Shown: one piece after another, positions 1 to 64,000 of the stretch | How the letters are laid out: each line of letters begins with the position of its first letter | Position numbering within the stretch: position 1 is the stretch's first letter | Source of the DNA: a virus | DNA length: 64,000 nucleotides | IMG/VR virus record: IMGVR_UViG_3300036790_000386 | Location: 1-64,000 of that record | Reading direction: 5' to 3' (one strand) | The notes under the pieces: model-generated | The model's input: the letters and a program-made list of their open reading frames with translations, nothing else | The model's database searches: none | Told to the model about the DNA's origin: nothing | Translations under genes and position numbers: made by a program

Positions 1-759
1 GGAGCCGATAAAAAGGAAACATTTGAGCGATTAATTAAAGAAGGCAAGCTTGGCTATTTTGCCCTCATCCGCAATCTGCGCAACATGAGCGAAGCACATT
101 GTGATTTTTCTTTGGTTCATGAAGCAATTCTCGCTCGTAAAAATGGAGCAGATAAGCTTCTACCATTTCGCTTCATCGCAGCTGCTCAACATGCACCTGA
201 ATTTGCTCTCGCTCTAAGCACTGCGATGCAAGAGTCAGTAGCTGAGTTGCCAACTTTTACAGGTAAAACAACAGTCCTAATTGATGTATCAGGTTCCATG
301 GATGGAAAGCTTTCAGCCAAGTCTGATATGACACGTCTATTAGCGGCAGCTGGTCTTGGTGTTCTTATTAAGTCTGATTTCAAGCGTGTTTTCACTTTTT
401 CGCAGGAACTTGTTGAAGTAGCTGCTTATGATGGTTTGGCTGGTGTTCGTGAAATTTCTGAATCTCAACGACACGGTGGCACAGCACTCTTTCAAGCTGT
501 CTCTCAACTCAACTCATCTATTGAATATGACCGCCTAATTATCATTACAGATGAACAAGCCACAATCAACCCATACCCAGGATTTCCGTGGCAAACAACG
601 CATAATAACAGGTTGCCCGATCCACACCCAAATTCCAAAGGCTACATGATCAACGTAGCTTCCGCTAAACATGGTGTTGGTTACAATAAATGGATTCATC
701 TTGATGGATTTTCTGAATCTGTTATTCGTTGGATTTATGAAACTGAAAACTTCGTCTAA
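1..759 (+). CDS. Ro60/TROVE-vWA RNA-binding protein (5' end outside window)
   Basis: Frame is open from base 1 (GADKKETFERLIKEGKLGYFALIRNLRNM, TROVE signature). It also has LLPFRF, the MIDAS motif DVSGSM, GGTAL, IIITDEQ and C-terminal DGFSE. Confidence 0.88.
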   Translation, partial: GADKKETFERLIKEGKLGYFALIRNLRNMSEAHCDFSLVHEAILARKNGADKLLPFRFIAAAQHAPEFALALSTAMQESVAELPTFTGKTTVLIDVSGSMDGKLSAKSDMTRLLAAAGLGVLIKSDFKRVFTFSQELVEVAAYDGLAGVREISESQRHGGTALFQAVSQLNSSIEYDRLIIITDEQATINPYPGFPWQTTHNNRLPDPHPNSKGYMINVASAKHGVGYNKWIHLDGFSESVIRWIYETENFV

Positions 760-810
760 TTTTAGCTTAACCTTTAACAAAAGGTTTATTTAGAGTTGAG
801 AACCGATTAA

Positions 811-1239
811 ATGGTAAAGATTTCCATATTTGACATTACATTTAATGCTCCAGATAAAAAACTTGCTGGAGATATCATCAATGCTCAAGATGCTAAGGTT
901 CTCAATTTTATGTGGCGGAAAGGCGCAGCTAAAGCCTTAAAAGTCTATGCAGAAAATCACCCTTCCGCTACCGAAGTTGACTTTCAAATACAACTCCCTC
1001 ACATTCCTCTCAATTTCACCCTTTCTGACATCGAAATCGAAAACGAAGCCATTAACATCGCATACGAAACAATAGCAACAAGATTGCGCAATGATGGCCT
1101 GCCAGTCCCGCCGGGTATATTAACCCACGCAAGAGAACTGGCCTCAATATCCCTCCCCATCCAACAACAAGCTAAAAGAAAAGTTCTAGCACGTTATACT
1201 GTAGTCAATTCTATTCTACAGGTTTTAAACGGAGGCTGA
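811..1239 (+). CDS. hypothetical protein
   Basis: 142 aa ORF in a tightly packed + strand run. Confidence 0.6.
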   Translation: MVKISIFDITFNAPDKKLAGDIINAQDAKVLNFMWRKGAAKALKVYAENHPSATEVDFQIQLPHIPLNFTLSDIEIENEAINIAYETIATRLRNDGLPVPPGILTHARELASISLPIQQQAKRKVLARYTVVNSILQVLNGG

Positions 1240-1243
1240 AGTC

Positions 1244-1528
1244 ATGAGCTTACTTCTTCAACAAGCAACTGCAATTCTAGAAGCGGCTTGTGACGCCAAA
1301 ATTGGCATGATTGTTAAATTCGATTTTACAGATTCACCAAAACTTTCTCTCTATCAAGTCACCAGATATCTTTATAAAGTAAGAAAAGAATTAAACCTGC
1401 CATTTATCATGATGAGAGCCTCGCCAGATAATCCTGACACTGAAATGTGGCTTTTCAAAACAAAAGAAGAACACGAGGCGCCAAAAAAGACACCAACAAA
1501 AGAATTAAATATAAACGATATAGAATAA
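1244..1528 (+). CDS. hypothetical protein
   Basis: 94 aa ORF with GGAGG RBS upstream. Confidence 0.65.
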   Translation: MSLLLQQATAILEAACDAKIGMIVKFDFTDSPKLSLYQVTRYLYKVRKELNLPFIMMRASPDNPDTEMWLFKTKEEHEAPKKTPTKELNINDIE

Positions 1529-1541
1529 AAGGTAATTAAAA

Positions 1542-1739
1542 ATGCCTAAAATTAGTGATGAACCATTACTTCGTATGCAAGTCCGTATTTTCAAGCGAGA
1601 TAAAAATCGTTTAGATAATCTTTTCAAAGATAATATTGGCTTAAACGAAGGTATTAGAAAAATCATTCGACTCTTTCTTAATCAAAGTGAAGAAAAAATT
1701 AGACAAATCATCGATAGCATTGATTTAGAGGATCTTTAG
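1542..1739 (+). CDS. small protein, possible ribbon-helix-helix DNA-binding protein
   Basis: Alternating strand MQVRIF followed by two helices; 65 aa. Confidence 0.45.
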   Translation: MPKISDEPLLRMQVRIFKRDKNRLDNLFKDNIGLNEGIRKIIRLFLNQSEEKIRQIIDSIDLEDL

Positions 1740-1814
1740 ATGCTTGGATTTTGGATTTTTGTGTGCGTATGCATATTTTATTTTAAGCTGAAATAATTTC
1801 AGGAGCTTTTAATT

Positions 1815-2156
1815 ATGTCGGATGAAGAAATTAGATCAGAACTAAGTTTAGTTGATGATCAAATATCGGTTGATAATTCACCTCTGCTCCAAGCTGACCC
1901 AAAAGCGCTCGATGAACTATTTTCGCGCATAGATAAAAGCCTTAAATTAGATCAAATCCCAGACTCTGATACCATTGATCAAGTAGTCATGGTTCTACGC
2001 CGCCAGCGAGCTAAATTTATCTCTGAAGAAGCCATTAAAGTTCCCGGCACTAGAGGTAGGGGCAATAGCACAAAAGTCGGTGAAGCAGCAACTAAAGTCA
2101 GAAGCAATAAAACCGTTAAAAGCGTTAAAGAAGCTCTTTCATTGGATGATCTATAA
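1815..2156 (+). CDS. hypothetical protein
   Basis: AGGAG RBS; 113 aa; ends LSLDDL. Confidence 0.65.
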   Translation: MSDEEIRSELSLVDDQISVDNSPLLQADPKALDELFSRIDKSLKLDQIPDSDTIDQVVMVLRRQRAKFISEEAIKVPGTRGRGNSTKVGEAATKVRSNKTVKSVKEALSLDDL

Positions 2157-2419
2157 TGACCGAATATAAACCAGTCGCTGAAGATTTCAGTTCTATCGCC
2201 AAGGCTCTTAAAGAAATTGAAGCTGAGAAGACAAAACAATTCAGTCAAACAGAAACAGAAACACAAACCAGCCTATGCTTTGTATGCAACGGAACTAAAT
2301 TCATAAATAGAGGCTACCCTCCAACGCCTTGTGAAGCTTGTACAGGCAAAGAAAAAGAAGAAAAATGGGACAATTGCTATGATGGCATTTGTTTCAAAAC
2401 TACCACTCACGTTCCGTAG
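2156..2419 (+). CDS. small Zn-ribbon protein (paralog of 15990..16193)
   Basis: CFVC...CEAC; N-terminal PVAEDFSSIAKALKEIE. Confidence 0.6.
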   Translation: MTEYKPVAEDFSSIAKALKEIEAEKTKQFSQTETETQTSLCFVCNGTKFINRGYPPTPCEACTGKEKEEKWDNCYDGICFKTTTHVP

Positions 2420-2449
2420 CTTTAGAGTTAAACACCCATAGAGGTCAAT

Positions 2450-2698
2450 ATGACCAAGTTTATTTTGCAAGTTGGCGAACCTCCAACCAGCCCAGAATCT
2501 AGAGGCAAAGAATCCAAAGTAGGATATGTCGATCTTTATTCTGGTGACTGTTTGCGCATTAACAACGAAGTTCTATTTGTTCAAAATATTGGTTATGATC
2601 CAGCAATTGGAAAAGTAACTCTAACAGTTGAACGTAAACCAGTTGCAACTTTAAAACAATTCTGGACCAGTTTATTTAAGGTAAAAAATGAAACTTAA
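2450..2698 (+). CDS. hypothetical protein
   Basis: GAGG RBS; overlaps next gene. Confidence 0.55.
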   Translation: MTKFILQVGEPPTSPESRGKESKVGYVDLYSGDCLRINNEVLFVQNIGYDPAIGKVTLTVERKPVATLKQFWTSLFKVKNET

Positions 2699-2930
2699 AT
2701 ATTTACCAAGAACACTTGAAACTAAATTGAGTTATTTAGTAGAAGAGTGTGGTGAAGTTCTTGCTGCTGTCGGAAAAACTCAGCGTTGGACTTTATTCAG
2801 CGTAAACCCAGAGCCAGGAGCTAGCAAAGAAACTAATGCTGATTGGATTCTCAGGGAACTTGATGATTTAGAGTTAGCTATATCATTAGCTCGCTCTGCT
2901 ATAAATGAAGCAAAAAATGACAAGCGCTGA
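2688..2930 (+). CDS. MazG-like NTP pyrophosphohydrolase (short form)
   Basis: EECGEV...RELDDL acidic helix pair. Confidence 0.6.
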   Translation: MKLKYLPRTLETKLSYLVEECGEVLAAVGKTQRWTLFSVNPEPGASKETNADWILRELDDLELAISLARSAINEAKNDKR

Positions 2931-3867
2931 AATAACCCTTAACAACAAAGCCTTCTCAAAAACTTTACCTTTTTTACAGGTTGCTTGGGACAGTAGTTCT
3001 TTAGGTGCTCTGAAAACTTGCGCTCGCTACTACTTCTATAACATCATACACGGCTACCAGCGCAAAGCTGAAAATGTTCATTTAATTTTCGGTTCTCTGC
3101 TTCACACCGCTCTAGAACAATACGAACATCAAAAATCTGCCGGCCAACTTCATAATGAAGCAGTCAAACATACTGTCCGCCTGATGTTTGAGATGACTTT
3201 TGATAAAACAATTAAACGTCCATGGTTTTCTGATGAACCAACAAAGAATCGCGAAACTTTAATTCGCACTGTTGTTTGGTATCTCGATAAATTTGAACGT
3301 GATCCGATGAAAACGGTGCAGCTTGCCAACGGCAAAGCCGCTGTTGAACTCAGTTTTAGACACGAAATAGATTTAAGCTCCGAAATCACAGGCGAAAATT
3401 ACATGCTTTGTGGTCACTTAGATCGTGTTGTGGAATGGCAAGACGCAATCTTCGGATGCGATCACAAAACAACTAAATCTGGGATTTACCAAGATTTTTT
3501 TGAAAAATTTTCTCCCGATAACCAGATGACTTTATATATATTTTCTGGACAAGTTGTGCTTGAATTACCAATCAAAGGTATGGTTATTGATGGTATTCAA
3601 GTAGGAGCAACATTCGCCCGCTTCCAGCGAGGGGTCACAACAAGAACAAAGTCTCAGCTAGAAGAATGGTATAAAGATCTTGGATTTTGGCTTCGACAAG
3701 CTGAAGTATTTGCCGAAGAAGAACATTACCCTATGAATGAAAAATCTTGCAGCAATTTCGGCGGATGTCCCTTTAGAGAAGTTTGCAGTGTTTCACCGGA
3801 ATCAAGGCAATCTCTACTGGATCATCTTTACACCAAACGCATTTGGGACCCCCTAACCCCACGCTAA
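2905..3867 (+). CDS. PD-(D/E)XK exonuclease, Cas4/RecB-like with Fe-S cysteines
   Basis: CARYY, FGSLLHTALE, GHLDRV, DHKTT, QMTLY, C-terminal CxxxxxCPFREVC. Confidence 0.85.
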   Translation: MKQKMTSAEITLNNKAFSKTLPFLQVAWDSSSLGALKTCARYYFYNIIHGYQRKAENVHLIFGSLLHTALEQYEHQKSAGQLHNEAVKHTVRLMFEMTFDKTIKRPWFSDEPTKNRETLIRTVVWYLDKFERDPMKTVQLANGKAAVELSFRHEIDLSSEITGENYMLCGHLDRVVEWQDAIFGCDHKTTKSGIYQDFFEKFSPDNQMTLYIFSGQVVLELPIKGMVIDGIQVGATFARFQRGVTTRTKSQLEEWYKDLGFWLRQAEVFAEEEHYPMNEKSCSNFGGCPFREVCSVSPESRQSLLDHLYTKRIWDPLTPR

Positions 3868-3905
3868 AAATAAATAAAATTTTTATTGTTTAAGGATAAC
3901 TAAAA

Positions 3906-4199
3906 TTGCCCTATATCAAACAAGAAAAGCGTAATCAAATTGACGATGATTTGGAGTCTCTAATAGAAACTATCCGTACTAATTCAACCAACACAGATGT
4001 AGCAGGAAATCTAAATTACACAATCACAAAACTTCTACTGAAAACCTACAGCATTCCAGAAAACCAAAACTACAGAATTTACAATGAAATGGTCGGTATT
4101 CTAGAATGCATTAAACTCGAACTTTATTCGATGTTTGTTTCACCCTACGAAGACAAGAAGATCAAAGAAAATGGACCAGTTATCCCAACTACAGAATGA
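3906..4199 (+). CDS. conserved phage protein (DUF6899-like)
   Basis: MPYIKQE..GNLNYTIT..GILECIKLELY..PYEDKKIKENG; TTG start after AAGGA. Confidence 0.7.
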   Translation: MPYIKQEKRNQIDDDLESLIETIRTNSTNTDVAGNLNYTITKLLLKTYSIPENQNYRIYNEMVGILECIKLELYSMFVSPYEDKKIKENGPVIPTTE

Positions 4200-4395
4200 A
4201 AAAATCAGAGTTGTAGCAACCTACCAAGAGCAATCCACTTTCAATACAGACCTCACGTGGAACTATAGATTGCTTTCAGATGGTGTCTGTGAAGTTTGGT
4301 CACAGGCATGCAGAAGGTGGTTCCATTATAATTTCACGCGCGCGTTGCGCGCCTCGCCGCCTTCGGCGGCTCGCACAAACACAAAGAAAAAATAA
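4171..4395 (+). CDS. hypothetical protein whose 3' end is formed by repeat copy 1
   Basis: In-frame ATG at 4171 within ORF 4135..4395; the tail NFTRALRASPPSAARTNTKKK is read through the repeat. Confidence 0.4.
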   Translation: MDQLSQLQNEKIRVVATYQEQSTFNTDLTWNYRLLSDGVCEVWSQACRRWFHYNFTRALRASPPSAARTNTKKK

Positions 4396-4416
4396 AACTT
4401 TATTACACCAGGCCCC
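4326..4416 (+). repeat. twin-hairpin dispersed element, copy 1
   Basis: TTCAC-GCGCGC-gtt-GCGCGC-CTC-GCCGCC-ttc-GGCGGC-TCGCACAAACACAAA-15 nt-TATTACACCAGGCCCC. Confidence 0.97.
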
Positions 4417-4419
4417 AAC

Positions 4420-4614
4420 ATGTCAAATAAGCGAAGGTTAGCTTTAAATAACGGCGATCGTGTCAAACACACAAAAACTAAAGCTGTCGGCACTTACACT
4501 GGAATGAAATCTTTTGTCATCGGTGAAAAGCGCAGCAATCGTTGGTGGATAGTGTGGGACGGTGAAGTTCAACTAAGGTCTCATACTCAAGATGAACTCG
4601 AACGAATCAAGTGA
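4420..4614 (+). CDS. small SH3/KOW-like basic protein
   Basis: GDRVKH...VGT...WIVWDG pattern. Confidence 0.5.
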   Translation: MSNKRRLALNNGDRVKHTKTKAVGTYTGMKSFVIGEKRSNRWWIVWDGEVQLRSHTQDELERIK

Positions 4615-4787
4615 GACGCATTGCTGAATTTGAGTGTTTAAATTGTCACTATAAATGGCAACAACCAGCCGGCCCAACACAATGTGCAAGGTGCGGTCAT
4701 CTCTATATTAAATGGATAAATTACAATGAAGCAAAGCCAGAATTACCTAAAGGAAGCCTTTCAAGCTTTGTTAGCTGGCGACACTGA
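4611..4787 (+). CDS. small Zn-ribbon protein (not in ORF track)
   Basis: GTG start overlaps the previous stop; FECLNCHYKW...CARCGHLYIKW. Confidence 0.55.
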   Translation: MRRIAEFECLNCHYKWQQPAGPTQCARCGHLYIKWINYNEAKPELPKGSLSSFVSWRH

Positions 4788-4938
4788 TAAGAGAGATGAT
4801 CTGTGCGCGAAATCAAAACTTGCACAAGAAGCGGAACTAAAGGCAGAGGCAATAGCTATAATTTTATCTATAGATTTTTATGTTTACGCAGATGGCACTG
4901 CAATCATAACAAAAGAAATGTATGCCGCGGCTCATTAG
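4726..4938 (+). CDS. hypothetical protein
   Basis: 70 aa helical ORF. Confidence 0.5.
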   Translation: MKQSQNYLKEAFQALLAGDTDKRDDLCAKSKLAQEAELKAEAIAIILSIDFYVYADGTAIITKEMYAAAH

Positions 4939-4970
4939 GCAGAGAATTAAAAAATTAAAGGAAACTAATA

Positions 4971-5402
4971 ATGTCTGATAAAGAAATACCTATCAAACAA
5001 TACCAGGCCGAAGCTGAAGCAACAAAATCCAACATGTTTATTGTCCCCGGCCATGATAATGTATTGTATAGCCTTCCGATTGATGTTCTCCACGCAGCTT
5101 TTGGCCTGTCCACAGAAGCAAATGAAGTTCTTGATATAGCCAAGAAAGCTATGTTTTATGGTAAAGTTATCGATTGGGTCCACATGGATGAAGAAGTTGG
5201 TGATATACTTTGGTATGTTGCTATCTACTGCAATTCTAGGGGTAAAACTTTCGAGGAACTTTGCAAGACAAATAACACCAAACTGAAGACTCGTTTTCCA
5301 GACAAGTTTACACAGTTTCACGCAATTAATCGTCAGTTAGATATTGAGCGAGAGGTTCTTGAAGAATTAAGTGCCACTGCTGAAGATGTTAAGGGCCAAT
5401 GA
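4971..5402 (+). CDS. mazG: MazG-like nucleotide pyrophosphohydrolase
   Basis: GLSTEANEVLD..KK..EEVGDILWY..NNTKLKTRFP. Confidence 0.88.
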   Translation: MSDKEIPIKQYQAEAEATKSNMFIVPGHDNVLYSLPIDVLHAAFGLSTEANEVLDIAKKAMFYGKVIDWVHMDEEVGDILWYVAIYCNSRGKTFEELCKTNNTKLKTRFPDKFTQFHAINRQLDIEREVLEELSATAEDVKGQ

Positions 5403-5415
5403 AGATAGATCGTTA

Positions 5416-5500
5416 GGGCCTGGTGTAATAAATCTTAATTCTTCTTTGTGTTTGTGCGAGCCGCCGAAGGCGGCGAGGCGCGCAACGCGCGCGGGAAACT
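5416..5500 (-). repeat. twin-hairpin dispersed element, copy 2 (inverted)
   Basis: Reverse complement is identical over 85 bp to 51302..51386. Confidence 0.97.
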
Positions 5501-5514
5501 AAAAGGTAAATCAA

Positions 5515-6507
5515 ATGGCCGATGATATTAAACCAGAAGATACTATTCCATCATTAGGCTTTTTGGACGAGATTGAAACATCGCCAGTTAAAGCATTGTT
5601 GTTGGGTGATAGTGGACTTGGTAAAACTGGCGCAATGGCTTCGTTAGTTTGTGCTGGTTATAAGCTCTATATCTTGGACTTTGATATGGGCACGCCGATT
5701 TTAAGAAATGCTCTTGGCAGTTCGCGCTCTCCTTATGCTCAGTATTGCAAAGCTAAAAATATCAATGTTAATGATCATGTGTTTTCGTTACAATTGACTG
5801 AAAAGATGAAAGTGATGGGTGGTAAGCCAACACCTGTTTCTGCTCAAGTCTGGACAAAAGCTGGAAATGCTCTTGAAAATTTTAAAGTAGGTGATCGTAA
5901 ACTTGGCAATATTGGAGAATGGGGACAAGACGTAATTCTTGTTATCGATTCTTTTACCACATTGGGTTTTGCTGCTCTTTGGAATGTACAAGCGATGAAC
6001 AATCGTCTTGGTGCTGATTTCAGTGGCTATGATTGGCAACGTGATGTTGGACAAGCTCAGAATATGATGGAACGCTTGTTGCAGCTTCTTTATTCAAAAG
6101 CAGTTGGGTGCAATGTACTTGTTATTAGTCATATCACTTTTGTTGATGATTCTAAAGGCGTCGCTACTGCTCCTTCTCGTGACCCAGACGCCCCGAATAT
6201 TCAAGTTCGTGGCTATCCTTCTGCTATTGGTCGCTCCCTTAGCCAACGTGTTGGACGCTATTTCAATGATAGTTTCCAATTAGAGATGGTAGGTCATGGT
6301 CCAACAGCAAGAAGGTATATCTATACGCTTCCTCCATCAAATGTTTTGGTTAAATCTTCTGCTCCATTTACGTTGAAGCCGAAGTACACAATTGAAACTG
6401 GTTTAGCTGAAATTTTCGCAGGATTGAGAGGTCAGCCTGAACCAGAGGATTTAATTAGAACTTCTGAGCGTGAAGTGTGGTACAAAGCCACCCGACAGAA
6501 GGACTAA
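5515..6507 (+). CDS. Sak4-like (AAA_24) P-loop ATPase / ssDNA annealing protein
   Basis: Walker A GDSGLGKT, Walker B LVIDSFT, VLVISH; lies near the exonuclease and SSB-like gene. Confidence 0.78.
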   Translation: MADDIKPEDTIPSLGFLDEIETSPVKALLLGDSGLGKTGAMASLVCAGYKLYILDFDMGTPILRNALGSSRSPYAQYCKAKNINVNDHVFSLQLTEKMKVMGGKPTPVSAQVWTKAGNALENFKVGDRKLGNIGEWGQDVILVIDSFTTLGFAALWNVQAMNNRLGADFSGYDWQRDVGQAQNMMERLLQLLYSKAVGCNVLVISHITFVDDSKGVATAPSRDPDAPNIQVRGYPSAIGRSLSQRVGRYFNDSFQLEMVGHGPTARRYIYTLPPSNVLVKSSAPFTLKPKYTIETGLAEIFAGLRGQPEPEDLIRTSEREVWYKATRQKD

Positions 6508-6637
6508 CGATATCAAACTTCTATGAGAGTTTGATTTTAAGCAACTTTAATCCAGGAGATAAAAATGTAAACGAACCGGCTACGCAAATAATTTAATTTC
6601 TTTTTAAGCCTTTTTAATCAAGTGAGCAAATTAAATC

Positions 6638-7072
6638 ATGCCACCAGTAAATGTTTCTGATCTTCTTCGTCAACCAACCGACAAAGCTGAACGTCCTGCA
6701 CTTCTCCCAGATGGTCATTTTACAGGCACAATTCTGCGTCATGAATTTGACAAGAGCCGTCAGAAGAAGACTCCACTGGTTCGTTTCTTTTTGAATCCAA
6801 CTGGTGTTTCGACTGATCTGACTGAAGAGGATATCGAGGGAATCAACCTTAAGACTCTTGAACTTCGGCTTGAATTTTATTTGACACCGAAGTCCATGTA
6901 TCGTTTGGCTGATTTTTTGGATGGTGTTCTTGGCGAAGGGAGCGGTGAAGGCTATGATGAGCGGCTTCCTGAGACTAACGGTGCTAATGTCATTTTTGGC
7001 GTGCGTCAGCGTCTTAATGACGAAGGTAAGCCTATCGGCAACGAAGTTACAACCGTTGTTGGTGAAAATTAA
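6638..7072 (+). CDS. SSB-like OB-fold protein (DUF669-like)
   Basis: LLPDGHFTGTI..EFDKS..KTP pattern; directly follows Sak4-like gene. Confidence 0.55.
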   Translation: MPPVNVSDLLRQPTDKAERPALLPDGHFTGTILRHEFDKSRQKKTPLVRFFLNPTGVSTDLTEEDIEGINLKTLELRLEFYLTPKSMYRLADFLDGVLGEGSGEGYDERLPETNGANVIFGVRQRLNDEGKPIGNEVTTVVGEN

Positions 7073-7084
7073 CTGACTAAACTG

Positions 7085-7115
7085 GAGGGGGAGATTAAAC
7101 TCTCTCCCTCTTTTT
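7085..7115 (+). terminator. Rho-independent terminator
   Basis: GAGGGGGAGA-ttaaac-TCTCTCCCTC followed by a T run. Confidence 0.8.
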
Positions 7116-7145
7116 AGCTTTAGATAGTTTACTAGAATATTTTGA

Positions 7146-7266
7146 ATAGAAGTTTCATTAATTCAAAGAAAAATTACAATTGGATTTTATGGAAATGGAA
7201 AGAAAGCTATTTTAGCTTACAATGAGTTAGCTTAGTGGCTTTTTGGGAATAAAGTACCATATAATA
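7146..7266 (+). pseudogene. remnant of AP2 domain (HNH-AP2 endonuclease C-terminus)
   Basis: Reads RKITIGFYGNGKKAILAYNELA*WLFGNKVPYN with an in-frame TAG. Confidence 0.5.
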
Positions 7267-7278
7267 AGGTAGCTTTCA

Positions 7279-8775
7279 ATGAAAGTGATTAGTGAAATTT
7301 TTCTATTGGAGCCAACTTTAGTTATAGTTGAAGATCGTCAACGTTCAGTTTTGAATAAAGAGTCTTTGGCTGAATTAAAAGATAGTATTGCACTTTATGG
7401 TGTTTTGTCTCCTATCGTAGTTCGACAATCTGTTAATGGTCCGGTTTTGATTTTTGGTTTGCATAGATTAACAGCTTGTCTTGAGCTTGGTATTTCTGTT
7501 CCTGCTTTTTATTTTGAATCTCTTTCTATTATTGATGCTAAGGTTTTAGAATTAACTGAAAATATTAAGCGCTCTGATTTAAGTTGGATAGATAAAGTTA
7601 AAGCGATTGGCGAAATTCATGCTCTGCATAAAGCTGAAGATAAGAATTGGAACAATACAGCTACTGCAAAAGAGCTAAGCCTGAGTAACACATATATTGG
7701 ACAGGTATTGACTGTATACCCGTTTTTAGGGTCGAAAAAGCTAGAAGCGGCCACTAGCATCACCCATGCATTTAACATCCTTTCTCGTTTAGCTGACAGG
7801 CAGGCTGCGGCAATTGTAGGCGAGATGATAGGGGTATCAAATGATTTCTTTAAAGAAGAGACTGAACGGCCAATATCAATAGAAACTGACAGTGCAGGAA
7901 GTGAGAAATCTACAGAAGTATTATCACTCGCTACTGGAATTTCAAAAAATGATTTTATTGGAGTTCAAGTTTCGAGTAGTAATCGGTCTGTTAAAGTTAA
8001 TGTGTCTAAGGCTGTTTCAACTAAAAATGAAGAACGCAAGTCTGTGCCTGTTCCGCATACTAAGGGTGCTATTTTAAATGAAAGTTTTTTAGAATGGGCG
8101 ACAACATATAGTGGCAGTAAATTTACGCTTGTTCATTGTGACTTTCCTTATGGAGTTTTCCATGGGGCTAATGCTGCTGGCGGGTTTGGTTCTACTTTCG
8201 ATGGTACTGCTAACAGTCAAGAAGCTTTGTATGAGAACACTCAAAAGATTTATTACGATTTACTGGACTCTTTTGTTGTTAATTTTGATAAGTTTGCTTC
8301 TTACAGTTGTCATGTTATCTTTTGGTTTTCGATGAATTTTTATGAAGAAACTAAAGAGAAATTGGAATCAATTGGATTGAGAGTTCAACCTCATCCGTTT
8401 ATTTGGCACAAGAGTGATTCAAAAGGCGTTTCACCTTGGCCTCATGGGCCTAAAAAAATTTATGATACAGCTTTTATTTGCTCGCGCGGTGACAGACAAA
8501 TGATTAAGCAAGGTACTAATGCTTATTCTGGTCCCACGCCTACTAATAAGATTCACCCATCTGAAAAATCAGAAGCTATGTTGAAGTATTTTTTATCAAG
8601 TTACATTGATGAAACAACAACGGTATTTGATCCAACGTGTGGATCAGGAGTTGCACTTCGTGCGGCTGAAGATTTAGGTGCTAAAGAAATGTTAGGGTTA
8701 GAGATTAATTCTGAATATGCTGTTGCTGCAAATCATGCGATGTTGAAAGCAAGGGCATTAAGAAAATTGAAATGA
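7279..8775 (+). CDS. ParB-like N-terminal domain fused to N6A/N4C DNA methyltransferase
   Basis: LKDSIALYGVLSPIVVR..GLHRLTA..ENIKRSDL, then CDFPYG, HPSEKS, FDPTCGSG. Confidence 0.85.
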   Translation: MKVISEIFLLEPTLVIVEDRQRSVLNKESLAELKDSIALYGVLSPIVVRQSVNGPVLIFGLHRLTACLELGISVPAFYFESLSIIDAKVLELTENIKRSDLSWIDKVKAIGEIHALHKAEDKNWNNTATAKELSLSNTYIGQVLTVYPFLGSKKLEAATSITHAFNILSRLADRQAAAIVGEMIGVSNDFFKEETERPISIETDSAGSEKSTEVLSLATGISKNDFIGVQVSSSNRSVKVNVSKAVSTKNEERKSVPVPHTKGAILNESFLEWATTYSGSKFTLVHCDFPYGVFHGANAAGGFGSTFDGTANSQEALYENTQKIYYDLLDSFVVNFDKFASYSCHVIFWFSMNFYEETKEKLESIGLRVQPHPFIWHKSDSKGVSPWPHGPKKIYDTAFICSRGDRQMIKQGTNAYSGPTPTNKIHPSEKSEAMLKYFLSSYIDETTTVFDPTCGSGVALRAAEDLGAKEMLGLEINSEYAVAANHAMLKARALRKLK

Positions 8776-9041
8776 AAATTGAAATGAAAATCGAAGATGT
8801 AGTGCCGTTAGGGTATGTTATTGAATTAGAAGGTAAACGACTTGTTTTTGTTGGAAAACTTCCAGGTAATATTCTTAATAGCTATTATGTTGGTTTTAGG
8901 AACTTTGAAGGCAGTGATACTAAACTTAAGCTTTCAAAAGAAGCTATGGAAGCGCTTATTCAACTTTACTCTAAGCTTGAAGCAGCACCTGGTACTGATC
9001 CTTTTCCTGAAAGAGAGAGTTGGGCTGTTGTGGAAGAATGA
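8772..9041 (+). CDS. hypothetical protein
   Basis: ATGA overlap with upstream gene. Confidence 0.6.
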   Translation: MKIEMKIEDVVPLGYVIELEGKRLVFVGKLPGNILNSYYVGFRNFEGSDTKLKLSKEAMEALIQLYSKLEAAPGTDPFPERESWAVVEE

Positions 9042-9080
9042 TTTTAAATATAAATTTGTATCAAGAAGGGAATAAAAGCT

Positions 9081-9281
9081 ATGCCAACATTGAAAGATGT
9101 ATTTATAATTGAGATTTTATCTCCGTTTGATCATAAGGTAGATGAAAAATTTCGAGTGATGCCACCTGAAGGTAAAATAAAAACATCTGAGGCTATTGCA
9201 AGATTAATTCATGAAACTTTTTTTACAGATTTAGTTACTGTAAATGTTACGCATGAGAGAAGAGTAGTTGAAGGTGAATAG
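9081..9281 (+). CDS. hypothetical protein
   Basis: 66 aa ORF. Confidence 0.5.
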   Translation: MPTLKDVFIIEILSPFDHKVDEKFRVMPPEGKIKTSEAIARLIHETFFTDLVTVNVTHERRVVEGE

Positions 9282-9354
9282 TGGCTCAGGCTCCAACTAT
9301 CTAGGCAAGTTGTTAATGCAAGTTCGAGCTGAACTTAAAAAGTTAGTTAAATGA
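9274..9354 (+). pseudogene. remnant of NADAR (YbiA/DUF1768) C-terminus
   Basis: Translates VNSGSGSNYLGKLLMQVRAELKKLVK*, matching the NADAR G-x-N-x-LG-x-x-LM-x-VR helix. Confidence 0.55.
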
Positions 9355-9466
9355 AAAGCTTTAGAGAAGAAACGTTAGAACGTCAATTTGCGGCTTCTAT
9401 TTTCTTCTGGTTTAACTTTATTTTTAAGTTGGCAATTTTTATTGCTGTAATAAAGTATATTGTTAA

Positions 9467-10639
9467 ATGAAAATTCTAATTGTAGGTGAAGCTTACGGCG
9501 ATAAAGAGTCGATGTTTAATCATCCCTTTGTTGGCCCAGCGGGGCGCGAGCTTGCTAATATGCTAGCTGATGCTGGGCTTGCACCTGCTCACAATATGCG
9601 TTGGCCTAATGAATTGGATATGATTGCCCACTGGAAGATGCTTAAGCGAGCTTATAGTATTGAGTTAGCTCTTGTGTTTCCAGTGCAGCCTGAAGATAAT
9701 AATGTAGAATTGTTTTTTGGAGCAAAGAAAGAAGATGTTTGTCTTGATATGGGACCGCTTAAGCCGGGTGCGTATTTAAGGAAAGCTTATAGACCATATT
9801 ATGATGAATTGCACGAGCTAATTAAAACTGAAAAACCGAATCTTGTTATTACAGTTGGAGTTACGCCAACGTGGGCTCTAACAGGACAGCAAAAAATTGC
9901 AGGTATCCGAGGTACTGTAATTTGGAATCCGGTTTTAAAGACAAAGATTTTGCCTACATGGCATCCAGCTGCTGTTTTAAGACAATGGTCATTGCGTGCT
10001 ATTGCTATTGCAGATTTGATGAAGGCCAAGAAAGAATCTGAATATCCTGAAGTTAAACGTACTAAGCGTTATATTTTAGTTGATCCTTCTTTTGCTGAAA
10101 TGAAAGAATGGCTAGACCAACCTGCTAAAATTTTTTCAGTTGATATCGAAACTGGATATGCACTTTTTAGTAAGACTGAAATCGAACGTATGAAAAAGCA
10201 ACAACCTCATCTTGTGAGTTTGTTAGCAGGTCAGATATCGATGATAGGTTTCGCTAGAAGTTCTACAGAAGCAATGGTTATTCCTTTTATGGCTCGTAGA
10301 GAGTTAAAGGAAACTGAAATTGTCGGTGAATTGTTGGTTTCTAAGAGAACACTGAATTATTGGGACAACCCAGATGATGAAATTGAAGCTTGGCGACTTG
10401 CGCTGTATGGCTTAAAGAAACCAGTTCCAAAGCTTTTTCAAAATGGTGTGTTTGATATATCTAGATTGCTTTGTGCTGCGATGAGACTAACTCAGTGTTA
10501 TGAAGATACAATGCTATATCATCATGCACTTTTTCCTGAACTTCAAAAAGGATTAGGTTTCTTAGGCTCTCTTTATACTGATGAACCAGCATGGAAAGGT
10601 ATGTTGCATCACGGTGAATCAATAAAACGCGATGAATAA
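9467..10639 (+). CDS. family-4 uracil-DNA glycosylase-like domain fused to the N-terminal part of a PolA 3'-5' exonuclease
   Basis: IVGEAYG..PFVGPAG, PTWHPAAVLR; ExoI VDIET; ExoII QNGVFD; EDTMLYHH..LGFLGSLYT. Confidence 0.85.
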   Translation: MKILIVGEAYGDKESMFNHPFVGPAGRELANMLADAGLAPAHNMRWPNELDMIAHWKMLKRAYSIELALVFPVQPEDNNVELFFGAKKEDVCLDMGPLKPGAYLRKAYRPYYDELHELIKTEKPNLVITVGVTPTWALTGQQKIAGIRGTVIWNPVLKTKILPTWHPAAVLRQWSLRAIAIADLMKAKKESEYPEVKRTKRYILVDPSFAEMKEWLDQPAKIFSVDIETGYALFSKTEIERMKKQQPHLVSLLAGQISMIGFARSSTEAMVIPFMARRELKETEIVGELLVSKRTLNYWDNPDDEIEAWRLALYGLKKPVPKLFQNGVFDISRLLCAAMRLTQCYEDTMLYHHALFPELQKGLGFLGSLYTDEPAWKGMLHHGESIKRDE

Positions 10640-10659
10640 CTTAAATAAGGAATGAACAA

Positions 10660-10842
10660 ATGGATGACTCTGATAGAAAATTATTAGAAGGTAGAATCAG
10701 AACATTAGAAACTTTGGTTTCTGCTTTGCTCCATACTGTTATTGATACTTCTTGTTCAACTGAAGACGAAGTTGAACGATATATGCAAGCATCATATAAA
10801 TTAAGTACTCAAGTAAGAAGCAATAATCAGCATAACGGTTGA
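10660..10842 (+). CDS. small hypothetical protein between the two polymerase parts
   Basis: AAGGA RBS; 60 aa. Confidence 0.55.
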   Translation: MDDSDRKLLEGRIRTLETLVSALLHTVIDTSCSTEDEVERYMQASYKLSTQVRSNNQHNG

Positions 10843-10870
10843 TTATTTTGTGTGCATTGAAAGTCTAATT

Positions 10871-12784
10871 ATGCCAATTATTGAAACCAGCGTATTAACA
10901 GGACAAGAAGATACAAGCAATACGCAGGCTTATAATGGCCTTGATTGCATGATGACGCTTGAGATTTTCAATGCACTGTCTCAACTACCTGACCCAAATT
11001 CTGGTGTGATTTATAATTTTTCGCGTGCGCTTCAGGCTCCTGTTATTGAAATGTCTTTGCGTGGTTTTAATGTTAATATGGTAGCCCGTGAAAAGGCTAT
11101 TGCTCAAACTAAAAAGAAAATGGCTGAATTTAATAATATTATTCAGCAATTTTCGCAAGCTATGTGGGACAGGGATATTAACCCTAACTCAAGTATGCAG
11201 CTAAAAGATTTATTTTATAACAATTTCAAAATTAAGCCTGTTATGAAGTATGTCGCCGGCGAAGAGAAAATGCCGATGGACAGAAAAGCAATGGAAAAGC
11301 TAGAGTCTCAATTGTGGGCTCGCCCGATGATCGCAATAGTTTTAGCTTGGCGTGATTTAGCAAGACAACTCCAACTGTTAGAATCAGAGATTGATGATGA
11401 TTGGCGTTTTCGTTCTTCTTTCAATATTGCAGGCACCACTACAGGTCGTTGGTCCAGTTCAAAATCTTCAACTGGCTCTGGGGGAAATGCACAGAATGTT
11501 GCTCCTGGGCTTAGGTTTATATTTACTGCTGATGATGGATTTGATCTTTATGGCTATGACTTAGAACAAGCTGAGTCGCGTGAAGTTGGTTTACTTTGTG
11601 GAATTCTGTTTGGTGATTGGACTTATCTTAATGCTTGTGAACGCGGTGATTTACACACTACTGTCTCTCGCTTAATTTGGCCAAACCTTGGTTGGACAGG
11701 CAATGATAAAGAAGACCGTAAAATTGCGGATCAACCTTATTATCGTGCAATGTCTTATCGAGATTTATCAAAGCGTGGTGGACATGGATGCGTAACAGCA
11801 GACCATGAAGTTTTGACGCCTGATGGTTGGGTTGGTATAGATACCAAACCTGATGTTATCATGCAGTGGAATGGCGCAACAGCTAATTATATTAAAGTAG
11901 ATAAGTGGACTGATAAAACTTATGAAGGTATTTTTCATGAATGGGAAAATGACACTTTATCTATTAACATGACTGACGATCACAGAGTTTATTTTTGGTT
12001 ACCTGGTTCAACGAGAATTGTGGTAGCAACACCAAGCGCGGTGCCGAGTGGTGCTTTAATCCCAACACAGATTATTTCTTATAATTCCACTTTTAGTGAA
12101 ATTAACGATCAAACAACAAAACTTACATATTTTGCAACAAAGCGGGTTTATTGCCCAACAGTTTCAAGTGGCGCTTTTTATATAAGAAGAAACAATAAAG
12201 TTTCAATAACTGGCAATTCTAATTATTTGTTGAAGCCTAAAAATGCTGCCGAACATTTAAAAATTCCTGTTTCTATGGCTGAAGAATTTCAATCAAATTA
12301 TTATAGTGCATTTTCAGCAATCCCTAAATTTCATCAATGGGTTGCAGAACAACTTCAAACAAAAATGTATCTTACAAATGTTTTTGGACGTAGGCGCGAT
12401 TTTTTTGATAGGCCAGATTCAGATGAGACAATTCGCAAAGCTGTAGCATATCTTCCACAATCTGCAACAGGTGACAGACTTAATTTAGGTCTTTATCGTA
12501 TATGGAAACATATGCCTCATGTGCAGTTAGTCGCGCAAGTTCATGATGCTGTCTATTTTCAAGCTCCTAATTCTTATGATAAAAAACTTATTGATACACA
12601 AACTAAAGCATGTCTTGAAGTACCGCTCTATATTGGAGATAGGAAGTATTTAGTCCCATCTGAAGGAAAAGTAGGGTTTAATTGGGGTAACTATTATGAT
12701 GAAAAAGATGCTGAAAGAGATTTAGCTGAAGATCGCCTCCCAAGACCCTTAAATACTAGTGGCCTTAAAAAACTAAAATTTTAG
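10871..12784 (+). CDS. polA: DNA polymerase family A, intein-containing
   Basis: ExoIII YNGLD; TTTGRWSS; NAQN; motif A YDLEQAESR; motif B RDLSKRGGHG/SNY; motif C QVHDA. ATG at 10871 preferred over GTG at 10850. Confidence 0.93.
   Translation: MPIIETSVLTGQEDTSNTQAYNGLDCMMTLEIFNALSQLPDPNSGVIYNFSRALQAPVIEMSLRGFNVNMVAREKAIAQTKKKMAEFNNIIQQFSQAMWDRDINPNSSMQLKDLFYNNFKIKPVMKYVAGEEKMPMDRKAMEKLESQLWARPMIAIVLAWRDLARQLQLLESEIDDDWRFRSSFNIAGTTTGRWSSSKSSTGSGGNAQNVAPGLRFIFTADDGFDLYGYDLEQAESREVGLLCGILFGDWTYLNACERGDLHTTVSRLIWPNLGWTGNDKEDRKIADQPYYRAMSYRDLSKRGGHGCVTADHEVLTPDGWVGIDTKPDVIMQWNGATANYIKVDKWTDKTYEGIFHEWENDTLSINMTDDHRVYFWLPGSTRIVVATPSAVPSGALIPTQIISYNSTFSEINDQTTKLTYFATKRVYCPTVSSGAFYIRRNNKVSITGNSNYLLKPKNAAEHLKIPVSMAEEFQSNYYSAFSAIPKFHQWVAEQLQTKMYLTNVFGRRRDFFDRPDSDETIRKAVAYLPQSATGDRLNLGLYRIWKHMPHVQLVAQVHDAVYFQAPNSYDKKLIDTQTKACLEVPLYIGDRKYLVPSEGKVGFNWGNYYDEKDAERDLAEDRLPRPLNTSGLKKLKF
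11789..12217 (+). mobile_element. mini-intein (143 aa, no homing endonuclease) in PolA motif B
   Basis: Starts CVTADHEVLTPDGW; block B MTDDHRV; block F VYCPTV; ends ITGN followed by Ser. Removal restores KRGGHG-SNY. Confidence 0.9.
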
Positions 12785-12815
12785 GAGCGGTTTAAATGAA
12801 ACATCAGAGTACAAG

Positions 12816-14006
12816 TTGCGCGATTGGATAGACCAGTATTTAGAAGAAACACAAGGAATGCCTTCGCCAGCTGAGTATCGTTTATGGTCCGCAATAACTA
12901 CTATCAGCGCCGTTATGGAACGAAAGTGTTGGACCTCTGCTTCAGGGGGAGCTTTCTATCCTAATCTTTACACGGTTTTAGTTGGCGGTCCTGGATCTGG
13001 AAAATCTCAAGGTGTTTCTATTGCAAGAAATCTATGGGCTAAAATCAAAGATCTTAATATTGCGCCTGATAGCGTTAGCAGAGCATCTTTGCTTAAAGAC
13101 CTAGCAAAAGCGATCCGCACAGTGACGCTTTCTGACGGCAGACCAAGAATATTTTGTTCGCTTGCGATTGCCTGCCGCGAATTTAATACACTGTTTCCTA
13201 GCTATGACCGAGATTTTGCCGCTGCGATGAATGATTTATTTGACAATCCACCAGAGTATAAATTAACCCGCATTTATTCAGGTGAAACATGTATCAACGC
13301 TCCAACTATGACTATGATTACCGCCGTAACTCCAGACACACTAGGCGACACACTGCCCGAGCCCGCTTGGGGCTCCGGGTTTACCGCGCGTTTGTTGCTG
13401 ATTTATGCGAGCGAAAAACCGGATGTGGATTTTTTTGAAGAACACGATGAAGACAATCAAGATATGTATCGAAGACTTGCTCCACCGTTGAATGACATTT
13501 TTCATTTAAGTGGTAAATTTGAGTGGACTGATGAAGCAAAGAATGAATTAAGAAATTGGAAACAAGGTGGTTTTCAGCCTGTACCTGAACATTCCAGACT
13601 AAGACACTATTTAACTCGTCGCGAAACTCATGTAGCTAAACTTGCAATGATTTCTGCTGTCAGTTCCAAACGAAAGCTTGTTGTTGATGAAAATGACGCT
13701 AAAAGAGCTATTCAATGGCTTATTAAAGCCGAAGCTAGAATGCCCGACATTTTCAGAAGCATGGGACAAAAATCCGATACTCAACTCATTAAAGACCTCC
13801 ACTTCCATATCTACCAACTCTGGGCTTCCGTGGAACGCTCCAAAAGAGTACCAGTCAATGAAAAAGAATTCTACAAATTTTTATCCGAGCGAGTACCGTC
13901 AGAGCGTATTGAAAAAATTCTTGAAATGGCAGTCAGAACTGGAGCTTTCAAAACCGCAGGAAATGGAGATTGCTATGTCCCAAGACCTTTATCTGGACCT
14001 GTATAG
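12816..14006 (+). CDS. DUF3987-type P-loop protein, putative replicative helicase
   Basis: YPNLYTVLVGGPGSGKS; GSGFTARLL; directly downstream of polA. Confidence 0.72.
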   Translation: MRDWIDQYLEETQGMPSPAEYRLWSAITTISAVMERKCWTSASGGAFYPNLYTVLVGGPGSGKSQGVSIARNLWAKIKDLNIAPDSVSRASLLKDLAKAIRTVTLSDGRPRIFCSLAIACREFNTLFPSYDRDFAAAMNDLFDNPPEYKLTRIYSGETCINAPTMTMITAVTPDTLGDTLPEPAWGSGFTARLLLIYASEKPDVDFFEEHDEDNQDMYRRLAPPLNDIFHLSGKFEWTDEAKNELRNWKQGGFQPVPEHSRLRHYLTRRETHVAKLAMISAVSSKRKLVVDENDAKRAIQWLIKAEARMPDIFRSMGQKSDTQLIKDLHFHIYQLWASVERSKRVPVNEKEFYKFLSERVPSERIEKILEMAVRTGAFKTAGNGDCYVPRPLSGPV

Positions 14007-14529
14007 TAAACCATACGAATTTGAAAAGAAAACTGAACAACTGTACAGGTTTTCATGGGATGTCGGCATGATAGATATAAATAGTTTTCCACATGGAATA
14101 CACTGCCTTTCACTTGATTATGATAGTTGTTATTATTTGATTAAAATAAGAGTAGCAATACCAGATAATACACCAGAAGGAGATGCTATTATTATGCTTC
14201 GTGAATATTTAAACCAAGAACTTCCTTCTGGGTTTCATGTAGATATTTATATTCAACGTTTCGTTTCTGTGATGGAATATACACCATCTACCTATAACAA
14301 CTTATATCAAGCTCCAACAACTCTTTTTAGTTTTAGTACAGAAAGTAGTAGTAGAGATGAATTTCAAAGGGCAGCAACTTATTTTACAAAAGATATGGGA
14401 TCTTCTTCTCCAAAGCAATTTACCGCACAGCAAGCCATGAATCTTATAGAAAAAATGAAAAAGAATCCTAAGCTTGAAGTTAAACCTAAAGAACCTAAAA
14501 AAGACTTAATTATCGATAGTTTATTTTGA
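13975..14529 (+). CDS. hypothetical protein
   Basis: GGAG RBS before ATG 13975. The longer 13678 start overlaps the upstream gene by over 300 bp. Confidence 0.55.
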   Translation: MSQDLYLDLYSKPYEFEKKTEQLYRFSWDVGMIDINSFPHGIHCLSLDYDSCYYLIKIRVAIPDNTPEGDAIIMLREYLNQELPSGFHVDIYIQRFVSVMEYTPSTYNNLYQAPTTLFSFSTESSSRDEFQRAATYFTKDMGSSSPKQFTAQQAMNLIEKMKKNPKLEVKPKEPKKDLIIDSLF

Positions 14530-14840
14530 TGCGAACCAAACTTATGCCAGGTCCGGTGCCTTTAAGGCCAATGCATAAAAGTCGTAGAAAATACTTTCCT
14601 TCAAGATCCGCTTCTAATATGGATAGTATTAAAGTAACACCAGAACAACTTGAATGGCTTGATGCTCTTGTGTTAGGTATCTTTACAGATATGTCAAATG
14701 CTGGAGCTACTTTGGCACAAATTCTTGGTTCAATTTATTTATCTGGTTTAAACCATGCTGTAGTGTTAAATCAAGAAAAACATGAATTGTTTAATGAGAA
14801 AGAAAAACCAGATATCATTAAGGAAAGTTGGTGGCTTTAA
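14526..14840 (+). CDS. hypothetical protein
   Basis: In-operon ORF; start uncertain. Confidence 0.5.
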   Translation: MMRTKLMPGPVPLRPMHKSRRKYFPSRSASNMDSIKVTPEQLEWLDALVLGIFTDMSNAGATLAQILGSIYLSGLNHAVVLNQEKHELFNEKEKPDIIKESWWL

Positions 14841-15716
14841 ATGAATAGAGTCGAAGATGTTTCAAATATCTATAAACTAGTTAAAGGCAAATATGGTTAC
14901 ATGTTAGCCAATAAATTCGATGTTTTCATTGGTAAATCTATCATTGAATATGGAGAAAACTGCGAAAGTGAGTTGGCAATGTATCGTCAGCTTACAAAAA
15001 ATCTTAATAAAAATATTGTTGAAGTTGGCGCAAATACTGGCACCTTTACAGTACCTCTTGCCAAAATGTTGCAAGACAAAAATTTAGCTGTTATTGCGTT
15101 TGAGCCGCAGCCATTTGTGTTTCAAAATCTTTGTGCAAATTTAGCACTCAATGATATCACTAATGTTGAAGCGTGGCCATTTGCTTGCAGTGATACTATG
15201 GGTCAGCTTTTTTTCAGAATGCCAACGTACGGTAAATCTGGAAACTTCGGTGGTATTCCTTTTACTGAACTTAAAGCTGAACCTAAAATGGCTTCAATAC
15301 CTTGTGTCACATTAGACCATTCTTTAAATGGCACATCTGTTGGACTTTTAAAAGTTGATGCTGAAGGCTTTGAACTTAAGGTTCTTAAAGGTGCAACAGC
15401 TATTATTGATGAAAATCGCCCAATTTTATATGTTGAAAATGATAGACCAGAAAATTCCAAAGAATTGATTGAATTTATTCGAGATTTGAATTATCAATTG
15501 TGGTGGCATCTTCCATTTGTTTTTAATCCAAATAATTTTTTCAAAAATTCAATAAATGTATTTAAAGATAATTTCGCAGCTATTAATATGCTAGCTTTGC
15601 CCTCTGAAATTAAACCTCAAATTTCAAATCTTGATCCTGTTGTAAGTACTGATCTTGAAGATGCAAAACAAATTTTTATAGAAAGATTAAAAAGAGAAAG
15701 TAAAAGCAATGAATGA
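14841..15716 (+). CDS. FkbM family SAM-dependent methyltransferase
   Basis: VEVGANTGTFT, AFEPQP, LCANLALN, LLKVDAEGFELKVLKGA, RPILYVEN. Confidence 0.9.
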   Translation: MNRVEDVSNIYKLVKGKYGYMLANKFDVFIGKSIIEYGENCESELAMYRQLTKNLNKNIVEVGANTGTFTVPLAKMLQDKNLAVIAFEPQPFVFQNLCANLALNDITNVEAWPFACSDTMGQLFFRMPTYGKSGNFGGIPFTELKAEPKMASIPCVTLDHSLNGTSVGLLKVDAEGFELKVLKGATAIIDENRPILYVENDRPENSKELIEFIRDLNYQLWWHLPFVFNPNNFFKNSINVFKDNFAAINMLALPSEIKPQISNLDPVVSTDLEDAKQIFIERLKRESKSNE

Positions 15717-15993
15717 AATAAGAGGTTCAGGACGTACTAGACGACAATTAGAAAATGCACCATATAACTCTTATTTTGTTTGGTGCAATGATATCATAGG
15801 TTATCCTCTAGGCATCGCTAAAAGCTTAGGACGTCACGATGTAAACGTAGTTGGAATAGCTTGGTTGACTGAACATCATCTTGAAGGTCTTACTGTTCCA
15901 GTTGTTCTTGATCATTCTGTTATTATAGATTTTATTGGAAATGATATTTTAACTGCTTTGCGAGCCCATTCAGTTTTATTTCCGATAAAATGA
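15709..15993 (+). CDS. hypothetical phage protein
   Basis: RGSGRT N-terminus; overlaps neighbours. Confidence 0.6.
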   Translation: MNEIRGSGRTRRQLENAPYNSYFVWCNDIIGYPLGIAKSLGRHDVNVVGIAWLTEHHLEGLTVPVVLDHSVIIDFIGNDILTALRAHSVLFPIK

Positions 15994-16193
15994 ATATACC
16001 AGTTTGTGAAGATTTTGAAGCCATAGCTAAGGGCTTAAAAGATCTAGAAGCAGCTAAGAAAGATTACTCTTGCGCTAGATGCAGAGATATTGGTTGGGTT
16101 GAAATTAACGCAGCCAGCAATAAATGGACTACATGCATAGCATGTGGAAATCCTGGAAATAAAGCTAATCCAACAGTATTTTGGAGTGATTGA
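15990..16193 (+). CDS. small Zn-ribbon protein (paralog of 2156..2419)
   Basis: PVCEDFEAIAKGLKDLE; CARC...CIAC. Confidence 0.6.
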   Translation: MNIPVCEDFEAIAKGLKDLEAAKKDYSCARCRDIGWVEINAASNKWTTCIACGNPGNKANPTVFWSD

Positions 16194-16194
16194 T

Positions 16195-16521
16195 ATGGTT
16201 TCAAATGAAGAACGTAAAGCTTTGGTAGCTAAAATTGCAAATGAAACTGCGGATAAAATAATGACATTTGCAGTCAATAATGAGTTCAATATGGCTGATG
16301 CTTTGATTACGTTAGAGTATATTTCTACTGCAATTATAGTTACACTTGCTAGACAATATGCACCAACTAATCCAAAGATGTTTGTATCAGCTATGATGGC
16401 ATCTATATTAACTGGTGTTATTAATAATTCGCGTGACGAGTGTGATTCAACGGGTATTGATCTCGCTGAAGAACTAGGTGAACCAGCGCAGGAAGATCCA
16501 ACAGCTCCAGCTGCTAATTAA
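16195..16521 (+). CDS. hypothetical protein
   Basis: GGAG RBS before ATG 16195, within ORF 16144..16521. Confidence 0.55.
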   Translation: MVSNEERKALVAKIANETADKIMTFAVNNEFNMADALITLEYISTAIIVTLARQYAPTNPKMFVSAMMASILTGVINNSRDECDSTGIDLAEELGEPAQEDPTAPAAN

Positions 16522-16730
16522 TGTTAAAACATTTAACACTTAAATCTATTCTAACTAATAAGATTTTGATTTTATTTTTTCTTATATCACCGGGGCATAT
16601 TGAGGTTCAAACTTATACTATGAATTATTCAATTTGCAAGTTAGCTGTTCGTTATTATGATTATACTATGACTCAGCAGAGAGAATGTATTCTTCATAGA
16701 GGTCAATTGATTTTTGCGAGATGTGATTAA
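16521..16730 (+). CDS. small membrane/secreted protein
   Basis: Hydrophobic ILILFFLIS segment. Confidence 0.4.
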   Translation: MLKHLTLKSILTNKILILFFLISPGHIEVQTYTMNYSICKLAVRYYDYTMTQQRECILHRGQLIFARCD

Positions 16731-16741
16731 AAATCAATCAA

Positions 16742-17329
16742 ATGTCAAATATTGTTCAAATTCCATTGAAGTATAAATCAGCGACGCTTTATTACGCGCT
16801 CGTAGATGAGGAAGATTTTGACTATTTGATGCAATTTGCTCCTTGGTATCTTTCTGTTTCAGCCAAAACATTTTATGTCTATAGCTTGAGCATTGTGCCT
16901 AGGCATGTTGTATTAATGCATCGGTTTTTGCTAAATATTAATGATAGAAAAGTTAAAACTGAACATATCAATGGTAATGGACTGCATAATTATCGATCTA
17001 ATATTAGAATTAAGATTAAAGTTTCTGAATGCGAAAATTATGTACCAAAACATCGCTATGCTCAAAAAATTAAAGATGGCATTTATTATTGTACTTTTTA
17101 CCATAAGTATAAAGTAACCGTTCTTTATAAGAACAGAACAATTAACGTCGGTTATTTTGATTCTCAACATGAAGCTTTAAAAGCGCGCAAAGAACAAGTG
17201 GCTAAACTTGCTAAGTTAGCTTTTAAAGAAGCACTTTCAATAGAAGATCTGTTAAACACTGATGTTGTAAGCACAAAACCTACAAAAGTTAACACCAAAA
17301 GCAAAGTTTTAACTCTTGAAGACCTGTAA
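16742..17329 (+). CDS. HNH-AP2 homing endonuclease-like protein (possibly degenerate)
   Basis: ALVDEEDFDYL, LMHRFLL, EHINGNGLHNYRSNIR, then AP2-like INVGYFDSQHEALKAR. Confidence 0.8.
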   Translation: MSNIVQIPLKYKSATLYYALVDEEDFDYLMQFAPWYLSVSAKTFYVYSLSIVPRHVVLMHRFLLNINDRKVKTEHINGNGLHNYRSNIRIKIKVSECENYVPKHRYAQKIKDGIYYCTFYHKYKVTVLYKNRTINVGYFDSQHEALKARKEQVAKLAKLAFKEALSIEDLLNTDVVSTKPTKVNTKSKVLTLEDL

Positions 17330-17543
17330 CAGAAAACAGATTACGGTTTGGCAACGACTCCCCATTGGGCCAAGCGCTCAGGCGTCTGGCAGACCTTCCA
17401 TGGGTGATAGTGCCAAGGCTCTAGCTAGGGCAGCCCTTGCTTGCCACAGAAGCCGCACCTTGGCAGGAAAAGTGAGCAATTTCAAAGGTTTAGCCCCCTG
17501 CTTCGTGTTCGGATCGACGCGCCCTGCCTCTGTGTCAAAAAGA

Positions 17544-17572
17544 TAGACATTGTGTCTCTAACGTGATAGTCT
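17544..17572 (+). promoter_or_regulatory. putative sigma70 promoter of early gene cluster
   Basis: TAGACA-17 nt-TAGTCT with extended -10 TG, upstream of the GGAG RBS and ATG 17607. Confidence 0.55.
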
Positions 17573-17606
17573 CGTTTATATACATAATCTTGGAGACATA
17601 CCTAAA

Positions 17607-17846
17607 ATGTTCGACCTTCGCGCAGTCTCGCTTGAAATTGAACGCCTCGCTTGTGGTGCCGGATCAGCAAAAGTTGATACCATAAACCTTCTTGAAACAA
17701 TTCTTCAAGCAGATTTCAAAAATTTAGAGCTTGCCGCTAAGCTGCGCACTTCTTGGTTTCTTTTGGCGGAAGTTCAACGTCTCATGATTGAAGCTGATAA
17801 CATAGTTATAGCACAAGTGCAGGAGGAAACTATCAATGAAGCTTGA
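17607..17846 (+). CDS. hypothetical protein
   Basis: GGAG RBS. Confidence 0.6.
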   Translation: MFDLRAVSLEIERLACGAGSAKVDTINLLETILQADFKNLELAAKLRTSWFLLAEVQRLMIEADNIVIAQVQEETINEA

Positions 17847-18102
17847 TATTCAGAAACTCGTTGTAAACGAAGAATATAAGCATCTGACTCTTCGAGCGGC
17901 TGCTATTCTAGTACAGATTCAGCGTGGTAAAGAAACAGCAATAGAAATTTCTAAGATTTTAAATATCGAAGAAGCTGCTACTTGCCGTTCTGTTAATAAT
18001 TTAATCAAACTCGGTTTAGTAAACAGTCGTGTTGATGCAAATGACATGCGCAAACATATTCTTTCCGCAACTCCTCAAGCTTTAGTATTCTTTAATGGAT
18101 AA
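17836..18102 (+). CDS. MarR-like winged-helix protein
   Basis: LTLRAAAIL..EISKIL..SVNNLIKLGLV..DANDMRK..L. Confidence 0.75.
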   Translation: MKLDIQKLVVNEEYKHLTLRAAAILVQIQRGKETAIEISKILNIEEAATCRSVNNLIKLGLVNSRVDANDMRKHILSATPQALVFFNG

Positions 18103-18107
18103 CTCTA

Positions 18108-18437
18108 ATGCATATGTTTGATGAAAGCAGACCACAAATTAATGGTCTACCTGCTTACGGAAATCCAGCTATTGCAGTTCTACCAAGATTAAACATCACG
18201 CCAAATCGCGGTGAAACTGTCACAATTTCAGTTATCTTAGCGATTGATTGTTTAATTTTTAGTGAATTTAAAGTCTTAGTCTCTGAAGAACGGCTTGAAG
18301 GACTTCTACAGGATTATCGTTCTGACCCTGAAACATTCTTAAAAATTCTTTTTGGTTATGAAAGCCCAAAGAAGTTAACAATGATAGTCAAGCCTCAGAT
18401 TAAAAAAGTTGAACTTGATATAAGTGATTTTCTTTAA
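18108..18437 (+). CDS. hypothetical protein
   Basis: 109 aa; ends LDISDFL. Confidence 0.6.
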   Translation: MHMFDESRPQINGLPAYGNPAIAVLPRLNITPNRGETVTISVILAIDCLIFSEFKVLVSEERLEGLLQDYRSDPETFLKILFGYESPKKLTMIVKPQIKKVELDISDFL

Positions 18438-18556
18438 TGACAAAAGTTCCAGAGTAAGATGGCCGAGGCTACACAGACCGTGAAACTGCTGATCTGAGAC
18501 AAAAAGTAAGACTTACAAAAATTTTCATAATTAAATCTTAAGAAAGAATATAATAA

Positions 18557-18754
18557 ATGCGTAAGTTGACTTGTACTACCTGCAATGGATTTGGCACTGT
18601 TCGTCGTTTTGGCTCATGCACTGATTGTAAAGGCAAAGGCCACTTTATAGTAGATACGCCAAACAAAGTTATCACACTAAAATATCATGAAGCATTGATA
18701 ATGGCGCTTAAGGCACAATGTCTATTGCGGCCGGCAACTACTACCGGTGCCTAA
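18557..18754 (+). CDS. DnaJ-type Zn-finger small protein
   Basis: CxxCxGxG repeated twice. Confidence 0.6.
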   Translation: MRKLTCTTCNGFGTVRRFGSCTDCKGKGHFIVDTPNKVITLKYHEALIMALKAQCLLRPATTTGA

Positions 18755-18910
18755 AAAACATAGTATTATTCTTATGCAAGCTATAGATAAGAAGAATGAA
18801 GACAAACCTTATGAGCGTCAGTTTGTCATAAAATACTGTGCCAAATATAATGTTGAAGCAGCATATCCAGTTAACTCAGTTTATTGCACAATATGCAGAA
18901 AGCAACTCTC

Positions 18911-19177
18911 ATGAAATCTTTCACAGCAGATATTCGTGTTTTGGGCGGTTTGCCTGTAACAATCAAATTTTATATAGCACCGCCAGATCCTGATGTCGGT
19001 ATCTTTAATAGCTATATTGATGATTGGGAAATCATCAGAATCAATGATCGAAAATGCAAAAGCGCTAACTGGCTTATTAAACGTATCGAAGCCAATAAGA
19101 AAGAAGTAGAACGCATTGAAGAAGAATTAATGTGTTCTATTCCTGGACCTGAAGATCGCGATCGCGACGACTATTAA
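18911..19177 (+). CDS. hypothetical phage protein
   Basis: VLGGLPVT..PPDPDVGI; ATG 18911. Confidence 0.6.
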   Translation: MKSFTADIRVLGGLPVTIKFYIAPPDPDVGIFNSYIDDWEIIRINDRKCKSANWLIKRIEANKKEVERIEEELMCSIPGPEDRDRDDY

Positions 19178-19205
19178 TTCAATCTCAAACAAATAAGAAT
19201 TTTTC

Positions 19206-19679
19206 ATGACCATTTTCACATTTTTTGAAGTAAAAACCCTTATCAATGATGCTATTCCTAAAAATGCAGATAAAGATATTGTACGTACTGCATTACTTTC
19301 ACTTATAACACCAAGACTTGAATTAACAATTGAGTGTCTTTCAAAATCAATACAGGATTTAATTCCCGAAAACATTGCAGCAGAAAGTATAATTAATGTT
19401 ATTGTTGATGCTCTTGTTACGCAATCACTTGCGCGTACAGGTTCTGATTATTTAATTCAAAATTTACGCCACATTCAGCAATTAATTTACGTCGAATACA
19501 TGAAAACATTACTATTTGCAATTGCAGATGTTGATGGTTTCAAAAGCACGCATCTTGCAGAACTTAACCGTTTAGCTTTCAGCGATGAAGAAAGTGCGTT
19601 TATCGACCAGAATAGTAAAAATATTATCACTGCATTGATGAATGGTACACAAATATCAGAATTACTCTCTAAAAACTAA
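19206..19679 (+). CDS. hypothetical protein
   Basis: 157 aa ORF. Confidence 0.55.
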   Translation: MTIFTFFEVKTLINDAIPKNADKDIVRTALLSLITPRLELTIECLSKSIQDLIPENIAAESIINVIVDALVTQSLARTGSDYLIQNLRHIQQLIYVEYMKTLLFAIADVDGFKSTHLAELNRLAFSDEESAFIDQNSKNIITALMNGTQISELLSKN

Positions 19680-19723
19680 ATTAGTAGAATTGTTCTGCTA
19701 ATCAATTAAAGAAAGTTGGATTA

Positions 19724-20023
19724 ATGTCTGAGACTCCGATGAACCTTAAACGGAACGTTTTGCCAATTCCAGGTGGGCTTAAAGCCGTCTATAATTTTAC
19801 TGATGGCACCTTTCTTGGCGAAATTGTTTGTATTACTGTTGGACCAACCGGCCCGCAAAATTTACCTGCTTTATTGCTGGATTTTGCAAATGCACTCAAT
19901 GACGCAGCAAAAGCAGCAAAAGAAGCTAATGATGCAAAAATTGCTAAAGCTAATGAAGGAATGGCAGCTACAGCTGTTTCACTTGATGCTCAATCTGAGC
20001 CAGAAAGTAACTCTGGACCATAA
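19724..20023 (+). CDS. hypothetical protein
   Basis: 99 aa ORF with Ala/Lys-rich tail. Confidence 0.55.
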   Translation: MSETPMNLKRNVLPIPGGLKAVYNFTDGTFLGEIVCITVGPTGPQNLPALLLDFANALNDAAKAAKEANDAKIAKANEGMAATAVSLDAQSEPESNSGP

Positions 20024-20057
20024 TTGCTGGACCATAATTGCTGGACAATAATTGCTG
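20013..20057. repeat. tandem 14-bp repeat x3
   Basis: CTGGACCATAATTG, CTGGACCATAATTG, CTGGACAATAATTG, CTG. Confidence 0.9.
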
Positions 20058-20082
20058 CTCCATTTAAAGCTGGATTTAATTA

Positions 20083-20670
20083 ATGACTAAAGCTATAACT
20101 GAAGATCAAAAATCCCAGTTAAAAGAACTTTGGCTAAAACATACCCCAAAAACTGTAATTGCTAAAAAGCTTAATATGTCTGTTCAAGCAATTTCAACTT
20201 GGGGCGAGTTGCAAAATTTACCTCCATATGTAAAGCGTAAAAATACTCCAGTCTGTGCTAAAGATTGGCCTGAAAGTTTTAAAGAAAAATTTCGTAAACT
20301 TTACTCTAATAAAGATAATACTTATCAAGACATAATTAAAGCTTTAAACGATAAACAGTGCTGCAATTCACGACATATTCGTCTAGCGCTTCATTATTTG
20401 AACATTACACCACAATCTCTTAATAAGGTAGATAGAGATGCCAGAAGGAATCAAAAAGAGCTTCAAGAAATTCAAAAAAGAGCTAAAACTTCGCAAGAAA
20501 AAAAAATTGAAGTGCCGTCTGACGCTCATAATTGGGACACACAAGGAAGATGTCGAATTTGCCTTAAGTGCCAAGAAAAGCAATATAAATCAACCCGTCA
20601 TTGTATCCAAGGTGGACATCTTTTAAGCTGGCTTCCAGCAATATCCCCAACATGCAGCAAAAAGAAATAA
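20083..20670 (+). CDS. HTH DNA-binding protein with C-terminal Cys motif
   Basis: LKELWL..IAKKLNMSVQAIS HTH; second W-x-E repeat; CxxC. Confidence 0.6.
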   Translation: MTKAITEDQKSQLKELWLKHTPKTVIAKKLNMSVQAISTWGELQNLPPYVKRKNTPVCAKDWPESFKEKFRKLYSNKDNTYQDIIKALNDKQCCNSRHIRLALHYLNITPQSLNKVDRDARRNQKELQEIQKRAKTSQEKKIEVPSDAHNWDTQGRCRICLKCQEKQYKSTRHCIQGGHLLSWLPAISPTCSKKK

Positions 20671-20674
20671 ATAA

Positions 20675-21310
20675 ATGATAAAATTTCAAAAAATTCTTAT
20701 TTACGGTGTAGTATCGCTGTATGCAACAATGCTGCTTGCAGCTTACACCAATAAACTAAATCTCCATGAAACATTAACACTGACATTTTTGCCAGCTATT
20801 CTTTTGCTTTATTTTTATCCAACAATTTATGCTTTTAAACTTAATAGATCATTTGTCATTCCTGTTTTATTGGTTAATACATTTTTTGGTTGGACTATAG
20901 TTGGCTGGCTATTAGCTCTATATGGCGCAATTAATAAAAAAGAAACAGAAAGCAGTGCTAAGGTTTTAAAAGAAAGACAAGCTGCATTTAATGCGTTAGG
21001 CGCTTTGATGCTTTTTGCAATTTTACTCTTTATTTTGCAATCATTGGGAATTTTTGTTCATAGCTTTAATTTCATGAACCAAGATGCAACAGATTATTTA
21101 TTTTGGGGTCTGTTAATTGGTTTGTATTTTCTTCCAACATACATTGCATATAAATGCAAATCCAACATTATTCAAGTCATTTTTCTGTTAAATATCTTTC
21201 TTGGTTTAACTGGCATTGGTTGGTTATTCTGTGTTGCTCTTGGAATTTGGAGTGGAGCCAGAAGAATTATTATTATAGATAATATAAATCAACTTCATAA
21301 AGAAGATTAA
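20675..21310 (+). CDS. tandem superinfection immunity (T4 Imm-like) membrane protein
   Basis: Two copies of LYFxPT.IA...N.F.G.T..GW. Confidence 0.8.
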   Translation: MIKFQKILIYGVVSLYATMLLAAYTNKLNLHETLTLTFLPAILLLYFYPTIYAFKLNRSFVIPVLLVNTFFGWTIVGWLLALYGAINKKETESSAKVLKERQAAFNALGALMLFAILLFILQSLGIFVHSFNFMNQDATDYLFWGLLIGLYFLPTYIAYKCKSNIIQVIFLLNIFLGLTGIGWLFCVALGIWSGARRIIIIDNINQLHKED

Positions 21311-21322
21311 GGAGAAACTAAC

Positions 21323-21751
21323 GTGCGCAGAAGTGAAGAAATTGTCAGTAGATACAAAGAATTAAGTAAAAATGAACATGAAGATTCATTTGGAATTCAA
21401 CGGACAAATTTACTAAAATTTTTACCATTTAGTACAATTAAAACATATCTTCGTCCAGATTTTCCAGAAGAAGCTCGTGATATGTGGGACTGGAAGCCAG
21501 TAACAGAAGAAACTGTTAAACAAATCATTTTTGACTATATGCCATTTGCTTGGAAAAAAGCCAACCAACGGCGCAGTGTTCCTGCAATACGCTCATTGGA
21601 GCATATGAAAATCTGGTTATGGTTGCTTGAAGATACTCTTGCAGATCAACTGGAATATTATCAGTTTTACGGCAAAGACAAACTAGAAATGATCTGCAAC
21701 AAGTTCAACTGGTGCTGGGAAAAGTGGGACAATGGTGAAAGATTTAACTGA
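21323..21751 (+). CDS. hypothetical phage protein
   Basis: AGGAG RBS, GTG start; YMPFAWKKA..RS..H..W.W..YGK. Confidence 0.65.
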   Translation: MRRSEEIVSRYKELSKNEHEDSFGIQRTNLLKFLPFSTIKTYLRPDFPEEARDMWDWKPVTEETVKQIIFDYMPFAWKKANQRRSVPAIRSLEHMKIWLWLLEDTLADQLEYYQFYGKDKLEMICNKFNWCWEKWDNGERFN

Positions 21752-22194
21752 TGCACATAATTGTAGACATTGATGGTACGCTTGCAGATGGCACTCATCG
21801 CCAGCATCTAATTAAAGGTGGCCCTGATAACATAAATAAATGGAAAGATTATCAAGCTCTATCTCACCTTGATGCAGTTATTGAGCCAATTGCTCATGTA
21901 GTTAGACAGCTTTATTGTGCAAAGAATACTATATTAATTTGCACCGGCCGCCAACAGTTTGAACGAGCCGCAACGGTCAAGTGGCTTGGAGAGAACTCTA
22001 TACCATTCCATGAAATATTTATGCGCACTTCTAACGATTTCAGACACGATGATATTATTAAAGAAGAATTACTGGATTACATGCTTACGCAAGGATTTTT
22101 GCCTCAGCTTGTTTTCGAGGATCGTCAGTGTTGTGTTGATCTATGGAGACGCAGAGGATTAGTTTGTTGTCAGGTAGCTCCAGGTAATTTTTAA
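21751..22194 (+). CDS. HAD phosphatase (PNKP 3'-phosphatase-like)
   Basis: DIDGTL, CTGR, MR..DFRHDDIIKEE, FEDR. Confidence 0.88.
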   Translation: MHIIVDIDGTLADGTHRQHLIKGGPDNINKWKDYQALSHLDAVIEPIAHVVRQLYCAKNTILICTGRQQFERAATVKWLGENSIPFHEIFMRTSNDFRHDDIIKEELLDYMLTQGFLPQLVFEDRQCCVDLWRRRGLVCCQVAPGNF

Positions 22195-22236
22195 AGCACA
22201 ACTCAAACCTAATCTTAAAAAGAAAGCTAAACGTAA

Positions 22237-22659
22237 ATGAGAATCGAAGAAAAACTCTTTTATCTTGAAGAAATGATAAAAGAAATAGGTATAACAATTA
22301 ATTCAAATTGGCCAGATATTTCTCGTGAATTTCCACAGTTAAAGTATAGAACCAAAGAACAAGGTGTTTGGTATTATGGCTACAGATGCGCTATGCGTGA
22401 TATATTTATGTATTTAATTGAAGAAACTGAAGAAGAAAAAGAAAAATCTGAAAAAGATTGTGCGCAGCTTGAAGATCTTGTAACTGAAAATGAAAGACTC
22501 AGAACAGCTTTGCTAACACTTTGGACTAATGATACTATAACTTTTGGATTTGGACATGAACAAGAAACTGCTATAATTCCAGACGCAATTAAAAATTTCG
22601 CAGGAAGTATTTTATATCCAAGCCAAAATAAAATTTCACTTAAGGAGCCAAAAAAATAA
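22237..22659 (+). CDS. hypothetical protein
   Basis: 140 aa with a coiled-coil segment. Confidence 0.55.
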   Translation: MRIEEKLFYLEEMIKEIGITINSNWPDISREFPQLKYRTKEQGVWYYGYRCAMRDIFMYLIEETEEEKEKSEKDCAQLEDLVTENERLRTALLTLWTNDTITFGFGHEQETAIIPDAIKNFAGSILYPSQNKISLKEPKK

Positions 22660-22928
22660 TGGCTACATATGATGAAGCGAAAGAAGCAGTTAGTGAAGGC
22701 TTTATCGCTAAGCGCGAAGCTTGGGAAGATGATCAGGCGATTGTTTTAGCTTTATTTGGAAATAAATTTGGCTTCCCTGTCTATATTAACGATGGGCGCT
22801 TGCATGATCAAACAGGCTTCATTAAGCGTTATTATGCGAATTCTGATGATAAAGCTGCTACGGATTGGGTGTGGCAAAAGGCACAATATTCGCTTGAAGA
22901 TACAGTTTCACCAAATCTATTAAACTAA
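22659..22928 (+). CDS. DUF2829 / Tad2-like protein
   Basis: N-terminal Y-x-EA-x-EA-x3-G-x3-KR-x-x-W and C-terminal Y-x-AN-x-DD-x-x-ATDW resemble the DUF2829 end motifs. Confidence 0.5.
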   Translation: MATYDEAKEAVSEGFIAKREAWEDDQAIVLALFGNKFGFPVYINDGRLHDQTGFIKRYYANSDDKAATDWVWQKAQYSLEDTVSPNLLN

Positions 22929-22977
22929 TGATTATATTAAAAATCTAAAACTAGAATTGTAGAGTTGGAATTCAGGC

Positions 22978-23892
22978 GTGAAAAAAAATATCGAACAAGC
23001 CACCTTGATGATCCAAGCTTTTGAAAGCGTTGGATGCAACTATTTTACCCTAGTAGCAGAAAAAAATAATGAAACAGTATTTATTCGCCGTGCTGTTGAT
23101 GCAGAATTTATCAAGCTTAATCTCAGAAACGACCTTGAACATGCTGCTAGGGTATCTTGTAATCTGCACCTTCGACCCTATTCTCGATTATATTATTTGG
23201 TGCAGCTTGACGATATTCGCATTTTTCCTTTTTGTGTTTGTGCGAGCCCGCTGGAGGCGGGCGAGGCGACCGCAGGTCGCGTGAATTCACCATTTATCAT
23301 TACAGAAACAAGTTCAAAAAGTTATCAATGTTGGTTAGCTTTAAATAAAAAGTTTACAGTAGACGAAACTAAGATAATTAAAAAGATTTATCAGGCGGAT
23401 TTGGGCGCTACGGGAAGCTGCCGACTGGCAGGTTCAACCAATTTTAAGGAAAAATATTCGCCAAATTTTCCAACCGTTAGAGTTGTTTTTAGTTCTTTAT
23501 ATACTCTAGCGGATTATGAAGAATTATCTACTCAGATAATTCAATTTAATGCGCGGCAAGCCGCGCCTCGGCGGCTTTCAGCCGCCTCGCACAAACACAA
23601 AAAAGAATTTAACAATATTACACCAGGCCCCAAACTAACTAGAACTCTTGCATGGCCTTTTTATTCAAAAGCTATTCAACAGAACGATGGTAGAAGAGAT
23701 GGTTGGGGTCCAGATCGAAGTAGGGCTGATTTTGCTTGGGCAATTATGGCACTGAAATTTGGGCACTCAGTTGAAGAAGTTGCAGCAAAGCTTCAACAGA
23801 TTAGTGATAAGGCAAGAGAGAAATCGGAATACGAAGCGGAGTTGTATGCCTTTAATACGGCACTGCGTGCTTCTGAGGTTTATAATAGGTGA
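22978..23892 (+). CDS. RepB'-type (RSF1010-like AEP) DNA primase with C-terminal helix bundle
   Basis: NLHLRP, VQLDD, ETSSKSYQCW, AD.GATGSCRLAGSTNFK.KY; C-terminal DRSRADFAWA..A..G...EEVAAKL...S.KA...YA..T. Confidence 0.82.
   Translation: MKKNIEQATLMIQAFESVGCNYFTLVAEKNNETVFIRRAVDAEFIKLNLRNDLEHAARVSCNLHLRPYSRLYYLVQLDDIRIFPFCVCASPLEAGEATAGRVNSPFIITETSSKSYQCWLALNKKFTVDETKIIKKIYQADLGATGSCRLAGSTNFKEKYSPNFPTVRVVFSSLYTLADYEELSTQIIQFNARQAAPRRLSAASHKHKKEFNNITPGPKLTRTLAWPFYSKAIQQNDGRRDGWGPDRSRADFAWAIMALKFGHSVEEVAAKLQQISDKAREKSEYEAELYAFNTALRASEVYNR
23231..23287 (-). repeat. twin-hairpin element, copy 3 (inverted, inside primase gene, compensatory stems, no distal box)
   Basis: Reverse complement: TTCAC-GCGACC-tgc-GGTCGC-CTC-GCCCGC-ctcca-GCGGGC-TCGCACAAACACAAA. 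Confidence 0.93.
23551..23631 (+). repeat. twin-hairpin element, copy 4 (inside primase gene, compensatory stems)
   Basis: GCGCGG-caag-CCGCGC-CTC-GGCGGCT-ttc-AGCCGCC-TCGCACAAACACAAA-14 nt-TATTACACCAGGCCCC. Confidence 0.95.
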
Positions 23893-23903
23893 AAATAAAA
23901 GAA

Positions 23904-24449
23904 TTATGGCAATAATAGGTTTGACTCGATTCTGTCAATAACAGAATGCGCCCAAGCAATATCGTCTTCGTCAATTTCGCCAAAATTACCTCCAAATGCT
24001 GATGCAGTCATCGGAAGTTCTTCACCGATTTCTGCTGCTTGCCAGATTACGTCATGCGATAGGTTTGATATACTTACAGCGGTGTGATTGGAGCAAATTG
24101 CATTAATTACCGTATCAACCAAGCTAATTTGCTCAGCTGAAAATATAGAAATATCAGGCTTCTTCAACGAGAAGAATTGCGTTTGGTTGTACACGTAGGT
24201 TGGGATCTGTCGTTCAACTAAAGCCCCTGACTTCACAAGGCGTGCGCGGGAAGCCATAATATCTCTGGGGGTCGGTCCAAATTGGCGCTTGATATACGTC
24301 GCTCCAGTTATAGAACTCCCGTATTCAGCGAAGGCAAACATGTCAGAATACCACAAAACCTTATTAAGTTTTGTAACTCCAAGTTTGTTAGGATTATCGC
24401 ACCGCGCACATATGTAGTGCGTGAGTGTGTCTAATTTCGCATGTTCCAC
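23904..24449 (-). CDS. Panacea (SocA/DUF4065) antitoxin-domain protein
   Basis: LGVTKLNKVLWYSD..YGSSITGATY....GP.P; ISNLSH..W. Confidence 0.85.
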   Translation of the reverse strand: MEHAKLDTLTHYICARCDNPNKLGVTKLNKVLWYSDMFAFAEYGSSITGATYIKRQFGPTPRDIMASRARLVKSGALVERQIPTYVYNQTQFFSLKKPDISIFSAEQISLVDTVINAICSNHTAVSISNLSHDVIWQAAEIGEELPMTASAFGGNFGEIDEDDIAWAHSVIDRIESNLLLP

Positions 24450-24671
24450 TTGCCTGACTCCGGTAGGTTTGTTCGCTTTTCATTTCGAACTATACACCAC
24501 ATTATAACAATTATAACGCGATTTGTTACCTAAATGTCGAGTCGCGGGCTCTTAATTGCGATTCGATGGTAGTGATAAGTTTGCATTTCAGACATGCAAT
24601 ATGATCAATACGCAGCAACGCCTTGGCTGTTTACTGAGTCAAGTATATTGTTACCAAACTGTTTGATTATA

Positions 24672-25076
24672 TTAGAGTAATTTAATTGCTATATGTATGA
24701 TATATTGAGCGATTAGGATAATCCCACAAATGCCAATAGCGAATGTAATCATAGCACGAACCCATGTTCGCCAGTTTGATTTACCTGCTATAAATTGCAG
24801 AGCGCAGTGGTTTGGCTGTACTGCTTTAGCAAGAAATGCGCAGAAAATACACCATCTTAACTTGCGAGGTCCGACGCGACCTTCAGGGGTGTAACCTGCC
24901 CCAATAGCAGCCCTGAGACTTACTGTTTGGCCGGCTTCACCGCCGGTCAAAACATTTATGGTTTCATCAAAAATTATACCATTAGTGTCAAGCTGTTTAA
25001 GATTTTGATTTATATAATTTTTAAATTGTTCCATAATTTTCTCGCTTAATAAATATTCAGTTTTCGCATTGAACAT
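24672..25076 (-). CDS. hypothetical membrane protein
   Basis: D..INVLTGG...TVSLR..C..C....HC motif; C-terminal TM. Confidence 0.6.
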   Translation of the reverse strand: MFNAKTEYLLSEKIMEQFKNYINQNLKQLDTNGIIFDETINVLTGGEAGQTVSLRAAIGAGYTPEGRVGPRKLRWCIFCAFLAKAVQPNHCALQFIAGKSNWRTWVRAMITFAIGICGIILIAQYIIHIAIKLL

Positions 25077-25560
25077 TCATCGTTACATCACTTGTAGTAC
25101 TAAATGTCACCGAGCCACGCGCGATGAGAAGTGTAGAAAGAGTTGTATTGCCGCCAGCGTTGCCTGTGAGTTGGTAGTCAAAGCTAACTTCTTGTGCTTG
25201 ACAGAGTACACCAGCGCCGCCAACAGAAACGTTTGATGCGAGGTGAATAGAACCGAGACAAATACCAATATCATGGGATGTTAAGCTTAATGCTGTAGAA
25301 TCAGCATAGGTGCCAGTTGGAGGAGAACTAAAAATAACCATATCTAAGCTGGAAGCAAAAGAACCGCTTGCCATATTGACACAGACATTTTGTAATTTAC
25401 CTGAAGATGGAACATTAGTTGTATTGATAAGACCGCCAACGCAATAACCAGCAGAATAAGCTGCGGTTCCTACTACAAGATTCTTAGTGATATTAAAACG
25501 TTTTGGTGCAACAATAGCAGGTTGTGCAGTAATTGGAGTTGGATTTACAGCAGTAGTCAT
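25057..25560 (-). CDS. putative virion structural protein
   Basis: AGGAG RBS; Ser/Thr/Gly-rich beta pattern; end of fibre module. Confidence 0.55.
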   Translation of the reverse strand: MTTAVNPTPITAQPAIVAPKRFNITKNLVVGTAAYSAGYCVGGLINTTNVPSSGKLQNVCVNMASGSFASSLDMVIFSSPPTGTYADSTALSLTSHDIGICLGSIHLASNVSVGGAGVLCQAQEVSFDYQLTGNAGGNTTLSTLLIARGSVTFSTTSDVTMNVQCEN

Positions 25561-25572
25561 TAAAATCTCCTG

Positions 25573-25935
25573 TTATTGGGCTTGATCTGAAGTTAAGTAT
25601 TGCCATAGAACAGCTTCACTTGTGTCTGAAGCCTGCACTACGCATGTGATGTAGTATTTGACGCCAGGGATCAAATTGCCAATCTGCTGTGCTACAGCTT
25701 GATTATCTAGTCCTGTGGTAGGGCTAGAGGTGACTACGGCCGGGCCAATAAGACGTGACATTGGCGCAGGATCATTAGTCTGACTTGAAGGCGCAATCTT
25801 GCAAGTTACAGATACTATATCGCTCACAGTTAAACTTGGATTTGTTTTAGCCCACATACTTCCAAAGTCAAAAGTAAAAACACGAGTTTCAACTATAGCA
25901 GTAAGAGGCGTTAATGAACCGATACCCTGAGTCAT
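25573..25935 (-). CDS. putative fibre-tail adaptor protein
   Basis: ETRVFTFDF...G...G..Y.ITC pattern; follows fibre genes. Confidence 0.5.
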   Translation of the reverse strand: MTQGIGSLTPLTAIVETRVFTFDFGSMWAKTNPSLTVSDIVSVTCKIAPSSQTNDPAPMSRLIGPAVVTSSPTTGLDNQAVAQQIGNLIPGVKYYITCVVQASDTSEAVLWQYLTSDQAQ

Positions 25936-25946
25936 AAAACTATTCC

Positions 25947-28709
25947 TTATTCTGGATTATTTTCATCATTTATATTGTTAGGGCGTGCCCATAAAATAGA
26001 TTTATAGACTGCTCCACGAATCCAGCCTAAAGTGTTGAAAGTTAAACGAAAAATTTTGAAAGTAGTAGATATAGTTTGAGCAGACACAATTGAAACAGCT
26101 ATAATTACAAAGCCACTGAATGCTGTGATTGATTTAATAAATTGATTAGATTGTGTTGTAACAAAGTTTATTGTTGATTTAGAAGTGATCACTAAAATAG
26201 ATTTTGGTGAAATTAAAGTGCTAAGACTTTTATTTAAAGTAAATTGAATATTGATACTGGAGTTTAGGATTGTAGATGCAATAATTGAAATAGCAGAACT
26301 GACAGTAATTGCGTTAACTATCTCAGAGGATAAGATTTTAATAGATTTAAAAGCATTTATAAGAAAATTAACAGATTGAGTAGAGATTATTGAAATAAAA
26401 GTTGTAATTGTTTTTCTAATTTTAACAGATTCTGTTGAAGCAGTAGAGATATTTTTAAGAACTTGTTTTATAAGATTAATAAATTTAGAAGAAGTTATAT
26501 TGATTGATAAAAGAATTACTTTTATTTGAATAGAAGTAATAGATTCTGCGCTAAAAATTTTAATAGATTTAACAATTTGTTTAAGAGTTGAAATTGACTT
26601 AGTGGTAATAATTGAAATATATTTTAATAGAGCTTTTATTAAATTAATAACTTGTAAATTAGATACAAAAATAAGTTTGTGAATTTGCTTGATTAGGTTA
26701 ATAATTTGAGCATCAGTGACAGATGCAGATTGTTGATAAAGATAACCCATTTGAGTTGCAATTGCAATTGCAGTTTCGGAAGAAGTTATAAAGATATATT
26801 TTGAAATTTGTTTTATAGTAGTTATAGTTTGAGTATTTGTATTAGATATTTTTTTACTAATTGCTTTTAATAGATTAATAACTTGAGCATCTATAATAGA
26901 AATATGTTTGGAAATAAGTTTAATCAGATTTATAGTTTGTGTATCTATAGTTGAAATTTGTTTAAAAATTTGTTTGATAAGATTGACTGTTTCAAAGTTT
27001 GTGATCGATTCTAATTGATGATAAATGTAGCCAAGTGCAGTTTCAATAGCATTAACAATATTTGAATTGGAGACAGAGATGCGTTTGCTAATAATTCTGA
27101 TGATGTTGCTGACTTGGGAATTTCCAACAAATATTAATTTAGCCAGCAGCTTGATTGCATTTATTGTTGTTGAATTTGTGACTGAAACAGATTGATTATA
27201 AACAAAACCAGTAATATTTTCAATAGTTTCAGTAGTATTTGTGTTGATGAAAGAAATATATTTATGAACAGTTTTGATAATATTTATGATTTGTGTATTG
27301 GCTATTGAAGTAATATGAGATATTAAACGAATAGAACTAATTGATTCAGCAGTAATAATATTGATATTTTTGTGCATTTGTTTTGTTAAACTAATTGATT
27401 TAGTATTTGAGATGTTGAAAGTCTTATTTGTTTGTTTTATAATTGAAATAGATTCAGAATTTGTAGTATAGATGCGTTTAAGAATTTGTTTGAATAGATT
27501 AATGGATTTTGTATCAAAGATTGAAATTAATTTATGAATTGCTTTTGTAAGATTTATACTTTCAACATCTGCAATTGAAACTGATTGATTGTGTTGAGTT
27601 CCTGACCGAGTTACAGTAGTTGCAACAGAAACTTTTTCTGGATTTGATTGTAGAGTATTATAGTCACCAGCAACTGGAGTAAAAGCTATAGGTGTAAAAG
27701 CTACAGACGCTGCATCAGATATTGTATATGTATTTGCGCCTATTTGAGTTGATATAGAAAGACTGTATTGATTACTGGGAATGGTGTAAGTGAGGACAAT
27801 GATGCCTTGGCCGCCCTGACCGCCAGTCCCGGAGACTGCAACAGTATCGCCACCGGCACCGCCACCGCCACCGCCATATTGGCCGCCGTTGCCGCCATTA
27901 ATATTTGTGCCGGTTGCTTCGGGAGCGTAGCAGCTACCAGCCCCACCACCACCCGAGCCTGCCGTAGCGCCTTCGGTGCTGGCCCATTCAGCACCCGCGC
28001 CGCCGTTACCGGCTGTACCCATATCGCCAGTTGAGGACGGGACGTATGGACCGCCGCCGCCGGCACCGGCCCCGCCATCTCCTCCATTTATGGATGTTGA
28101 AGTGCCACCAGCACCGCCTAGTGTTCCACTGTAACTATTTCCACCAGCGCCACCGATTGTGCTGCTGCCAGCGCCGCCTGCTGTGCCACCACCACCGCCA
28201 CCGCCACCACCACCAGGACCTGGATTAGCGCCGGCACCGGCGAAGCCTTCGCCGCCTGCACCGCCTATACCATTAGGGCCGCCAGCGCCTCCGCCACCGG
28301 AAGCAGCCGAAGCGCCGCTGGTTCCCCCTTGACCGCCAGCATAGGTAATCGTGCCGATCCCGCCCGTTCCACCTGTGCCTCCCGAGGGCTGACCGCCTCC
28401 GGCACTGACTGATGCGGACGACAGTGACGTGCCATTGAACCAAGAGTTGCCACCAGCTGTGCCGGGGAAATTTCCGCTTTCAGCAGCACCACCCGCACCA
28501 CCAGGGCCGACATTAAACGCGTAGGAATTTCCTGGAACAACAGTGACGACGCCATAGGAATACTCGCCACCGCCGCCGCCGCTTACCTGATAACTGTTAT
28601 CGCCGCCCGCGCCGCCGGCAAGCATGGCGACTTGAACAGAGGTCACACCAGATGGCGCAACCCACTCGCCCGCGCCGACAGTGGTTAGGAAAACTACAGC
28701 AGTTGCCAT
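25947..28709 (-). CDS. large fibre-like protein: Gly-rich domain plus ~19-aa Ile/Ser/Lys/Asn repeats
   Basis: W.APSGVTSV.V...AGGAGG...GGQGIIVLTY Gly-rich domain, then repeats such as ISIIDAQVINLLKAISKK. Confidence 0.7.
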   Translation of the reverse strand: MATAVVFLTTVGAGEWVAPSGVTSVQVAMLAGGAGGDNSYQVSGGGGGEYSYGVVTVVPGNSYAFNVGPGGAGGAAESGNFPGTAGGNSWFNGTSLSSASVSAGGGQPSGGTGGTGGIGTITYAGGQGGTSGASAASGGGGAGGPNGIGGAGGEGFAGAGANPGPGGGGGGGGGGTAGGAGSSTIGGAGGNSYSGTLGGAGGTSTSINGGDGGAGAGGGGPYVPSSTGDMGTAGNGGAGAEWASTEGATAGSGGGGAGSCYAPEATGTNINGGNGGQYGGGGGGAGGDTVAVSGTGGQGGQGIIVLTYTIPSNQYSLSISTQIGANTYTISDAASVAFTPIAFTPVAGDYNTLQSNPEKVSVATTVTRSGTQHNQSVSIADVESINLTKAIHKLISIFDTKSINLFKQILKRIYTTNSESISIIKQTNKTFNISNTKSISLTKQMHKNINIITAESISSIRLISHITSIANTQIINIIKTVHKYISFINTNTTETIENITGFVYNQSVSVTNSTTINAIKLLAKLIFVGNSQVSNIIRIISKRISVSNSNIVNAIETALGYIYHQLESITNFETVNLIKQIFKQISTIDTQTINLIKLISKHISIIDAQVINLLKAISKKISNTNTQTITTIKQISKYIFITSSETAIAIATQMGYLYQQSASVTDAQIINLIKQIHKLIFVSNLQVINLIKALLKYISIITTKSISTLKQIVKSIKIFSAESITSIQIKVILLSINITSSKFINLIKQVLKNISTASTESVKIRKTITTFISIISTQSVNFLINAFKSIKILSSEIVNAITVSSAISIIASTILNSSINIQFTLNKSLSTLISPKSILVITSKSTINFVTTQSNQFIKSITAFSGFVIIAVSIVSAQTISTTFKIFRLTFNTLGWIRGAVYKSILWARPNNINDENNPE

Positions 28710-28824
28710 AATGATCTTTCAGGACGGAGCGTGAAATGTCTGATGGCTGCGATACCGTAACAGAAGCAGTTCCAGTTGCGCTTGCAGTGGCAGCTGCTAC
28801 AGTCATTTAATGATCTTAAAAAGA

Positions 28825-29652
28825 TTAAGAAAGTTCAGCAAGAGTAACGCAAACACCACTTAAACCAACTTCTGAAGCAGTTGTGACAGATTCAGCTTGC
28901 AAGTCTACCCAATAAGTAGAACCTAAACTTAGACCAGCAATAATGCCTGAAATGGAAAAAGGTCTAAAAGTATCAGCTGCGGTAATAGCAACACCATGTT
29001 CATATTTGTGGGTTGGTCCGAATGTCGTACCTTGTAAAGTAGCTCCATTTGATGGAGCAGAGCCAGCAGCGTATGCAAGACGATATTGAATTCCATAGGT
29101 AGCGCTAGTACCAGCTACTGCAAAAATTGAACCATTTACAGTTGCAAGCAAATTTCCAGTTTTTACTGGAACAATTGTTGCAGATAAACCCTGCATAGTA
29201 AACGCAGAAGTGCTAGTGGGTTCAGTTGGATTTACAACAGAACCTTGATAAGTTGCTGCTGCAAGATTCATTGAAGGATCGATAACGCCGCTTGGGTTTA
29301 AAGCAGGGATTAAACCAGCGCTAGTTACACCTGAACTTACTTGAGTTGGACTTAGAATAGAAACTGTTACATTGCATTGGTTTCCTGTAAAACTTACAGC
29401 TGAGTTGTTATTTGAACTTTCAATAACAGAGCGAGTTAATGTACTTACAGTACCAGATGTAAATGCACCAATACCTGTTTCCCAGACGTTAGCAGCAGGA
29501 TCAAATAAAAGATATGGAGTTAGATTGCCACTTGTTATATTACCTTTAAAAATTTCACAGCCAGTTTGAGCTACTCCAGATAAAGTTACTGAAGCAGTGC
29601 CAGAAATTGTAGCTAATTCCCAAACTCTAGCTTTAAATTGTGTAGCTACCAT
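28825..29652 (-). CDS. putative fibre/structural protein
   Basis: RV.E..T..GT..VTLSG...WETGIG.....LTR.VIESSN N-terminus, seen in phage fibre-associated proteins. Confidence 0.55.
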   Translation of the reverse strand: MVATQFKARVWELATISGTASVTLSGVAQTGCEIFKGNITSGNLTPYLLFDPAANVWETGIGAFTSGTVSTLTRSVIESSNNNSAVSFTGNQCNVTVSILSPTQVSSGVTSAGLIPALNPSGVIDPSMNLAAATYQGSVVNPTEPTSTSAFTMQGLSATIVPVKTGNLLATVNGSIFAVAGTSATYGIQYRLAYAAGSAPSNGATLQGTTFGPTHKYEHGVAITAADTFRPFSISGIIAGLSLGSTYWVDLQAESVTTASEVGLSGVCVTLAELS

Positions 29653-29655
29653 TTG

Positions 29656-32600
29656 TTAATCTCTACCTTTAACAATAGCATTAAATACTGTGGTGTAAAT
29701 CCATCCCAGTTTATTAAATGTAAATGTAATAAAAGTTGTTGCAAGACTGATTGATTGATTAATGCCGTTTATTGAAATAGCTAATAATAGTGGAACTGTA
29801 TGATCTTTAGTTGTAGAAATAGATTGAGCATCTGAAACTGTAAATATTTCACGTCTAAATTTTGGAGCTTGAGCAGTGCTCAATTCTGTATCTGTGATTT
29901 TAATAATTTTAGATACATTTTTTACAATATTAATTTTTTGATTAAAAGAAAAAGATTCATAATAACTAAAAATTTTATTGATAAGTTTTATTACATGAAT
30001 TGATTGAGTGTTGATTGTTAGATTAATTGAAGAACGAATAATGTGAATAGATTTATTTATAATTTCTGTATTAAATATAGAGATAAGTTTATGAGCTATT
30101 TTTCTAGCAAGAGTAGAATTATATTGTGAAACTGTTAAGATTTTTTGAGCAGATTTAATAATAATAGCTTTATTGGAATTGAAAATATTAAAAGCTGTAG
30201 TATTATGATGAAAATTAGAAGTTTCTTTTATATTTTGTGTATTAACAATTTCTGTTATATTTTTTGGCCAGCGTTTAAAAATGGCGGCAGTAGAGTTAGA
30301 GATAATTTTAATTAGTTTGTTTGTTATAACATTAGAAAATTTAATAGCTTGTCTTTGAGTTACAGAAATAGAAAAAACATCACGTTTGGTTACATTATAA
30401 ATTCTTAGGATTTTTTGAGCATTAGAAACTGCAATTACGACAAGACGATGAACAACTGAATTAGCATTTCCTTTAACAAATTCTTGTGAACTAATGTTAA
30501 ATGTGCGATTATGTTTTGAACTTTTGATTATTTGAATAGATTCAGTAGAAGAAATCTGATATTTTTCAATATGAGTTTTAGTCTGAGAACTAGAAACAGA
30601 TGTAGTGTGAGTTACTACTGGAATTACATCTAAAATATTTTTTAAAATATTAGAGAATTCTTGATTTGTTATTATGAAATATGGAGCAATATGTCCAATC
30701 ATTTTTTGAACAGTTGAGGATGAAGCAATTGAGGAGAGGAGATGCGAAACTGTACTTGGGATTATAACTGTGATTGCTTGAGCTTCAGTAACTAAAAATT
30801 CTTGATTAAGATATTTACTAGAAACTATTTTGGTATTTTCAATATTTGAAATGTTAATTATATTTGTTTGTCCACTTAAAACATGAGTAGCTTGAATATC
30901 AGAAATAGAGAAAATTAACCAAGGAAAAGTTTTTAAAGCTCTGACAAAAGATGCTACATAAAGTGATATTGGGTATTTGACTGATTTTACAGCTAAAGTT
31001 GTATCAGATGATATTAAATTTATGTGTTTAGTTAAATTCGTAAAGAATTTAATAGATTGTATATCAGATATGTAATCTATATTGCTGCGAATAATATGCT
31101 TTGAAGTAAAAGCAACAGTTTCTGTATTAGATGCACTTATAGATTGGTTATATTGCGTACCTGAATTAATATAAGCAATAACAATAATGCCTTGAGCACC
31201 AGCACCACCTACGCCATAGTAGCTTAAACTACCACTAGCTCCCGCGCCACCACCACCATATAGACCACCAGCGCCACCTTCGCCTCCGCCAGATACTGTG
31301 CCAGGCTCATAATAGAAACCACCGCCGCCACCACCGCCAGACCCAACAGCCCCACCAAAGCAATCTACACCATTACCGCCTGCGCCACCGTTTGGAAATT
31401 CAGTATTTGTTTGTGGATTATAAGTGCCACCACCACCTGCGCCTGCGCTGCCAGTGCCTCCATTTTGTGAACCACTAGTGCCACCTATGCCACCAGCAGC
31501 ATCTAAAACACTAATACCACCAGGAGCGCCTATTGAACTATTTGCGTAGATACCTGGTTGACCGCCGCCACCACCGCCGCCGCCTGTACCACCGTAACCA
31601 TTAGTACCAGCTGGAGGTGAACCAGTGCCACCAATACCAAAGGGACCGCCAGCGCCCCCACCACTAGCTGCAACAGCATTAGCACCGACAGCACCATTAC
31701 CACCAGCGTATGTGATACTGCCAATGCCGTTATTACCGCCAGACCCGCCAGATGGTTGACCTCCACCAGCGCTTACAGATGCTGCTGAAATTGAAGTTCC
31801 ATTGAACCAAGAATTGCCTCCAGCAGTTCCTTCCCCATCTACTCCAACAGTTCCTGCCCCACCTGTACCGCCTATTCCTATTTCATAAGGAATTGAACCG
31901 CTTAATAAGAGATTACTACTAGAGCTAAATTGTCCGCCACCACCGCTGGTTCCGTAGTAAGTATTACCACCACCACCACCACCAGCTATAACTTGAATAA
32001 CATTTTGATTACTAAAGTTGGCAGGAACTGTCCAAGATAAATCTAAATTTGTTGAACTTAAAGTAACAACAGTTAAATTATCACCAGAATATGGAACTAA
32101 AGCAATTGTTGCTGTAACCCAATTAACAGCTGAATTTGAAAGCGTTGCTGTAATTGATCCAGTTGCTTCTGCAAGTGGCTGAAAACCAGCAGCAACATAA
32201 ATACTACTTTCGCCAGATCCGCCAAGCTGGTAAGCTTCTTGTTTATAGCCAGTTGTCCAATTAGAAGCAGTTACAGAACCTGACCCAAGAGCAGCACAGA
32301 CGAGAACTATCTCATTTGGATTTCTTGTGGTTACGGATGAGCCAGTTAAGGTTGTTGAGGTTGTCCCTGTATTAGTTGCTGTTACATCGATAGTGCCGCC
32401 AGCGTAGACTTGGCTGTATTCACAAATTACAACTGCTGCTTCAGTTGAACCTAATGTAACAAAAGTATAACTTGCAGGACCAGCAGCTGATAAAACTAAA
32501 TATTGCACTGACATAGAAATGGCAGTAGCGCCTGACCCAGAAGTAGCACTTGTAATTTGTGTCCAGCCTAATAGAGTTGCTGGAATTGTATTGGTGCCAT

Positions 32601-32712
32601 AAGATGATACAGTTGCAATAAGCAAGCTACCTGAATACCAACCTGCTGCTGGAGCAGATACGATAACAGAAGTAGTGCCAGTCGCGCTTTCAACTGTAGA
32701 TGCTATAGTCAT
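29656..32712 (-). CDS. large fibre-like protein, paralog of 25947..28709
   Basis: Beta-rich N-domain, Gly-rich domain ending GAQGIIVIAY, Ile/Ser-rich repeats, shared C-terminus TFN.LGWI. Confidence 0.7.
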   Translation of the reverse strand: MTIASTVESATGTTSVIVSAPAAGWYSGSLLIATVSSYGTNTIPATLLGWTQITSATSGSGATAISMSVQYLVLSAAGPASYTFVTLGSTEAAVVICEYSQVYAGGTIDVTATNTGTTSTTLTGSSVTTRNPNEIVLVCAALGSGSVTASNWTTGYKQEAYQLGGSGESSIYVAAGFQPLAEATGSITATLSNSAVNWVTATIALVPYSGDNLTVVTLSSTNLDLSWTVPANFSNQNVIQVIAGGGGGGNTYYGTSGGGGQFSSSSNLLLSGSIPYEIGIGGTGGAGTVGVDGEGTAGGNSWFNGTSISAASVSAGGGQPSGGSGGNNGIGSITYAGGNGAVGANAVAASGGGAGGPFGIGGTGSPPAGTNGYGGTGGGGGGGGQPGIYANSSIGAPGGISVLDAAGGIGGTSGSQNGGTGSAGAGGGGTYNPQTNTEFPNGGAGGNGVDCFGGAVGSGGGGGGGFYYEPGTVSGGGEGGAGGLYGGGGAGASGSLSYYGVGGAGAQGIIVIAYINSGTQYNQSISASNTETVAFTSKHIIRSNIDYISDIQSIKFFTNLTKHINLISSDTTLAVKSVKYPISLYVASFVRALKTFPWLIFSISDIQATHVLSGQTNIINISNIENTKIVSSKYLNQEFLVTEAQAITVIIPSTVSHLLSSIASSSTVQKMIGHIAPYFIITNQEFSNILKNILDVIPVVTHTTSVSSSQTKTHIEKYQISSTESIQIIKSSKHNRTFNISSQEFVKGNANSVVHRLVVIAVSNAQKILRIYNVTKRDVFSISVTQRQAIKFSNVITNKLIKIISNSTAAIFKRWPKNITEIVNTQNIKETSNFHHNTTAFNIFNSNKAIIIKSAQKILTVSQYNSTLARKIAHKLISIFNTEIINKSIHIIRSSINLTINTQSIHVIKLINKIFSYYESFSFNQKINIVKNVSKIIKITDTELSTAQAPKFRREIFTVSDAQSISTTKDHTVPLLLAISINGINQSISLATTFITFTFNKLGWIYTTVFNAIVKGRD

Positions 32713-32781
32713 TTAAAACCTTAAGCACAAAATTTCCTGTGCCACAGAGTATGGCACAGGATAAAATAAAACAGATTTGAA

Positions 32782-33495
32782 TTAAGTCAGAGTATCGGTG
32801 ATCGTAAAAGCAATCGAATCATTCACATTCAAAGCAATGCCAGCAAAGTCAGCATGAACAAACATATTGCCACCATAGCTTTCAACAAGAGAGCCTGCAA
32901 TAGTTTGCCCTGTTGTTAGAGATGTTGCACTTACACCATTAGTTCCATCACCGCCAATAGTAACTGCTGTGCCAGAAATCCAAGCAGAAGCAGCAGTTGC
33001 AGAACTAAGTTGAGCCCGAGAGATTGTGAAGGTCAAACTGGAGGCGCCTGTGACAAGAATAGTTTCCAGTCCAACTTGAGCATAATAATTAGCAGTCGAT
33101 GGTCCAATTTGTGCAGCTAGTGTCATTGTAGTTGCACCAGAAGCGAGAGAAGCTGCCAATGTTGAAGTATTACTGAGAGTTGTTCCATCAAAAAGACCAA
33201 CTTCAGTAATTGTTTTGGAAGCTGTTGCGCAGGTGATGGTTCCGATAACGCGGAATGTATCGCCAAGGGCTGTTGAAGTAATAAGTGCTGGAGTACCAGC
33301 TGTGCGTGCTTCAGTTGCAGGACCAAACAAATTGATATTAGAGTTGGCGCTACCTGTAACTGTAACGGTATTGTTGACTAAACCTGAACCAACACCCCAA
33401 CCAAGGTTTAGAGCAGTTGTTGCCGAAGCTGATTTAAGCATATTTTCCCAAAGAATTGTGCGACCAGAATAGGTCGCAACCGCAGAAACCGCCAT
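32782..33495 (-). CDS. collar/fibre-attachment-like structural protein
   Basis: LGWG.G...EAR...ITEVGLFD...G.MF.H.DF..I.L...DSI.FT. Confidence 0.55.
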   Translation of the reverse strand: MAVSAVATYSGRTILWENMLKSASATTALNLGWGVGSGLVNNTVTVTGSANSNINLFGPATEARTAGTPALITSTALGDTFRVIGTITCATASKTITEVGLFDGTTLSNTSTLAASLASGATTMTLAAQIGPSTANYYAQVGLETILVTGASSLTFTISRAQLSSATAASAWISGTAVTIGGDGTNGVSATSLTTGQTIAGSLVESYGGNMFVHADFAGIALNVNDSIAFTITDTLT

Positions 33496-33496
33496 T

Positions 33497-34849
33497 TTAA
33501 ATTCCCTTCTCGGTTAAAAGATAATTCAAATTTTTTCGGACTTCAACCATAACTGGAGTCCAATCTCCTAAAGTTTTTTGTCTGAAAAGTCTTGTCTTAG
33601 GATACCAAGGGGTTGTTTCCCCTTCTAAGCCCCAAATCCAATATGGATCTGCACAAAGAAGTGTCCAGCATGGAATCTGCAAGACTCCAGCAATATGTGC
33701 AATAGAGGTGCAAACAGTAATAACTAAGTCCATCTCTTGCATAGCAATAGCTGTGCCAACAAGTCCTTCTTTTTCAAGATCAGGAGCCAAGTCAGCACAA
33801 ATTACTCCAGCACTCATGCGCTTAAATTCGTTATAACCAGCCCCACATTGAAAATTATAAAGTTGAATTCGTGAATCTTCTGCTAGAGACAAAAGATTTT
33901 GGAGAGGCATACTTCTATCAGAATTTCTCAGCATTGCTGGATTACCTGTCCAAGCAATACCAACCTTTAATGAAGGCAAATCAGGCGTAGGAAGTCTGCA
34001 TTTAGTATTTTCATCATTTAGGCGTTCAATAAACCAACCTGGATCAGGAGGCAAAGTTTCAAGAGTTGCTCCAAATAGGCCAGGTAAAGATGCAATCCAA
34101 ACAAGATAGTCAATGTCTTTTGGAAAAGGAATGCCAGAAGGTAAAAGTGAAATACCGTGTTTGGTAAAACCCCAAAACAAATTAATTAGAGGTTCAGATA
34201 CAGCCATAGAAATTTTAGCAGTTGGGTATTTTTCCCTAAGAACAGCAACAAATCTTGAATGGAATAAACGATCTCCAATGCCTTGTTCGCATTGGACCAG
34301 AATATGCTTATCTGCTAAATCTTCGCCTTTCCAAAGTGGTGCTGGAAATTCAGGATAAAGAGCAGTGCCACGATGTTCAAAGCGACATTCATAGCCTTGA
34401 AGACCTACATCCCAATGACCAAACTTCATATGGCTAAGAGCTAAATCCCACTTTGCATCAATACCATCTTTAATAGTAAGTGATTTTTTAAGGCACTCAA
34501 CTGATTTCTCATAGTTACCCATAGTTCCATGAGAAACTCCCAAATTGCCCCAATAGGTGTGGTTAGTTGGATCCATTTCAGCTGCTTTAGTCATTAATTC
34601 AATACCTTTAGCATGGTCGCCTAAGCGAAAATACCAAAGGCCCAAATTAGCGGTAGGGTGTGCTAGATTTGGAGCAAGCTCAATTGCACGTTTATACATA
34701 ATAATAGCGGTGCGAAATTGATCTTGATCATCTTGCAAAGCTGAGGCTGCGTCGTTGAGTTTTTTAGCTTGTTCAAGTCTAAGTTCTTCGATAGTAGGTC
34801 CAGCTTCACCGGTTATATTACCGTCAATGACTAAAGTGTTATCTAGCAT
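33497..34849 (-). CDS. TPR-repeat glycosyltransferase family 9-like protein
   Basis: TPRs, then PLWKGEDL, EQGIGD, KVGIAWTGNP, DLVITVCTSIAHIAG, TPWYP..RLFRQ. Confidence 0.88.
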   Translation of the reverse strand: MLDNTLVIDGNITGEAGPTIEELRLEQAKKLNDAASALQDDQDQFRTAIIMYKRAIELAPNLAHPTANLGLWYFRLGDHAKGIELMTKAAEMDPTNHTYWGNLGVSHGTMGNYEKSVECLKKSLTIKDGIDAKWDLALSHMKFGHWDVGLQGYECRFEHRGTALYPEFPAPLWKGEDLADKHILVQCEQGIGDRLFHSRFVAVLREKYPTAKISMAVSEPLINLFWGFTKHGISLLPSGIPFPKDIDYLVWIASLPGLFGATLETLPPDPGWFIERLNDENTKCRLPTPDLPSLKVGIAWTGNPAMLRNSDRSMPLQNLLSLAEDSRIQLYNFQCGAGYNEFKRMSAGVICADLAPDLEKEGLVGTAIAMQEMDLVITVCTSIAHIAGVLQIPCWTLLCADPYWIWGLEGETTPWYPKTRLFRQKTLGDWTPVMVEVRKNLNYLLTEKGI

Positions 34850-34864
34850 AGGAACCCCAAAGGT

Positions 34865-35089
34865 TTAGAAAGAGAAAGTTACGAGTTGGCCTTTTGTAAA
34901 TTTAATTTTGGCTTCTTCAACTTCCGAAGGCTTCGAGAAACGAAGAATCATTGAACTATGACCATGAGATTGACAGGTCATTTCAACTTCCAATTCCTGA
35001 ATAATCACAGCTGTTTCCTCACCGCTGACAGTTGCTTTAACTGTTACAGGATTGGTTGAAATGCGGCCAACCTTCATTACGAATTCCAT
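34865..35089 (-). CDS. hypothetical protein
   Basis: AAGGA RBS before ATG 35089 (MEFVMKV...). Confidence 0.55.
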   Translation of the reverse strand: MEFVMKVGRISTNPVTVKATVSGEETAVIIQELEVEMTCQSHGHSSMILRFSKPSEVEEAKIKFTKGQLVTFSF

Positions 35090-35415
35090 TTTACAATTCC
35101 TTTCAAGAATTGAGCCAGTTTGAATTTCCACAGTTGTAAATTAGAGCCAAAAGTCCATTGATCCAGAAGAACTTTAGTAGGTTCTTTTTGCAAAATCTCT
35201 CGATTAAAATTACATTGAGGGCAAAATTTACCAACTGATTTTCCAATCAATGGGCTTCCAGCTGGCATACAAACCGTCCCCCATTTAGCAAATTTTTCAG
35301 ATTCTTCAACATAAAGTCCCGGAGCTTGGCAATAAAAACAGGCTCGAATAATATTTGCTTGAATAAGCTGGTGTCGAGTTGTAGGTTGAATAGAAGCAGA
35401 AGTAGAAGTAGACAT
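35077..35415 (-). CDS. Zn-binding hypothetical protein
   Basis: CFYC and CPQC. Confidence 0.55.
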   Translation of the reverse strand: MSTSTSASIQPTTRHQLIQANIIRACFYCQAPGLYVEESEKFAKWGTVCMPAGSPLIGKSVGKFCPQCNFNREILQKEPTKVLLDQWTFGSNLQLWKFKLAQFLKGIVKWNS

Positions 35416-35425
35416 AGAATTTTCC

Positions 35426-35797
35426 TTAATCAATAACCTGAAGAACTTGGTCTCCAGAGTCTACAATTGTTTGACGAGTTGATCGCTGAAGAATTATGCA
35501 ACCATCAGATGCTGTATGATTGCATTCTTGATTGTCGCCATGAATAAAAAAATCATCACGATTATACATTTGATTAGTAGGCCACGGAGTCAAAGGAAGT
35601 GCAAGAGGGCCAAGATTATCAACAGGAAATCGGGCTAAACCAATATAATAAACACCTACTGGAATTGGCCCTTCATTTTTAATATTTTGGTCATCTGGGT
35701 TATTAAAATCAGTTAGATTTCCAGAATAGCCTTTATCGACCTCAACATCGTTATCTTTTGTTAAAATCCCCGTCTTTATACTAAAAATCCAAGGCAT
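35426..35797 (-). CDS. DUF2778 / Tlde1-like L,D-transpeptidase-fold peptidoglycan enzyme
   Basis: GYSG..NNPD...GPIP.G.Y..., FFIHGDN....ASDGCII. Confidence 0.82.
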   Translation of the reverse strand: MPWIFSIKTGILTKDNDVEVDKGYSGNLTDFNNPDDQNIKNEGPIPVGVYYIGLARFPVDNLGPLALPLTPWPTNQMYNRDDFFIHGDNQECNHTASDGCIILQRSTRQTIVDSGDQVLQVID

Positions 35798-35809
35798 AAT
35801 AGAATTTCC

Positions 35810-36499
35810 TTAAGCTTCGATGAGATTCAAATCATAAACATCAAGGACAAAACCGTTATTGAAGAAACTACGATCAACTGGCTGCCACTGACCCCAAGTA
35901 GTAAGATTGTAAACTTCACCATCAAAGCCGTCAAAGCAACCGCAATGATAACCCCAAGAACCTACTGTACCAGCGCCGATCCAAAGTCTTTCATTTTGCT
36001 GTTGAGTAGCTAGGCCCATAACAGTCAAAACATAGCCCTTATCTTCAATAATTTTACGAATTCTATTTTCATCTTTAGGATTAATGGAAGTGGAACTTTG
36101 AAGTTTGTATCCAGCAATTGTATTATCTTCCCACCATACCAAGAACTGATTAATATCAGTACCATTGTCAGTAGAAGTATCACCAGAAACATAGCCAGTA
36201 ACAGCAGAATAAATCTGCAAAGCTAATTCATTTGGAATTGCTGTAAAAATACCTTTGCGTGCAAGTAGTGTTTGAATAACATTGCATGCGCCAGTTGGAA
36301 CACAATCACCAACAGTATCATTGAAACCTTGAACTCGTGGAGTATTAATGATACGCTCCCAAGCTGGAAGCAATTCTTCAAGAGTTAAAAGTTTTGGAGT
36401 AATTTCAAAAGAACGTTTTGGTGTTCTCTTTGCACCTAATTTCATTGCTGCTAACTGAGTAGGCAGAAACATCTCTACCATATTAAATGTTTCCTTCAA
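35810..36499 (-). CDS. papain-like cysteine peptidase (putative)
   Basis: NDTVGDC, DNGT, GYHC, TWG; start uncertain. Confidence 0.6.
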   Translation of the reverse strand: MKETFNMVEMFLPTQLAAMKLGAKRTPKRSFEITPKLLTLEELLPAWERIINTPRVQGFNDTVGDCVPTGACNVIQTLLARKGIFTAIPNELALQIYSAVTGYVSGDTSTDNGTDINQFLVWWEDNTIAGYKLQSSTSINPKDENRIRKIIEDKGYVLTVMGLATQQQNERLWIGAGTVGSWGYHCGCFDGFDGEVYNLTTWGQWQPVDRSFFNNGFVLDVYDLNLIEA

Positions 36500-36500
36500 T

Positions 36501-36590
36501 TTATAATTTCACGCGCGCGTTGCGCGCCTCGCCGCCTTCGGCGGCTCGCACAAACACAAAGAAGGATTAAGATTTATTACACCAGGCTCC
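36501..36590 (+). repeat. twin-hairpin dispersed element, copy 5
   Basis: Core identical to copy 1, including the TTATAATTTCAC leader; distal box TATTACACCAGGCTCC. Confidence 0.97.
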
Positions 36591-36613
36591 AGAAGATTTC
36601 TTTTGGGGCCTGG
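36582..36613 (-). terminator. hairpin after lipoprotein gene, formed with the distal box of copy 5
   Basis: CCAGGCTCCAGAAG...CTTTTGGGGCCTGG imperfect inverted repeat about 10 bp past the stop at 36623; no clear U-tract. Confidence 0.4.
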
Positions 36614-36622
36614 AGTTGTAGT

Positions 36623-37150
36623 TTAGGAAAGTGGAATTGGAATTGGCGCAATGATAACTTGTTTCGCGCGGACGAGAGAAGCAGGAGGGGTAACAACTGC
36701 GGCAGCTGGCACGGTAATTGTGGAGAGTCCTGAAATAAAGGCGGACAGAAGCAGCAAGCCGAGAGAGATGGCTGCGCCTGTTGGTCCTGGAAGAATGGTT
36801 GCTGGAATCAATGGAAGAATCTGCCCAATAAGACCAATAACTTCTTGAGCAACCTGATTGACAGTAGCAGAGCCAGAGGTCAATTGTCCAAAAGCGGTAA
36901 CTGCTGTACCAAGCGCAGAGTAAGCAGATGAGATTTCACCGCTGATAGAAGAACTGACGGAAGATTCTGCCAGAGAGACAAAGCTACCAAAAGCTTGGTA
37001 GATTGCTTGAGCTTCAGCCTGTGCAGTAGCAAGATTAACGGTAACACTGGTATTGAGAGGATTACCGTTAATAAGAGAACAACCGGCTAGAGTAGAAGCA
37101 CCAACAGCAAAAGCAGCAAATGTGCCCAAATTACGACGAGTGAATTTCAT
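36623..37150 (-). CDS. Tat-signal lipoprotein (possible spanin or exclusion protein)
   Basis: MKFTRRNL twin-Arg, lipobox LAGC, hydrophobic C-terminal segment. Confidence 0.65.
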   Translation of the reverse strand: MKFTRRNLGTFAAFAVGASTLAGCSLINGNPLNTSVTVNLATAQAEAQAIYQAFGSFVSLAESSVSSSISGEISSAYSALGTAVTAFGQLTSGSATVNQVAQEVIGLIGQILPLIPATILPGPTGAAISLGLLLLSAFISGLSTITVPAAAVVTPPASLVRAKQVIIAPIPIPLS

Positions 37151-37176
37151 TGCTAGATTCCTTAATTGTTGATAGT

Positions 37177-37443
37177 TTAAGTCTTTGGTGTATTATTTTC
37201 TAGAGCAGTAATGCGAGCTTGCAGTGCAGTAAGTGCATCTCCAGAAGATAAAGCTTGTTTGACGCCTTCTTTGAACATGACGCCGGCAACTGCGGATACA
37301 GACATACCGAAAAACATAACGTCCTGCATATAGCCTGGCGCGATATTGAAGCCTGTGATACCAAGAAGCGCAGTCAATGTTGCATAAGTGCTTGGTTCGC
37401 TAAGTCTTTCAGCAACATATTGAACAGAAGCTTTCCAATTCAT
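37177..37443 (-). CDS. putative holin
   Basis: RLSEPSTYA followed by two hydrophobic segments; 88 aa. Confidence 0.6.
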   Translation of the reverse strand: MNWKASVQYVAERLSEPSTYATLTALLGITGFNIAPGYMQDVMFFGMSVSAVAGVMFKEGVKQALSSGDALTALQARITALENNTPKT

Positions 37444-37454
37444 AGTTGTAACTC

Positions 37455-37610
37455 CTAGATTAAAAGTTGGATAAAATACAGTTTAGGACTAAACCAACCA
37501 AAAGGCTGAGCTGGCCCCCAAAAGGAGACTTCCAGTTTGTTGTTAGGCGCTGGTAGGGAAGGTGTGTGATTTCTTTTCCACTCATCCATACGAATAACAG
37601 TGGCGTCCAT
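37455..37610 (-). CDS. small hypothetical protein (51 aa, not in ORF track)
   Basis: GGAGGA RBS; MDATVIRMDEWKR...; fills the intergenic gap. Confidence 0.5.
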   Translation of the reverse strand: MDATVIRMDEWKRNHTPSLPAPNNKLEVSFWGPAQPFGWFSPKLYFIQLLI

Positions 37611-37636
37611 TTTATCCTCCAATAAGATAAAGCTTA

Positions 37637-38578
37637 TTAGGTGGCACTTGCCATTTGATTTCCATCTTCTTTACGATTAAAAAAATAGTTTTCGATATCC
37701 TTGTTTAACTCGGGTTTGTTCCCTGCTAATTCAACAATACCAAATTCATTAAAAACTAGGTCGGTTTTTGGGTCAAACTCATGTTTTACTAGAATCTCCC
37801 AGCGTTCAGCATACGCCCTGTCTTTTTTTGATCCATGGTAACCGTGAATAATATTGCCTGGAACGTAGCCAATTCTTGGTGCAAATTTTAGAGATTTTGC
37901 TTGCCACTCAATTATAGGACTCATATAGCTTTGAGTTACAGAATATGGAGCACTCTCATGTGCTCGGCCTAGTAAGGACAGAGCCATATGATGATCGCCC
38001 GATCCCAAGATAGCAGTTGTAATAAAACCGCCTGTAGCCTGAAGAAATTCACGACGAGCAATCCAAGCATAACCCGGATGAGCTAACTTGATGCTTTTTT
38101 TAACATGAGATGGAACATTTGGGCCTTGAATAATGGCACGTCGATCTTTAATAGCTTTGCCAAAAGATTCATGTGTTTCAGCTACATTGCCATCAGGACC
38201 AAGATCTTGACAGGTTTCCCAAGCAGATGCAATATCGTGATCTTGAAGAATATCAATTGCATCACGAACCCAATGAGGATTTTGAAAAATGATATCTGCA
38301 TCAAAGAAACCGATATAGTCAGAAGAATTATTTGAAAAAACGTAATCTAAGCCAACTTGAAATTGGCTTTCTTTTTGCCAACAGATTGTGGACGCAGAAA
38401 CTGGAATGTGGTTAATTGCTGTTGAAGTTAAAACGTGTTTTTCACCAACTCGATTGCATTCAACAACAGTTAAATCCACATTGGATTCAAGCATATGGCG
38501 TTCAAATTCAAGATAGCGAAGTAAACGATTTTTGTAGCCTATTGGATTGAAATATGTTGTTATAATTTGGAGACGCAT
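37637..38578 (-). CDS. GT-A fold glycosyltransferase
   Basis: WQKE...FFDADIIF DxD motif; HPGYAWIARR; LGSGDHHMA; HGYHG. Confidence 0.78.
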   Translation of the reverse strand: MRLQIITTYFNPIGYKNRLLRYLEFERHMLESNVDLTVVECNRVGEKHVLTSTAINHIPVSASTICWQKESQFQVGLDYVFSNNSSDYIGFFDADIIFQNPHWVRDAIDILQDHDIASAWETCQDLGPDGNVAETHESFGKAIKDRRAIIQGPNVPSHVKKSIKLAHPGYAWIARREFLQATGGFITTAILGSGDHHMALSLLGRAHESAPYSVTQSYMSPIIEWQAKSLKFAPRIGYVPGNIIHGYHGSKKDRAYAERWEILVKHEFDPKTDLVFNEFGIVELAGNKPELNKDIENYFFNRKEDGNQMASAT

Positions 38579-38586
38579 AAAGTTTC

Positions 38587-39054
38587 CTAACCGTAGAGCA
38601 AGATAGAGCGTGTTAATACAAGCGCATCCGGTAAATTGTTAACCCTGTAGCTGATTGCTTCACGAATCATTGGATGTTCGTGTAAGTTATTTTCATCTTC
38701 CATAGCTACAATAAGAGGCTTGCGATAAGCAAAAGCCCATGCAATTTCCATTACTGTGCCGATAGAAACGGTTGTCGCGCCGAGAAGGTTACATAGAATA
38801 AGATCAGAAGTAGAGCAGTCATAATGATCTCTAGTGTTAATGCCGCGATCGGTTGCTAAAGGATGACAGTCATATGACTGCGTTAAAACACCTTTGTCTT
38901 TTAAAAAGTTTTTCTTACGTAAAGGTGAAAATGCTTGTATTTCTGGCGAAATTGTCTCAAAGATCTTTTGAACACCTTCGCGCCAGTCTACAGCTTGTTC
39001 AAATGTCAGACCAGAAATTGGACCTGCTAAGTATACTTTAAATTTCTGGGTCAT
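38587..39054 (-). CDS. nucleoside 2-deoxyribosyltransferase-like protein
   Basis: VYLAGPI, RD..D...SD, SIGTVMEIAWA..KP. Confidence 0.82.
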   Translation of the reverse strand: MTQKFKVYLAGPISGLTFEQAVDWREGVQKIFETISPEIQAFSPLRKKNFLKDKGVLTQSYDCHPLATDRGINTRDHYDCSTSDLILCNLLGATTVSIGTVMEIAWAFAYRKPLIVAMEDENNLHEHPMIREAISYRVNNLPDALVLTRSILLYG

Positions 39055-39595
39055 TGTTTGAACCTATGTTGTAATGTTTTGGTTTTTTGTCTTTATGTGA
39101 CTCTTTGATACGCTTCACATGTGGAGTTAGTTTATTGACAAGTTTAATATATCCACCTTTAACATTGCGATCGTCGTTCATTTTGTCTGCGGCTTCTGCA
39201 TCAATGATGATTGCAATACAAGCCAGAGCGTGAGCAAGATGAGGAACACCAGAATCCGAAGCAAATTCTTCGCCCTCAAACCAAGCATTAAGGTGACGTT
39301 TACAAGCATCGATATAGATAGAAGGTCTAACTCCGATGGCTCTGAAATTGCCTCGACCGTATTTTAATGCTCCGTCCAACATACCTAAACAACCCATCGC
39401 TGTAGCTGTTTCAGGCCAAAGATGTAGTGGTAATTTATCTGAACCAATTATATCTTTTGGATTTGTTGGTTTTAATTCAGGCACAGATAATTGAGCACGC
39501 AACTGGTGCTTTATAGGAATTCGACTTACCAAGTTAGTTCCCCTATTTATTTGTATGTCGTTTATTGCCCTTTTAAAGAACATCTCTTTGGGCAC
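39038..39595 (-). CDS. dATP/dGTP diphosphohydrolase domain protein (DUF5664)
   Basis: NPKD..G..K.PL.L.P, GALKYG..N, RHL.AW..GE...DSG.PHLAHA. Confidence 0.85.
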   Translation of the reverse strand: MPKEMFFKRAINDIQINRGTNLVSRIPIKHQLRAQLSVPELKPTNPKDIIGSDKLPLHLWPETATAMGCLGMLDGALKYGRGNFRAIGVRPSIYIDACKRHLNAWFEGEEFASDSGVPHLAHALACIAIIIDAEAADKMNDDRNVKGGYIKLVNKLTPHVKRIKESHKDKKPKHYNIGSNNDPEI

Positions 39596-39601
39596 ATGCT
39601 A

Positions 39602-39630
39602 TAAATAGAGGATTTGTTTGACTTTGTCAA
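39602..39630 (-). promoter_or_regulatory. putative sigma70 promoter
   Basis: TTGACA-17 nt-TATTTA on - strand; -35 overlaps the palindrome TTGACtttGTCAA. Confidence 0.35.
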
Positions 39631-39639
39631 CAAAACTGA

Positions 39640-41049
39640 TCAGTGGCTTTCTTCAAACATTGAAGGATTTACAGTGTTACGCCCTACTTCACCATAATCT
39701 TGGTGTAGAATTATTGATTTCATATCTCGGATCGGGCGATAACCATTGTTATAATGCCAAGCATCTGGTGGCAATAAAACTCTAAAGCTTTCAACCGAGC
39801 AACCATTATAATCTTGTGATTGTTCAATTGTAGACTGAGATTTACGATGGTGTATGTGGCCAGTCCACCAATAACGATGAATTGTTTTACCCCAAAGCTC
39901 AGATTGATCAGTAGCCATAAGTAGCGGTAAACGTTCCATCTTGACATCATGGCCGTGATGGGTGCCAATTAAGACTTTACCAAAGTTAAAGAAATGAAAC
40001 GGTCTTGCACTTGTGTTAACAGTTACACGGGGGTCGTTTTCATAGATATTTTTTAAGCATTCAGCTAAAAAAACTGAAGTATAAATATCATGATTGCCGA
40101 TCTCAGTGATAATTGTAACATGGCTATGTTTTCTCAAAGCTGCGCGGATTAAGTATCTGAGCGCTCTAATTGCGCTACGGATCATTTGAGGATATCTACC
40201 ATCGGAATCAACTCTATTGCGATTCGTCGGGGTGACTGGCTCATGACTATCGTAATGAGTAAAATCACCAAGACATGCAATTAAGGCTTCTACGCAAGCA
40301 GGTGAATTATCAATAAGATAATCGATAGAATTGTATAGAAGCTTTTCGCTAAGCTCAATATTGAAATCGGTGCTGCTTTCTTCTTCTGTTGTTTTAAGAC
40401 CTAAATGAAGATCACTGACAACATAAGCTGCCATGATTTTATTATTAAAGTCTTTAGGGCCGATTGAAATTTCAGCTTTTGGGAGTGCTTCAGCTAGAGT
40501 TTCTGAAAACTGTTTCCAAAGTTTTTCACGATCTACATCTTCTAGTTTTTCTGAAACCCACTGTTGAGTTACTTTCCCTTGCTGATCATAAAGTGTTGCT
40601 GTTTTAACAATTTTCTTTGGATCAGGCAGCTGAACTGTTTCTTCTTTATCTCGGCCTTGAATTTTTGTTTTATTCCAATATTCTTGAACTTTTTTATTTC
40701 CATCATATTTGATAGAAGTTCCTCTAAGAGTTAAGCCATTAGGGATAGGATGAATTAAATCATATTGAGGTGCAAATCCCTGCTGTGCTGATAATCTTTC
40801 TTGTTCAGATTTTTTAGTTCTTTCAAAATCTACGCTAGAGATGCCAACTGACGATAATTTGAAACGAGAAAGAACAGGAATTGGATCATTAACATCTAGT
40901 CCTGCATTTTTAATAAGGCGGATTCTATCACATATTGACCTTCGATTAATATCTAATATTTTAGCAGCAACAAGTCTGTTATAATTGCTCTTTCTCAGAG
41001 TTTCAAGAGTGTATTTTAATACTTCTAGTGTTAAAGGTTTCCCTGACAT
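39640..41049 (-). CDS. HTH plus calcineurin-like metallophosphoesterase
   Basis: SDLHLG, GDFTH, GNHD, HHGH, GHIHH; N-terminal Fis-like HTH. Confidence 0.85.
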   Translation of the reverse strand: MSGKPLTLEVLKYTLETLRKSNYNRLVAAKILDINRRSICDRIRLIKNAGLDVNDPIPVLSRFKLSSVGISSVDFERTKKSEQERLSAQQGFAPQYDLIHPIPNGLTLRGTSIKYDGNKKVQEYWNKTKIQGRDKEETVQLPDPKKIVKTATLYDQQGKVTQQWVSEKLEDVDREKLWKQFSETLAEALPKAEISIGPKDFNNKIMAAYVVSDLHLGLKTTEEESSTDFNIELSEKLLYNSIDYLIDNSPACVEALIACLGDFTHYDSHEPVTPTNRNRVDSDGRYPQMIRSAIRALRYLIRAALRKHSHVTIITEIGNHDIYTSVFLAECLKNIYENDPRVTVNTSARPFHFFNFGKVLIGTHHGHDVKMERLPLLMATDQSELWGKTIHRYWWTGHIHHRKSQSTIEQSQDYNGCSVESFRVLLPPDAWHYNNGYRPIRDMKSIILHQDYGEVGRNTVNPSMFEESH

Positions 41050-41100
41050 TTATTAATCTCCACTAAAGCTACGCATGGTAGCAAGCGAAGTCAAAGCAAA

Positions 41101-41340
41101 CTAATGTATTTTATGAAAACTTAAATAGGCAAAGATAAATTCACCTACCCCAGCAAGTAATATAAAAAAGGCTCCCACTTTCATGAAAGCCCAAATAGCT
41201 CCTTTACCTAAAGATGCAATTTCTTTTAAGACAGATAGATCAGATTTAATTTGTTTTAGATCTTCTCTCATATCTTTATCGGATTGTTCTAAAAGTGCAA
41301 GGCGTTCACCATTTGTAAGATCATTCAATTTAGCCTCCAA
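41101..41340 (-). CDS. coiled-coil plus single TM protein (holin/antiholin-like)
   Basis: ERLALLEQ..., KGAIWA followed by a TM helix. Confidence 0.5.
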   Translation of the reverse strand: MEAKLNDLTNGERLALLEQSDKDMREDLKQIKSDLSVLKEIASLGKGAIWAFMKVGAFFILLAGVGEFIFAYLSFHKIH

Positions 41341-41363
41341 TAGTTATTATTTATTTTAAATAA

Positions 41364-42239
41364 TTAAGAAATATTTATATTTCCAGCGCTGATATGTGAA
41401 CCTGAGACAGCAATAGATTGAAAAGCATAGCTGCCTACAATTGTAATTAGATTGGGACTGCTATTGTTAATACTAGATCCAAATTCACAACCACTAAAAC
41501 CTGTAGTACGATGTTGTATAATTTTAATTGGAGAACTAAAGACGCATCCATTAAAAAATGTTACTGCTGCTGTATTATTTCCGTCTTCAATTTCGACACT
41601 GCTTGTGTAGTTTCCAGTAAAATCACATTGTGTAAAATGATTTTCACTCAATGCTTGACCTGAAACAGGAGATCCTTGCAAGAAACCACAATTAGCAGTA
41701 TCACCTTCAGAATCAAATTTAACCCGATGCCACCAATTAGCTCCATTTGAGGTAACTTGAGCGCTCCCAGTAGAATAACCAGCAAAGACATTTTCAAAGT
41801 AACAATCAATACCTTCAGTAAAAATTGCAGAGAATCCATAAAAGGCTGTAACGTCACGAACAAGACAACCAACACAACCAAGAGAAACAGTAAGCGAATT
41901 AGTTTCTGGATTTGGTCCTTGATAACCAAAAATACCGCAATTTTTTATTCCTGAATATAAAGAATTTGGAGCAAATTGCACAGTATTTGTATTGGAGCTT
42001 GCACCACTTTTGTTGGTGCTGGTAAAAACTGTTACTTGTTGACCATCGCCTTCAAATATAACATCAGTTGGGATTACAATGCCTTCTGGTATAAAGAAAG
42101 TTTTAGCAGAATTAAAGCCTGTATAGACCTTACCTCCCCCATTAGCTAATGCAGCATTAAATGCATTTTGAATTGCTGCACTATCGTCAGTATTGCCATC
42201 ACCAACAGCTTGAAAATCTTTTAATGTAATTATACTCAT
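41364..42239 (-). CDS. pectate-lyase-like beta-helix (tailspike/depolymerase domain)
   Basis: KDFQAVGDGNTDDSAAIQNA...GGGKVY. Confidence 0.8.
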   Translation of the reverse strand: MSIITLKDFQAVGDGNTDDSAAIQNAFNAALANGGGKVYTGFNSAKTFFIPEGIVIPTDVIFEGDGQQVTVFTSTNKSGASSNTNTVQFAPNSLYSGIKNCGIFGYQGPNPETNSLTVSLGCVGCLVRDVTAFYGFSAIFTEGIDCYFENVFAGYSTGSAQVTSNGANWWHRVKFDSEGDTANCGFLQGSPVSGQALSENHFTQCDFTGNYTSSVEIEDGNNTAAVTFFNGCVFSSPIKIIQHRTTGFSGCEFGSSINNSSPNLITIVGSYAFQSIAVSGSHISAGNINIS

Positions 42240-42267
42240 ATATAGCTCCCGTGGAGTATAGTTAAAT

Positions 42268-43947
42268 TTACCACCTTATAATAACAAGTCCATTCGCACC
42301 TGAACCCCAAACTGATGAACTTCCAGCACCAGCAGCACCACCCCCACCTGGAATTGTTGCGGCAGCTATAGCAGAAGTATTTGCTGTACCTCCCAATCCG
42401 CCACGAGGTGCATTTCCTCCTGGTGCATTTGAATTAGATCCATCTAAGTCTGTTCCACTTTGGCCTGAAAGATTTAAATAACCACCAGAACCAGCACCAC
42501 CAGGACCAGGACCAGCAGTGCCCCCTGTACCGCCAGTTGCTGAGCACATAGCGCCAAAGCTACTAGTTCCACCGTTAGCTGAAACAGTAGATCCACCAAG
42601 ACCAACAGTTACAGTGATATGTGCTCCGGAAGTTACAGTAAAGATTCCTAAAGAATAACCACCAGCAGCGCCGCTAGCTCCATTACCGCCAAGCCCTGCA
42701 CCACCACCACTCCACAATTCAACTTCTACAACGGTAACACCAGAAGGAACTGTAAAAGTTCCACTATTGGTAAATACGCTATAATTTGCAAATACACCTG
42801 TAGCAACATATAGATTAGTTCCAGTTACAGATCCAGTTACATCTAAAGTACCACCAATTGTTGTATTATCAGTAACCCCAAGAGAGTTGAGTGTTGTTGT
42901 ACCTGCTACACTAAGATTTCCATTAAGTGTAGTATTACCAGTAACACTTAAACTAGAAGATAGATAAACAGCACCAGTGGTATTAAGAATTCCACTAAGT
43001 GTAGTATTACCAGTAACGCTTAGAGTTCCACCGACTGTTTGATTTAGTGTAACAGCAAAATTTCCAGAAGCACCCATAGTTGAAGCATCTGCTGCTACGA
43101 TTCGAAGATTTGAGCCATCTGGTTCTACTGCAATCCAACCTTTATTTGGAATAGTGATTGATGTTTGACCGTTGCTTGTAGTACCAATAAAGGCACCTGT
43201 TTGTGCTGTAACAATACTAGAATAACCGCTATAATTACCTATAACAACCGGACCATTAGCTGAATTAACGAAGCCGGTGGTAAAAGTTACAGTTAAACCA
43301 TTGGCGCCTACATTGATATTTTTACCACCATCACCAGCTATAACAGAATAATTTTGAGTGATAGTTACAGCACGGTTAGCGTAACCTTTTGCTGTAGTAA
43401 ATCCTGGAGCAAAATTAGTTAGTTGCCATTCTGTACCATCAAATACAAAAGTTGCATAACCATTTGCAATAAGTTCAGTGCCTATCAATGCTGTTTTAGC
43501 AATTGTAGTTACAGCTGCATTGCCATTACCCATCCAATTTAAAGTTGTAGCTCCATTATTAGTTGCAGCAATTTGAACAGTAACAGCTAAACCAGCAACT
43601 GGAGCGGGGAAAGAAAGACCAGCTACTGGAACTGCAACAACAATTGCATTAGCTGTACCTGAATCTATAAAACTATCACCGAGAAGAAGTGATTGCCAAA
43701 ATTGAGACCAAAAATCATCAAGAACGCCGTTGTCTAAAATATTTTGGTTTAATACATTGCCCATATAATTGGCAATTGCAGCTGAGACAAAGCTCGGCTG
43801 GCGAACAGCTTTGTTAACTTGAGTAGATTGTGCAGTGCCTGTAACAAAGCCATTGGTGACAACGGTGTCAACTGCCCAATTAGCTTGCGACTCAACACCA
43901 GCACCATCACCAATAGCAAATGGCAAAAAGTCAATTTCAAGAGTCAT
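42268..43947 (-). CDS. tail fibre protein
   Basis: DFLPFA...GF..G.A.S.QVNKAVRQ anchor; GGTL.VTG repeats; C-terminal Gly-rich domain. Confidence 0.8.
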   Translation of the reverse strand: MTLEIDFLPFAIGDGAGVESQANWAVDTVVTNGFVTGTAQSTQVNKAVRQPSFVSAAIANYMGNVLNQNILDNGVLDDFWSQFWQSLLLGDSFIDSGTANAIVVAVPVAGLSFPAPVAGLAVTVQIAATNNGATTLNWMGNGNAAVTTIAKTALIGTELIANGYATFVFDGTEWQLTNFAPGFTTAKGYANRAVTITQNYSVIAGDGGKNINVGANGLTVTFTTGFVNSANGPVVIGNYSGYSSIVTAQTGAFIGTTSNGQTSITIPNKGWIAVEPDGSNLRIVAADASTMGASGNFAVTLNQTVGGTLSVTGNTTLSGILNTTGAVYLSSSLSVTGNTTLNGNLSVAGTTTLNSLGVTDNTTIGGTLDVTGSVTGTNLYVATGVFANYSVFTNSGTFTVPSGVTVVEVELWSGGGAGLGGNGASGAAGGYSLGIFTVTSGAHITVTVGLGGSTVSANGGTSSFGAMCSATGGTGGTAGPGPGGAGSGGYLNLSGQSGTDLDGSNSNAPGGNAPRGGLGGTANTSAIAAATIPGGGGAAGAGSSSVWGSGANGLVIIRW

Positions 43948-43966
43948 GGTTTATTGGCCCTTTGGG

Positions 43967-44590
43967 TTACATTGGCAACCAAGTTGCTGTTGGCGTCCCA
44001 GTATAAGTCACAATAATTTTATCATTTTGACTTACAGTTACGCAACCAGTTGTTGTGCCACAAGTAAAAGCAGCAGCGGAACCGCGCTTAATTTGAACAG
44101 TTGTTAGTGTTGTGCCTGCAAGATATAAAGAACCATATGCAGATGCAGTAAAAGTAAAAGGTGAACCAGTTAAAGATATAGTAGAAGGAGCAACTGGAAC
44201 TGAAGGATTACCTAATCCAATGATTCCCCAATTAGCATTTGTTCCGGTTGAATTTGTAAGAACTTCTGCTTCAACGACTGCATATTGCGTGAGATTGAAA
44301 ACAGCAGTTGTACTACTATTGATGGAAGCTCCACTAGCAGGAACTACTGTTGTTCCAGTGCTAGTAGTTGTTAATTGAACTCTAGAACCAACAATAGCAG
44401 TTGTATTTAGAGATATAACGAGATTAACGCTAGTCATCTCTACTAGATTGCCAATATCTGTTAACGTTATAAGATAATTAGCAGATCGTGTATTGACTGT
44501 AACAGCGCGAACATATGTTGGATTTACAGCAACAAAGCCACTTCCATTGACAATAATAGTTTGATTGTCGATGCTAACTGTACTTGACAT
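43967..44590 (-). CDS. fibre-associated structural protein
   Basis: Thr/Val-rich beta protein between fibre genes. Confidence 0.55.
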   Translation of the reverse strand: MSSTVSIDNQTIIVNGSGFVAVNPTYVRAVTVNTRSANYLITLTDIGNLVEMTSVNLVISLNTTAIVGSRVQLTTTSTGTTVVPASGASINSSTTAVFNLTQYAVVEAEVLTNSTGTNANWGIIGLGNPSVPVAPSTISLTGSPFTFTASAYGSLYLAGTTLTTVQIKRGSAAAFTCGTTTGCVTVSQNDKIIVTYTGTPTATWLPM

Positions 44591-44602
44591 TAGAATTTCC
44601 TA

Positions 44603-45136
44603 TTAAGAAATATATTGCCACTCAGTGCCATCAAAGCAGAAGCGATAAATACCACCACTAAGAATTGTTGTACTGGATAGCGCGCCTTTAGCTTGAGTTG
44701 TTACAGCAACTGCGCCATGACCCATCCAATTAAGAGTTGTTGCACCTGTATTAGAAGCAGCAATCAACACTAAAATTGAAGTACCAGCAACTGGAGCGGG
44801 GAAAGAAAGACCAGAAGGTTCTGTAATAACGATGGTATTGGCTGAACCAGAATCTGTAAAATAATGGCTTTGCAGCATTGTTTGCCAAAACTGTACTTCT
44901 AAACCTGCAACACTGCCATTATCAAAAACACTAGCATTAAGAATTTGAGAGGCTAAATTTGCCCAAGTAGCTGCAACAACAGATGCCTGACGAATAGCTT
45001 TATTAACCTGGATAGAAAGAGTAATTCCAGATTGAAATCCATTAGTAACTACAGCATCTGATACCCAAGCAGCTTGTGATTCTACGTTTGCACTTCCACC
45101 AATAGCAAATGGAAGAAAATCAACTGTATTTGTCAT
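44603..45136 (-). CDS. short tail fibre, paralog of the N-terminal part of 42268..43947
   Basis: DFLPFAIG...VESQA.W...QVNKAIRQ...GLSFPAPVAG...FDGTEWQ. Confidence 0.75.
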   Translation of the reverse strand: MTNTVDFLPFAIGGSANVESQAAWVSDAVVTNGFQSGITLSIQVNKAIRQASVVAATWANLASQILNASVFDNGSVAGLEVQFWQTMLQSHYFTDSGSANTIVITEPSGLSFPAPVAGTSILVLIAASNTGATTLNWMGHGAVAVTTQAKGALSSTTILSGGIYRFCFDGTEWQYIS

Positions 45137-45146
45137 AAAAATTTCC

Positions 45147-45962
45147 TTAAGTAGTGGAAACTAAACTAACCCAAGCGCCATGATCTAAACCTGACACAGT
45201 AACATTTTCAGCATCAAGCCCAAATAATGGAGTTCCACCTAAAATACCACCTGGATAGACTGAAGGCATAGCCAAATAAACTGTAACACCAGCTGTGCCT
45301 AAAGCAATTGCACTACTTGAAAAAATAGCAGATACAATCGCATTTGGTTGTTGACCAGTTAAAATAAACATCATTTGCATATTGCCCATATCTTGAATTG
45401 CAATATAGGACAATTCACCAAATAAAGGTGCAATAACAGTTGAAACTACACCATTAACTGTTGCGACTAAAGTTAAAGGTGTTTTACCAGTTTGAAGAAT
45501 AACTACTGGAACATTATCAGCGCCAAAAATTTGATCCCAAGAATTATAGGCTTGTTGAATTGTACCGTTCCAGTGATTTGCTACAACTTTCGCTTCAAGT
45601 AAAAGTCTATAATCACTATCATCAAGTTCAACAAGACCTGATTCTGGTGCTCCAGTAGTAAACCAAATTGCCTGATTAAACCCTAAACCAACTATATTAA
45701 AACTAAAATAAGAATTAATAGCTTCGCTTAGAAATCGTGTTACACCGATCCAAAGACCAACAGTATCAAGTTGTGTTCCAACTGCTTGGTCTAAATCAAA
45801 ATTTGTAGGTAAGCTAAGTAAGACAGCTGTAAGATCAGCAAATGGTTGAACACAAGCAGATATCGTAGCCATAAAATTTGGCTGATTTTGATTTTGAGAT
45901 GGTATTAAATTTGTATATGTAGTTATTGGAGCCGGCACAGTTGCATTTAATGATAAACTCAT
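45147..45962 (-). CDS. baseplate wedge protein (DUF2612-like)
   Basis: FDLDQAVGTQLDTVGLWIG..R; LDDSDYRLLL.AK...NHWNGT; IQD.GNM. Confidence 0.8.
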   Translation of the reverse strand: MSLSLNATVPAPITTYTNLIPSQNQNQPNFMATISACVQPFADLTAVLLSLPTNFDLDQAVGTQLDTVGLWIGVTRFLSEAINSYFSFNIVGLGFNQAIWFTTGAPESGLVELDDSDYRLLLEAKVVANHWNGTIQQAYNSWDQIFGADNVPVVILQTGKTPLTLVATVNGVVSTVIAPLFGELSYIAIQDMGNMQMMFILTGQQPNAIVSAIFSSSAIALGTAGVTVYLAMPSVYPGGILGGTPLFGLDAENVTVSGLDHGAWVSLVSTT

Positions 45963-47404
45963 GCAACCACCACCGTAACACTTGCAGCTGTGCAAGAAGC
46001 CTCATAATTAAATGGAACGGTTAGATCTGCAACTCCATAAACAATAGCGCCAATTGAAACTGTGTTAGAAACAGGAATAGCTGGACTAAATGTTAAAATA
46101 TTACCATTAACATTTGAAATAGTTGTTTGATATGTTGTACCGCCAGTTAACGTTATGAAAATTACTTCACCATCAACGTAAAGAGAGCCTTCACCGACAG
46201 TGATTGTAGTTGCAGAACCAGCAGCCGTCGCAGTCGTAACCATAAAATCAGTTCTTGCTTGTGCCACCGCATATGGCACAACTAAACTATAAGTATCTGA
46301 AATTAAGTCTAATGCTGATTGAAGTGATCCAGTAGCTGTAGTTGCTGCATCACCATCAAGATTAGCTGGACCCCACAAACGACCACAATAAGAATTTTCA
46401 CCAATAGCAAGCTCATTAACAGCATAAGCTATTGCAGCTTGAATATTAGATGCTGCATTTGAAGTATAACCTGTCAATGGATTAAGATTGACTAGAACTG
46501 CCACTGGTACATAAGCAAGTACAAAGAAATTAATTGTACTTGGGACACCAATAGAATCGTAAACTATTTCAGTTGTTGTTCCATAGGTTGAAACACCTGG
46601 TGATTTATATAGTGCAATTGTTTGAGCAATTTGTGTAGCACTTCCACCTGCAACAACAGCCGTAATTGAATGAGGCGGTGTTCCATTGGCATCTGTACTA
46701 CCTGTATCGTTTTTATACATCGCAACAGCAGTAATGCCGGCAAGATTTTCAAGACCCCCTTGAATACCAGCTAAAACTGTTTGAGCTGGAAGTGAAACTG
46801 ATCCACTCTGACGTTGACGTAGAGTAGCGTCTATTTCAACAGCAGTGCCAACAGAAACTGTATTAGAACCATTAGTTACAGTTTGCCATCCTGGAATTGG
46901 AGTTAAAATAATAGTTAAAGAATTGTTTGGCAGAGTTACATTGCCAGAAGTTGTACTTGTTGCTGTAACTTCGATTGTACCTGAATTTGGAATTACAGTT
47001 CCATTTGGAATTGACCACTGAGTTCCAAGATTCAAATTATCACCAATCAAAGCATTATCAATAGGTGTTCCGGCTTGACCTACAAGAGTAACAATAACTG
47101 AAGAATTTGATGAACTTTCACGTTGTAAACCATTAATTTTGACAACAGAAGAAAGACCAGCACCTATAGCTGTTGCTGGGCTGAATTGATTGTAAACAAA
47201 AATTGCAGTATCATTGCAATCATGAATTGCTTGAGCAATAATACCTAACCACTGGCCATCTTGGCTATCTGGGCCAAGATAAACATCTGAACCATAAATG
47301 GATTGAAAACTGGACTGAAGAGATGCCAGAATCTGATCCATCGTTGGAGCAGAGATGCCGGTCGAACTGACAGTTGCAGCTAACGTTGTTAATGTCTGGC
47401 TCAT
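45959..47404 (-). CDS. baseplate J-like protein
   Basis: GISAP...IYGSD.YL.PDSQDGQ; E.DA.LRQRQ; PPHSI. Confidence 0.85.
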   Translation of the reverse strand: MSQTLTTLAATVSSTGISAPTMDQILASLQSSFQSIYGSDVYLGPDSQDGQWLGIIAQAIHDCNDTAIFVYNQFSPATAIGAGLSSVVKINGLQRESSSNSSVIVTLVGQAGTPIDNALIGDNLNLGTQWSIPNGTVIPNSGTIEVTATSTTSGNVTLPNNSLTIILTPIPGWQTVTNGSNTVSVGTAVEIDATLRQRQSGSVSLPAQTVLAGIQGGLENLAGITAVAMYKNDTGSTDANGTPPHSITAVVAGGSATQIAQTIALYKSPGVSTYGTTTEIVYDSIGVPSTINFFVLAYVPVAVLVNLNPLTGYTSNAASNIQAAIAYAVNELAIGENSYCGRLWGPANLDGDAATTATGSLQSALDLISDTYSLVVPYAVAQARTDFMVTTATAAGSATTITVGEGSLYVDGEVIFITLTGGTTYQTTISNVNGNILTFSPAIPVSNTVSIGAIVYGVADLTVPFNYEASCTAASVTVVVA

Positions 47405-47413
47405 TATCTCTTC

Positions 47414-47797
47414 TCAGGTAGTTGCTGGCGCAATAGTCTGAATAGATGGAAATGTAGTTGTGCCAAATACAGTATTTATATTTGAGCCTGAAACAGAATA
47501 TGTTCGTGTAGATGCTGTATAATTGACATTCCAATTTTCAATATTAATTACACCAGGAACCGCCAATACAGCAGTCTTTAAAATTAATGCACCCATAGTT
47601 AAATTGCCATAACCAGCAATTTGAGTATTATACGGGATGCCCGCTGAAAGATTTAAAAACCACTCTGTTTGCCATAATTTTAAACTGGTGCCAACGATTT
47701 GAGATACAGCAGCTGCACTATCAATAAGATAATTTGCTGAACCTTGCCCAAATGTCATATCACCAGTTGAGCTTAATGTTCTGACCCTAAGAACCAT
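47414..47797 (-). CDS. baseplate wedge / sheath initiator (gp25-like)
   Basis: R.L...GD.TFG.G...; L.LW..EWFL....G.PY. Confidence 0.75.
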   Translation of the reverse strand: MVLRVRTLSSTGDMTFGQGSANYLIDSAAAVSQIVGTSLKLWQTEWFLNLSAGIPYNTQIAGYGNLTMGALILKTAVLAVPGVINIENWNVNYTASTRTYSVSGSNINTVFGTTTFPSIQTIAPATT

Positions 47798-47830
47798 TGA
47801 ATACCACGCTGCTGCTTAAATAGATGTAAT

Positions 47831-49450
47831 TTATAATTCTGCACTTGCTGTTACTGAGCATTCCATTAAACCTGCTCCTGAAGAGGTTATTAATGCTTGC
47901 AATATACATCCAGTATCAGATTCAAAATTTACAGCACCTGTAGATGCATTAGTGTAAGCTGGAGATATTATACTAACACTAGGAGTTCCTCTCATCATCG
48001 CAGGCCACGTGAACCATTGAAAAATACCACCACCAGGTCCATTATAACCTGGTACGATAACAGTTCCAAATTCACAATAATACCTTTGGCACGAAATAAA
48101 TTCAGTTGCAATGCTACGCCGTTCAAATGATGTAGCAACTGTACCTTTTTCAAGTTGAATATCTGTAGCGCCAATTTCGTTATTAATAGTTTCAGGCCAA
48201 TTTGTACTTGTTGAACTACACAAATAAGAACCACTTTGCCATGAACCAAAAATGGATGTGGCATAAGTTCCAATAGTGTACGCACCTATAACAAGAGTCA
48301 AGCCTGTTGAAGATGAATTAGGAACATTTGCTCCTGATGGTATAGATGTTACAGGAATTACTACTTTTTGAAACGCCCCAGATCCTGTATAGGAGAAGTT
48401 TTGAACAAACGAGTTTGTGCCAGTCCCATCAAGCAAAGCAACGCTATATGTACCATTTACCGTTGCGTAAAAAATAAACGAAATAACAACTGGCTGACCA
48501 ACAAGATCATAGCAGTTGGCTCCTTCAATTCTCTGCTCTATGCCTCCAACATAATTTGTTCCAGTGAAACCAGAACAAGCAGAAATAGCTTGCAAATATA
48601 TAAAATTGTGCGTTGTTACGCTGCCATAACTGCCACCACTTGCTTGACTTTGATAAATGGTCCCAGATACTGCATTATTAATTCCAATAAACCTATCAGG
48701 ACCACCATAAGCTGTTGTACCGTTGGGAAGTGAAACCGTACTTCGCTGAGCTACTCGACAATCACCGTTAATAATTCTATTTTTTAAAGTATTGAACTGG
48801 CTAACAGTTAAGCCCTGACCACTCGCAGTACCTGGTGCAATTTGAACAGTACCACCCCCTGAAATAAGATTCCAAGTAGAAGAAGTTGAACTATATTGCA
48901 ACAATGCTGTATTGCTTGCAACAATTTCACCTCCTTGCAAAGTAGAGCCACCCATAGTTATGTTCTTAGCATCGCCGCCTGCATTAAATGTTGATGCTCC
49001 TATATTTGTATTAGCTGGATTAAACGAAACAAACATTCCATCAGTATAAGTTGTAATTGCAGGAGTTAAAGCAACAACATAAGCGTTAGCTGAGCCTGAA
49101 TCTGTTGCTTGATAATTATATGAATTTTGTTGAATAACATTATTGAAATTAGTTAAAATTCCAGCAGTAACATCAGAATAAATTGTATCTCCTTCAACCC
49201 ATTCTTGTGCAGTTGAACCTTCTTGTCCACGAAGAACAGTAAGATTTAAACCTGATATTGCTGTAACCCAAACAATTTCAAATATGCCAGCAGTTGCTGG
49301 ATGAATAATTGTTAGAGATAAATAAGATCCTGAAGGTATTGCCGGAAATCCAGAAACACTTGCTACAGAAACTGTAGTAACAGCATCATTAATGCCGGAA
49401 GTTAAATCTGTATCAATATTAGTTCCAAAAACAAAAACTTCTGTTGTCAT
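47831..49450 (-). CDS. tail fibre / receptor-binding protein
   Basis: EIV.VTA.SG..LTV.RGQEG; DSGSANAY; KNRIING...VAQR; QLEKG.VAT.FE.R...E...CQRYY. Confidence 0.75.
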   Translation of the reverse strand: MTTEVFVFGTNIDTDLTSGINDAVTTVSVASVSGFPAIPSGSYLSLTIIHPATAGIFEIVWVTAISGLNLTVLRGQEGSTAQEWVEGDTIYSDVTAGILTNFNNVIQQNSYNYQATDSGSANAYVVALTPAITTYTDGMFVSFNPANTNIGASTFNAGGDAKNITMGGSTLQGGEIVASNTALLQYSSTSSTWNLISGGGTVQIAPGTASGQGLTVSQFNTLKNRIINGDCRVAQRSTVSLPNGTTAYGGPDRFIGINNAVSGTIYQSQASGGSYGSVTTHNFIYLQAISACSGFTGTNYVGGIEQRIEGANCYDLVGQPVVISFIFYATVNGTYSVALLDGTGTNSFVQNFSYTGSGAFQKVVIPVTSIPSGANVPNSSSTGLTLVIGAYTIGTYATSIFGSWQSGSYLCSSTSTNWPETINNEIGATDIQLEKGTVATSFERRSIATEFISCQRYYCEFGTVIVPGYNGPGGGIFQWFTWPAMMRGTPSVSIISPAYTNASTGAVNFESDTGCILQALITSSGAGLMECSVTASAEL

Positions 49451-49452
49451 TA

Positions 49453-50202
49453 TTATGATCCAGGGACAGGAGGTGCAGTTGTACCAGTACCAGGTTTAAC
49501 ACCATTGTGATCATGATTCTGTAGAGTAACAGAACCACCTGTACCGCTACCTGCTGTAACATCGCCACTTGCTGTAACGTTACCATTACTATCAACACTA
49601 AAAAATCCACCAGGAAATGCTAAACTAAAACCAGCAGGAGTTAAACTCATAGTAGCTGCGCTATCTGGAAGTGTTGCTACTAAACCTGATTTGCTAAAAG
49701 TTACTGAAGCTGTGCCATCATCAGAACGAAGCTGAACTGTAGTATCACTAACATTATTAAGCAATCTAGTTGAATTGCGACCGCCTAGCTCAAAAAAGCC
49801 ATCTGAAAGATCATGCTTGCGAAGAGAACCAGAATTATTTGAGGCTAGTGTTGGTTGAACTCCACCAAGAAGCCACCAGTTATCAATACACCTAGATGAA
49901 AATGAAATTGTTCCTTCGTCACCTACAGCGACTGGAAACGTCATTGTATAACCACCACCGGATGGAAACTTAATCGGAACCATTGGCATAAGTGGCATTG
50001 GAAATGGAACCCAACTTACATTGCCGCTAGCGTCAACTTGTCTCAATAATGGTGTTATTGTAGATTGAACTGTAACATGCTGGCCATCATCTTCAATTGC
50101 TGTAACTATACAAGGCAACTTTGTCCACATTCTACTTTGGAGATTGTCCAAAGCAGCATTCATTGCATTTTGTGGGTCTTCCCAGCGTTCATAATTTAAC
50201 AT
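49453..50202 (-). CDS. baseplate central spike (Gp138/GpV-like)
   Basis: VP.FP.GGG...FPV..GDEG...R.ID.W; HDLSD; C-terminal H-x-H. Confidence 0.85.
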   Translation of the reverse strand: MLNYERWEDPQNAMNAALDNLQSRMWTKLPCIVTAIEDDGQHVTVQSTITPLLRQVDASGNVSWVPFPMPLMPMVPIKFPSGGGYTMTFPVAVGDEGTISFSSRCIDNWWLLGGVQPTLASNNSGSLRKHDLSDGFFELGGRNSTRLLNNVSDTTVQLRSDDGTASVTFSKSGLVATLPDSAATMSLTPAGFSLAFPGGFFSVDSNGNVTASGDVTAGSGTGGSVTLQNHDHNGVKPGTGTTAPPVPGS

Positions 50203-51299
50203 TAGGAACCACCACCATTTATTCCAGAATATGGTTGAACTTGCTGATAATTTTTTGGATTAGTTGAACCACCAACAGGAACAGCAGAAATAACAACTAA
50301 ATCAGAATACCAATCATTTCCGCGAGAGTCGCCTCGATGCTCTACAACAAGAATAATATAAGTTCCATCAGCAGAAACATCCATAATGTAGTCAGAAATT
50401 CCAGGACCAGGAAAAATTGGCTCTTGAATTCCTTGAATGCTATTGCCTTGCGCAGCTAATGTTTGATTAACTATTGTATTGTTAATTATAACTGGCCGTC
50501 GAATTCCATAAGAAGGATTTAAAAGTGTTCTAACTTCCAATCCATCAGATGTTGTTACTGGAAACCCAACCATACCAGTTAAAGAATTAATAATAAAAGC
50601 TGTTGTATCTGAAATCGATACATTAGATGGAACTAAAACAAACTGTCCATTCTGTATAGACCACTCCATTGGCTGGCCACCAACGTATACAGACTTAGCT
50701 GTATTATCTAAAATTGGAGCAGACAGCCCATATTGAACAGTTGGTCGAGGTTGTATAGGAAGCACAGGGGCAGCAAGAACTTGACTACTAGGAACAGTTG
50801 TATCCCAAGGAGTTAAAGACTGAGCTAATGCTTTAATTCTTCCTTGTGGTGTATTTGCAGATCCTATAAGTGTGCTTGATATAGTTGCATTATTGTAGGG
50901 TCTATCACCATCAGCTGCATCAATTTCTAAAAAGCTATCAACAGCCGTTTCGCCTCCAAATTTAATTTGACGAATTGTTCCATCGAAAATAACACCAAAA
51001 CGGCCATTTAGATAACCAGCAGAAAGTGTAACTCTACGATACTGATTTTTAATCATAGTTACTAAATTATTACTAACATTATAAATTTTAATACTACAAT
51101 AATTTGGAATACTTGCAGTTGTTTGATGTACTTCAAAGACAATATGAAGCTGTTCTTCACCTGGAGCATCAGACCCAGCAGAAATTTGTGTTGCTACATT
51201 AGCTCCAGCCGCTGAATCATAAACAACTACTGACCATTTTCGTAACCATTGGTCTGATACAGTTGAAGTTGATGTTGGAGTTGAATATGCTTGTGACAT
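50202..51299 (-). CDS. baseplate hub protein
   Basis: WLRK; I.IYN; LSAGY...G.IFDG.I; DGD; WSIQNG; H.GDSRG.DWY. Confidence 0.8.
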   Translation of the reverse strand: MSQAYSTPTSTSTVSDQWLRKWSVVVYDSAAGANVATQISAGSDAPGEEQLHIVFEVHQTTASIPNYCSIKIYNVSNNLVTMIKNQYRRVTLSAGYLNGRFGVIFDGTIRQIKFGGETAVDSFLEIDAADGDRPYNNATISSTLIGSANTPQGRIKALAQSLTPWDTTVPSSQVLAAPVLPIQPRPTVQYGLSAPILDNTAKSVYVGGQPMEWSIQNGQFVLVPSNVSISDTTAFIINSLTGMVGFPVTTSDGLEVRTLLNPSYGIRRPVIINNTIVNQTLAAQGNSIQGIQEPIFPGPGISDYIMDVSADGTYIILVVEHRGDSRGNDWYSDLVVISAVPVGGSTNPKNYQQVQPYSGINGGGS

Positions 51300-51301
51300 T
51301 C

Positions 51302-51387
51302 AGTTTCCCGCGCGCGTTGCGCGCCTCGCCGCCTTCGGCGGCTCGCACAAACACAAAGAAGAATTAAGATTTATTACACCAGGCCCC
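51302..51387 (+). repeat. twin-hairpin dispersed element, copy 6
   Basis: Fills almost the whole 51300..51390 intergenic gap; identical to copy 2 over 85 bp. Confidence 0.97.
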
Positions 51388-51390
51388 GAA

Positions 51391-51693
51391 CTAAATTTGT
51401 CCAAAATCAGTGGTGAAGTATAAATAGCCATTTGACCCAAAACTTGCGTAAGTTAGCGGAGCATCTGGATCATTTGCAGTTTGAACAAAAAAATCACCGC
51501 CGCCTGCAATATCTAAATAGCCATATTGTCGAAGAAGACCAATACCTGTAACAAGAGCAATACCTGCGACGATTGGGTTGTTAGATGAATCATTGATATC
51601 CATAATCCACTCTTGGCCGATATTATTCCATACAATTTTGAGATTGTAGGTTTCACCTCCGAGGGAGATTGTGAATTGTTGTGGAACACCCAT
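51391..51693 (-). CDS. small baseplate protein
   Basis: Q.F.I.L.G..Y.L...WN...W.MDI...GI.LV.G..LL.QY.YL. Confidence 0.7.
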   Translation of the reverse strand: MGVPQQFTISLGGETYNLKIVWNNIGQEWIMDINDSSNNPIVAGIALVTGIGLLRQYGYLDIAGGGDFFVQTANDPDAPLTYASFGSNGYLYFTTDFGQI

Positions 51694-51694
51694 A

Positions 51695-52420
51695 TTAACC
51701 TACATTTGGAAAAGTGTTACTAGATAAAGGTACCGTAGAAGCACCTGTTTGAATTGGAATTGTTTGAGCATTTGAGGGGGATGAAGTGGGTGCTGTAAAT
51801 ACACTGTTATAGGAAGAGGAGTTTAAAGCTGAAGGTGGAGTAGTTGTTTGAGCACCATTATTAGTTGTTGGTAGAGATGATTGAGGATTTGATTGGTTAG
51901 CTGGGTTAGACGAGATTGTTGTTGTTTGTGTGTTGACAATGAAGACTTGTTGAAGACTCATTTCAACGCGAAGCGCCCATTCGGATGTTTCATCCGTTTC
52001 GACAACTAAGCTTTGCATGAGTATGTTTTGATAAACACGCTTGCCTGTATAAAGAGTGAATGGTGCACGATCTGCTTGAAATTTAAGCAAATCTAAATAG
52101 ATAGAATTAATATAATAGGGATCAAAGTTAAATGGAGCAGAGTTTGACCAACCTAAACGAAGTTGAACTTGAGCCGGGCGTTTGTAAGCGTGATCTGAGA
52201 TGTTTGCGCCGGCTTCGATTGGGTGTTCAGTTATATAAAGTTCATCTCTGTGTTCTTCGCTTTCTGTTACGTCTGCAACAAAGTATAAGCCTCCAGATGG
52301 GCCGCCTGGAGATTCTGGGCCAATGGCCCGAAAAGGTACTGATGGCGTTAGAAAGACGGGGCCGATAACGGTGCCGCCAATACCTTGACCTGTGTTTGCG
52401 GTTGTTCCAGCACCTGACAT
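51695..52420 (-). CDS. Dit-like tail tube initiator
   Basis: E.H.D.L.ITEHPIE.GA.ISDHAYKRP; TGKRVY.N. Confidence 0.8.
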   Translation of the reverse strand: MSGAGTTANTGQGIGGTVIGPVFLTPSVPFRAIGPESPGGPSGGLYFVADVTESEEHRDELYITEHPIEAGANISDHAYKRPAQVQLRLGWSNSAPFNFDPYYINSIYLDLLKFQADRAPFTLYTGKRVYQNILMQSLVVETDETSEWALRVEMSLQQVFIVNTQTTTISSNPANQSNPQSSLPTTNNGAQTTTPPSALNSSSYNSVFTAPTSSPSNAQTIPIQTGASTVPLSSNTFPNVG

Positions 52421-52421
52421 T

Positions 52422-54566
52422 TTATGTCACTTGTGAATAAAAATTACGGTAGAGAGTTGAATTGGTTCTGCCAACCGCCTTAGCAACCTTTGAGCCAATT
52501 TCAGGCCCATTGACGCCATGAACGTGGACTTCGGTATGTGGACTAAAGGCATAATGTGTATTTCCCATACCAGATATTGGAGCAAGACCATTAATGATAT
52601 GTTTACCAAGATTGTGTAAAGGATCTAAATTAGGGGCAGCTTGGTGCTGGTTAGTTTTATCAAGATGGGATGCTGGTTTATATTCTGTTGCTTTAGCTTC
52701 AGGGATTATACCAAAAGCTGTATGAAGTTGTTTGGTAACAAAATTTGTTAGAGAAGCAGCATATTGAGTGAATGCTGGATCTTTAGCGCGCTCATATTGT
52801 TCCATAGCACGAGCAGCATCTGGTGCAGTTTTTGAAGTTTTAATAGCTGTTAGTGCTGCATTTTCAGTGCTGTTCATCTCATGCCAGATAAGTTCAAGCT
52901 GTTTGTTGAGGTCACCGCCTGTCTGTGTAGCTGCTGATCTACGAGAACCTAGCCACTGAGCTATACCATATGCACCGGATAGTGGATTAACTGCATTTGG
53001 GTTTAAGTTGGATTCTGCGTCTAGGCGAGCTACAACACCAACAGATTGATCTTTTGTTAATCCTTTGGATTCAAAGAATGCAACAGCTTTTTGAATATTT
53101 AGATCTTCTTGTTTAGACCCAATTTTTTGTCCAGCATTAGCTGGAAGTTGATCTTTTTCTTGTGGAGTTGCTGGTCCGGTAGCTGGACTAATCCCTAAAG
53201 ATTGTTCAAGAGCTTTAGCAAGAGTTTGAACTTGATCTTCAAGCGCAGTTTGAGTGCTACCTGATTTTGGTTTAAGTTGAACAAATGGGATATAGCTTCC
53301 GACGCCGCGAAGCCAATTTAGAAAAATAGGCCAAATTCCATCAGCAGCTGCAATTTCAACGTTAGGAGATTGAGTGACACCAGTAAGCCAAGTGTGCATT
53401 GGGTCCCAAATATAAGTTTTGATCCAAGCATTATCTTGTTTGGCTCTGTCAGCTGCTTGTTTGTCGAATTCTTGTTTATTTTGATCTAAATCACTTAAAT
53501 TAGATTTAAAAGTATCTGAAAATAATTTGATCCATGGGCCAAAAATTGCAGCAGGAATTTTATTTATTTGCGCTGTTACTCCGCCAGGTGCTAGTGCTGC
53601 TTCAGTTTTATCGTGTGGTTGAAGCGCCCCAGATGAATAACCTAACATGTTTAAGAGTGCAGCAGTTTTGTTGCCAAAATCCACTAAAGATTGTATGAAA
53701 TGCGTTAATTGATCAAATGCGTGTGGAAGCTGATCTGCAAGACCGTTGATTTGTGTTGTGTGTGTAGAAATATAATCGTTTAATTGGCCTAATAGGTGAA
53801 TTAAAGTTGGAAAAGATTTTAGAGTAAAATCTGCAAGAGTAGCTTGCATTTGAGCATCAAGTGTATCGAGTTGACGCTGCAAATCTACTGCATTTTTTGC
53901 TCCACCTTGTGTTCCAAGATTAAGACCTGTTAGAGTCTTATGGTATTGCTCTATATATGGCGCTGTTTGATTAAGATTTTGGCCTAATTGACGAATAATA
54001 TCAGGATCAATATTGAGAGTACTAAGGAGTGAACGCTCTGCGTATTGCTGTTGTTTGGTGAGACTGTTGTACCATTTAGCTAGATCGTGCAGAGCCTTTT
54101 CAGGATCTGTTTCATTGCCAATAATTTGCTTTAAGAGAGCATCTTTAGGTTGGTCGCGTAAAGCTTTAGAGACAGCTAAAAGTTGATCAGTTAAACCATT
54201 AACGCCAAGGCCAGCCAGTTGCGATTGCAACTGGATTTCCATTAAATCTTGAATGGGAACTTTGAAGGTAGAGTTTAGTTGCTGAGCAGTATAATAAAAA
54301 CCTGTAAAGGTCTTCATTGTACTATCGATGGCTTTAGCTATGCCACCAAGTGCTCCGCCAACGCCTATAGCATAAGTACTAAAACCTAAGAGACTTAAAT
54401 CTAGAATTCCCTTCAAAATCTTTGAAGAGTCTCCAGTTTTGCCTACAAAAGCTTTAAAGCCTGCCGTGATATTGTCTTCACTTTTGGCTAAAGAACTGTC
54501 GTCTACGACGTATTTAATGGAAACGACAAATTCTTTAATTACCTCACCGCCCGTAGTTGCTGGCAT
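52422..54566 (-). CDS. tape measure protein with phage tail lysozyme domain
   Basis: IKEFVV N-terminus; helical body; AESNLNP.A...GAYGIAQWLGSR. Confidence 0.85.
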   Translation of the reverse strand: MPATTGGEVIKEFVVSIKYVVDDSSLAKSEDNITAGFKAFVGKTGDSSKILKGILDLSLLGFSTYAIGVGGALGGIAKAIDSTMKTFTGFYYTAQQLNSTFKVPIQDLMEIQLQSQLAGLGVNGLTDQLLAVSKALRDQPKDALLKQIIGNETDPEKALHDLAKWYNSLTKQQQYAERSLLSTLNIDPDIIRQLGQNLNQTAPYIEQYHKTLTGLNLGTQGGAKNAVDLQRQLDTLDAQMQATLADFTLKSFPTLIHLLGQLNDYISTHTTQINGLADQLPHAFDQLTHFIQSLVDFGNKTAALLNMLGYSSGALQPHDKTEAALAPGGVTAQINKIPAAIFGPWIKLFSDTFKSNLSDLDQNKQEFDKQAADRAKQDNAWIKTYIWDPMHTWLTGVTQSPNVEIAAADGIWPIFLNWLRGVGSYIPFVQLKPKSGSTQTALEDQVQTLAKALEQSLGISPATGPATPQEKDQLPANAGQKIGSKQEDLNIQKAVAFFESKGLTKDQSVGVVARLDAESNLNPNAVNPLSGAYGIAQWLGSRRSAATQTGGDLNKQLELIWHEMNSTENAALTAIKTSKTAPDAARAMEQYERAKDPAFTQYAASLTNFVTKQLHTAFGIIPEAKATEYKPASHLDKTNQHQAAPNLDPLHNLGKHIINGLAPISGMGNTHYAFSPHTEVHVHGVNGPEIGSKVAKAVGRTNSTLYRNFYSQVT

Positions 54567-54814
54567 TATTTTCTCCTACTAGGTGACGTAACTGAAGGTT
54601 TTGATGCGCGATATTGATTTTCAATTTTTGCATCAAGGTAGTCATTGGCATCTGCAAAATCACACAGACTGTAGTTAGAATCATTCATGTTCTCCCATCT
54701 AAGCATTCCTGCTTCAACAGGTCGCATAAGAAAATCTAGGCCAGTGCCGGAATCAACTAGATTTACCGTGGACGCACTTGGGAAGCTAAAACTCCAGCTG
54801 CGCCCTGGCCTGGA
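54566..54814 (-). CDS. tail assembly chaperone, -1 frameshift extension (not in ORF track)
   Basis: -1 frame open from GGT TTT TTT (T7 at 54814-54820) to TAA at 54566; DFLMRPV.AG...ND.LD...EN. Confidence 0.75.
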   Translation of the reverse strand, partial: SRPGRSWSFSFPSASTVNLVDSGTGLDFLMRPVEAGMLRWENMNDSNYSLCDFADANDYLDAKIENQYRASKPSVTSPSRRK

Positions 54815-55158
54815 AAAAAACCGCCGAGGTTTTCCTTAAGAACTGCAACAACAATCTGAAAGATATCTTGTGCTTTTAGATCATCAAACATCAGTTGGTT
54901 TGTATGCTGGGCTGTTAAAGGTGACCAGACACCATCGGCAATCTTCTTGGAAACGATAGCCAAGCAAGGATCTACAATGGCGTCTACATCAGCGTCAGAC
55001 ATTTTAGCAACGTGTTCAGTGAACGCAGCGATAACTTGATCTTCTTCGCCTTTGAAAGCTAGAGAGAGCGGCGCAATGCGTCGCGCAATATGTAATTGTT
55101 GTTTTGGTGTAAGTTTTCCAATCCTGTATGTAGTGCTCTCAATAACAATCTCAGCCAT
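54763..55158 (-). CDS. tail assembly chaperone
   Basis: YRIGKL...QLHIARRIAP...ENLGGFF; between tube and tape measure genes. Confidence 0.8.
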   Translation of the reverse strand: MAEIVIESTTYRIGKLTPKQQLHIARRIAPLSLAFKGEEDQVIAAFTEHVAKMSDADVDAIVDPCLAIVSKKIADGVWSPLTAQHTNQLMFDDLKAQDIFQIVVAVLKENLGGFFPGQGAAGVLASQVRPR

Positions 55159-55171
55159 TTAAACGCTCCAA

Positions 55172-55669
55172 TTAAAGCACCGACGCCACAGCGGCATTGA
55201 TGAGGCCAACAAGGCCCTGACCCAACTCAGGCACGATATAGCCGGTGAATTCCCATTCATTCATGTTGCCTTCTGTTGCATAAACAACATCTGGGTGTTT
55301 AGCGAATGCCATATAGACACCGCCAATATTGTCACCCTGAACAGAGTTATTAATAGAAATGACGTTTTTACCCCAAAGAGCAGAACCACCAATACGTTGA
55401 TAGTTGTAAAGAGAAGAAAGCATCCCGTTAACTGGAGATGCTTTCAGAAGACGGACAGTGATGGAACCAGTCATACCAGCGTGAAGGCTGTGCATGATAG
55501 AACCATCAGCGCCTGTAACGATTGTATCCTTTGGATCTGTGTGAGCAAAAGTAATACCTTCAGCAGAAACGCCAGCACCATTTGCAAGACCAAAGTTTCC
55601 CCCTGGTCCTGTAATAGTGGCATTAACGTCCTGAAAGGAATAGGTATATGCACCACTTGCAAGTGTCAT
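55172..55669 (-). CDS. tail tube protein (DUF3277-like)
   Basis: TYSF.DV.ATITGPGG; GADGS.MHSLHA; LLK.SPVN. Confidence 0.85.
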   Translation of the reverse strand: MTLASGAYTYSFQDVNATITGPGGNFGLANGAGVSAEGITFAHTDPKDTIVTGADGSIMHSLHAGMTGSITVRLLKASPVNGMLSSLYNYQRIGGSALWGKNVISINNSVQGDNIGGVYMAFAKHPDVVYATEGNMNEWEFTGYIVPELGQGLVGLINAAVASVL

Positions 55670-55705
55670 TTTAGTTACTCCAAACTAAATTGAATTAAAG
55701 CTACT

Positions 55706-57568
55706 TTATTGGTTAATCAACATATTCACGATGATATCGTGAACTGCTCCAGCTTCTTTTCCGAGAATCTGGATAGTCGGAGAAACACGAATATCACGCT
55801 GAGCCGCCGATTGAGTAGAAATTGGAGCAGCCCAAACATAGTAGCCGTTAGAAAGAGTTTGACCAGTTTGAACAGGACCAACAGCAGCTGAAGTCCAAGT
55901 ACCTGCGGCAAGATAGCCATTGTTAACAAATGCCTGGCAAGCGTTCTGGCAAACAGTTACCAGTTGAGCAATGCCTGCATCGGTCTGTGGAATTTTGGTG
56001 CCAGTAGAAACCATAAAGTTGAAGAGATCAGTCTGAATGTAATTAACAAGACCATCAAGACCAAAAATTTCATCAACGAAAGCGCCAGCAGCCATTGTAC
56101 CATTAACAACAATAGCAACACCATTGTTAAAAAGAGCATAATAGTTATAACGCTTGGCGTTAAGCGTAGCAGCGTTGTTTGGAGAAAGCGTTTCGTAACT
56201 GAAGCCAGAAAGCTGCTGCCACATTAAGGTAAGCATGGAATCTTCAGCAGCGAAGTTAACAGTTAGAAGCTTGCCATAGAGGCCGCCTACACCATATGGA
56301 TTCTGAGAACTATACATATAGAACGTGCGCTGATAGCCTTGCGCATGAAGCTCTGAACCAATATCACTGGAACTTTCAGCATTAAGTGCTGAAGCTTCAG
56401 ATGTAGTTAAACCAAAGATATGCGGATTGCCGGTAGTAGCTGTACTTGCTTCAATATATGCTGCAATTGTAAGAGCATCAGCATCTGTAAAGTCTTCATT
56501 ATTGGTGCCTGCTGCAAATTCAAGACCATACCAATAGACGGTAAGATTGTCGAGAATTTCAACAGCTGCAAGTGGAGTTTCAGCTGCAACACCTGAAGAA
56601 GCATAACTTGCAAGTGCACTAGTACAAAGAAACTGAGACGAGATATCTGTACCAGTGCCAGCATTCGTCATGAAACTGACAGAAGAAGTTGTGCCAGTGG
56701 TGCCTGAAGTCAGAATGAATTCTGCTGCATTCAGATTCCAGAGGAAAGTGGCGCTTGTGCTGCCAGCAGTTGTAGCAGTATTGGTATTTGGAAGAGCAGC
56801 GCCAGAAATTAAGCCAGAACCTGGAAGTTGAAAGTGAGTTCCAATAGCAATTGGTGAAAGATTCTGTAAAGTTTCAGCACCAGTTGAGGATGCAATATAG
56901 CAATTCCAAGTTGTGACTTCTGGACCATTTGCAGCTGGACTTGCAACTACAGGAACATTGTCAATAAGAATAAGCTGGCTCGCCTCAGCTGATGGCAAAG
57001 TTTCACCGTTAGCTGTATTATATGTTGTTTTAACATAGTACGTTGTTTGTGCAAGCGAACCACTGGTAGCGGAGGTAATAACAGGCAAAGCTGGAACAGT
57101 AACACCAGCAGACTGAATAGCAGATTGAACGGTGGAAGCAACGCCATTCAGATTGGTCTGAGCGCTGAAGTTCAGGCTAGAGATAATAAAGCTGGAACCA
57201 TCAATCGAAACTTTAAAAGAACCAGCAGCAATTGAGGTCCAATTTGCTATTACTTGGTCAGCAGAAGACAAAGGACCAGATACAAGATCACCACTGGAAG
57301 CAGAAGATGCCCAACGACCAATATAAAGATATGTTGGTGATGGTGTTTGGTCAAAATAGATTTCAGCTGCAAGATATTCAGGTGTTGTGCCTGAAAAATC
57401 GTTTCCAACTTCAGCAAGAGACTGATAAAATCTAATACGCTGATAAGTGTCGATTACGTTACTATCACCAACAATCAGAAGCGTTTGCAGATTAAGAAAA
57501 CTTGCTCCGATTGGAGTCAGCGATGCTGTTACATCGACAACTTGGGTAACAGGAAGACCCTGGGTCAT
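55706..57568 (-). CDS. tail sheath protein (DUF3383-like) with internal insertion
   Basis: DF...PEYLAA..YF.Q.P.P...IGRW; KIPQTDAG; R..R.SP.I....AGAVH. Confidence 0.9.
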   Translation of the reverse strand: MTQGLPVTQVVDVTASLTPIGASFLNLQTLLIVGDSNVIDTYQRIRFYQSLAEVGNDFSGTTPEYLAAEIYFDQTPSPTYLYIGRWASSASSGDLVSGPLSSADQVIANWTSIAAGSFKVSIDGSSFIISSLNFSAQTNLNGVASTVQSAIQSAGVTVPALPVITSATSGSLAQTTYYVKTTYNTANGETLPSAEASQLILIDNVPVVASPAANGPEVTTWNCYIASSTGAETLQNLSPIAIGTHFQLPGSGLISGAALPNTNTATTAGSTSATFLWNLNAAEFILTSGTTGTTSSVSFMTNAGTGTDISSQFLCTSALASYASSGVAAETPLAAVEILDNLTVYWYGLEFAAGTNNEDFTDADALTIAAYIEASTATTGNPHIFGLTTSEASALNAESSSDIGSELHAQGYQRTFYMYSSQNPYGVGGLYGKLLTVNFAAEDSMLTLMWQQLSGFSYETLSPNNAATLNAKRYNYYALFNNGVAIVVNGTMAAGAFVDEIFGLDGLVNYIQTDLFNFMVSTGTKIPQTDAGIAQLVTVCQNACQAFVNNGYLAAGTWTSAAVGPVQTGQTLSNGYYVWAAPISTQSAAQRDIRVSPTIQILGKEAGAVHDIIVNMLINQ

Positions 57569-57607
57569 TTTAGATACCTTTCACCAATTCTTTAATTAAA
57601 AGTTGAT

Positions 57608-58297
57608 TTAGGGACCAGGGACAACAACAGTTGTCTCTCCTGTCATTATACTACTATTACCATCAGAGACTGAAGCAGAAATAGTAGCACCTAAAATATT
57701 TAAAATAGGATATTGACGCAGAATTGCGCGAGTAAATTTGTAGTTTCTATCAACTCGTCTTAACCAAGTATTTTTAATCAGCTGAGGAACAATTGTCTTT
57801 TTGTAATAACTGACAACACCCATAGAAGTTAATTGAAGAATTTCACGATTCTGTGGGATTTGAAGACCGTCTCTCAGCGCTGCATCATATTGATCAGCAT
57901 TGGGGCCGTAAAATGAAACCAATAGATTAAATGTTTCATATTGCTCCATGATATCACGACCACCATTTGCTCCATCGTGCATCACAACAGCCCAACCTGG
58001 GATAAGATCTTGTTCAGTTACGCCAACAGCAGCCCATGTAACATTAGAAGGTGGAAGCACTGGAGGTTCTGGCTGCCAACGAGGCCAAACTAGAGTAGGA
58101 TCTAGTGTAGAAATTCCTGCAACAAGCTGTTGCATAAAATCATCTAGATCCTGCCCCTCCATTGGCTTTGTGCCGTCAGAGTAGCCAGCATCAAGACCAA
58201 GACCAGGAACATCGAATTGAAAGCGAAAAAGACCAGGGCCTGGAGCAACAAATCCCTGTTGAGCCGATGTTTGAGCAATAACAGGGGTATTTGCCAT
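57608..58297 (-). CDS. neck/tail terminator protein
   Basis: V.PRWQP.PP; SFYGP; LRDGLQIPQNRE; W.RR.D. Confidence 0.75.
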   Translation of the reverse strand: MANTPVIAQTSAQQGFVAPGPGLFRFQFDVPGLGLDAGYSDGTKPMEGQDLDDFMQQLVAGISTLDPTLVWPRWQPEPPVLPPSNVTWAAVGVTEQDLIPGWAVVMHDGANGGRDIMEQYETFNLLVSFYGPNADQYDAALRDGLQIPQNREILQLTSMGVVSYYKKTIVPQLIKNTWLRRVDRNYKFTRAILRQYPILNILGATISASVSDGNSSIMTGETTVVVPGP

Positions 58298-58298
58298 T

Positions 58299-58751
58299 TT
58301 AGTACTCCAGTACAACCAATTCTTTGCTAGTGCTGATACCTAGAAGTTTAGTTGTAGTATTACGTTTGACAGCAGCAACAACTAGCGGATCACTAGAAGC
58401 AAGAAGCTTCTGAAGCGCGATGTGAGCAGCAAGCGTAACATTACGATTTTCAGCAGATGCTCGAATTTGCGCTGCTGCGAGAGTGTGCTTTACATGAGCT
58501 TCAGCATCAGATGAAGAACCAACGGCTCCAGCAATAAAACGTTTCTTACGAGCTTCGTTCAGAAGTGGCGCAGCTTTCAGTCGTTCCAGATGCCTTTTAC
58601 TTGCAAGAGCAGCTTCTGCTTTCTTTTCCAATTTTTCGACTTCCAAAAGTAGTGAACGTTTCCCTTCAAGATTCGATGGAGCAGCGTGGATTTCTGCCAG
58701 CTTTTCATGCCACACCGCAGCAGGAAGCATTTTTGGACGCAACATATTCAT
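58299..58751 (-). CDS. hypothetical protein
   Basis: 150 aa, helical. Confidence 0.55.
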   Translation of the reverse strand: MNMLRPKMLPAAVWHEKLAEIHAAPSNLEGKRSLLLEVEKLEKKAEAALASKRHLERLKAAPLLNEARKKRFIAGAVGSSSDAEAHVKHTLAAAQIRASAENRNVTLAAHIALQKLLASSDPLVVAAVKRNTTTKLLGISTSKELVVLEY

Positions 58752-58769
58752 TCTCCATTTTAAAATGCA

Positions 58770-59186
58770 CTAAGAATCAACTCCTTGAGGGGAATTGTCA
58801 ATATAATCAAGTGAAACAGCGATCACCTTAACATAGCCAGGATTATAGTTGGAGTAGTCATCTAATGCTGTGACTAGATATTTATCGTTATTCCAAACTA
58901 TAATATCAGGGCCATAGATATTTGGATCATTAGGTCTTATCGCTGGACCCCGTAAAAGAAAAGGAGTTGTAATTGACAATGCTTTATATTCAGTTTGCAT
59001 GTCAGTTTCGCGCCGCAAAGAGTCAGGCACAAATGGTGTTACAGTCCCACGAGCCGCAATTGGAAGAGATTGTTTAAAAACAGCTCTACCATTAGAATTA
59101 AGTGTTTGTGTTTGTCTGATAACTAAAAAGAAATCAAGAGTTTCAGGAGAAAGAATTGCATCCTTCATATCAAAAGGAACAACCAT
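58770..59186 (-). CDS. head closure / head-tail adaptor
   Basis: R......GR; PDIIVWN...Y.V....DYS.Y..G. Confidence 0.7.
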   Translation of the reverse strand: MVVPFDMKDAILSPETLDFFLVIRQTQTLNSNGRAVFKQSLPIAARGTVTPFVPDSLRRETDMQTEYKALSITTPFLLRGPAIRPNDPNIYGPDIIVWNNDKYLVTALDDYSNYNPGYVKVIAVSLDYIDNSPQGVDS

Positions 59187-59195
59187 AGCAACTCC

Positions 59196-59807
59196 TTAAG
59201 GAATAATGTTGCGCCCAACTCTACGAAGCAGAGTTTGCGGACTAGCTGGAAGAATTTCTCTAAGTTTATCTGAGAGAAATACTCGTTGATTATTTCTATC
59301 GATCATATATGAAAGCGCATTGCGCATTCGTCCGGTTTCAATAAGTGGTGTTGTTAAAGATATTCCAGCACGTAAACGATACCAAAGCGTTGCACCTGCA
59401 AGACCTCTAACTGCGCCAAATAAAATATAAGCGCGTACAGCATTTCTACCAGTGCGCCCCATAATAATTAAGCTATCTCTAGGTGAACCTTTCGTTAAAA
59501 CTTCTCTTATCGCTGGTCCCAAGAGTCTGATTATCGTTGGCATAGCAGAATAAATACCAGGTATCAGAGTTGGCCGAGGTGGAATATTTAACGCTGGATC
59601 GCCATATTCATTTATGTAAGCAAGTTCAGGATTAGTTGCAGTAACACCTTCACGACGAAGTTCGTCAGTAGCCATTACTTCACGTTCGCGGTATTCATAT
59701 GGATAACCAATTTTAACTTGATATTGCTCAAGTTCTGAAAGCGCAGATCGAATCAAAGACATTTTATCAATAGTAACTTTTGTTCCGATCTGCGTTATAA
59801 CTTTCAT
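59196..59807 (-). CDS. tail completion / neck protein
   Basis: V.IG.P; N.ELAYINEYG.P..NIPPRP.L.PGI; PLIETG.MRN.LSY. Confidence 0.72.
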   Translation of the reverse strand: MKVITQIGTKVTIDKMSLIRSALSELEQYQVKIGYPYEYREREVMATDELRREGVTATNPELAYINEYGDPALNIPPRPTLIPGIYSAMPTIIRLLGPAIREVLTKGSPRDSLIIMGRTGRNAVRAYILFGAVRGLAGATLWYRLRAGISLTTPLIETGRMRNALSYMIDRNNQRVFLSDKLREILPASPQTLLRRVGRNIIP

Positions 59808-60349
59808 TAATAAATTCCTGAACCTGGAGAACCTGGAAGCCAAGGAGGTGGACCAGCCCAACCTGGGCCATTTTGTCCGCCAGTTGGATCACAGCCAATA
59901 CCAATTTGAAGTGGAACTGCACCAACAACACGAGCAAGACGAATAAATCGTCTGCCATACATTGTTAGGTTCCAATGGCCTGCATCTTTTTCAATACCAC
60001 CATTAGAGTCATAGTTTACATTAACACCATTTACAGTACGACCACTAATAGCACCGCCAACTGTGCCTGGAGTTGCATTAATAGAAGATGCATCTTGAGA
60101 CTGAACTTCAAGAGCAAGGTTATGAGCAGTAAAAAGCTCAATACCATGATCCTGTAGAGAGCGAGGGCTAGAAGCTCCAGGTGGAGTATAGGTTCCTGGA
60201 GTTGTATCCCAAAAAGAAGTTCCATAAGCAGTTTGAGTCAGCATAAGATAAGCAATGCTGATCCAATATTGAACAGAAGATTGAAGAAATCTACCTTGGT
60301 TCGAAAATTCAGGATAATCTGCTACAAAATCTTCGTAACCGACGGTCAT
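59807..60349 (-). CDS. head-tail connector (DUF4054-like)
   Basis: F...YPEF; LFTAHNL.L; V.V.YD; AGHWNLT.YG.RF. Confidence 0.85.
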   Translation of the reverse strand: MTVGYEDFVADYPEFSNQGRFLQSSVQYWISIAYLMLTQTAYGTSFWDTTPGTYTPPGASSPRSLQDHGIELFTAHNLALEVQSQDASSINATPGTVGGAISGRTVNGVNVNYDSNGGIEKDAGHWNLTMYGRRFIRLARVVGAVPLQIGIGCDPTGGQNGPGWAGPPPWLPGSPGSGIY

Positions 60350-60352
60350 TGG

Positions 60353-61015
60353 TTAATCTTTCCCGTAAGACTCCGGTGGAACACCTGGACCTTCGACTGG
60401 ATAGTCAGAAGGCAAAGAAGAAGGTGTTGAGGTGAAAGTCTCTGTTTCGCCCCAATAACGTTTATTTGCTGAGTTGACCTCAGAGAGGGACAAATCTTTC
60501 TTTTCGTAGGATGGTGCCACCGATGGTTTATCATAGCCAGACTTGCTTATTGACTTATCACTTGGTGAATTTATAAGTCCCATATTTGGGCGATATAGAG
60601 GATCTTCAATGCCTTTTGGCTCCAAGTAGCTGTGGACATTCTGACCTTCACCCATAGCACTCGGCATGGCTGATTCTGTTGGCATATCCATTCTAGAAGC
60701 TTCCATTGGATTTTCCAGCATAGAATGTTCGCCTTGAACAATTGGTCTCTCGCCTGGTTGCCAATTTTCAGGCTGACGATCCCCCCAAAATTCAGCATTT
60801 TTTTGATTTAATCCGCCAAGTGTTTCTGAACTTGGTTGTGTCTGACGAGTTCCATATTCAGGGACAGCTTTCATAGGCCCACCTGCACTTTCATCTGAAT
60901 GGCGAGCTTTATTTAAAGCTGCTGCCACAGCTTGTTTCTGAGGATGACCACTGTGAACCATCTCAGAAATATTGTGTGAAATAGTTTTTTGAGATTTTCC
61001 TTTACTCAGTGGCAT
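60353..61015 (-). CDS. hypothetical protein with conserved short N-terminal domain
   Basis: MPLSKGKSQKTISHNISEM..G.PQKQAVA.AL, followed by a disordered tail. Confidence 0.6.
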   Translation of the reverse strand: MPLSKGKSQKTISHNISEMVHSGHPQKQAVAAALNKARHSDESAGGPMKAVPEYGTRQTQPSSETLGGLNQKNAEFWGDRQPENWQPGERPIVQGEHSMLENPMEASRMDMPTESAMPSAMGEGQNVHSYLEPKGIEDPLYRPNMGLINSPSDKSISKSGYDKPSVAPSYEKKDLSLSEVNSANKRYWGETETFTSTPSSLPSDYPVEGPGVPPESYGKD

Positions 61016-61026
61016 CTCTTAATTAC

Positions 61027-61329
61027 CTATTTGGTTGTTGTTTTTGTTGGTTTCAGCATTTCAGCTTGACGCTGAGCTTCTTTTGCTTCCTGTACTGCGG
61101 TATCTTCCGGCTTTACTGGTAAAGAAGCTGCAAGTTGATTATCTTCTGGATTTGGAACAGATGCTGGTTTGATTTTACCATCAACTGGAACTCTCCGACC
61201 AACAAAATCAAAAATTTTATTATGAGCAAGAATTTCGTCATCAACTTCCTGTTTACCAGGACCGTACCATGTAAAAACATTGGCCGGATGTTGGATGCGA
61301 ACTTTTTTCGGGAAAAAGTATTCAGCCAT
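61027..61329 (-). CDS. hypothetical capsid-adjacent protein
   Basis: GGAG RBS; 100 aa. Confidence 0.55.
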   Translation of the reverse strand: MAEYFFPKKVRIQHPANVFTWYGPGKQEVDDEILAHNKIFDFVGRRVPVDGKIKPASVPNPEDNQLAASLPVKPEDTAVQEAKEAQRQAEMLKPTKTTTK

Positions 61330-61729
61330 CAAACTTTACTCCTTGATAGGGATTAGAAATTTTAAACTCAGCTTCATCAATAAGGGTTGAAGTACCTCTA
61401 TATGGCCAAGCACGTTTAATCGCCTCTGCAATTTCTTCTCTATTAACTGACGGGCACTCACGCAGCAATGCTATTACTGCGCGGCGCAAGTTCAGTTCGG
61501 TTAGATCTTCTCGTACAACTTTGATCCAGCCAAGTCGTGGAATCACCAATACAATTAGCTTTGGAAAATCAATTCCTTTTCTCTTTGCATTTTTACGGTG
61601 TTCTTCAATAAACTCCTGAATAGATAGAAGTTCATTGCTGTCTAGATCTTCACCTAACCAAGAAGATAGTCCCTCAGTTAGGCCGACCAATTCCATACAC
61701 ACAGCTGGATCATCTTCATCTTGATGCAC
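61322..61729 (-). CDS. hypothetical protein
   Basis: 135 aa ORF after the capsid gene. Confidence 0.55.
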   Translation of the reverse strand: MHQDEDDPAVCMELVGLTEGLSSWLGEDLDSNELLSIQEFIEEHRKNAKRKGIDFPKLIVLVIPRLGWIKVVREDLTELNLRRAVIALLRECPSVNREEIAEAIKRAWPYRGTSTLIDEAEFKISNPYQGVKFDG

Positions 61730-61756
61730 GTTAAAATCCTAACCAGTAAGTCAGTC

Positions 61757-62857
61757 TTAGATACCATCGCGATATGCGACAGTTTCAGGATACACAACTT
61801 CCAGCACGCCAAGACGGCAGAAATATGTGGACTTGTGATAGATACCATCGTACTGGATAGGTGTACGCTGAAGCAGAGTCATTGGATAGCGAAGGCGCTC
61901 TGGATCTTTGGTGTAGGCAACCATACGATCGACTGTACCAAGAGTACCAACAGTACCACCAATACCGGCACCAATCAGCCACTTCAATGGAAAGATCTTC
62001 AACTTGGCAACGCCTGAAGAAGTCAGCAGATTGTTTTCAAGAAGATAACGCAGAATAGATACGTTACCAGCAGCAGAGACAATCTGAGTAGAAACATAGG
62101 AATACTGAGCAGGAGGCAGAAGCAGGCGGTTGGGTGGGAATGCCCAGCCAGAGGTTGCCCATGTATTATTCAGAATTTCATTAACGTCATTCAGAATTTC
62201 TGGTGGAGTCTTGTTAACCCATTGAGTGGCATTAGTAGCACCAACAGCAACAGTAGCAACATTGGAAACTTGACCAAGATTTGCACTGGAGTTGTTATAA
62301 TTAACAACACCATATTCAGCAAACTCAGTATCGCCGTAATACACCATTTCGTCAATGTCCATCTGGTGCTTCAGCTGCATACCGAAGAACTTTTGCTGAT
62401 CAATAGGACGACCAACAAGAGCAGATGACTCAAGTTCAAGAATGGTATACTTCAGTTCCATTGACCAGGGACGCAGAGCATGGGGAATCTTAGCAATATC
62501 AACTGAGATACCAGTAATCTGCGTAGTATCTTTGCCGACCCAAGATTTACCGTTGCCAATGCCAACGCCAGAGGTACCGATGTTTGCGCCTGCCGCAGAA
62601 CCATAGGTGGACAGTGTAAAGCTGGACACCTCGTTTGCAATGGTCACATCTTCTCGAAGATCAATATCACGACCCCAAGTAACAGCAGCCAGTGGTTCAT
62701 GCAAACGCAGGTCTAAGCGCTCAAGCTCGCCAACTAGAAATGAACCAGTGGAGTCAGCAACCTTGCCATCTGCCATCTTAACACGCATTGGCAAAGTTTT
62801 GCCTCGCATATTACCTTGCGCATCATGCGAATATTCGCGTCCATCAAAAGTCATCAT
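61757..62857 (-). CDS. major capsid protein (DUF2184-like)
   Basis: FLVGELERLD..L.EPL..VTW.RDI.LREDV; GRPIDQQK; V.YPET..Y.DGI. Confidence 0.9.
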   Translation of the reverse strand: MMTFDGREYSHDAQGNMRGKTLPMRVKMADGKVADSTGSFLVGELERLDLRLHEPLAAVTWGRDIDLREDVTIANEVSSFTLSTYGSAAGANIGTSGVGIGNGKSWVGKDTTQITGISVDIAKIPHALRPWSMELKYTILELESSALVGRPIDQQKFFGMQLKHQMDIDEMVYYGDTEFAEYGVVNYNNSSANLGQVSNVATVAVGATNATQWVNKTPPEILNDVNEILNNTWATSGWAFPPNRLLLPPAQYSYVSTQIVSAAGNVSILRYLLENNLLTSSGVAKLKIFPLKWLIGAGIGGTVGTLGTVDRMVAYTKDPERLRYPMTLLQRTPIQYDGIYHKSTYFCRLGVLEVVYPETVAYRDGI

Positions 62858-62886
62858 AATTAAATTCCTTTGCCTTTCAATTGGTC

Positions 62887-63417
62887 TTAAAGATTGAACG
62901 CGATTTCAGCAATGCCATTAGAGTCCGCACCTGAATTAAAATAAGTCTGACCATCAGCGCTCAAACCAATGCAACCAGCAGCGGAAGTTGCTTCAAATCC
63001 ACCCTGTGTATGCACGCCCGAAGAAGCCGAGCACCAAACATAAACAGTACCGCCCTTGACTGGAGTACCGACAACTGGAGCCATAATATAGCCAGATTTC
63101 AGTACGTCCATTGCATTGGCTGGAGTTGGCCCATTGCCTGAAGTAAAGCCCTGAGCAAAATCAGCTTCACCCCAGTTTTCAGTTGCAGTAACCTGCTGAA
63201 TAGGAAACTGACGAACCACAACACCAGAAACAGAAGAAGTACCTGTATCACCAAGCTGCATGACACGAAATGTACCAGTTGCAGTATAGATACCGCATGT
63301 GCCAAAATAAATAATAGGATAAGTAGAGTCATTAATATTAGGCTCGATAGAAGCTGGATGCGTGCGGTTCACGTCACCTGCAAACCCCGCTCCCATACGA
63401 TATTGAAACGCAACCAT
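62887..63417 (-). CDS. capsid cement/decoration protein
   Basis: YRM.AG.AGDV.R; V...GYI; KGG.VYV; D.NGIAEIAFN; upstream of major capsid gene. Confidence 0.75.
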   Translation of the reverse strand: MVAFQYRMGAGFAGDVNRTHPASIEPNINDSTYPIIYFGTCGIYTATGTFRVMQLGDTGTSSVSGVVVRQFPIQQVTATENWGEADFAQGFTSGNGPTPANAMDVLKSGYIMAPVVGTPVKGGTVYVWCSASSGVHTQGGFEATSAAGCIGLSADGQTYFNSGADSNGIAEIAFNL

Positions 63418-63453
63418 TTTAAATACCTTTCCTTACGAATGGAATAATTGAAA

Positions 63454-64000
63454 TTAGCGAGTCGAGCCGCCGGTGCCCCAGATTTCGCTGGATTTTTCGT
63501 CGATACGCTTACGCAGATCGGCAAGAGAAGAAACCGTCCCAGCTTGATGGGCTGCCGAGTGTGGATTACCGCCAGTAACCTGAACAAAGGCTTGATTATT
63601 ACGGTCACGGTAGACAGAAGCCAACGCACGATAAGTTGTTCCAATGGAATCGCAAGTCATGCGTCGCATGTCGGCTCCACCAGTAATATTTTCCAAATCA
63701 GTAGCTTTCTCCATATCATGAGAAACATGATTCAAAATACGGCGACGGAAACCGCAAATAGCGGTAACAGCCGAAACTGGATTTGAACGAGAATCAAAAG
63801 TTGGAACGCGAACACCTGGAACAATGATTTCAGCATCAGCTACAACTGCTTCCCAAAGACTCTGGAGACGTACAGCAGCATCAGCAGCGCGACGACGCTT
63901 ATCACCAACTCCAGCATTAACTGCTGAAGAAGAACCGGCTGGAGCTTCTGCACCAAATCCGCGTGGAATTTTCTTTGACGCAACTGTCACCGGACCTGGA
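63454..64000 (-). CDS. prohead protease/scaffold (DUF2213-like), C-terminal part; truncated by window
   Basis: AEI.VPG...PTFD......C.FRR..L pattern; position before cement and capsid genes. Confidence 0.6.
   Translation of the reverse strand, partial: PGPVTVASKKIPRGFGAEAPAGSSSAVNAGVGDKRRRAADAAVRLQSLWEAVVADAEIIVPGVRVPTFDSRSNPVSAVTAICGFRRRILNHVSHDMEKATDLENITGGADMRRMTCDSIGTTYRALASVYRDRNNQAFVQVTGGNPHSAAHQAGTVSSLADLRKRIDEKSSEIWGTGGSTR

What the first reader, a model, noticed from the sequence alone, without database searches (positions are those of the whole stretch)
4326..51387. Genome-dispersed twin-hairpin element (6 copies, both strands) with covarying stems: candidate network of single-strand priming sites for the phage's RepB'-type primase
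Seen: six copies at 4326(+), 5416(-), 23231(-), 23551(+), 36501(+) and 51302(+) share the layout stem1-CTC-stem2-TCGCACAAACACAAA. Five also carry TATTACACCAGGC at a fixed 14-15 nt distance. Stem sequences change but pairing is kept: GCGCGC/GCGCGC, GCGACC/GGTCGC, GCGCGG/CCGCGC for stem 1, and GCCGCC/GGCGGC, GCCCGC/GCGGGC, GGCGGCT/AGCCGCC for stem 2. The CTC linker and the 15-mer are invariant. Orientation relative to transcription is mixed (4 one way, 2 the other), which argues against a purely mRNA-level role. On the complementary strand the element reads TTTGTGTTTGTGCGA-hairpins, and many loops are GNA triloops (GAA, GGA, GCA). Established: GNA triloops give extra-stable ssDNA hairpins. RSF1010 RepB' primes only at hairpin ssi sites, and RepB'/pRN1-type primases use a GTG template motif. 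Inference: these are ssi-like sites. The + copies are about 19, 13 and 15 kb apart, as expected for sparse fixed priming points in strand-displacement replication by PolA plus the DUF3987 ATPase. Alternatives are N4-like hairpin promoters or a REP/MITE-like mobile repeat.
Basis: partly seen in the sequence, partly recalled or inferred. Interest (0 to 1): 0.93.

Follow-up and report, generated by a model that had tools for sequence, protein, structure and literature searches.

The report
Twin-hairpin repeat family in a phage
A 102-kb phage carries ten copies of a ~90-base element made of two GC hairpins plus an invariant 15-mer, two of them written in frame inside its own RepB'-type primase gene. 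The element is real and its hairpins are under selection, but whether it is a DNA priming site, a transcription signal or a selfish repeat cannot be settled from sequence alone.

Summary
The 15-mer TCGCACAAACACAAA occurs 6 times in the window (0.41 expected by chance). A covariance model finds exactly 10 elements in the whole 101,927-bp genome. Nine of 12 stem pairs show compensatory changes, and 95% of cells are paired.

Eight copies fill intergenic gaps. Two inverted copies lie in frame inside ORF 22978-23892, which I confirmed as a RepB'-family primase (E 1.7e-15 to PDB 3h20). Those segments are insertions: the relative P0006 and all distant relatives lack them.

The element is not an intrinsic terminator, since it has no T run in either direction and canonical terminators exist elsewhere. 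It has no sigma-70 hexamers, and the phage encodes no RNA polymerase, sigma factor or transposase that I could find.

One strand carries GNA and GNRA loop caps, including CCGAAGG, the heptamer found in the RSF1010 ssiA hairpin. Orientation is 7:3 relative to both transcription and the inferred fork direction, which is not significant.

My best reading is an ssi-like single-strand DNA signal for the primase that spread by insertion (about 0.33). The main rivals are a PeSL-like transcription cassette (about 0.27) and a selfish RPE/MITE-like repeat (about 0.17). The same family was also noted by the scan in the overlapping window of this genome.

The parts
4326..4417 (+). Copy 1, intergenic, 127 nt after the DUF6899 gene. 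It has the same sense as the flanking + strand genes and forms an inverted pair with copy 2, 1.1 kb away.
   Evidence: Covariance model 111.5 bits, E 2e-19; exact 15-mer at 4371-4385; 13-mer at 4401-4413
5414..5504 (-). Copy 2, fills the gap between the MazG gene (4971-5402) and the AAA_24 ATPase gene (5515-6507). Identical over 85 bp to copy 6.
   Evidence: Covariance model 102.2 bits; exact identity of 5416-5500 (reverse complement) with 51302-51386; Pfam hits for the neighbouring genes
22978..23892 (+). RepB'-family primase ORF (304 aa) that holds copies 3 and 4 in frame. It is the last gene of the + strand arm, and its stop codon lies 11 nt from the convergent - strand arm.
   Evidence: Profile against PDB 3h20_A, E 1.7e-15; hhalign to IncQ RepB, probability 97.7%, with both element-encoded segments as insert states; 514 relatives found
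23201..23292 (-). Copy 3, translated as FCVCASPLEAGEATAGRVNS between the QLDD and ETSS motifs. It lacks the 13-mer. Its stems GCGACC/GGTCGC and GCCCGC/GCGGGC are perfect.
   Evidence: Covariance model 73.3 bits; translation; AF2 pLDDT below 50 at aa 84-103; relative P0006 and all distant relatives lack the segment
23539..23632 (+). Copy 4, translated as NARQAAPRRLSAASHKHKKEFNNITPGP in the linker before the helix-bundle domain. The element is complete and its stems are perfect.
   Evidence: Covariance model 83.7 bits; translation; pLDDT below 50 at aa 171-224; insert state in hhalign
36501..36591 (+). Copy 5, in the gap between two - strand genes, antisense to them. Anatomy: left flank 36501-36512, hairpin 1 36513-36527, CTC 36528-36530, hairpin 2 36531-36545, 15-mer 36546-36560, purine-rich spacer 36561-36574, 13-mer 36575-36587.
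   Evidence: Covariance model 103.8 bits; minimum-energy fold gives the two hairpins on both strands; no sigma-70-like promoter in 36350-36750
51298..51388 (+). Copy 6, fills the whole 91-nt gap between a virion protein gene (51391-51693) and the baseplate hub gene (50202-51299). It begins 3 nt after one gene's stop codon and ends 10 nt before the next ATG.
   Evidence: Covariance model 100.3 bits; gene map; no promoter-like or terminator-like site

Best explanation
The element is a cis-acting signal that works as folded single-stranded DNA. It is read on the strand that carries 5'-GGGGCCTGGTGTAATA-(14-15 nt, pyrimidine-rich)-TTTGTGTTTGTGCGA-hairpin-GAG-hairpin-3'. The most likely reader is the phage's own RepB'-type primase, making the element an ssi-like priming site. 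When that strand is exposed, the two GC hairpins capped by GAA, GGA, GCA or GTAA loops fold and resist SSB. The primase docks on the invariant flank and the hairpin base, and starts a short primer at a GTG. If the start is the T of the GTG nearest the hairpins, the primer would be ACAAACACAAA, 11 nt, which is exactly the remainder of the invariant block and matches the 11-12 nt RepB' primer length. DNA synthesis then runs away from the hairpins. The ten sites would let a primase that cannot prime at random convert exposed strands of a 102-kb genome into duplex. The inverted pair inside the primase gene would fire outward in both directions. The sites were acquired by insertion and still spread or homogenise within the genome. 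What is shown: the family, its covariation, the strand asymmetry of the loops, the primase family assignment, the insertion status of the in-gene copies, and the absence of terminator and sigma-70 features. What is inferred: the single-stranded state, the primase as reader, the start point and the direction of synthesis.
For: (1) The primase is a true RepB' relative. RepB' is known to need structured ssi sites: a 5' flank, a hairpin, and a GTG with the start at T32, giving an 11-12 nt primer (PMC8567376; PMC4434180). (2) Loop caps are asymmetric. On one strand they are GAA (most), GGA, GCA and GTAA twice; on the other TTC, TCC, TGC and TTAC. CCGAAGG is the heptamer in the real ssiA hairpin, and ssiB has GCGCAGC. 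(3) Across 11 distinct stems there is no true wobble pair and only one mismatch, and triloops predominate over RNA-type tetraloops. (4) Both strands read T-rich, then hairpins, then A-rich. No T run follows the hairpins in either direction, so transcription can pass through. Canonical terminators with a T run exist elsewhere in the genome. (5) Both in-gene copies fall in the primase gene, which is 0.9% of the genome. They are the most diverged copies yet keep perfect stems. (6) The 15-mer is invariant in 9 of 10 copies while the stems drift, which points to a sequence-specific reader next to a structure-specific one. (7) Seven of 10 copies have the folded strand on the predicted lagging-strand template, if forks start near the iteron-like cluster at 80.5 kb and the GC-skew minimum.
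Against: There are two short 6-7 bp hairpins rather than one 21-nt hairpin. No GTG lies 4-6 nt 3' of the hairpins, and a GTG directly 3' occurs in only 5 of 10 copies. My preferred start site, 5' of the hairpins, reverses the ssiA geometry. Read on the GNA-loop strand, the pair in the primase gene points the opposite way to ssiB/ssiA in RSF1010. The 7:3 orientation is not significant and is equally predicted by transcription. The 13-mer and the fixed spacer have no counterpart in ssi sites and look more like a two-block protein or polymerase site. Five near-identical copies and empty sites in relatives fit a spreading cassette of any function. No relative genome, read data or biochemistry was available.
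Confidence: 0.33

Rival explanations
1. The element is a transcription or RNA-level punctuation cassette, analogous to the PeSL 'mobile regulatory cassettes' of T4-like phages. Read in the mRNA sense, the two conserved blocks (GGGGCCTGGTGTAATA and TTTGTGTTTGTGCGA, 14-15 nt apart) would be a promoter or a factor-binding site for a phage-modified host RNA polymerase. The hairpins would form a stabilising or processing leader just upstream of the next ribosome-binding site.
For: Eight copies are intergenic and fit their gaps tightly. In 7 of 10 the T/G-rich strand is the mRNA strand, and the hairpins end 10-45 nt before the next start codon. In copy 6 the flank GGGAAAC serves as the Shine-Dalgarno sequence. 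Three such copies are followed downstream by canonical terminators, giving units 5445 to 7107, 76547 to 75672, and 51343 to 41169. The two-block motif has fixed spacing. Inverted pairs flank cassettes of ORFans (4420-5402; 84331-87061), as PeSLs do (PMC4122927).
Against: There are no sigma-70-like hexamers in the conserved part on either strand. No phage RNA polymerase, sigma factor or DxDGD motif was found. Copies 4371+ and 87199+ have no gene downstream in that sense. Two copies lie inside the primase ORF, where a promoter or a terminator of either polarity would cut or oppose the primase mRNA. The terminase and portal operon has no copy upstream. The loops are mostly triloops and there are no G-U pairs, which is unusual for a selected RNA.
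Confidence: 0.27
2. The element is a selfish miniature repeat, like REP/BIME, MITEs or the Rickettsia palindromic elements. It spreads within the genome and is merely tolerated. The hairpins and the 15-mer serve its own mobilisation, for example recognition as single-stranded DNA by a host or phage enzyme.
For: Copies occur in both orientations. Five copies are 78-95% identical, and two are 100% identical over 85 bp although 46 kb apart and inverted. Insertions sit in frame in disordered loops of a gene, as RPEs do. Empty sites exist in relatives P0006 and beyond. Gaps such as 51300-51390 are essentially the element alone.
Against: There are no terminal inverted repeats and no visible target duplication at the boundaries. 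No transposase, HUH or RAYT-like gene was found. Stem sequences vary, which does not fit a sequence-specific hairpin-binding transposase. The old, diverged copies keep perfect stems and the exact 15-mer, and P0003 keeps the insert-encoded residues at about 49% identity. No copies occur in any other phage, metagenome or bacterial genome scanned.
Confidence: 0.17
3. The hairpins are N4-type single-strand promoters for a phage-encoded RNA polymerase, or the element is an intrinsic or bidirectional transcription terminator.
For: The 5-7 bp stems with GAA or GGA triloops match the N4 promoter hairpin type. GC-rich hairpins between genes are the usual look of terminators.
Against: The phage has no giant or T7-like RNA polymerase. 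The largest ORFs are the terminase (1022 aa) and Gly/Ser-rich fibre-like proteins. Transcripts from an N4-like geometry would be antisense at 7 of 10 copies. No T run follows the hairpins on either strand, and the scan calls no terminator at any copy, while real hairpin-plus-T-run terminators occur elsewhere. The hairpins end 10-45 nt before start codons of genes that must be expressed.
Confidence: 0.06

Closest known systems
ssiA/ssiB single-strand initiation sites of IncQ plasmid RSF1010 (RepB' primase)
   Same: The replicon encodes a RepB'-family primase. There is an invariant single-stranded flank next to a GC-rich hairpin. The hairpin is capped by a DNA mini-hairpin motif: CCGAAGG, identical to ssiA, and a C-GCA-G cap like that of ssiB. 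GTG triplets lie beside the hairpins. There is an inverted pair on opposite strands. An 11-nt invariant stretch matches the 11-12 nt primer length.
   Different: There are two short hairpins instead of one 21-nt hairpin, and ten dispersed copies instead of two inside oriV. GTG is not at +4 to +6 on the 3' side of the hairpin. An extra 13-mer lies at a fixed distance. The pair sits inside the primase ORF, far from the iteron-like cluster, and with the opposite relative polarity. There is no sequence similarity in the flanks beyond short words.
PeSL / PmSL promoter-stem-loop cassettes of T4-like phages (Arbiol 2010; Comeau 2014)
   Same: Both are a conserved composite of a stem-loop plus a conserved block, repeated in one phage genome. 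Both flank ORFan cassettes, and near-identical copies suggest recombinational spread.
   Different: PeSLs carry recognisable sigma-70 or MotA-type promoter boxes and a terminator-like stem with a T run, and they are co-oriented with transcription. This element has none of these, and two of its copies are inside a gene.
Rickettsia palindromic elements (RPE) and REP/BIME repeats
   Same: All are short structured repeats in both orientations. This element's in-frame insertion into permissive loops of a protein-coding gene resembles RPEs, and its extragenic position between operon genes resembles REPs.
   Different: There are only ten copies, in a phage, with no RAYT or transposase. The stems covary rather than being sequence-conserved, and an invariant non-palindromic 15-mer is attached.
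Phage N4 virion-RNAP hairpin promoters
   Same: Both have small 5-7 bp GC stems with purine-centred triloops that can extrude from DNA.
   Different: There is no vRNAP gene. The copies are dispersed rather than clustered at the early end, and most are antisense to the genes in the N4 geometry.

Membership tests
RSF1010-type ssi site | A cognate RepB'-family primase is encoded by the same replicon | tested here: met
   Profile of ORF 22978-23892 and relatives against 3h20_A, E 1.7e-15; hhalign to IncQ RepB, 97.7%
RSF1010-type ssi site | A single hairpin of about 21 nt (nt 7-27) capped by a mini-hairpin motif, within a 40-nt site | tested here: inconclusive
   The CCGAAGG cap is present, as in ssiA. 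But there are two 15-17 nt hairpins joined by an invariant 3-nt linker, and the element is about 90 nt long
RSF1010-type ssi site | A GTG 4-6 nt 3' of the hairpin, where the primer starts at the T | tested here: not met
   The 3' flank on the GNA-loop strand is GTG (5 copies), GGG (3), ATG (1) or ATT (1), directly at +1 to +3. The invariant GTGs lie 5' of the hairpins
RSF1010-type ssi site | One copy per strand, inverted, inside oriV beside iterons | tested here: not met
   There are ten copies (7 on +, 3 on -). The inverted pair is inside the primase ORF. The iteron-like cluster is at 80.5 kb
RSF1010-type ssi site | Primase-dependent, site-specific priming on single-stranded DNA | not testable with these tools
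   Needs biochemistry; complex prediction takes no DNA
PeSL promoter-terminator cassette | A recognisable sigma-70 (or Mot-box) promoter next to the stem-loop | tested here: not met
   No qualifying hexamer pair in the conserved part at any scanned copy
PeSL promoter-terminator cassette | Copies flank variable ORFan genes and are co-oriented with transcription | tested here: inconclusive
   Two inverted pairs flank ORFan or MazG cassettes, but orientation is 7:3 and two copies are intragenic
Intrinsic terminator | A GC-rich hairpin followed by a T/U run | tested here: not met
   No T run within 12 nt on either strand in any copy. The scan calls no terminator at the copies. True terminators occur elsewhere
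N4-type hairpin promoter | A cognate virion RNA polymerase (T7-like domain in a giant protein) | tested here: not met
   No RNA polymerase family hit and no DxDGD motif. The largest ORFs are the terminase and fibre-like proteins
MITE / REP / RPE | Terminal inverted repeats and target duplications (MITE), or an associated RAYT or transposase (REP) | tested here: not met
   The boundaries of the 85-bp identical pair show neither. No transposase-like gene in the Pfam or PHROG scans
MITE / REP / RPE | Filled versus empty orthologous sites | tested here: met
   At protein level only. P0006 (46% identity) and all more distant relatives lack the site-1 insert, and most lack the site-2 insert. DNA of relatives was not obtainable
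Rfam RNA families | A match to any curated covariance model | tested here: not met
   Only three tRNAs in the genome pass gathering scores. Nothing better than E 3.4 at a copy

The most novel reading that the evidence does not exclude
A large tailed phage replicates with an IncQ-type (RepB') primase and has solved that enzyme's need for structured start sites by seeding its genome with ten twin-hairpin ssi-like cassettes. Two of them are written in frame inside the primase gene itself. The cassettes still spread by insertion, so primase and site together form a self-propagating priming module.
Probability: 0.3. Interest if true: 0.85.

Novelty: new variant of a known kind. Interest (0 to 1): 0.62.

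Why it matters
RepB'-type primases are known only from small IncQ plasmids that replicate purely in leading-strand mode from two ssi sites. With either the phage protein or IncQ RepB as query, I found no match among 50,697 GenBank phage records. If a 102-kb myovirus uses such a primase with a dispersed set of structured start sites, it would show a third way to organise complementary-strand synthesis, between random Okazaki priming and single-origin strand displacement. It would also give a compact, testable primase-site pair. Whatever the function, the family is a clean case of a nucleic-acid structure kept by compensatory change while being translated inside an essential gene. It is also a phage counterpart of in-frame palindromic elements.

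Tried and rejected
**Searches for relatives (nothing usable)**
- Megablast of 20 kb against GenBank phages: no match.
- Exact 16-mer scan of IMG/VR: 23 single hits, none with hairpins, so all are chance matches.
- Composite 15-mer-plus-13-mer pattern in JGI metagenomes and in GTDB genomes: chance hits only.
- The search for related loci with the primase, the tail sheath and the primase-family profile: no relative in IMG/VR.
- tblastn of the primase, and of IncQ RepB, against GenBank phages: no match.

**Ideas tested and dropped**
- Rfam: no family matches.
- Extra conserved structure beyond the two hairpins: none shared by the copies on either strand. Only copy 5 has an added 14-bp hairpin, at 36582-36613.
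- Small genes downstream of the two 'wrong-way' copies (4371+, 87199+): none found.
- sigma-54, MotA, T4-late and SPO1-type promoter readings of the conserved blocks: no convincing match by eye (own knowledge; not a formal test).
- parS half-site resemblance (TTTCACG): only a half-site, so dropped.
- IS200/IS605 PATE idea: dropped, because the hairpin sequences vary and no TnpA is present.
- GC skew: noisy, confounded with gene strand, and not decisive.
Full report
**1. The observation**

The 15-mer TCGCACAAACACAAA is exact at 4371+, 5445-, 23231-, 23587+, 36546+ and 51343+. Chance would give 0.41 hits at up to 2 mismatches, and no shuffle reached the observed count. TATTACACCAGGC is exact in five of these copies, 14-15 nt downstream. 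Alignments show the common plan: AT-rich left flank (TTATAATTTCAC or AGTTTCCC), hairpin 1, CTC, hairpin 2, the 15-mer, a purine-rich spacer, then TATTACACCAGGCCCC.

The window is the first 64 kb of a 101,927-bp virus record. The rest of the genome holds four more copies, at 69366+, 76547+, 84237- and 87199+. A covariance model built from the ten finds exactly these ten (73-112 bits), and the next hit has E above 1.

On the model-based alignment, 9 of 12 stem pairs change on both sides and 95% of cells pair. The covariation score is 0.574 against 0.170 in shuffles (0 of 500 reach it), and pairing collapses when partners are slid. Of about 30 perfect GC-rich hairpins in this 39% GC genome, 19 belong to the ten elements; the remaining hairpin, hairpin 1 of copy 87199, carries one mismatch.

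**2. Genome context**

Plus-strand genes run from 81.3 kb through the record's ends to 23.9 kb. Minus-strand genes run from 81.0 kb down to 23.9 kb.

The phage is a myovirus:
- It has a tail sheath, tape measure, baseplate, portal, major capsid protein and terminase.
- Its replication genes are a split PolA, a DUF3987 ATPase, an AAA_24 ATPase, a PD-(D/E)XK nuclease and MazG.
- Scans of about 70 ORFs found no RNA polymerase, sigma factor, transposase or HUH enzyme, and there is no DxDGD motif.

Eight copies sit in intergenic gaps that they nearly fill. Copy 6 starts 3 nt after a stop codon and ends 10 nt before the next ATG, with its flank GGGAAAC in the Shine-Dalgarno position.

The four copies within the minus arm are all '+'. 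The plus arm and the junction hold three inverted pairs: 84237-/87199+, 4371+/5445- and 23231-/23587+. Two of these pairs bracket cassettes of ORFans, one of which also holds MazG.

**3. The two copies inside the primase gene**

ORF 22978-23892 stays open through copies 3 and 4. A profile of this ORF and its relatives hits RSF1010 RepB' (PDB 3h20) at E 1.7e-15 over both domains. hhalign to an IncQ RepB gives 97.7% probability and treats the two element-encoded segments as insert states. An AlphaFold model has pLDDT below 50 at aa 84-103 and 171-224, which contain those two segments. They correspond to a loop after the catalytic DD motif and to the interdomain linker.

Among 514 relatives:
- P0003 (49% identity) has shorter inserts at both places and shares the residues FPFCV and H.KK...TPG, which the 15-mer and 13-mer encode.
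- P0006 (46% identity) has nothing at site 1 and only a short extra stretch at site 2.
- All more distant proteins lack both inserts.

So the in-gene copies are lineage-specific insertions. Although they are the most diverged copies (51-76% identity to the others), their four stems are perfect and the 15-mer is exact. The nucleic-acid structure is therefore under selection even where it is translated.

**4. What the element is not**

- **Not an intrinsic terminator.** On both strands the order is T-rich, hairpins, A-rich. No T run follows the hairpins, and the scan calls no terminator at any copy. Proper hairpin-plus-T-run terminators occur at 7084, 41169, 75672, 79406 and 93848. The hairpins also end 10-45 nt before start codons of genes that must be read.
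- **Not a sigma-70 promoter.** No qualifying hexamer pair lies in the conserved part.
- **Not an N4-type promoter.** There is no vRNAP, and transcripts in that geometry would be antisense at 7 of 10 copies.
- **Not a known RNA family**.
- **Not a classical MITE.** The boundaries of two copies that are identical over 85 bp show no terminal inverted repeat or target duplication.

**5. Which strand, and DNA or RNA?**

The loops are strongly asymmetric. On the strand that reads TTTGTGTTTGTGCGA they are GAA (in five distinct stems), GGA, GCA, GTAA (twice), CTTG (twice) and AAC. On the other strand they are the complements. C-GAA-G and C-GCA-G are the DNA 'mini-hairpin' caps.

The review PMC13037366 notes CCGAAGG in the ssiA hairpin. 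I confirmed this on a real IncQ plasmid: ssiA is at L057 601-640, and ssiB, on the other strand, has GCGCAGC. The phage's commonest hairpin contains the same CCGAAGG.

Across 11 distinct stems there is one mismatch and no genuine wobble pair, and triloops outnumber tetraloops. Together with flanks that avoid termination in both directions, this leans towards a folded-DNA role. It is an argument, not a proof.

**6. Comparison with ssi sites**

RepB' binds the six 5' nucleotides and the first pair of a 21-nt hairpin. It starts a DNA primer of 11-12 nt at T32 in a GTG located 4-6 nt 3' of the hairpin (PMC8567376; PMC4434180).

The phage element shares:
- an invariant flank;
- GC hairpins with the same cap;
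- nearby GTGs;
- an inverted pair on opposite strands.

It differs in having:
- two short hairpins;
- ten dispersed copies;
- no GTG at +4 to +6 (a GTG directly 3' in only 5 of 10);
- an additional 13-mer at a fixed distance;
- a pair whose polarity, read on the GNA-loop strand, is opposite to ssiB/ssiA.

If priming starts at the T of the GTG nearest the hairpins, the copied stretch is ACAAACACAAA. This is 11 nt, exactly the rest of the invariant block. It is a suggestive coincidence and an inference only. Membership in the ssi family therefore fails on several defining features. 'Works like an ssi' remains open.

**7. Orientation and spacing**

Relative to the local gene, the T/G-rich strand is the mRNA strand in 7 of 10 copies. 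An iteron-like cluster of GCTTTAG(C/T)G sits at 80.5 kb beside the divergent junction. The cumulative GC-skew minimum is at 84-88 kb and the maximum near 30 kb. If forks start near there, the same 7 of 10 copies lie on the lagging-strand template. Seven of ten is not significant, and the two frames of reference coincide, so orientation cannot discriminate. Intervals range from 0.36 to 19 kb, which is not regular.

**8. Signs of spread**

Five copies share identical stems and are 78-95% identical overall. Copies 2 and 6 are identical over 85 bp, including the otherwise variable spacer, although they are 46 kb apart and inverted. Three copies carry the GCCGCC hairpin first instead of second. With the empty sites in primase relatives, this shows that the element has moved or been converted recently. 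PeSL cassettes (PMC4122927) and palindromic elements behave the same way.

**9. Verdict**

The family is real, structured, restricted to this lineage in every collection I could search, and unexplained by any known class. I rank the readings as follows:

| Reading | Confidence |
|---|---|
| ssi-like single-strand DNA signal for the RepB'-type primase | 0.33 |
| PeSL-like transcription or RNA cassette | 0.27 |
| Selfish RPE/MITE-like repeat | 0.17 |
| N4-type promoter or terminator | 0.06 |
| Something else | the remainder |

The main reasons for putting the primase reading first are these. A RepB'-type enzyme must have structured sites somewhere in its replicon. This element is the only candidate in the genome. 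It shares the ssiA cap. Its only intragenic copies are an inverted pair in the primase gene, where neither a promoter nor a terminator makes sense. The main reasons for caution are the failed ssi membership features, the unexplained 13-mer, and the complete lack of comparative or experimental data.

As a result, the two most decisive computations could not be run: reading the relatives' DNA, and mapping read ends.

Noticed in passing
outside the window: genome 80508-80592 (L032:16508-16592) and 78478-78526 (L032:14478-14526): Clusters of the 9-mer GCTTTAG(C/T)G (6 copies and 3 copies; 15 hits in L032 against 5.6 expected), plus a GCGCCTTGA x4 tandem near 79.7 kb, beside the divergent gene junction. 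This is a candidate iteron/origin or operator region.
   Followed up: partly
window 22978-23892, against the GenBank phage collection: A RepB'-family primase is very unusual for a phage. tblastn with this protein, and with an IncQ RepB, found no match in 50,697 phage records. The large protein library holds 514 relatives, mostly unnamed metagenomic proteins.
   Followed up: partly
genome ends (window 1-127 and genome 101801-101927): The 'direct terminal repeat' is exactly 127 bp, a common assembler k-mer length. It probably marks a circular assembly rather than physical ends.
   Followed up: no
window 12816-14529: The DUF3987 ATPase ORF (12816-14006) overlaps a 283-aa ORF with no family hit (13678-14529) by 330 nt in another frame. 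Otherwise 14007-14525 would be a 519-nt gap. This may be a frameshifted or two-part helicase gene.
   Followed up: no
outside the window: genome 72449-75517 (L032:8449-11517): The terminase large subunit ORF is 1022 aa. Its first ~290 residues also hit DnaC-like loader and primase PHROGs, so it may carry an extra P-loop domain or an inserted element.
   Followed up: no
window 36582-36613: In copy 5 only, the element's 3' end (CCAGGCTCC) pairs with a downstream GGGGCCTGG to make an extra 14-bp hairpin, just after the stop codon of gene 36623-37150.
   Followed up: partly
window 7084-7107 (+), 41169-41192 (-); genome 75672-75703 (-), 79406-79431 (-), 93848-93875 (+): Canonical hairpin-plus-T-run terminators in the sense of the local genes. 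The phage therefore uses ordinary intrinsic terminators, which are distinct from the twin-hairpin family.
   Followed up: yes
window 23904-24449 (-), 20675-21310 (+), 21751-22194 (+), 85-759 (+): Accessory genes: a SocA/Panacea-domain protein, a superinfection-immunity protein, a PNKP-type phosphatase, and a vWA protein with weak Ro60-vWA similarity. The last fits the Ro60/Y-RNA note made on the other window of this genome.
   Followed up: no

Follow-up and report, generated by a model that had tools for sequence, protein, structure and literature searches.

Inverted twin-hairpin elements inside the reading frame of a phage RepB′-type primase gene: candidate single-strand initiation signals

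Introduction

To our knowledge, primases of the RepB′ type have been described only in IncQ-like plasmids. In these plasmids RepB′ needs two long hairpin sites and replicates both strands continuously. Cis-acting or repeated sequences that lie within coding regions, or directly before them, have also been described in several other systems. The origin of phage lambda is located inside gene O, the initiator gene, whose linker region holds the initiator-binding sites, and Rickettsia palindromic elements (RPE) and MITE-like repeats are found in frame within ORFs. Moreover, T4-type phages carry promoter-stem-loop (PeSL) cassettes and mycobacteriophages carry start-associated sequences. On the ssiA site of the IncQ plasmid RSF1010, RepB′ reads the 5′ tail and the first base pair and starts 3′ of the hairpin, and the plasmid carries two such ssi sites, inverted with respect to each other, on complementary strands (PMC8567376).

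The window analyzed here is a stretch of 64,000 nucleotides, positions 1 to 64,000 of the IMG/VR virus record IMGVR_UViG_3300036790_000386, from a phage whose complete genome has 101,927 bp. An earlier reading of the letters, referred to as the original prediction, had placed two inverted copies of a repeated element inside a primase gene of this window. The features concerned are as follows.

22978..23892, plus strand: predicted RepB′-type AEP primase gene, with catalytic domain, linker, and C-terminal helix bundle
4315..4420, minus strand: element copy 1, intergenic, opposing the flanking plus-strand genes; 117.9 bits
5411..5514, plus strand: element copy 2, intergenic, between the MazG-like and Sak4-like genes, co-oriented with both; 113.3 bits
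23225..23290, plus strand: element copy 3, intragenic and in frame, residues ~83-103 (FPFCVCASPLEAGEATAGRVNS); 84.7 bits; 16-mer 23231-23246, hairpin A 23246-23262, GAG linker, hairpin B 23266-23280, tail GTGAAT
23548..23633, minus strand: element copy 4, intragenic, full length and in frame, residues ~191-218 (ARQAAPRRLSAASHKHKKEFNNITPGP); 92.4 bits; box 23621-23631, 16-mer 23586-23601, hairpin A 23570-23586, hairpin B 23551-23566
36491..36594, minus strand: element copy 5, intergenic, in the late (minus) arm, co-oriented with the genes; 112.3 bits
51288..51391, minus strand: element copy 6, intergenic, just upstream of the baseplate-hub gene; 109.6 bits

The Primase Gene and Its Protein

The ORF at 22978..23892 on the plus strand, which opens with GTG and encodes 304 aa, contains both of the peptides quoted in the original prediction. 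As judged by sequence profiles and a structure model, its product is a RepB′-type archaeo-eukaryotic primase (AEP), which agrees with the earlier assignment; the refuting outcome named in the original prediction, an ORF outside the AEP/RepB′ primases, did not occur. A profile of 31 homologs, the window protein included, matches PDB 3H20, the RepB′ of RSF1010, with an E value of 1.2e-18 across both domains, and the alignment extends to RepB′ residue 289. The structure model is matched by Foldseek to full-length 3H20 with an E value of 4e-12 and to 3H25 with a TMt of 0.70. A single-sequence phmmer comparison of the window protein with 3H20 gave an E value of 0.008. PF16793 is matched by 24 of the 31 homologs; the window protein by itself falls below the Pfam cut-off for the N-terminal domain, and its match to PF22448 reaches 19.2 bits (E 0.0011) at a cut-off of 26.1. 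Four residues, D78, D79, D141, and R149, are invariant in the 31 aligned primase sequences, and these align to D77, D78, D134, and R145 of RepB′, for which catalytic roles are established (PMC8567376). The helices at residues 229-303 of the structure model form the C-terminal helix bundle.

The stops of the primase gene (23892) and of the minus-strand gene 23904..24449 are separated by 11 nt and, because these stops adjoin, the transcription arms converge at the 3′ end of the primase gene, as had been proposed. The phage encodes a second primase, of the DnaG/TOPRIM type (12816..14006), and further genes for a Sak4-like protein and an exonuclease.

The Element Family

The element, which is ~100 nt long, is present in ten copies, not six, in the complete 101,927-bp genome. 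Read on strand F, it consists of a box (GGGGCCTGGTG), an AT-rich spacer of ~20 nt, an invariant 16-mer (TTTGTGTTTGTGCGAG), hairpin A, a GAG linker, hairpin B, and a short A-rich tail, and the last G of the 16-mer is at the same time the first base of hairpin A. The exact 16-mer occurs six times in the window, where 0.97 occurrences would be expected even when three mismatches are allowed. Eight copies lie outside the primase gene in intergenic gaps and are mostly co-oriented with the genes. The two intragenic copies had been described as the most diverged; this holds within the window, but not genome-wide, as the copy at 84237, with 80 bits, ranks below copies 3 (85 bits) and 4 (92 bits).

Five of the copies are near-identical. 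Despite the great age of the copy-6 site, copies 2 and 6 share ~99% identity; gene conversion therefore homogenizes the copies, a process that could help to explain perfect 16-mers without selection. As a separate observation, the orientations of the ten copies fit a one-origin model in eight cases, a transcription model in seven, and a two-origin/two-terminus model in all ten, the last of which needs four sign changes among ten copies and is thus at about chance level.

Two Copies within the Primase Reading Frame

The 16-mer is retained exactly (16/16) in both intragenic copies, at 23231-23246 on the plus strand and at 23586-23601 on the minus strand, which bears out the proposed pair of inverted, in-frame copies. 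Copy 3 has no 5′ box and retains the 16-mer, both hairpins, and an altered 3′ tail. The 16-mers occupy the outer ends of the pair and the hairpins lie inside, so the conserved ends face outward as predicted. Between the inner ends of the hairpins there are 270 nt, a slight correction to the distance of about 260 bp given earlier. The two arms of the inverted repeat (23225-23268 and 23564-23607) show 84% complementarity and are separated by 295 nt. All four intragenic stems form hairpins of 6-7 bp, whichever strand is folded, while the 304-aa frame is intact, in accordance with the original prediction.

Copy 3 is situated in the loop after the catalytic QLDD strand and copy 4 in the linker before the helix bundle. 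The homolog alignment supports the earlier suggestion that both segments are insertions in variable loops: they are absent from ~30 homologs, among them P0005 (46% identical). In particular, the copy 3 insertion of ~17 aa is missing from 29 of 31 homologs as well as from P0005, and the copy 4 insert falls within a linker of variable length. The pLDDT is below 50 at residues 86-98 (copy 3) and 205-222 (copy 4), and the two inserts coincide with the sole low-confidence segments of the primase structure model. Collectively, the alignment and the model indicate that both copies are in-frame insertions at structurally tolerant sites, still open in frame.

The primase P0002, which is 47-49% identical, is the sole relative that shares both insertions. 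Within them it conserves what the 16-mer and the box encode (IFPFCV; H-x-x-K-K; TPG), whereas the hairpin-encoded residues differ. On the tree, the presence of the inserts in P0002 and their absence in P0005 are compatible with either one gain or a loss.

Constraint at the DNA Level

The base composition changes sharply at the inserts. The hairpin part has a GC content of 83% in copy 3 and 81% in copy 4, compared to 37.5% for the whole gene, and GC3 at the intragenic hairpins is 67-83% versus 28%. In the ten-copy alignment, 98.3% of 120 stem cells are paired. Double changes are found in nine of the 12 stem pairs, and one-sided or wobble changes are absent, although the absence of wobble pairs refers to just 24 changed cells in an alignment that was fitted to the structure. 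None of 500 shuffled controls attained any of the covariation measures. The closing G:C pair is invariant across the copies, as is the 16-mer. Compensatory substitutions maintain the hairpins, and selection therefore acts on a folded single strand rather than on the peptide. The jump in GC and GC3, the compensated stems, and a 16-mer identical to that of the intergenic copies together support the view that something besides protein coding constrains the DNA in both primase inserts.

The loops are asymmetric with respect to the strand. G-N(-N)-A loops are present in 12 of 20 hairpins on strand F and in none of the 20 on the other strand. The heptamer CCGAAGG appears in seven of the ten copies, its counterparts being CCGCAGG in copy 3 and CTGAAAG in copy 4. 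The same heptamer forms the mini-hairpin of RSF1010 ssiA, and a mini-hairpin of the same type is found at the G4 priming site (PMC13037366). Strand-specific GAA/GNNA loops, CCGAAGG included, lend indirect support to the idea of an ssi-like element.

The copy-6 element is also found at the orthologous site in the related sequences G001 and G002, where a box, a core-like motif, and a C-GTA-G hairpin can be recognized. This diverged version was found by eye, having been missed by the covariance model R1. The flanks of copy 6 compared with G001 and G002 show 59-67% protein identity for the best segments of the hub and 61% for the upstream gene. We read the retention of the element at an orthologous site at ~60% protein identity as pointing to function rather than junk. 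The sequences G001 to G003 are fragments, and there is no primase gene on those fragments. From the covarying stems, the strand-asymmetric loops, and the conservation of the orthologous site, it could be deduced that the element likely has a DNA-level function.

Distribution of the Element and of Related Primases

Relatives of the primase were found neither in GenBank phages by tblastn nor in IMG/VR, and GTDB genomes yielded no close ones. The JGI metagenomes contain 80 primase loci, all 27-35% identical and all devoid of the inserts. The element is absent from GTDB genomes and from 2.9 million viral contigs save one lineage. No other virus or genome in the collections searched (IMG/VR, JGI metagenomes, GTDB) combines the primase with the element. 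Together with P0005, the closest homolog free of inserts, in which the primase occurs without the elements, this result leaves the proposal that primase and origin form one portable module unsupported. Neither the Sak4-like gene nor PolA had relatives in IMG/VR.

The exact 16-mer has 23 single matches in IMG/VR, all without hairpins, which look like chance. A degenerate box-plus-core pattern recovered only the G001 relative in IMG/VR and gave 35 matches in GTDB genomes. Two of the pattern matches, in one gammaproteobacterial MAG, led to a set of eight paralogous coding sequences for integrase N termini (…GLGAFPVVSVDEA…), and the match is therefore attributed to chance. In addition, inverted-repeat pairs occur 0.3-1.5 kb upstream of the distant RepB′-like genes L081, L069, and L068, an anecdotal observation that is suggestive of ssi pairs.

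Possible Roles of the Element

The explanation we favor, with a probability of roughly 40%, is that the elements are single-strand initiation (priming) signals on DNA strand F, most plausibly for the RepB′-type primase itself, by analogy with ssiA. The primase would recognize two invariant features 5′ of the hairpin, namely the single-stranded 16-mer and the closing G:C pair, and would ignore the hairpin body, which is free to covary. The primer would start 3′ of the hairpins, and SSB would be excluded from the site by virtue of the GAA/GNNA mini-hairpins. Given that polarity, copy 3 would prime leftward and copy 4 rightward synthesis. The intragenic copies may be the primase's own start sites.

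In that case the two intragenic copies would together serve as one divergent start site among several in the genome, and not as a unique origin. The bidirectional origin that had been proposed gains no support from the surroundings of the pair. Of the features of an RSF1010-type oriV, neither iterons nor tandem repeats were detected within 1.5 kb of the pair (22-25.5 kb searched), the nearest tandem repeat being a 14-nt unit repeated 3.2 times at 20013-20057, and eight further copies of the element exist elsewhere. The suggested check by GC skew also gave no sign of an origin: the cumulative curve has no inflection at 23.4 kb, and the skew is noisy, tracking gene strand and Gly-rich fibre genes. 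The broader proposition, in which the phage replicates partly via a plasmid-style RepB′ mechanism with ten dispersed twin-mini-hairpin signals, a divergent pair within the primase frame, which would make the gene an enzyme and one of its start sites at once, and a self-contained primase-plus-ssi unit, is more doubtful.

A role in RNA or transcription is rather unlikely, although it fits the seven of ten copies that are co-oriented and close to start codons equally well. The element would be a regulatory cassette of polycistronic transcripts, such as a promoter of non-canonical type followed by a structured leader, a site of antitermination or processing, or a site of translation control; the intragenic copies would have arrived in the gene that closes the early arm, one of them in sense orientation and the other able to drive or structure an antisense RNA. 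Those seven copies lie immediately upstream of start codons, taking up the whole gap between the genes and stopping 2-30 nt short of the start codon, and the copies divide the late arm into terminase-portal, head, baseplate, and fibre blocks. An extended -10-like string, TGgTGTAAT, can be seen by inspection in the box of six copies; it is not kept in the version of the relatives (TGGGTGGGAT). Conservation of the copy-6 site in relatives would suit a regulatory unit. The box is entirely lacking in copy 3. Four copies were scanned for transcription signals. No U-tract (Rho-independent) terminator was present in them on either strand, while ordinary U-tract terminators exist elsewhere in the phage, and no sigma-70-type promoter (-35/-10 at 16-18 nt) was common to them, copy 1 alone having a chance-level promoter match that overlaps the box. 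A hairpin promoter like that of phage N4 was considered and rejected, for no large or T7-like RNA polymerase ORF was found among the ORFs examined. Rfam has no match for the element. Furthermore, three copies run antisense to every gene around them and have no ORF to serve, G:U pairs number zero in 120 cells, and C:G-closed GAA triloops are of the DNA mini-hairpin type, not a favored RNA loop (PMC13037366).

It is less probable still that the element is a single-stranded DNA signal for another protein, so that its location in the RepB′ gene would be incidental. The covariation and the strand-specific loops are evidence for such a signal as much as for a site of RepB′, and the phage does encode possible readers: the DnaG-type primase, a recombination protein such as the Sak4-like annealase, and the exonuclease, to which an unrecognized hairpin-binding nuclease could be added. 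The TOPRIM primase-helicase at 12816..14006 could be the reader instead. Mini-hairpins are also used at G4-type priming sites (PMC13037366). This account offers no reason for the maintenance of two inverted copies inside a RepB′-type gene in two lineages. RepB′ is the family known to require long recognition sites that contain hairpins (PMC8567376).

A selfish or recombination-spread repeat of the MITE/REP/RPE type, its intragenic copies being tolerated passengers in loops with no role in the primase gene, would account for the five near-identical copies, the disorder modeled at both insert sites, and the lack of both inserts in P0005 and ~30 distant homologs, but is quite improbable given that the inserts are common to a primase of less than 50% identity and still have perfect 16-mers and compensated stems, that the copy-6 site is conserved in relatives at ~60% protein identity, that the element is missing from GTDB and from 2.9 million viral contigs outside one lineage, and that hallmarks of mobility were not seen: by inspection the element ends (box versus A-rich tail) are not complementary and show no terminal inverted repeats, no flanking direct repeats were noticed by eye in the 50-70 nt around each copy, and the ORFs that were scanned included no gene recognized as a transposase or RAYT-like.

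Comparison with Known Systems

If the elements are indeed priming signals for the RepB′-type enzyme, genome-wide cognate hairpins would represent a new way for a large tailed phage to start DNA synthesis, in which many sites let the enzyme start continuous strands across a 102-kb genome. Within the gene of the enzyme itself, a single stretch of DNA would clearly be under selection at two levels, as protein and as folded single-stranded DNA. Whatever its function, the element provides a clean natural case of compensatory evolution of DNA hairpins in a coding region.

With RepB′/ssiA/ssiB of RSF1010 (IncQ) the locus shares several features: the enzyme family is the same, two recognition-site-like elements lie on complementary strands as an inverted repeat, and, in layout and heptamer, the element may resemble ssiA in its GC hairpin with a GAA-type mini-hairpin (CCGAAGG in the canonical copies), its invariant 5′ single-stranded stretch, and its invariant closing pair. 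It differs in having twin hairpins instead of one hairpin of 9-10 bp, ten copies over 102 kb instead of two in one oriV, and sites within the primase ORF, with no iterons or RepC/RepA partners seen nearby. Under the proposed reading, copy 4 is similar to the lambda origin in that a cis-acting replication signal is encoded in frame in a flexible linker of the protein that uses it. However, lambda has double-stranded iterons for an initiator, whereas the phage would have hairpins for a primase, and the lambda origin is unique, whereas the phage element is found eight more times outside the gene. With RPE and MITE-like repeats the element has in common that short palindromic repeats are both intergenic and in frame within genes, in surface-exposed parts of proteins; it is distinguished from them by ends in which inspection revealed no terminal inverted repeats, a tiny copy number, strongly covarying stems, strand-specific loops, and a site conserved across diverged relatives. 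Finally, the PeSL cassettes and start-associated sequences are also repeated intergenic stem-loop cassettes just upstream of co-oriented genes, whereas the phage element shows no recognizable promoter in the scanned copies, has three copies in antisense orientation and two inside an ORF, and carries loops of the DNA mini-hairpin type.

The primase gene and its neighbours

The open reading frame at 22978..23892 was recovered as originally predicted, with both peptides quoted from it. As a single sequence, its product matches RepB′, the primase of the IncQ plasmid RSF1010 (PDB 3H20), with an E-value of 0.008, and its sole Pfam match, the RepB′ C-terminal domain, is weak and under the cut-off (E 0.0011). 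Relatives were drawn from protein collections and from 80 loci in metagenomes, and a 31-sequence profile aligns with both domains of RepB′ (E 1.2e-18); 24 of the 31 members match PF16793. The top structural matches of the AlphaFold model (pLDDT 85.6) are 3H20 (E 4e-12) and 3H25 (TMt 0.70). D78, D79, D141, and R149, invariant in the alignment, align with RepB′ D77, D78, D134, and R145, whose catalytic roles are taken from PMC8567376. Profile, PF16793, fold, and catalytic residues therefore agree on the proposed AEP/RepB′ primase.

Tail-to-tail with the primase, across an 11-nt gap, lies a convergent gene with a SocA/Panacea-like antitoxin domain (23904-24449, minus strand, E 2.4e-12), and no terminator-like site was found between the two arms there. 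Just upstream, 22659-22928 gives a weak Tad2-like (Thoeris anti-defence) match under the cut-off (E 0.0017), and 21751-22194 encodes a HAD phosphatase of the PNKP type (E 3.4e-30). In soil metagenomes, distant RepB′-like loci (L081:8480-9152; L069:1527-2498; L068:8205-8305) carry inverted-repeat pairs 0.3-1.5 kb upstream of the primase, with arms of 27-47 nt spaced 39-918 nt apart, which are possible ssi pairs.

Element copies inside the reading frame

Copies of the ~100-nt twin-hairpin element discussed here
5411..5514 (+), copy 2, intergenic
23225..23290 (+), copy 3, inside the primase gene
23548..23633 (-), copy 4, inside the primase gene
51288..51391 (-), copy 6, intergenic, upstream of the baseplate-hub gene

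Layout of the element on strand F, in order
box GGGGCCTGGTG
AT-rich spacer of ~20 nt
16-mer, 16/16 in nine copies and with one mismatch in the tenth
hairpin A, whose opening base is the last G of the 16-mer
GAG linker, invariant
hairpin B
A-rich tail, GTGAAATTATAA or GGGAAACT

The primase gene holds two exact matches to the 16-mer TTTGTGTTTGTGCGAG, at 23231-23246 (+) and 23586-23601 (-), and inward of each lie two GC hairpins of 6-7 bp; complementarity between the arms 23225-23268 and 23564-23607, spaced 295 nt apart, is 84%. The ~17 residues after QLDD (…FPFCVCASPLEAGEATAG…) are missing from 29 sequences of the 31-sequence alignment, in which the second segment is the longest version of a length-variable linker. 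Residues 86-98 and 205-222, the sole low-confidence parts of the model, are the element-encoded parts. Alignment, nearest relatives, and model confidence all bear out the expectation that both segments are insertions in variable parts of the protein.

Of the closest proteins, both inserts are present in the relative P0002 (47-49% identical) and both are missing from P0005 (46-47%); with the window primase these two make up a three-member clade that is fully supported as a whole but not in its inner order. The simplest reading would be a single gain in a common ancestor of P0002 and the window phage, and loss in P0005 may be the alternative. The inserts of P0002 are 5-6 residues shorter and retain what the 16-mer and box encode (IFPFCV; H-x-x-K-K; TPG), while hairpin-encoded residues are not kept. 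In the hairpin parts of the gene, GC reaches 81-83% versus 37.5% for the remainder, and GC3 67-83% versus 28%. The original description is thus confirmed, at a probability of about 0.9: the copies are real, lie in frame, and have been retained as a structured DNA element within loops of a RepB′-type primase.

Covariation and exchange among copies

Searched with a covariance model, the whole genome yields exactly ten copies, with hairpins identical in five and differing in the other five. Of 120 cells in the alignment fitted to the model, 98.3% are paired, and two-sided changes occur in 9 of 12 pairs (24 cells), figures somewhat inflated by fitting to structure, although the stems are also legible directly. 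None of the 12 pairs in that alignment shows a one-sided or wobble change, and neither shuffles nor slid registers came near the observed pairing values. This covariation and the raised GC and GC3 of the primase hairpin parts thus show that the hairpins are selected as structure, also within the reading frame.

The family was not found beyond this lineage in the collections searched (IMG/VR, GTDB genomes). Matches to a degenerate element pattern in the gammaproteobacterial MAG G004 were rejected as chance, falling in eight paralogous integrase genes (L166-L173); these have near-identical Arm-type N-termini and are dispersed round the 4.5-Mb chromosome.

At the copy-6 site in the relatives G001 and G002, orthologous genes ~60% identical flank the box, a core-like motif, and a C-GTA-G hairpin, and because of this orthologous copy the site is judged ancient. 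Copies 2 and 6 (5416-5503, 51299-51386), mutually inverted and 46 kb apart, are yet 99% identical across 88 nt, spacer included. This points to gene conversion, by which copies would exchange sequence, and the argument from perfect 16-mers is weakened thereby.

Genome layout

The window covers the first 64 kb of a virus record whose full length is 101,927 bp and whose 127-bp terminal repeat would most simply be the assembler overlap of a circular assembly. According to a simple ORF map made in this analysis, a plus-strand arm of early and replication genes runs from ~81.3 kb via the record end to 23.9 kb, and a minus-strand arm of structural genes from 81 kb back to 23.9 kb.

Annotated features
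structural: terminase, portal, prohead protease; baseplate-hub protein
replication: split PolA, DnaG/TOPRIM-type primase, Sak4-like annealase, exonuclease
7279-8775, fusion of a ParB-like domain with a DNA methyltransferase, 498 aa

Among the ORFs examined none was recognised as an RNA polymerase, and identity of the portal to its counterparts in cultured phages does not exceed 50%. The large terminase (genome 72449..75517, L044:8449-11517, minus strand, 1022 aa) matches, in its N-terminal ~270-420 residues, helicase-loader/primase-type P-loop families (phrog_50, phrog_510) beside terminase families, and may be a fusion or contain an inserted domain or intein. Near the divergence point of the arms, a cluster of strong GC hairpins (L044:14507-15431, genome ~78.5-79.8 kb), several with terminator-like U tracts, has no kinship to the element.

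Possible function and comparison with known systems

Among the readings of the element, we tentatively rank a single-stranded-DNA priming signal first, because of its ssiA-like logic, the lack of wobble pairs, and the kind of gene that hosts two of its copies; taken by itself, this function has somewhat less than an even chance. An RNA-level cassette fits as well, in that seven of the ten copies point the same way as the genes and lie directly before start codons, but three antisense copies would have nothing to serve, the four copies scanned contain neither promoter nor U-tract terminator (normal terminators occur elsewhere in the phage), Rfam gives no match, and the -10-like string of the box is not retained in relatives. 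The phage's second, DnaG/TOPRIM-type primase could also be the reader.

For a priming signal, RepB′ polarity on strand F would have copy 3 prime leftward and copy 4 rightward, as a divergent pair. The bidirectional origin proposed within the primase gene is less probable still: neither oriV features around the intragenic pair nor a GC-skew signal there was found, and the pair is not unique. The only iteron-like repeat near the replication genes is a 14-nt unit, CTGGACCATAATTG, repeated 3.2 times with 96% match at 20013-20057, where it separates genes 19724..20023 and 20083..20670.

With copy 10 read by eye, 12 of 20 loops on strand F have the form G-N(-N)-A, as GAA, GCA, or GTAA, with C:G or T:A as the closing pair, versus 0 of 20 on the other strand; every copy has at least one, and CCGAAGG is present in seven. 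According to a recent review, such GAA/GNNA mini-hairpins are exceptionally stable DNA structures, occurring at the phage G4 priming site, the RSF1010 ssiA hairpin (CCGAAGG), and N4 hairpin promoters, and SSB binds two consecutive ones poorly (PMC13037366). On ssiA, which with ssiB forms inverted repeats on complementary strands, RepB′ contacts six single-stranded nucleotides 5′ of the hairpin and the first base pair, and the primer starts 3′ of the hairpin (PMC8567376). The element resembles three known kinds, namely ssi signals, cis-acting sites within genes for replication proteins, and palindromic inserts kept in frame. Its layout of twin hairpins, where RSF1010 ssiA has one, parallels the recognition logic of RepB′ and ssiA in having an invariant 5′ flank that would be single-stranded, an invariant closing pair, a stem that is free to vary, and GAA caps.
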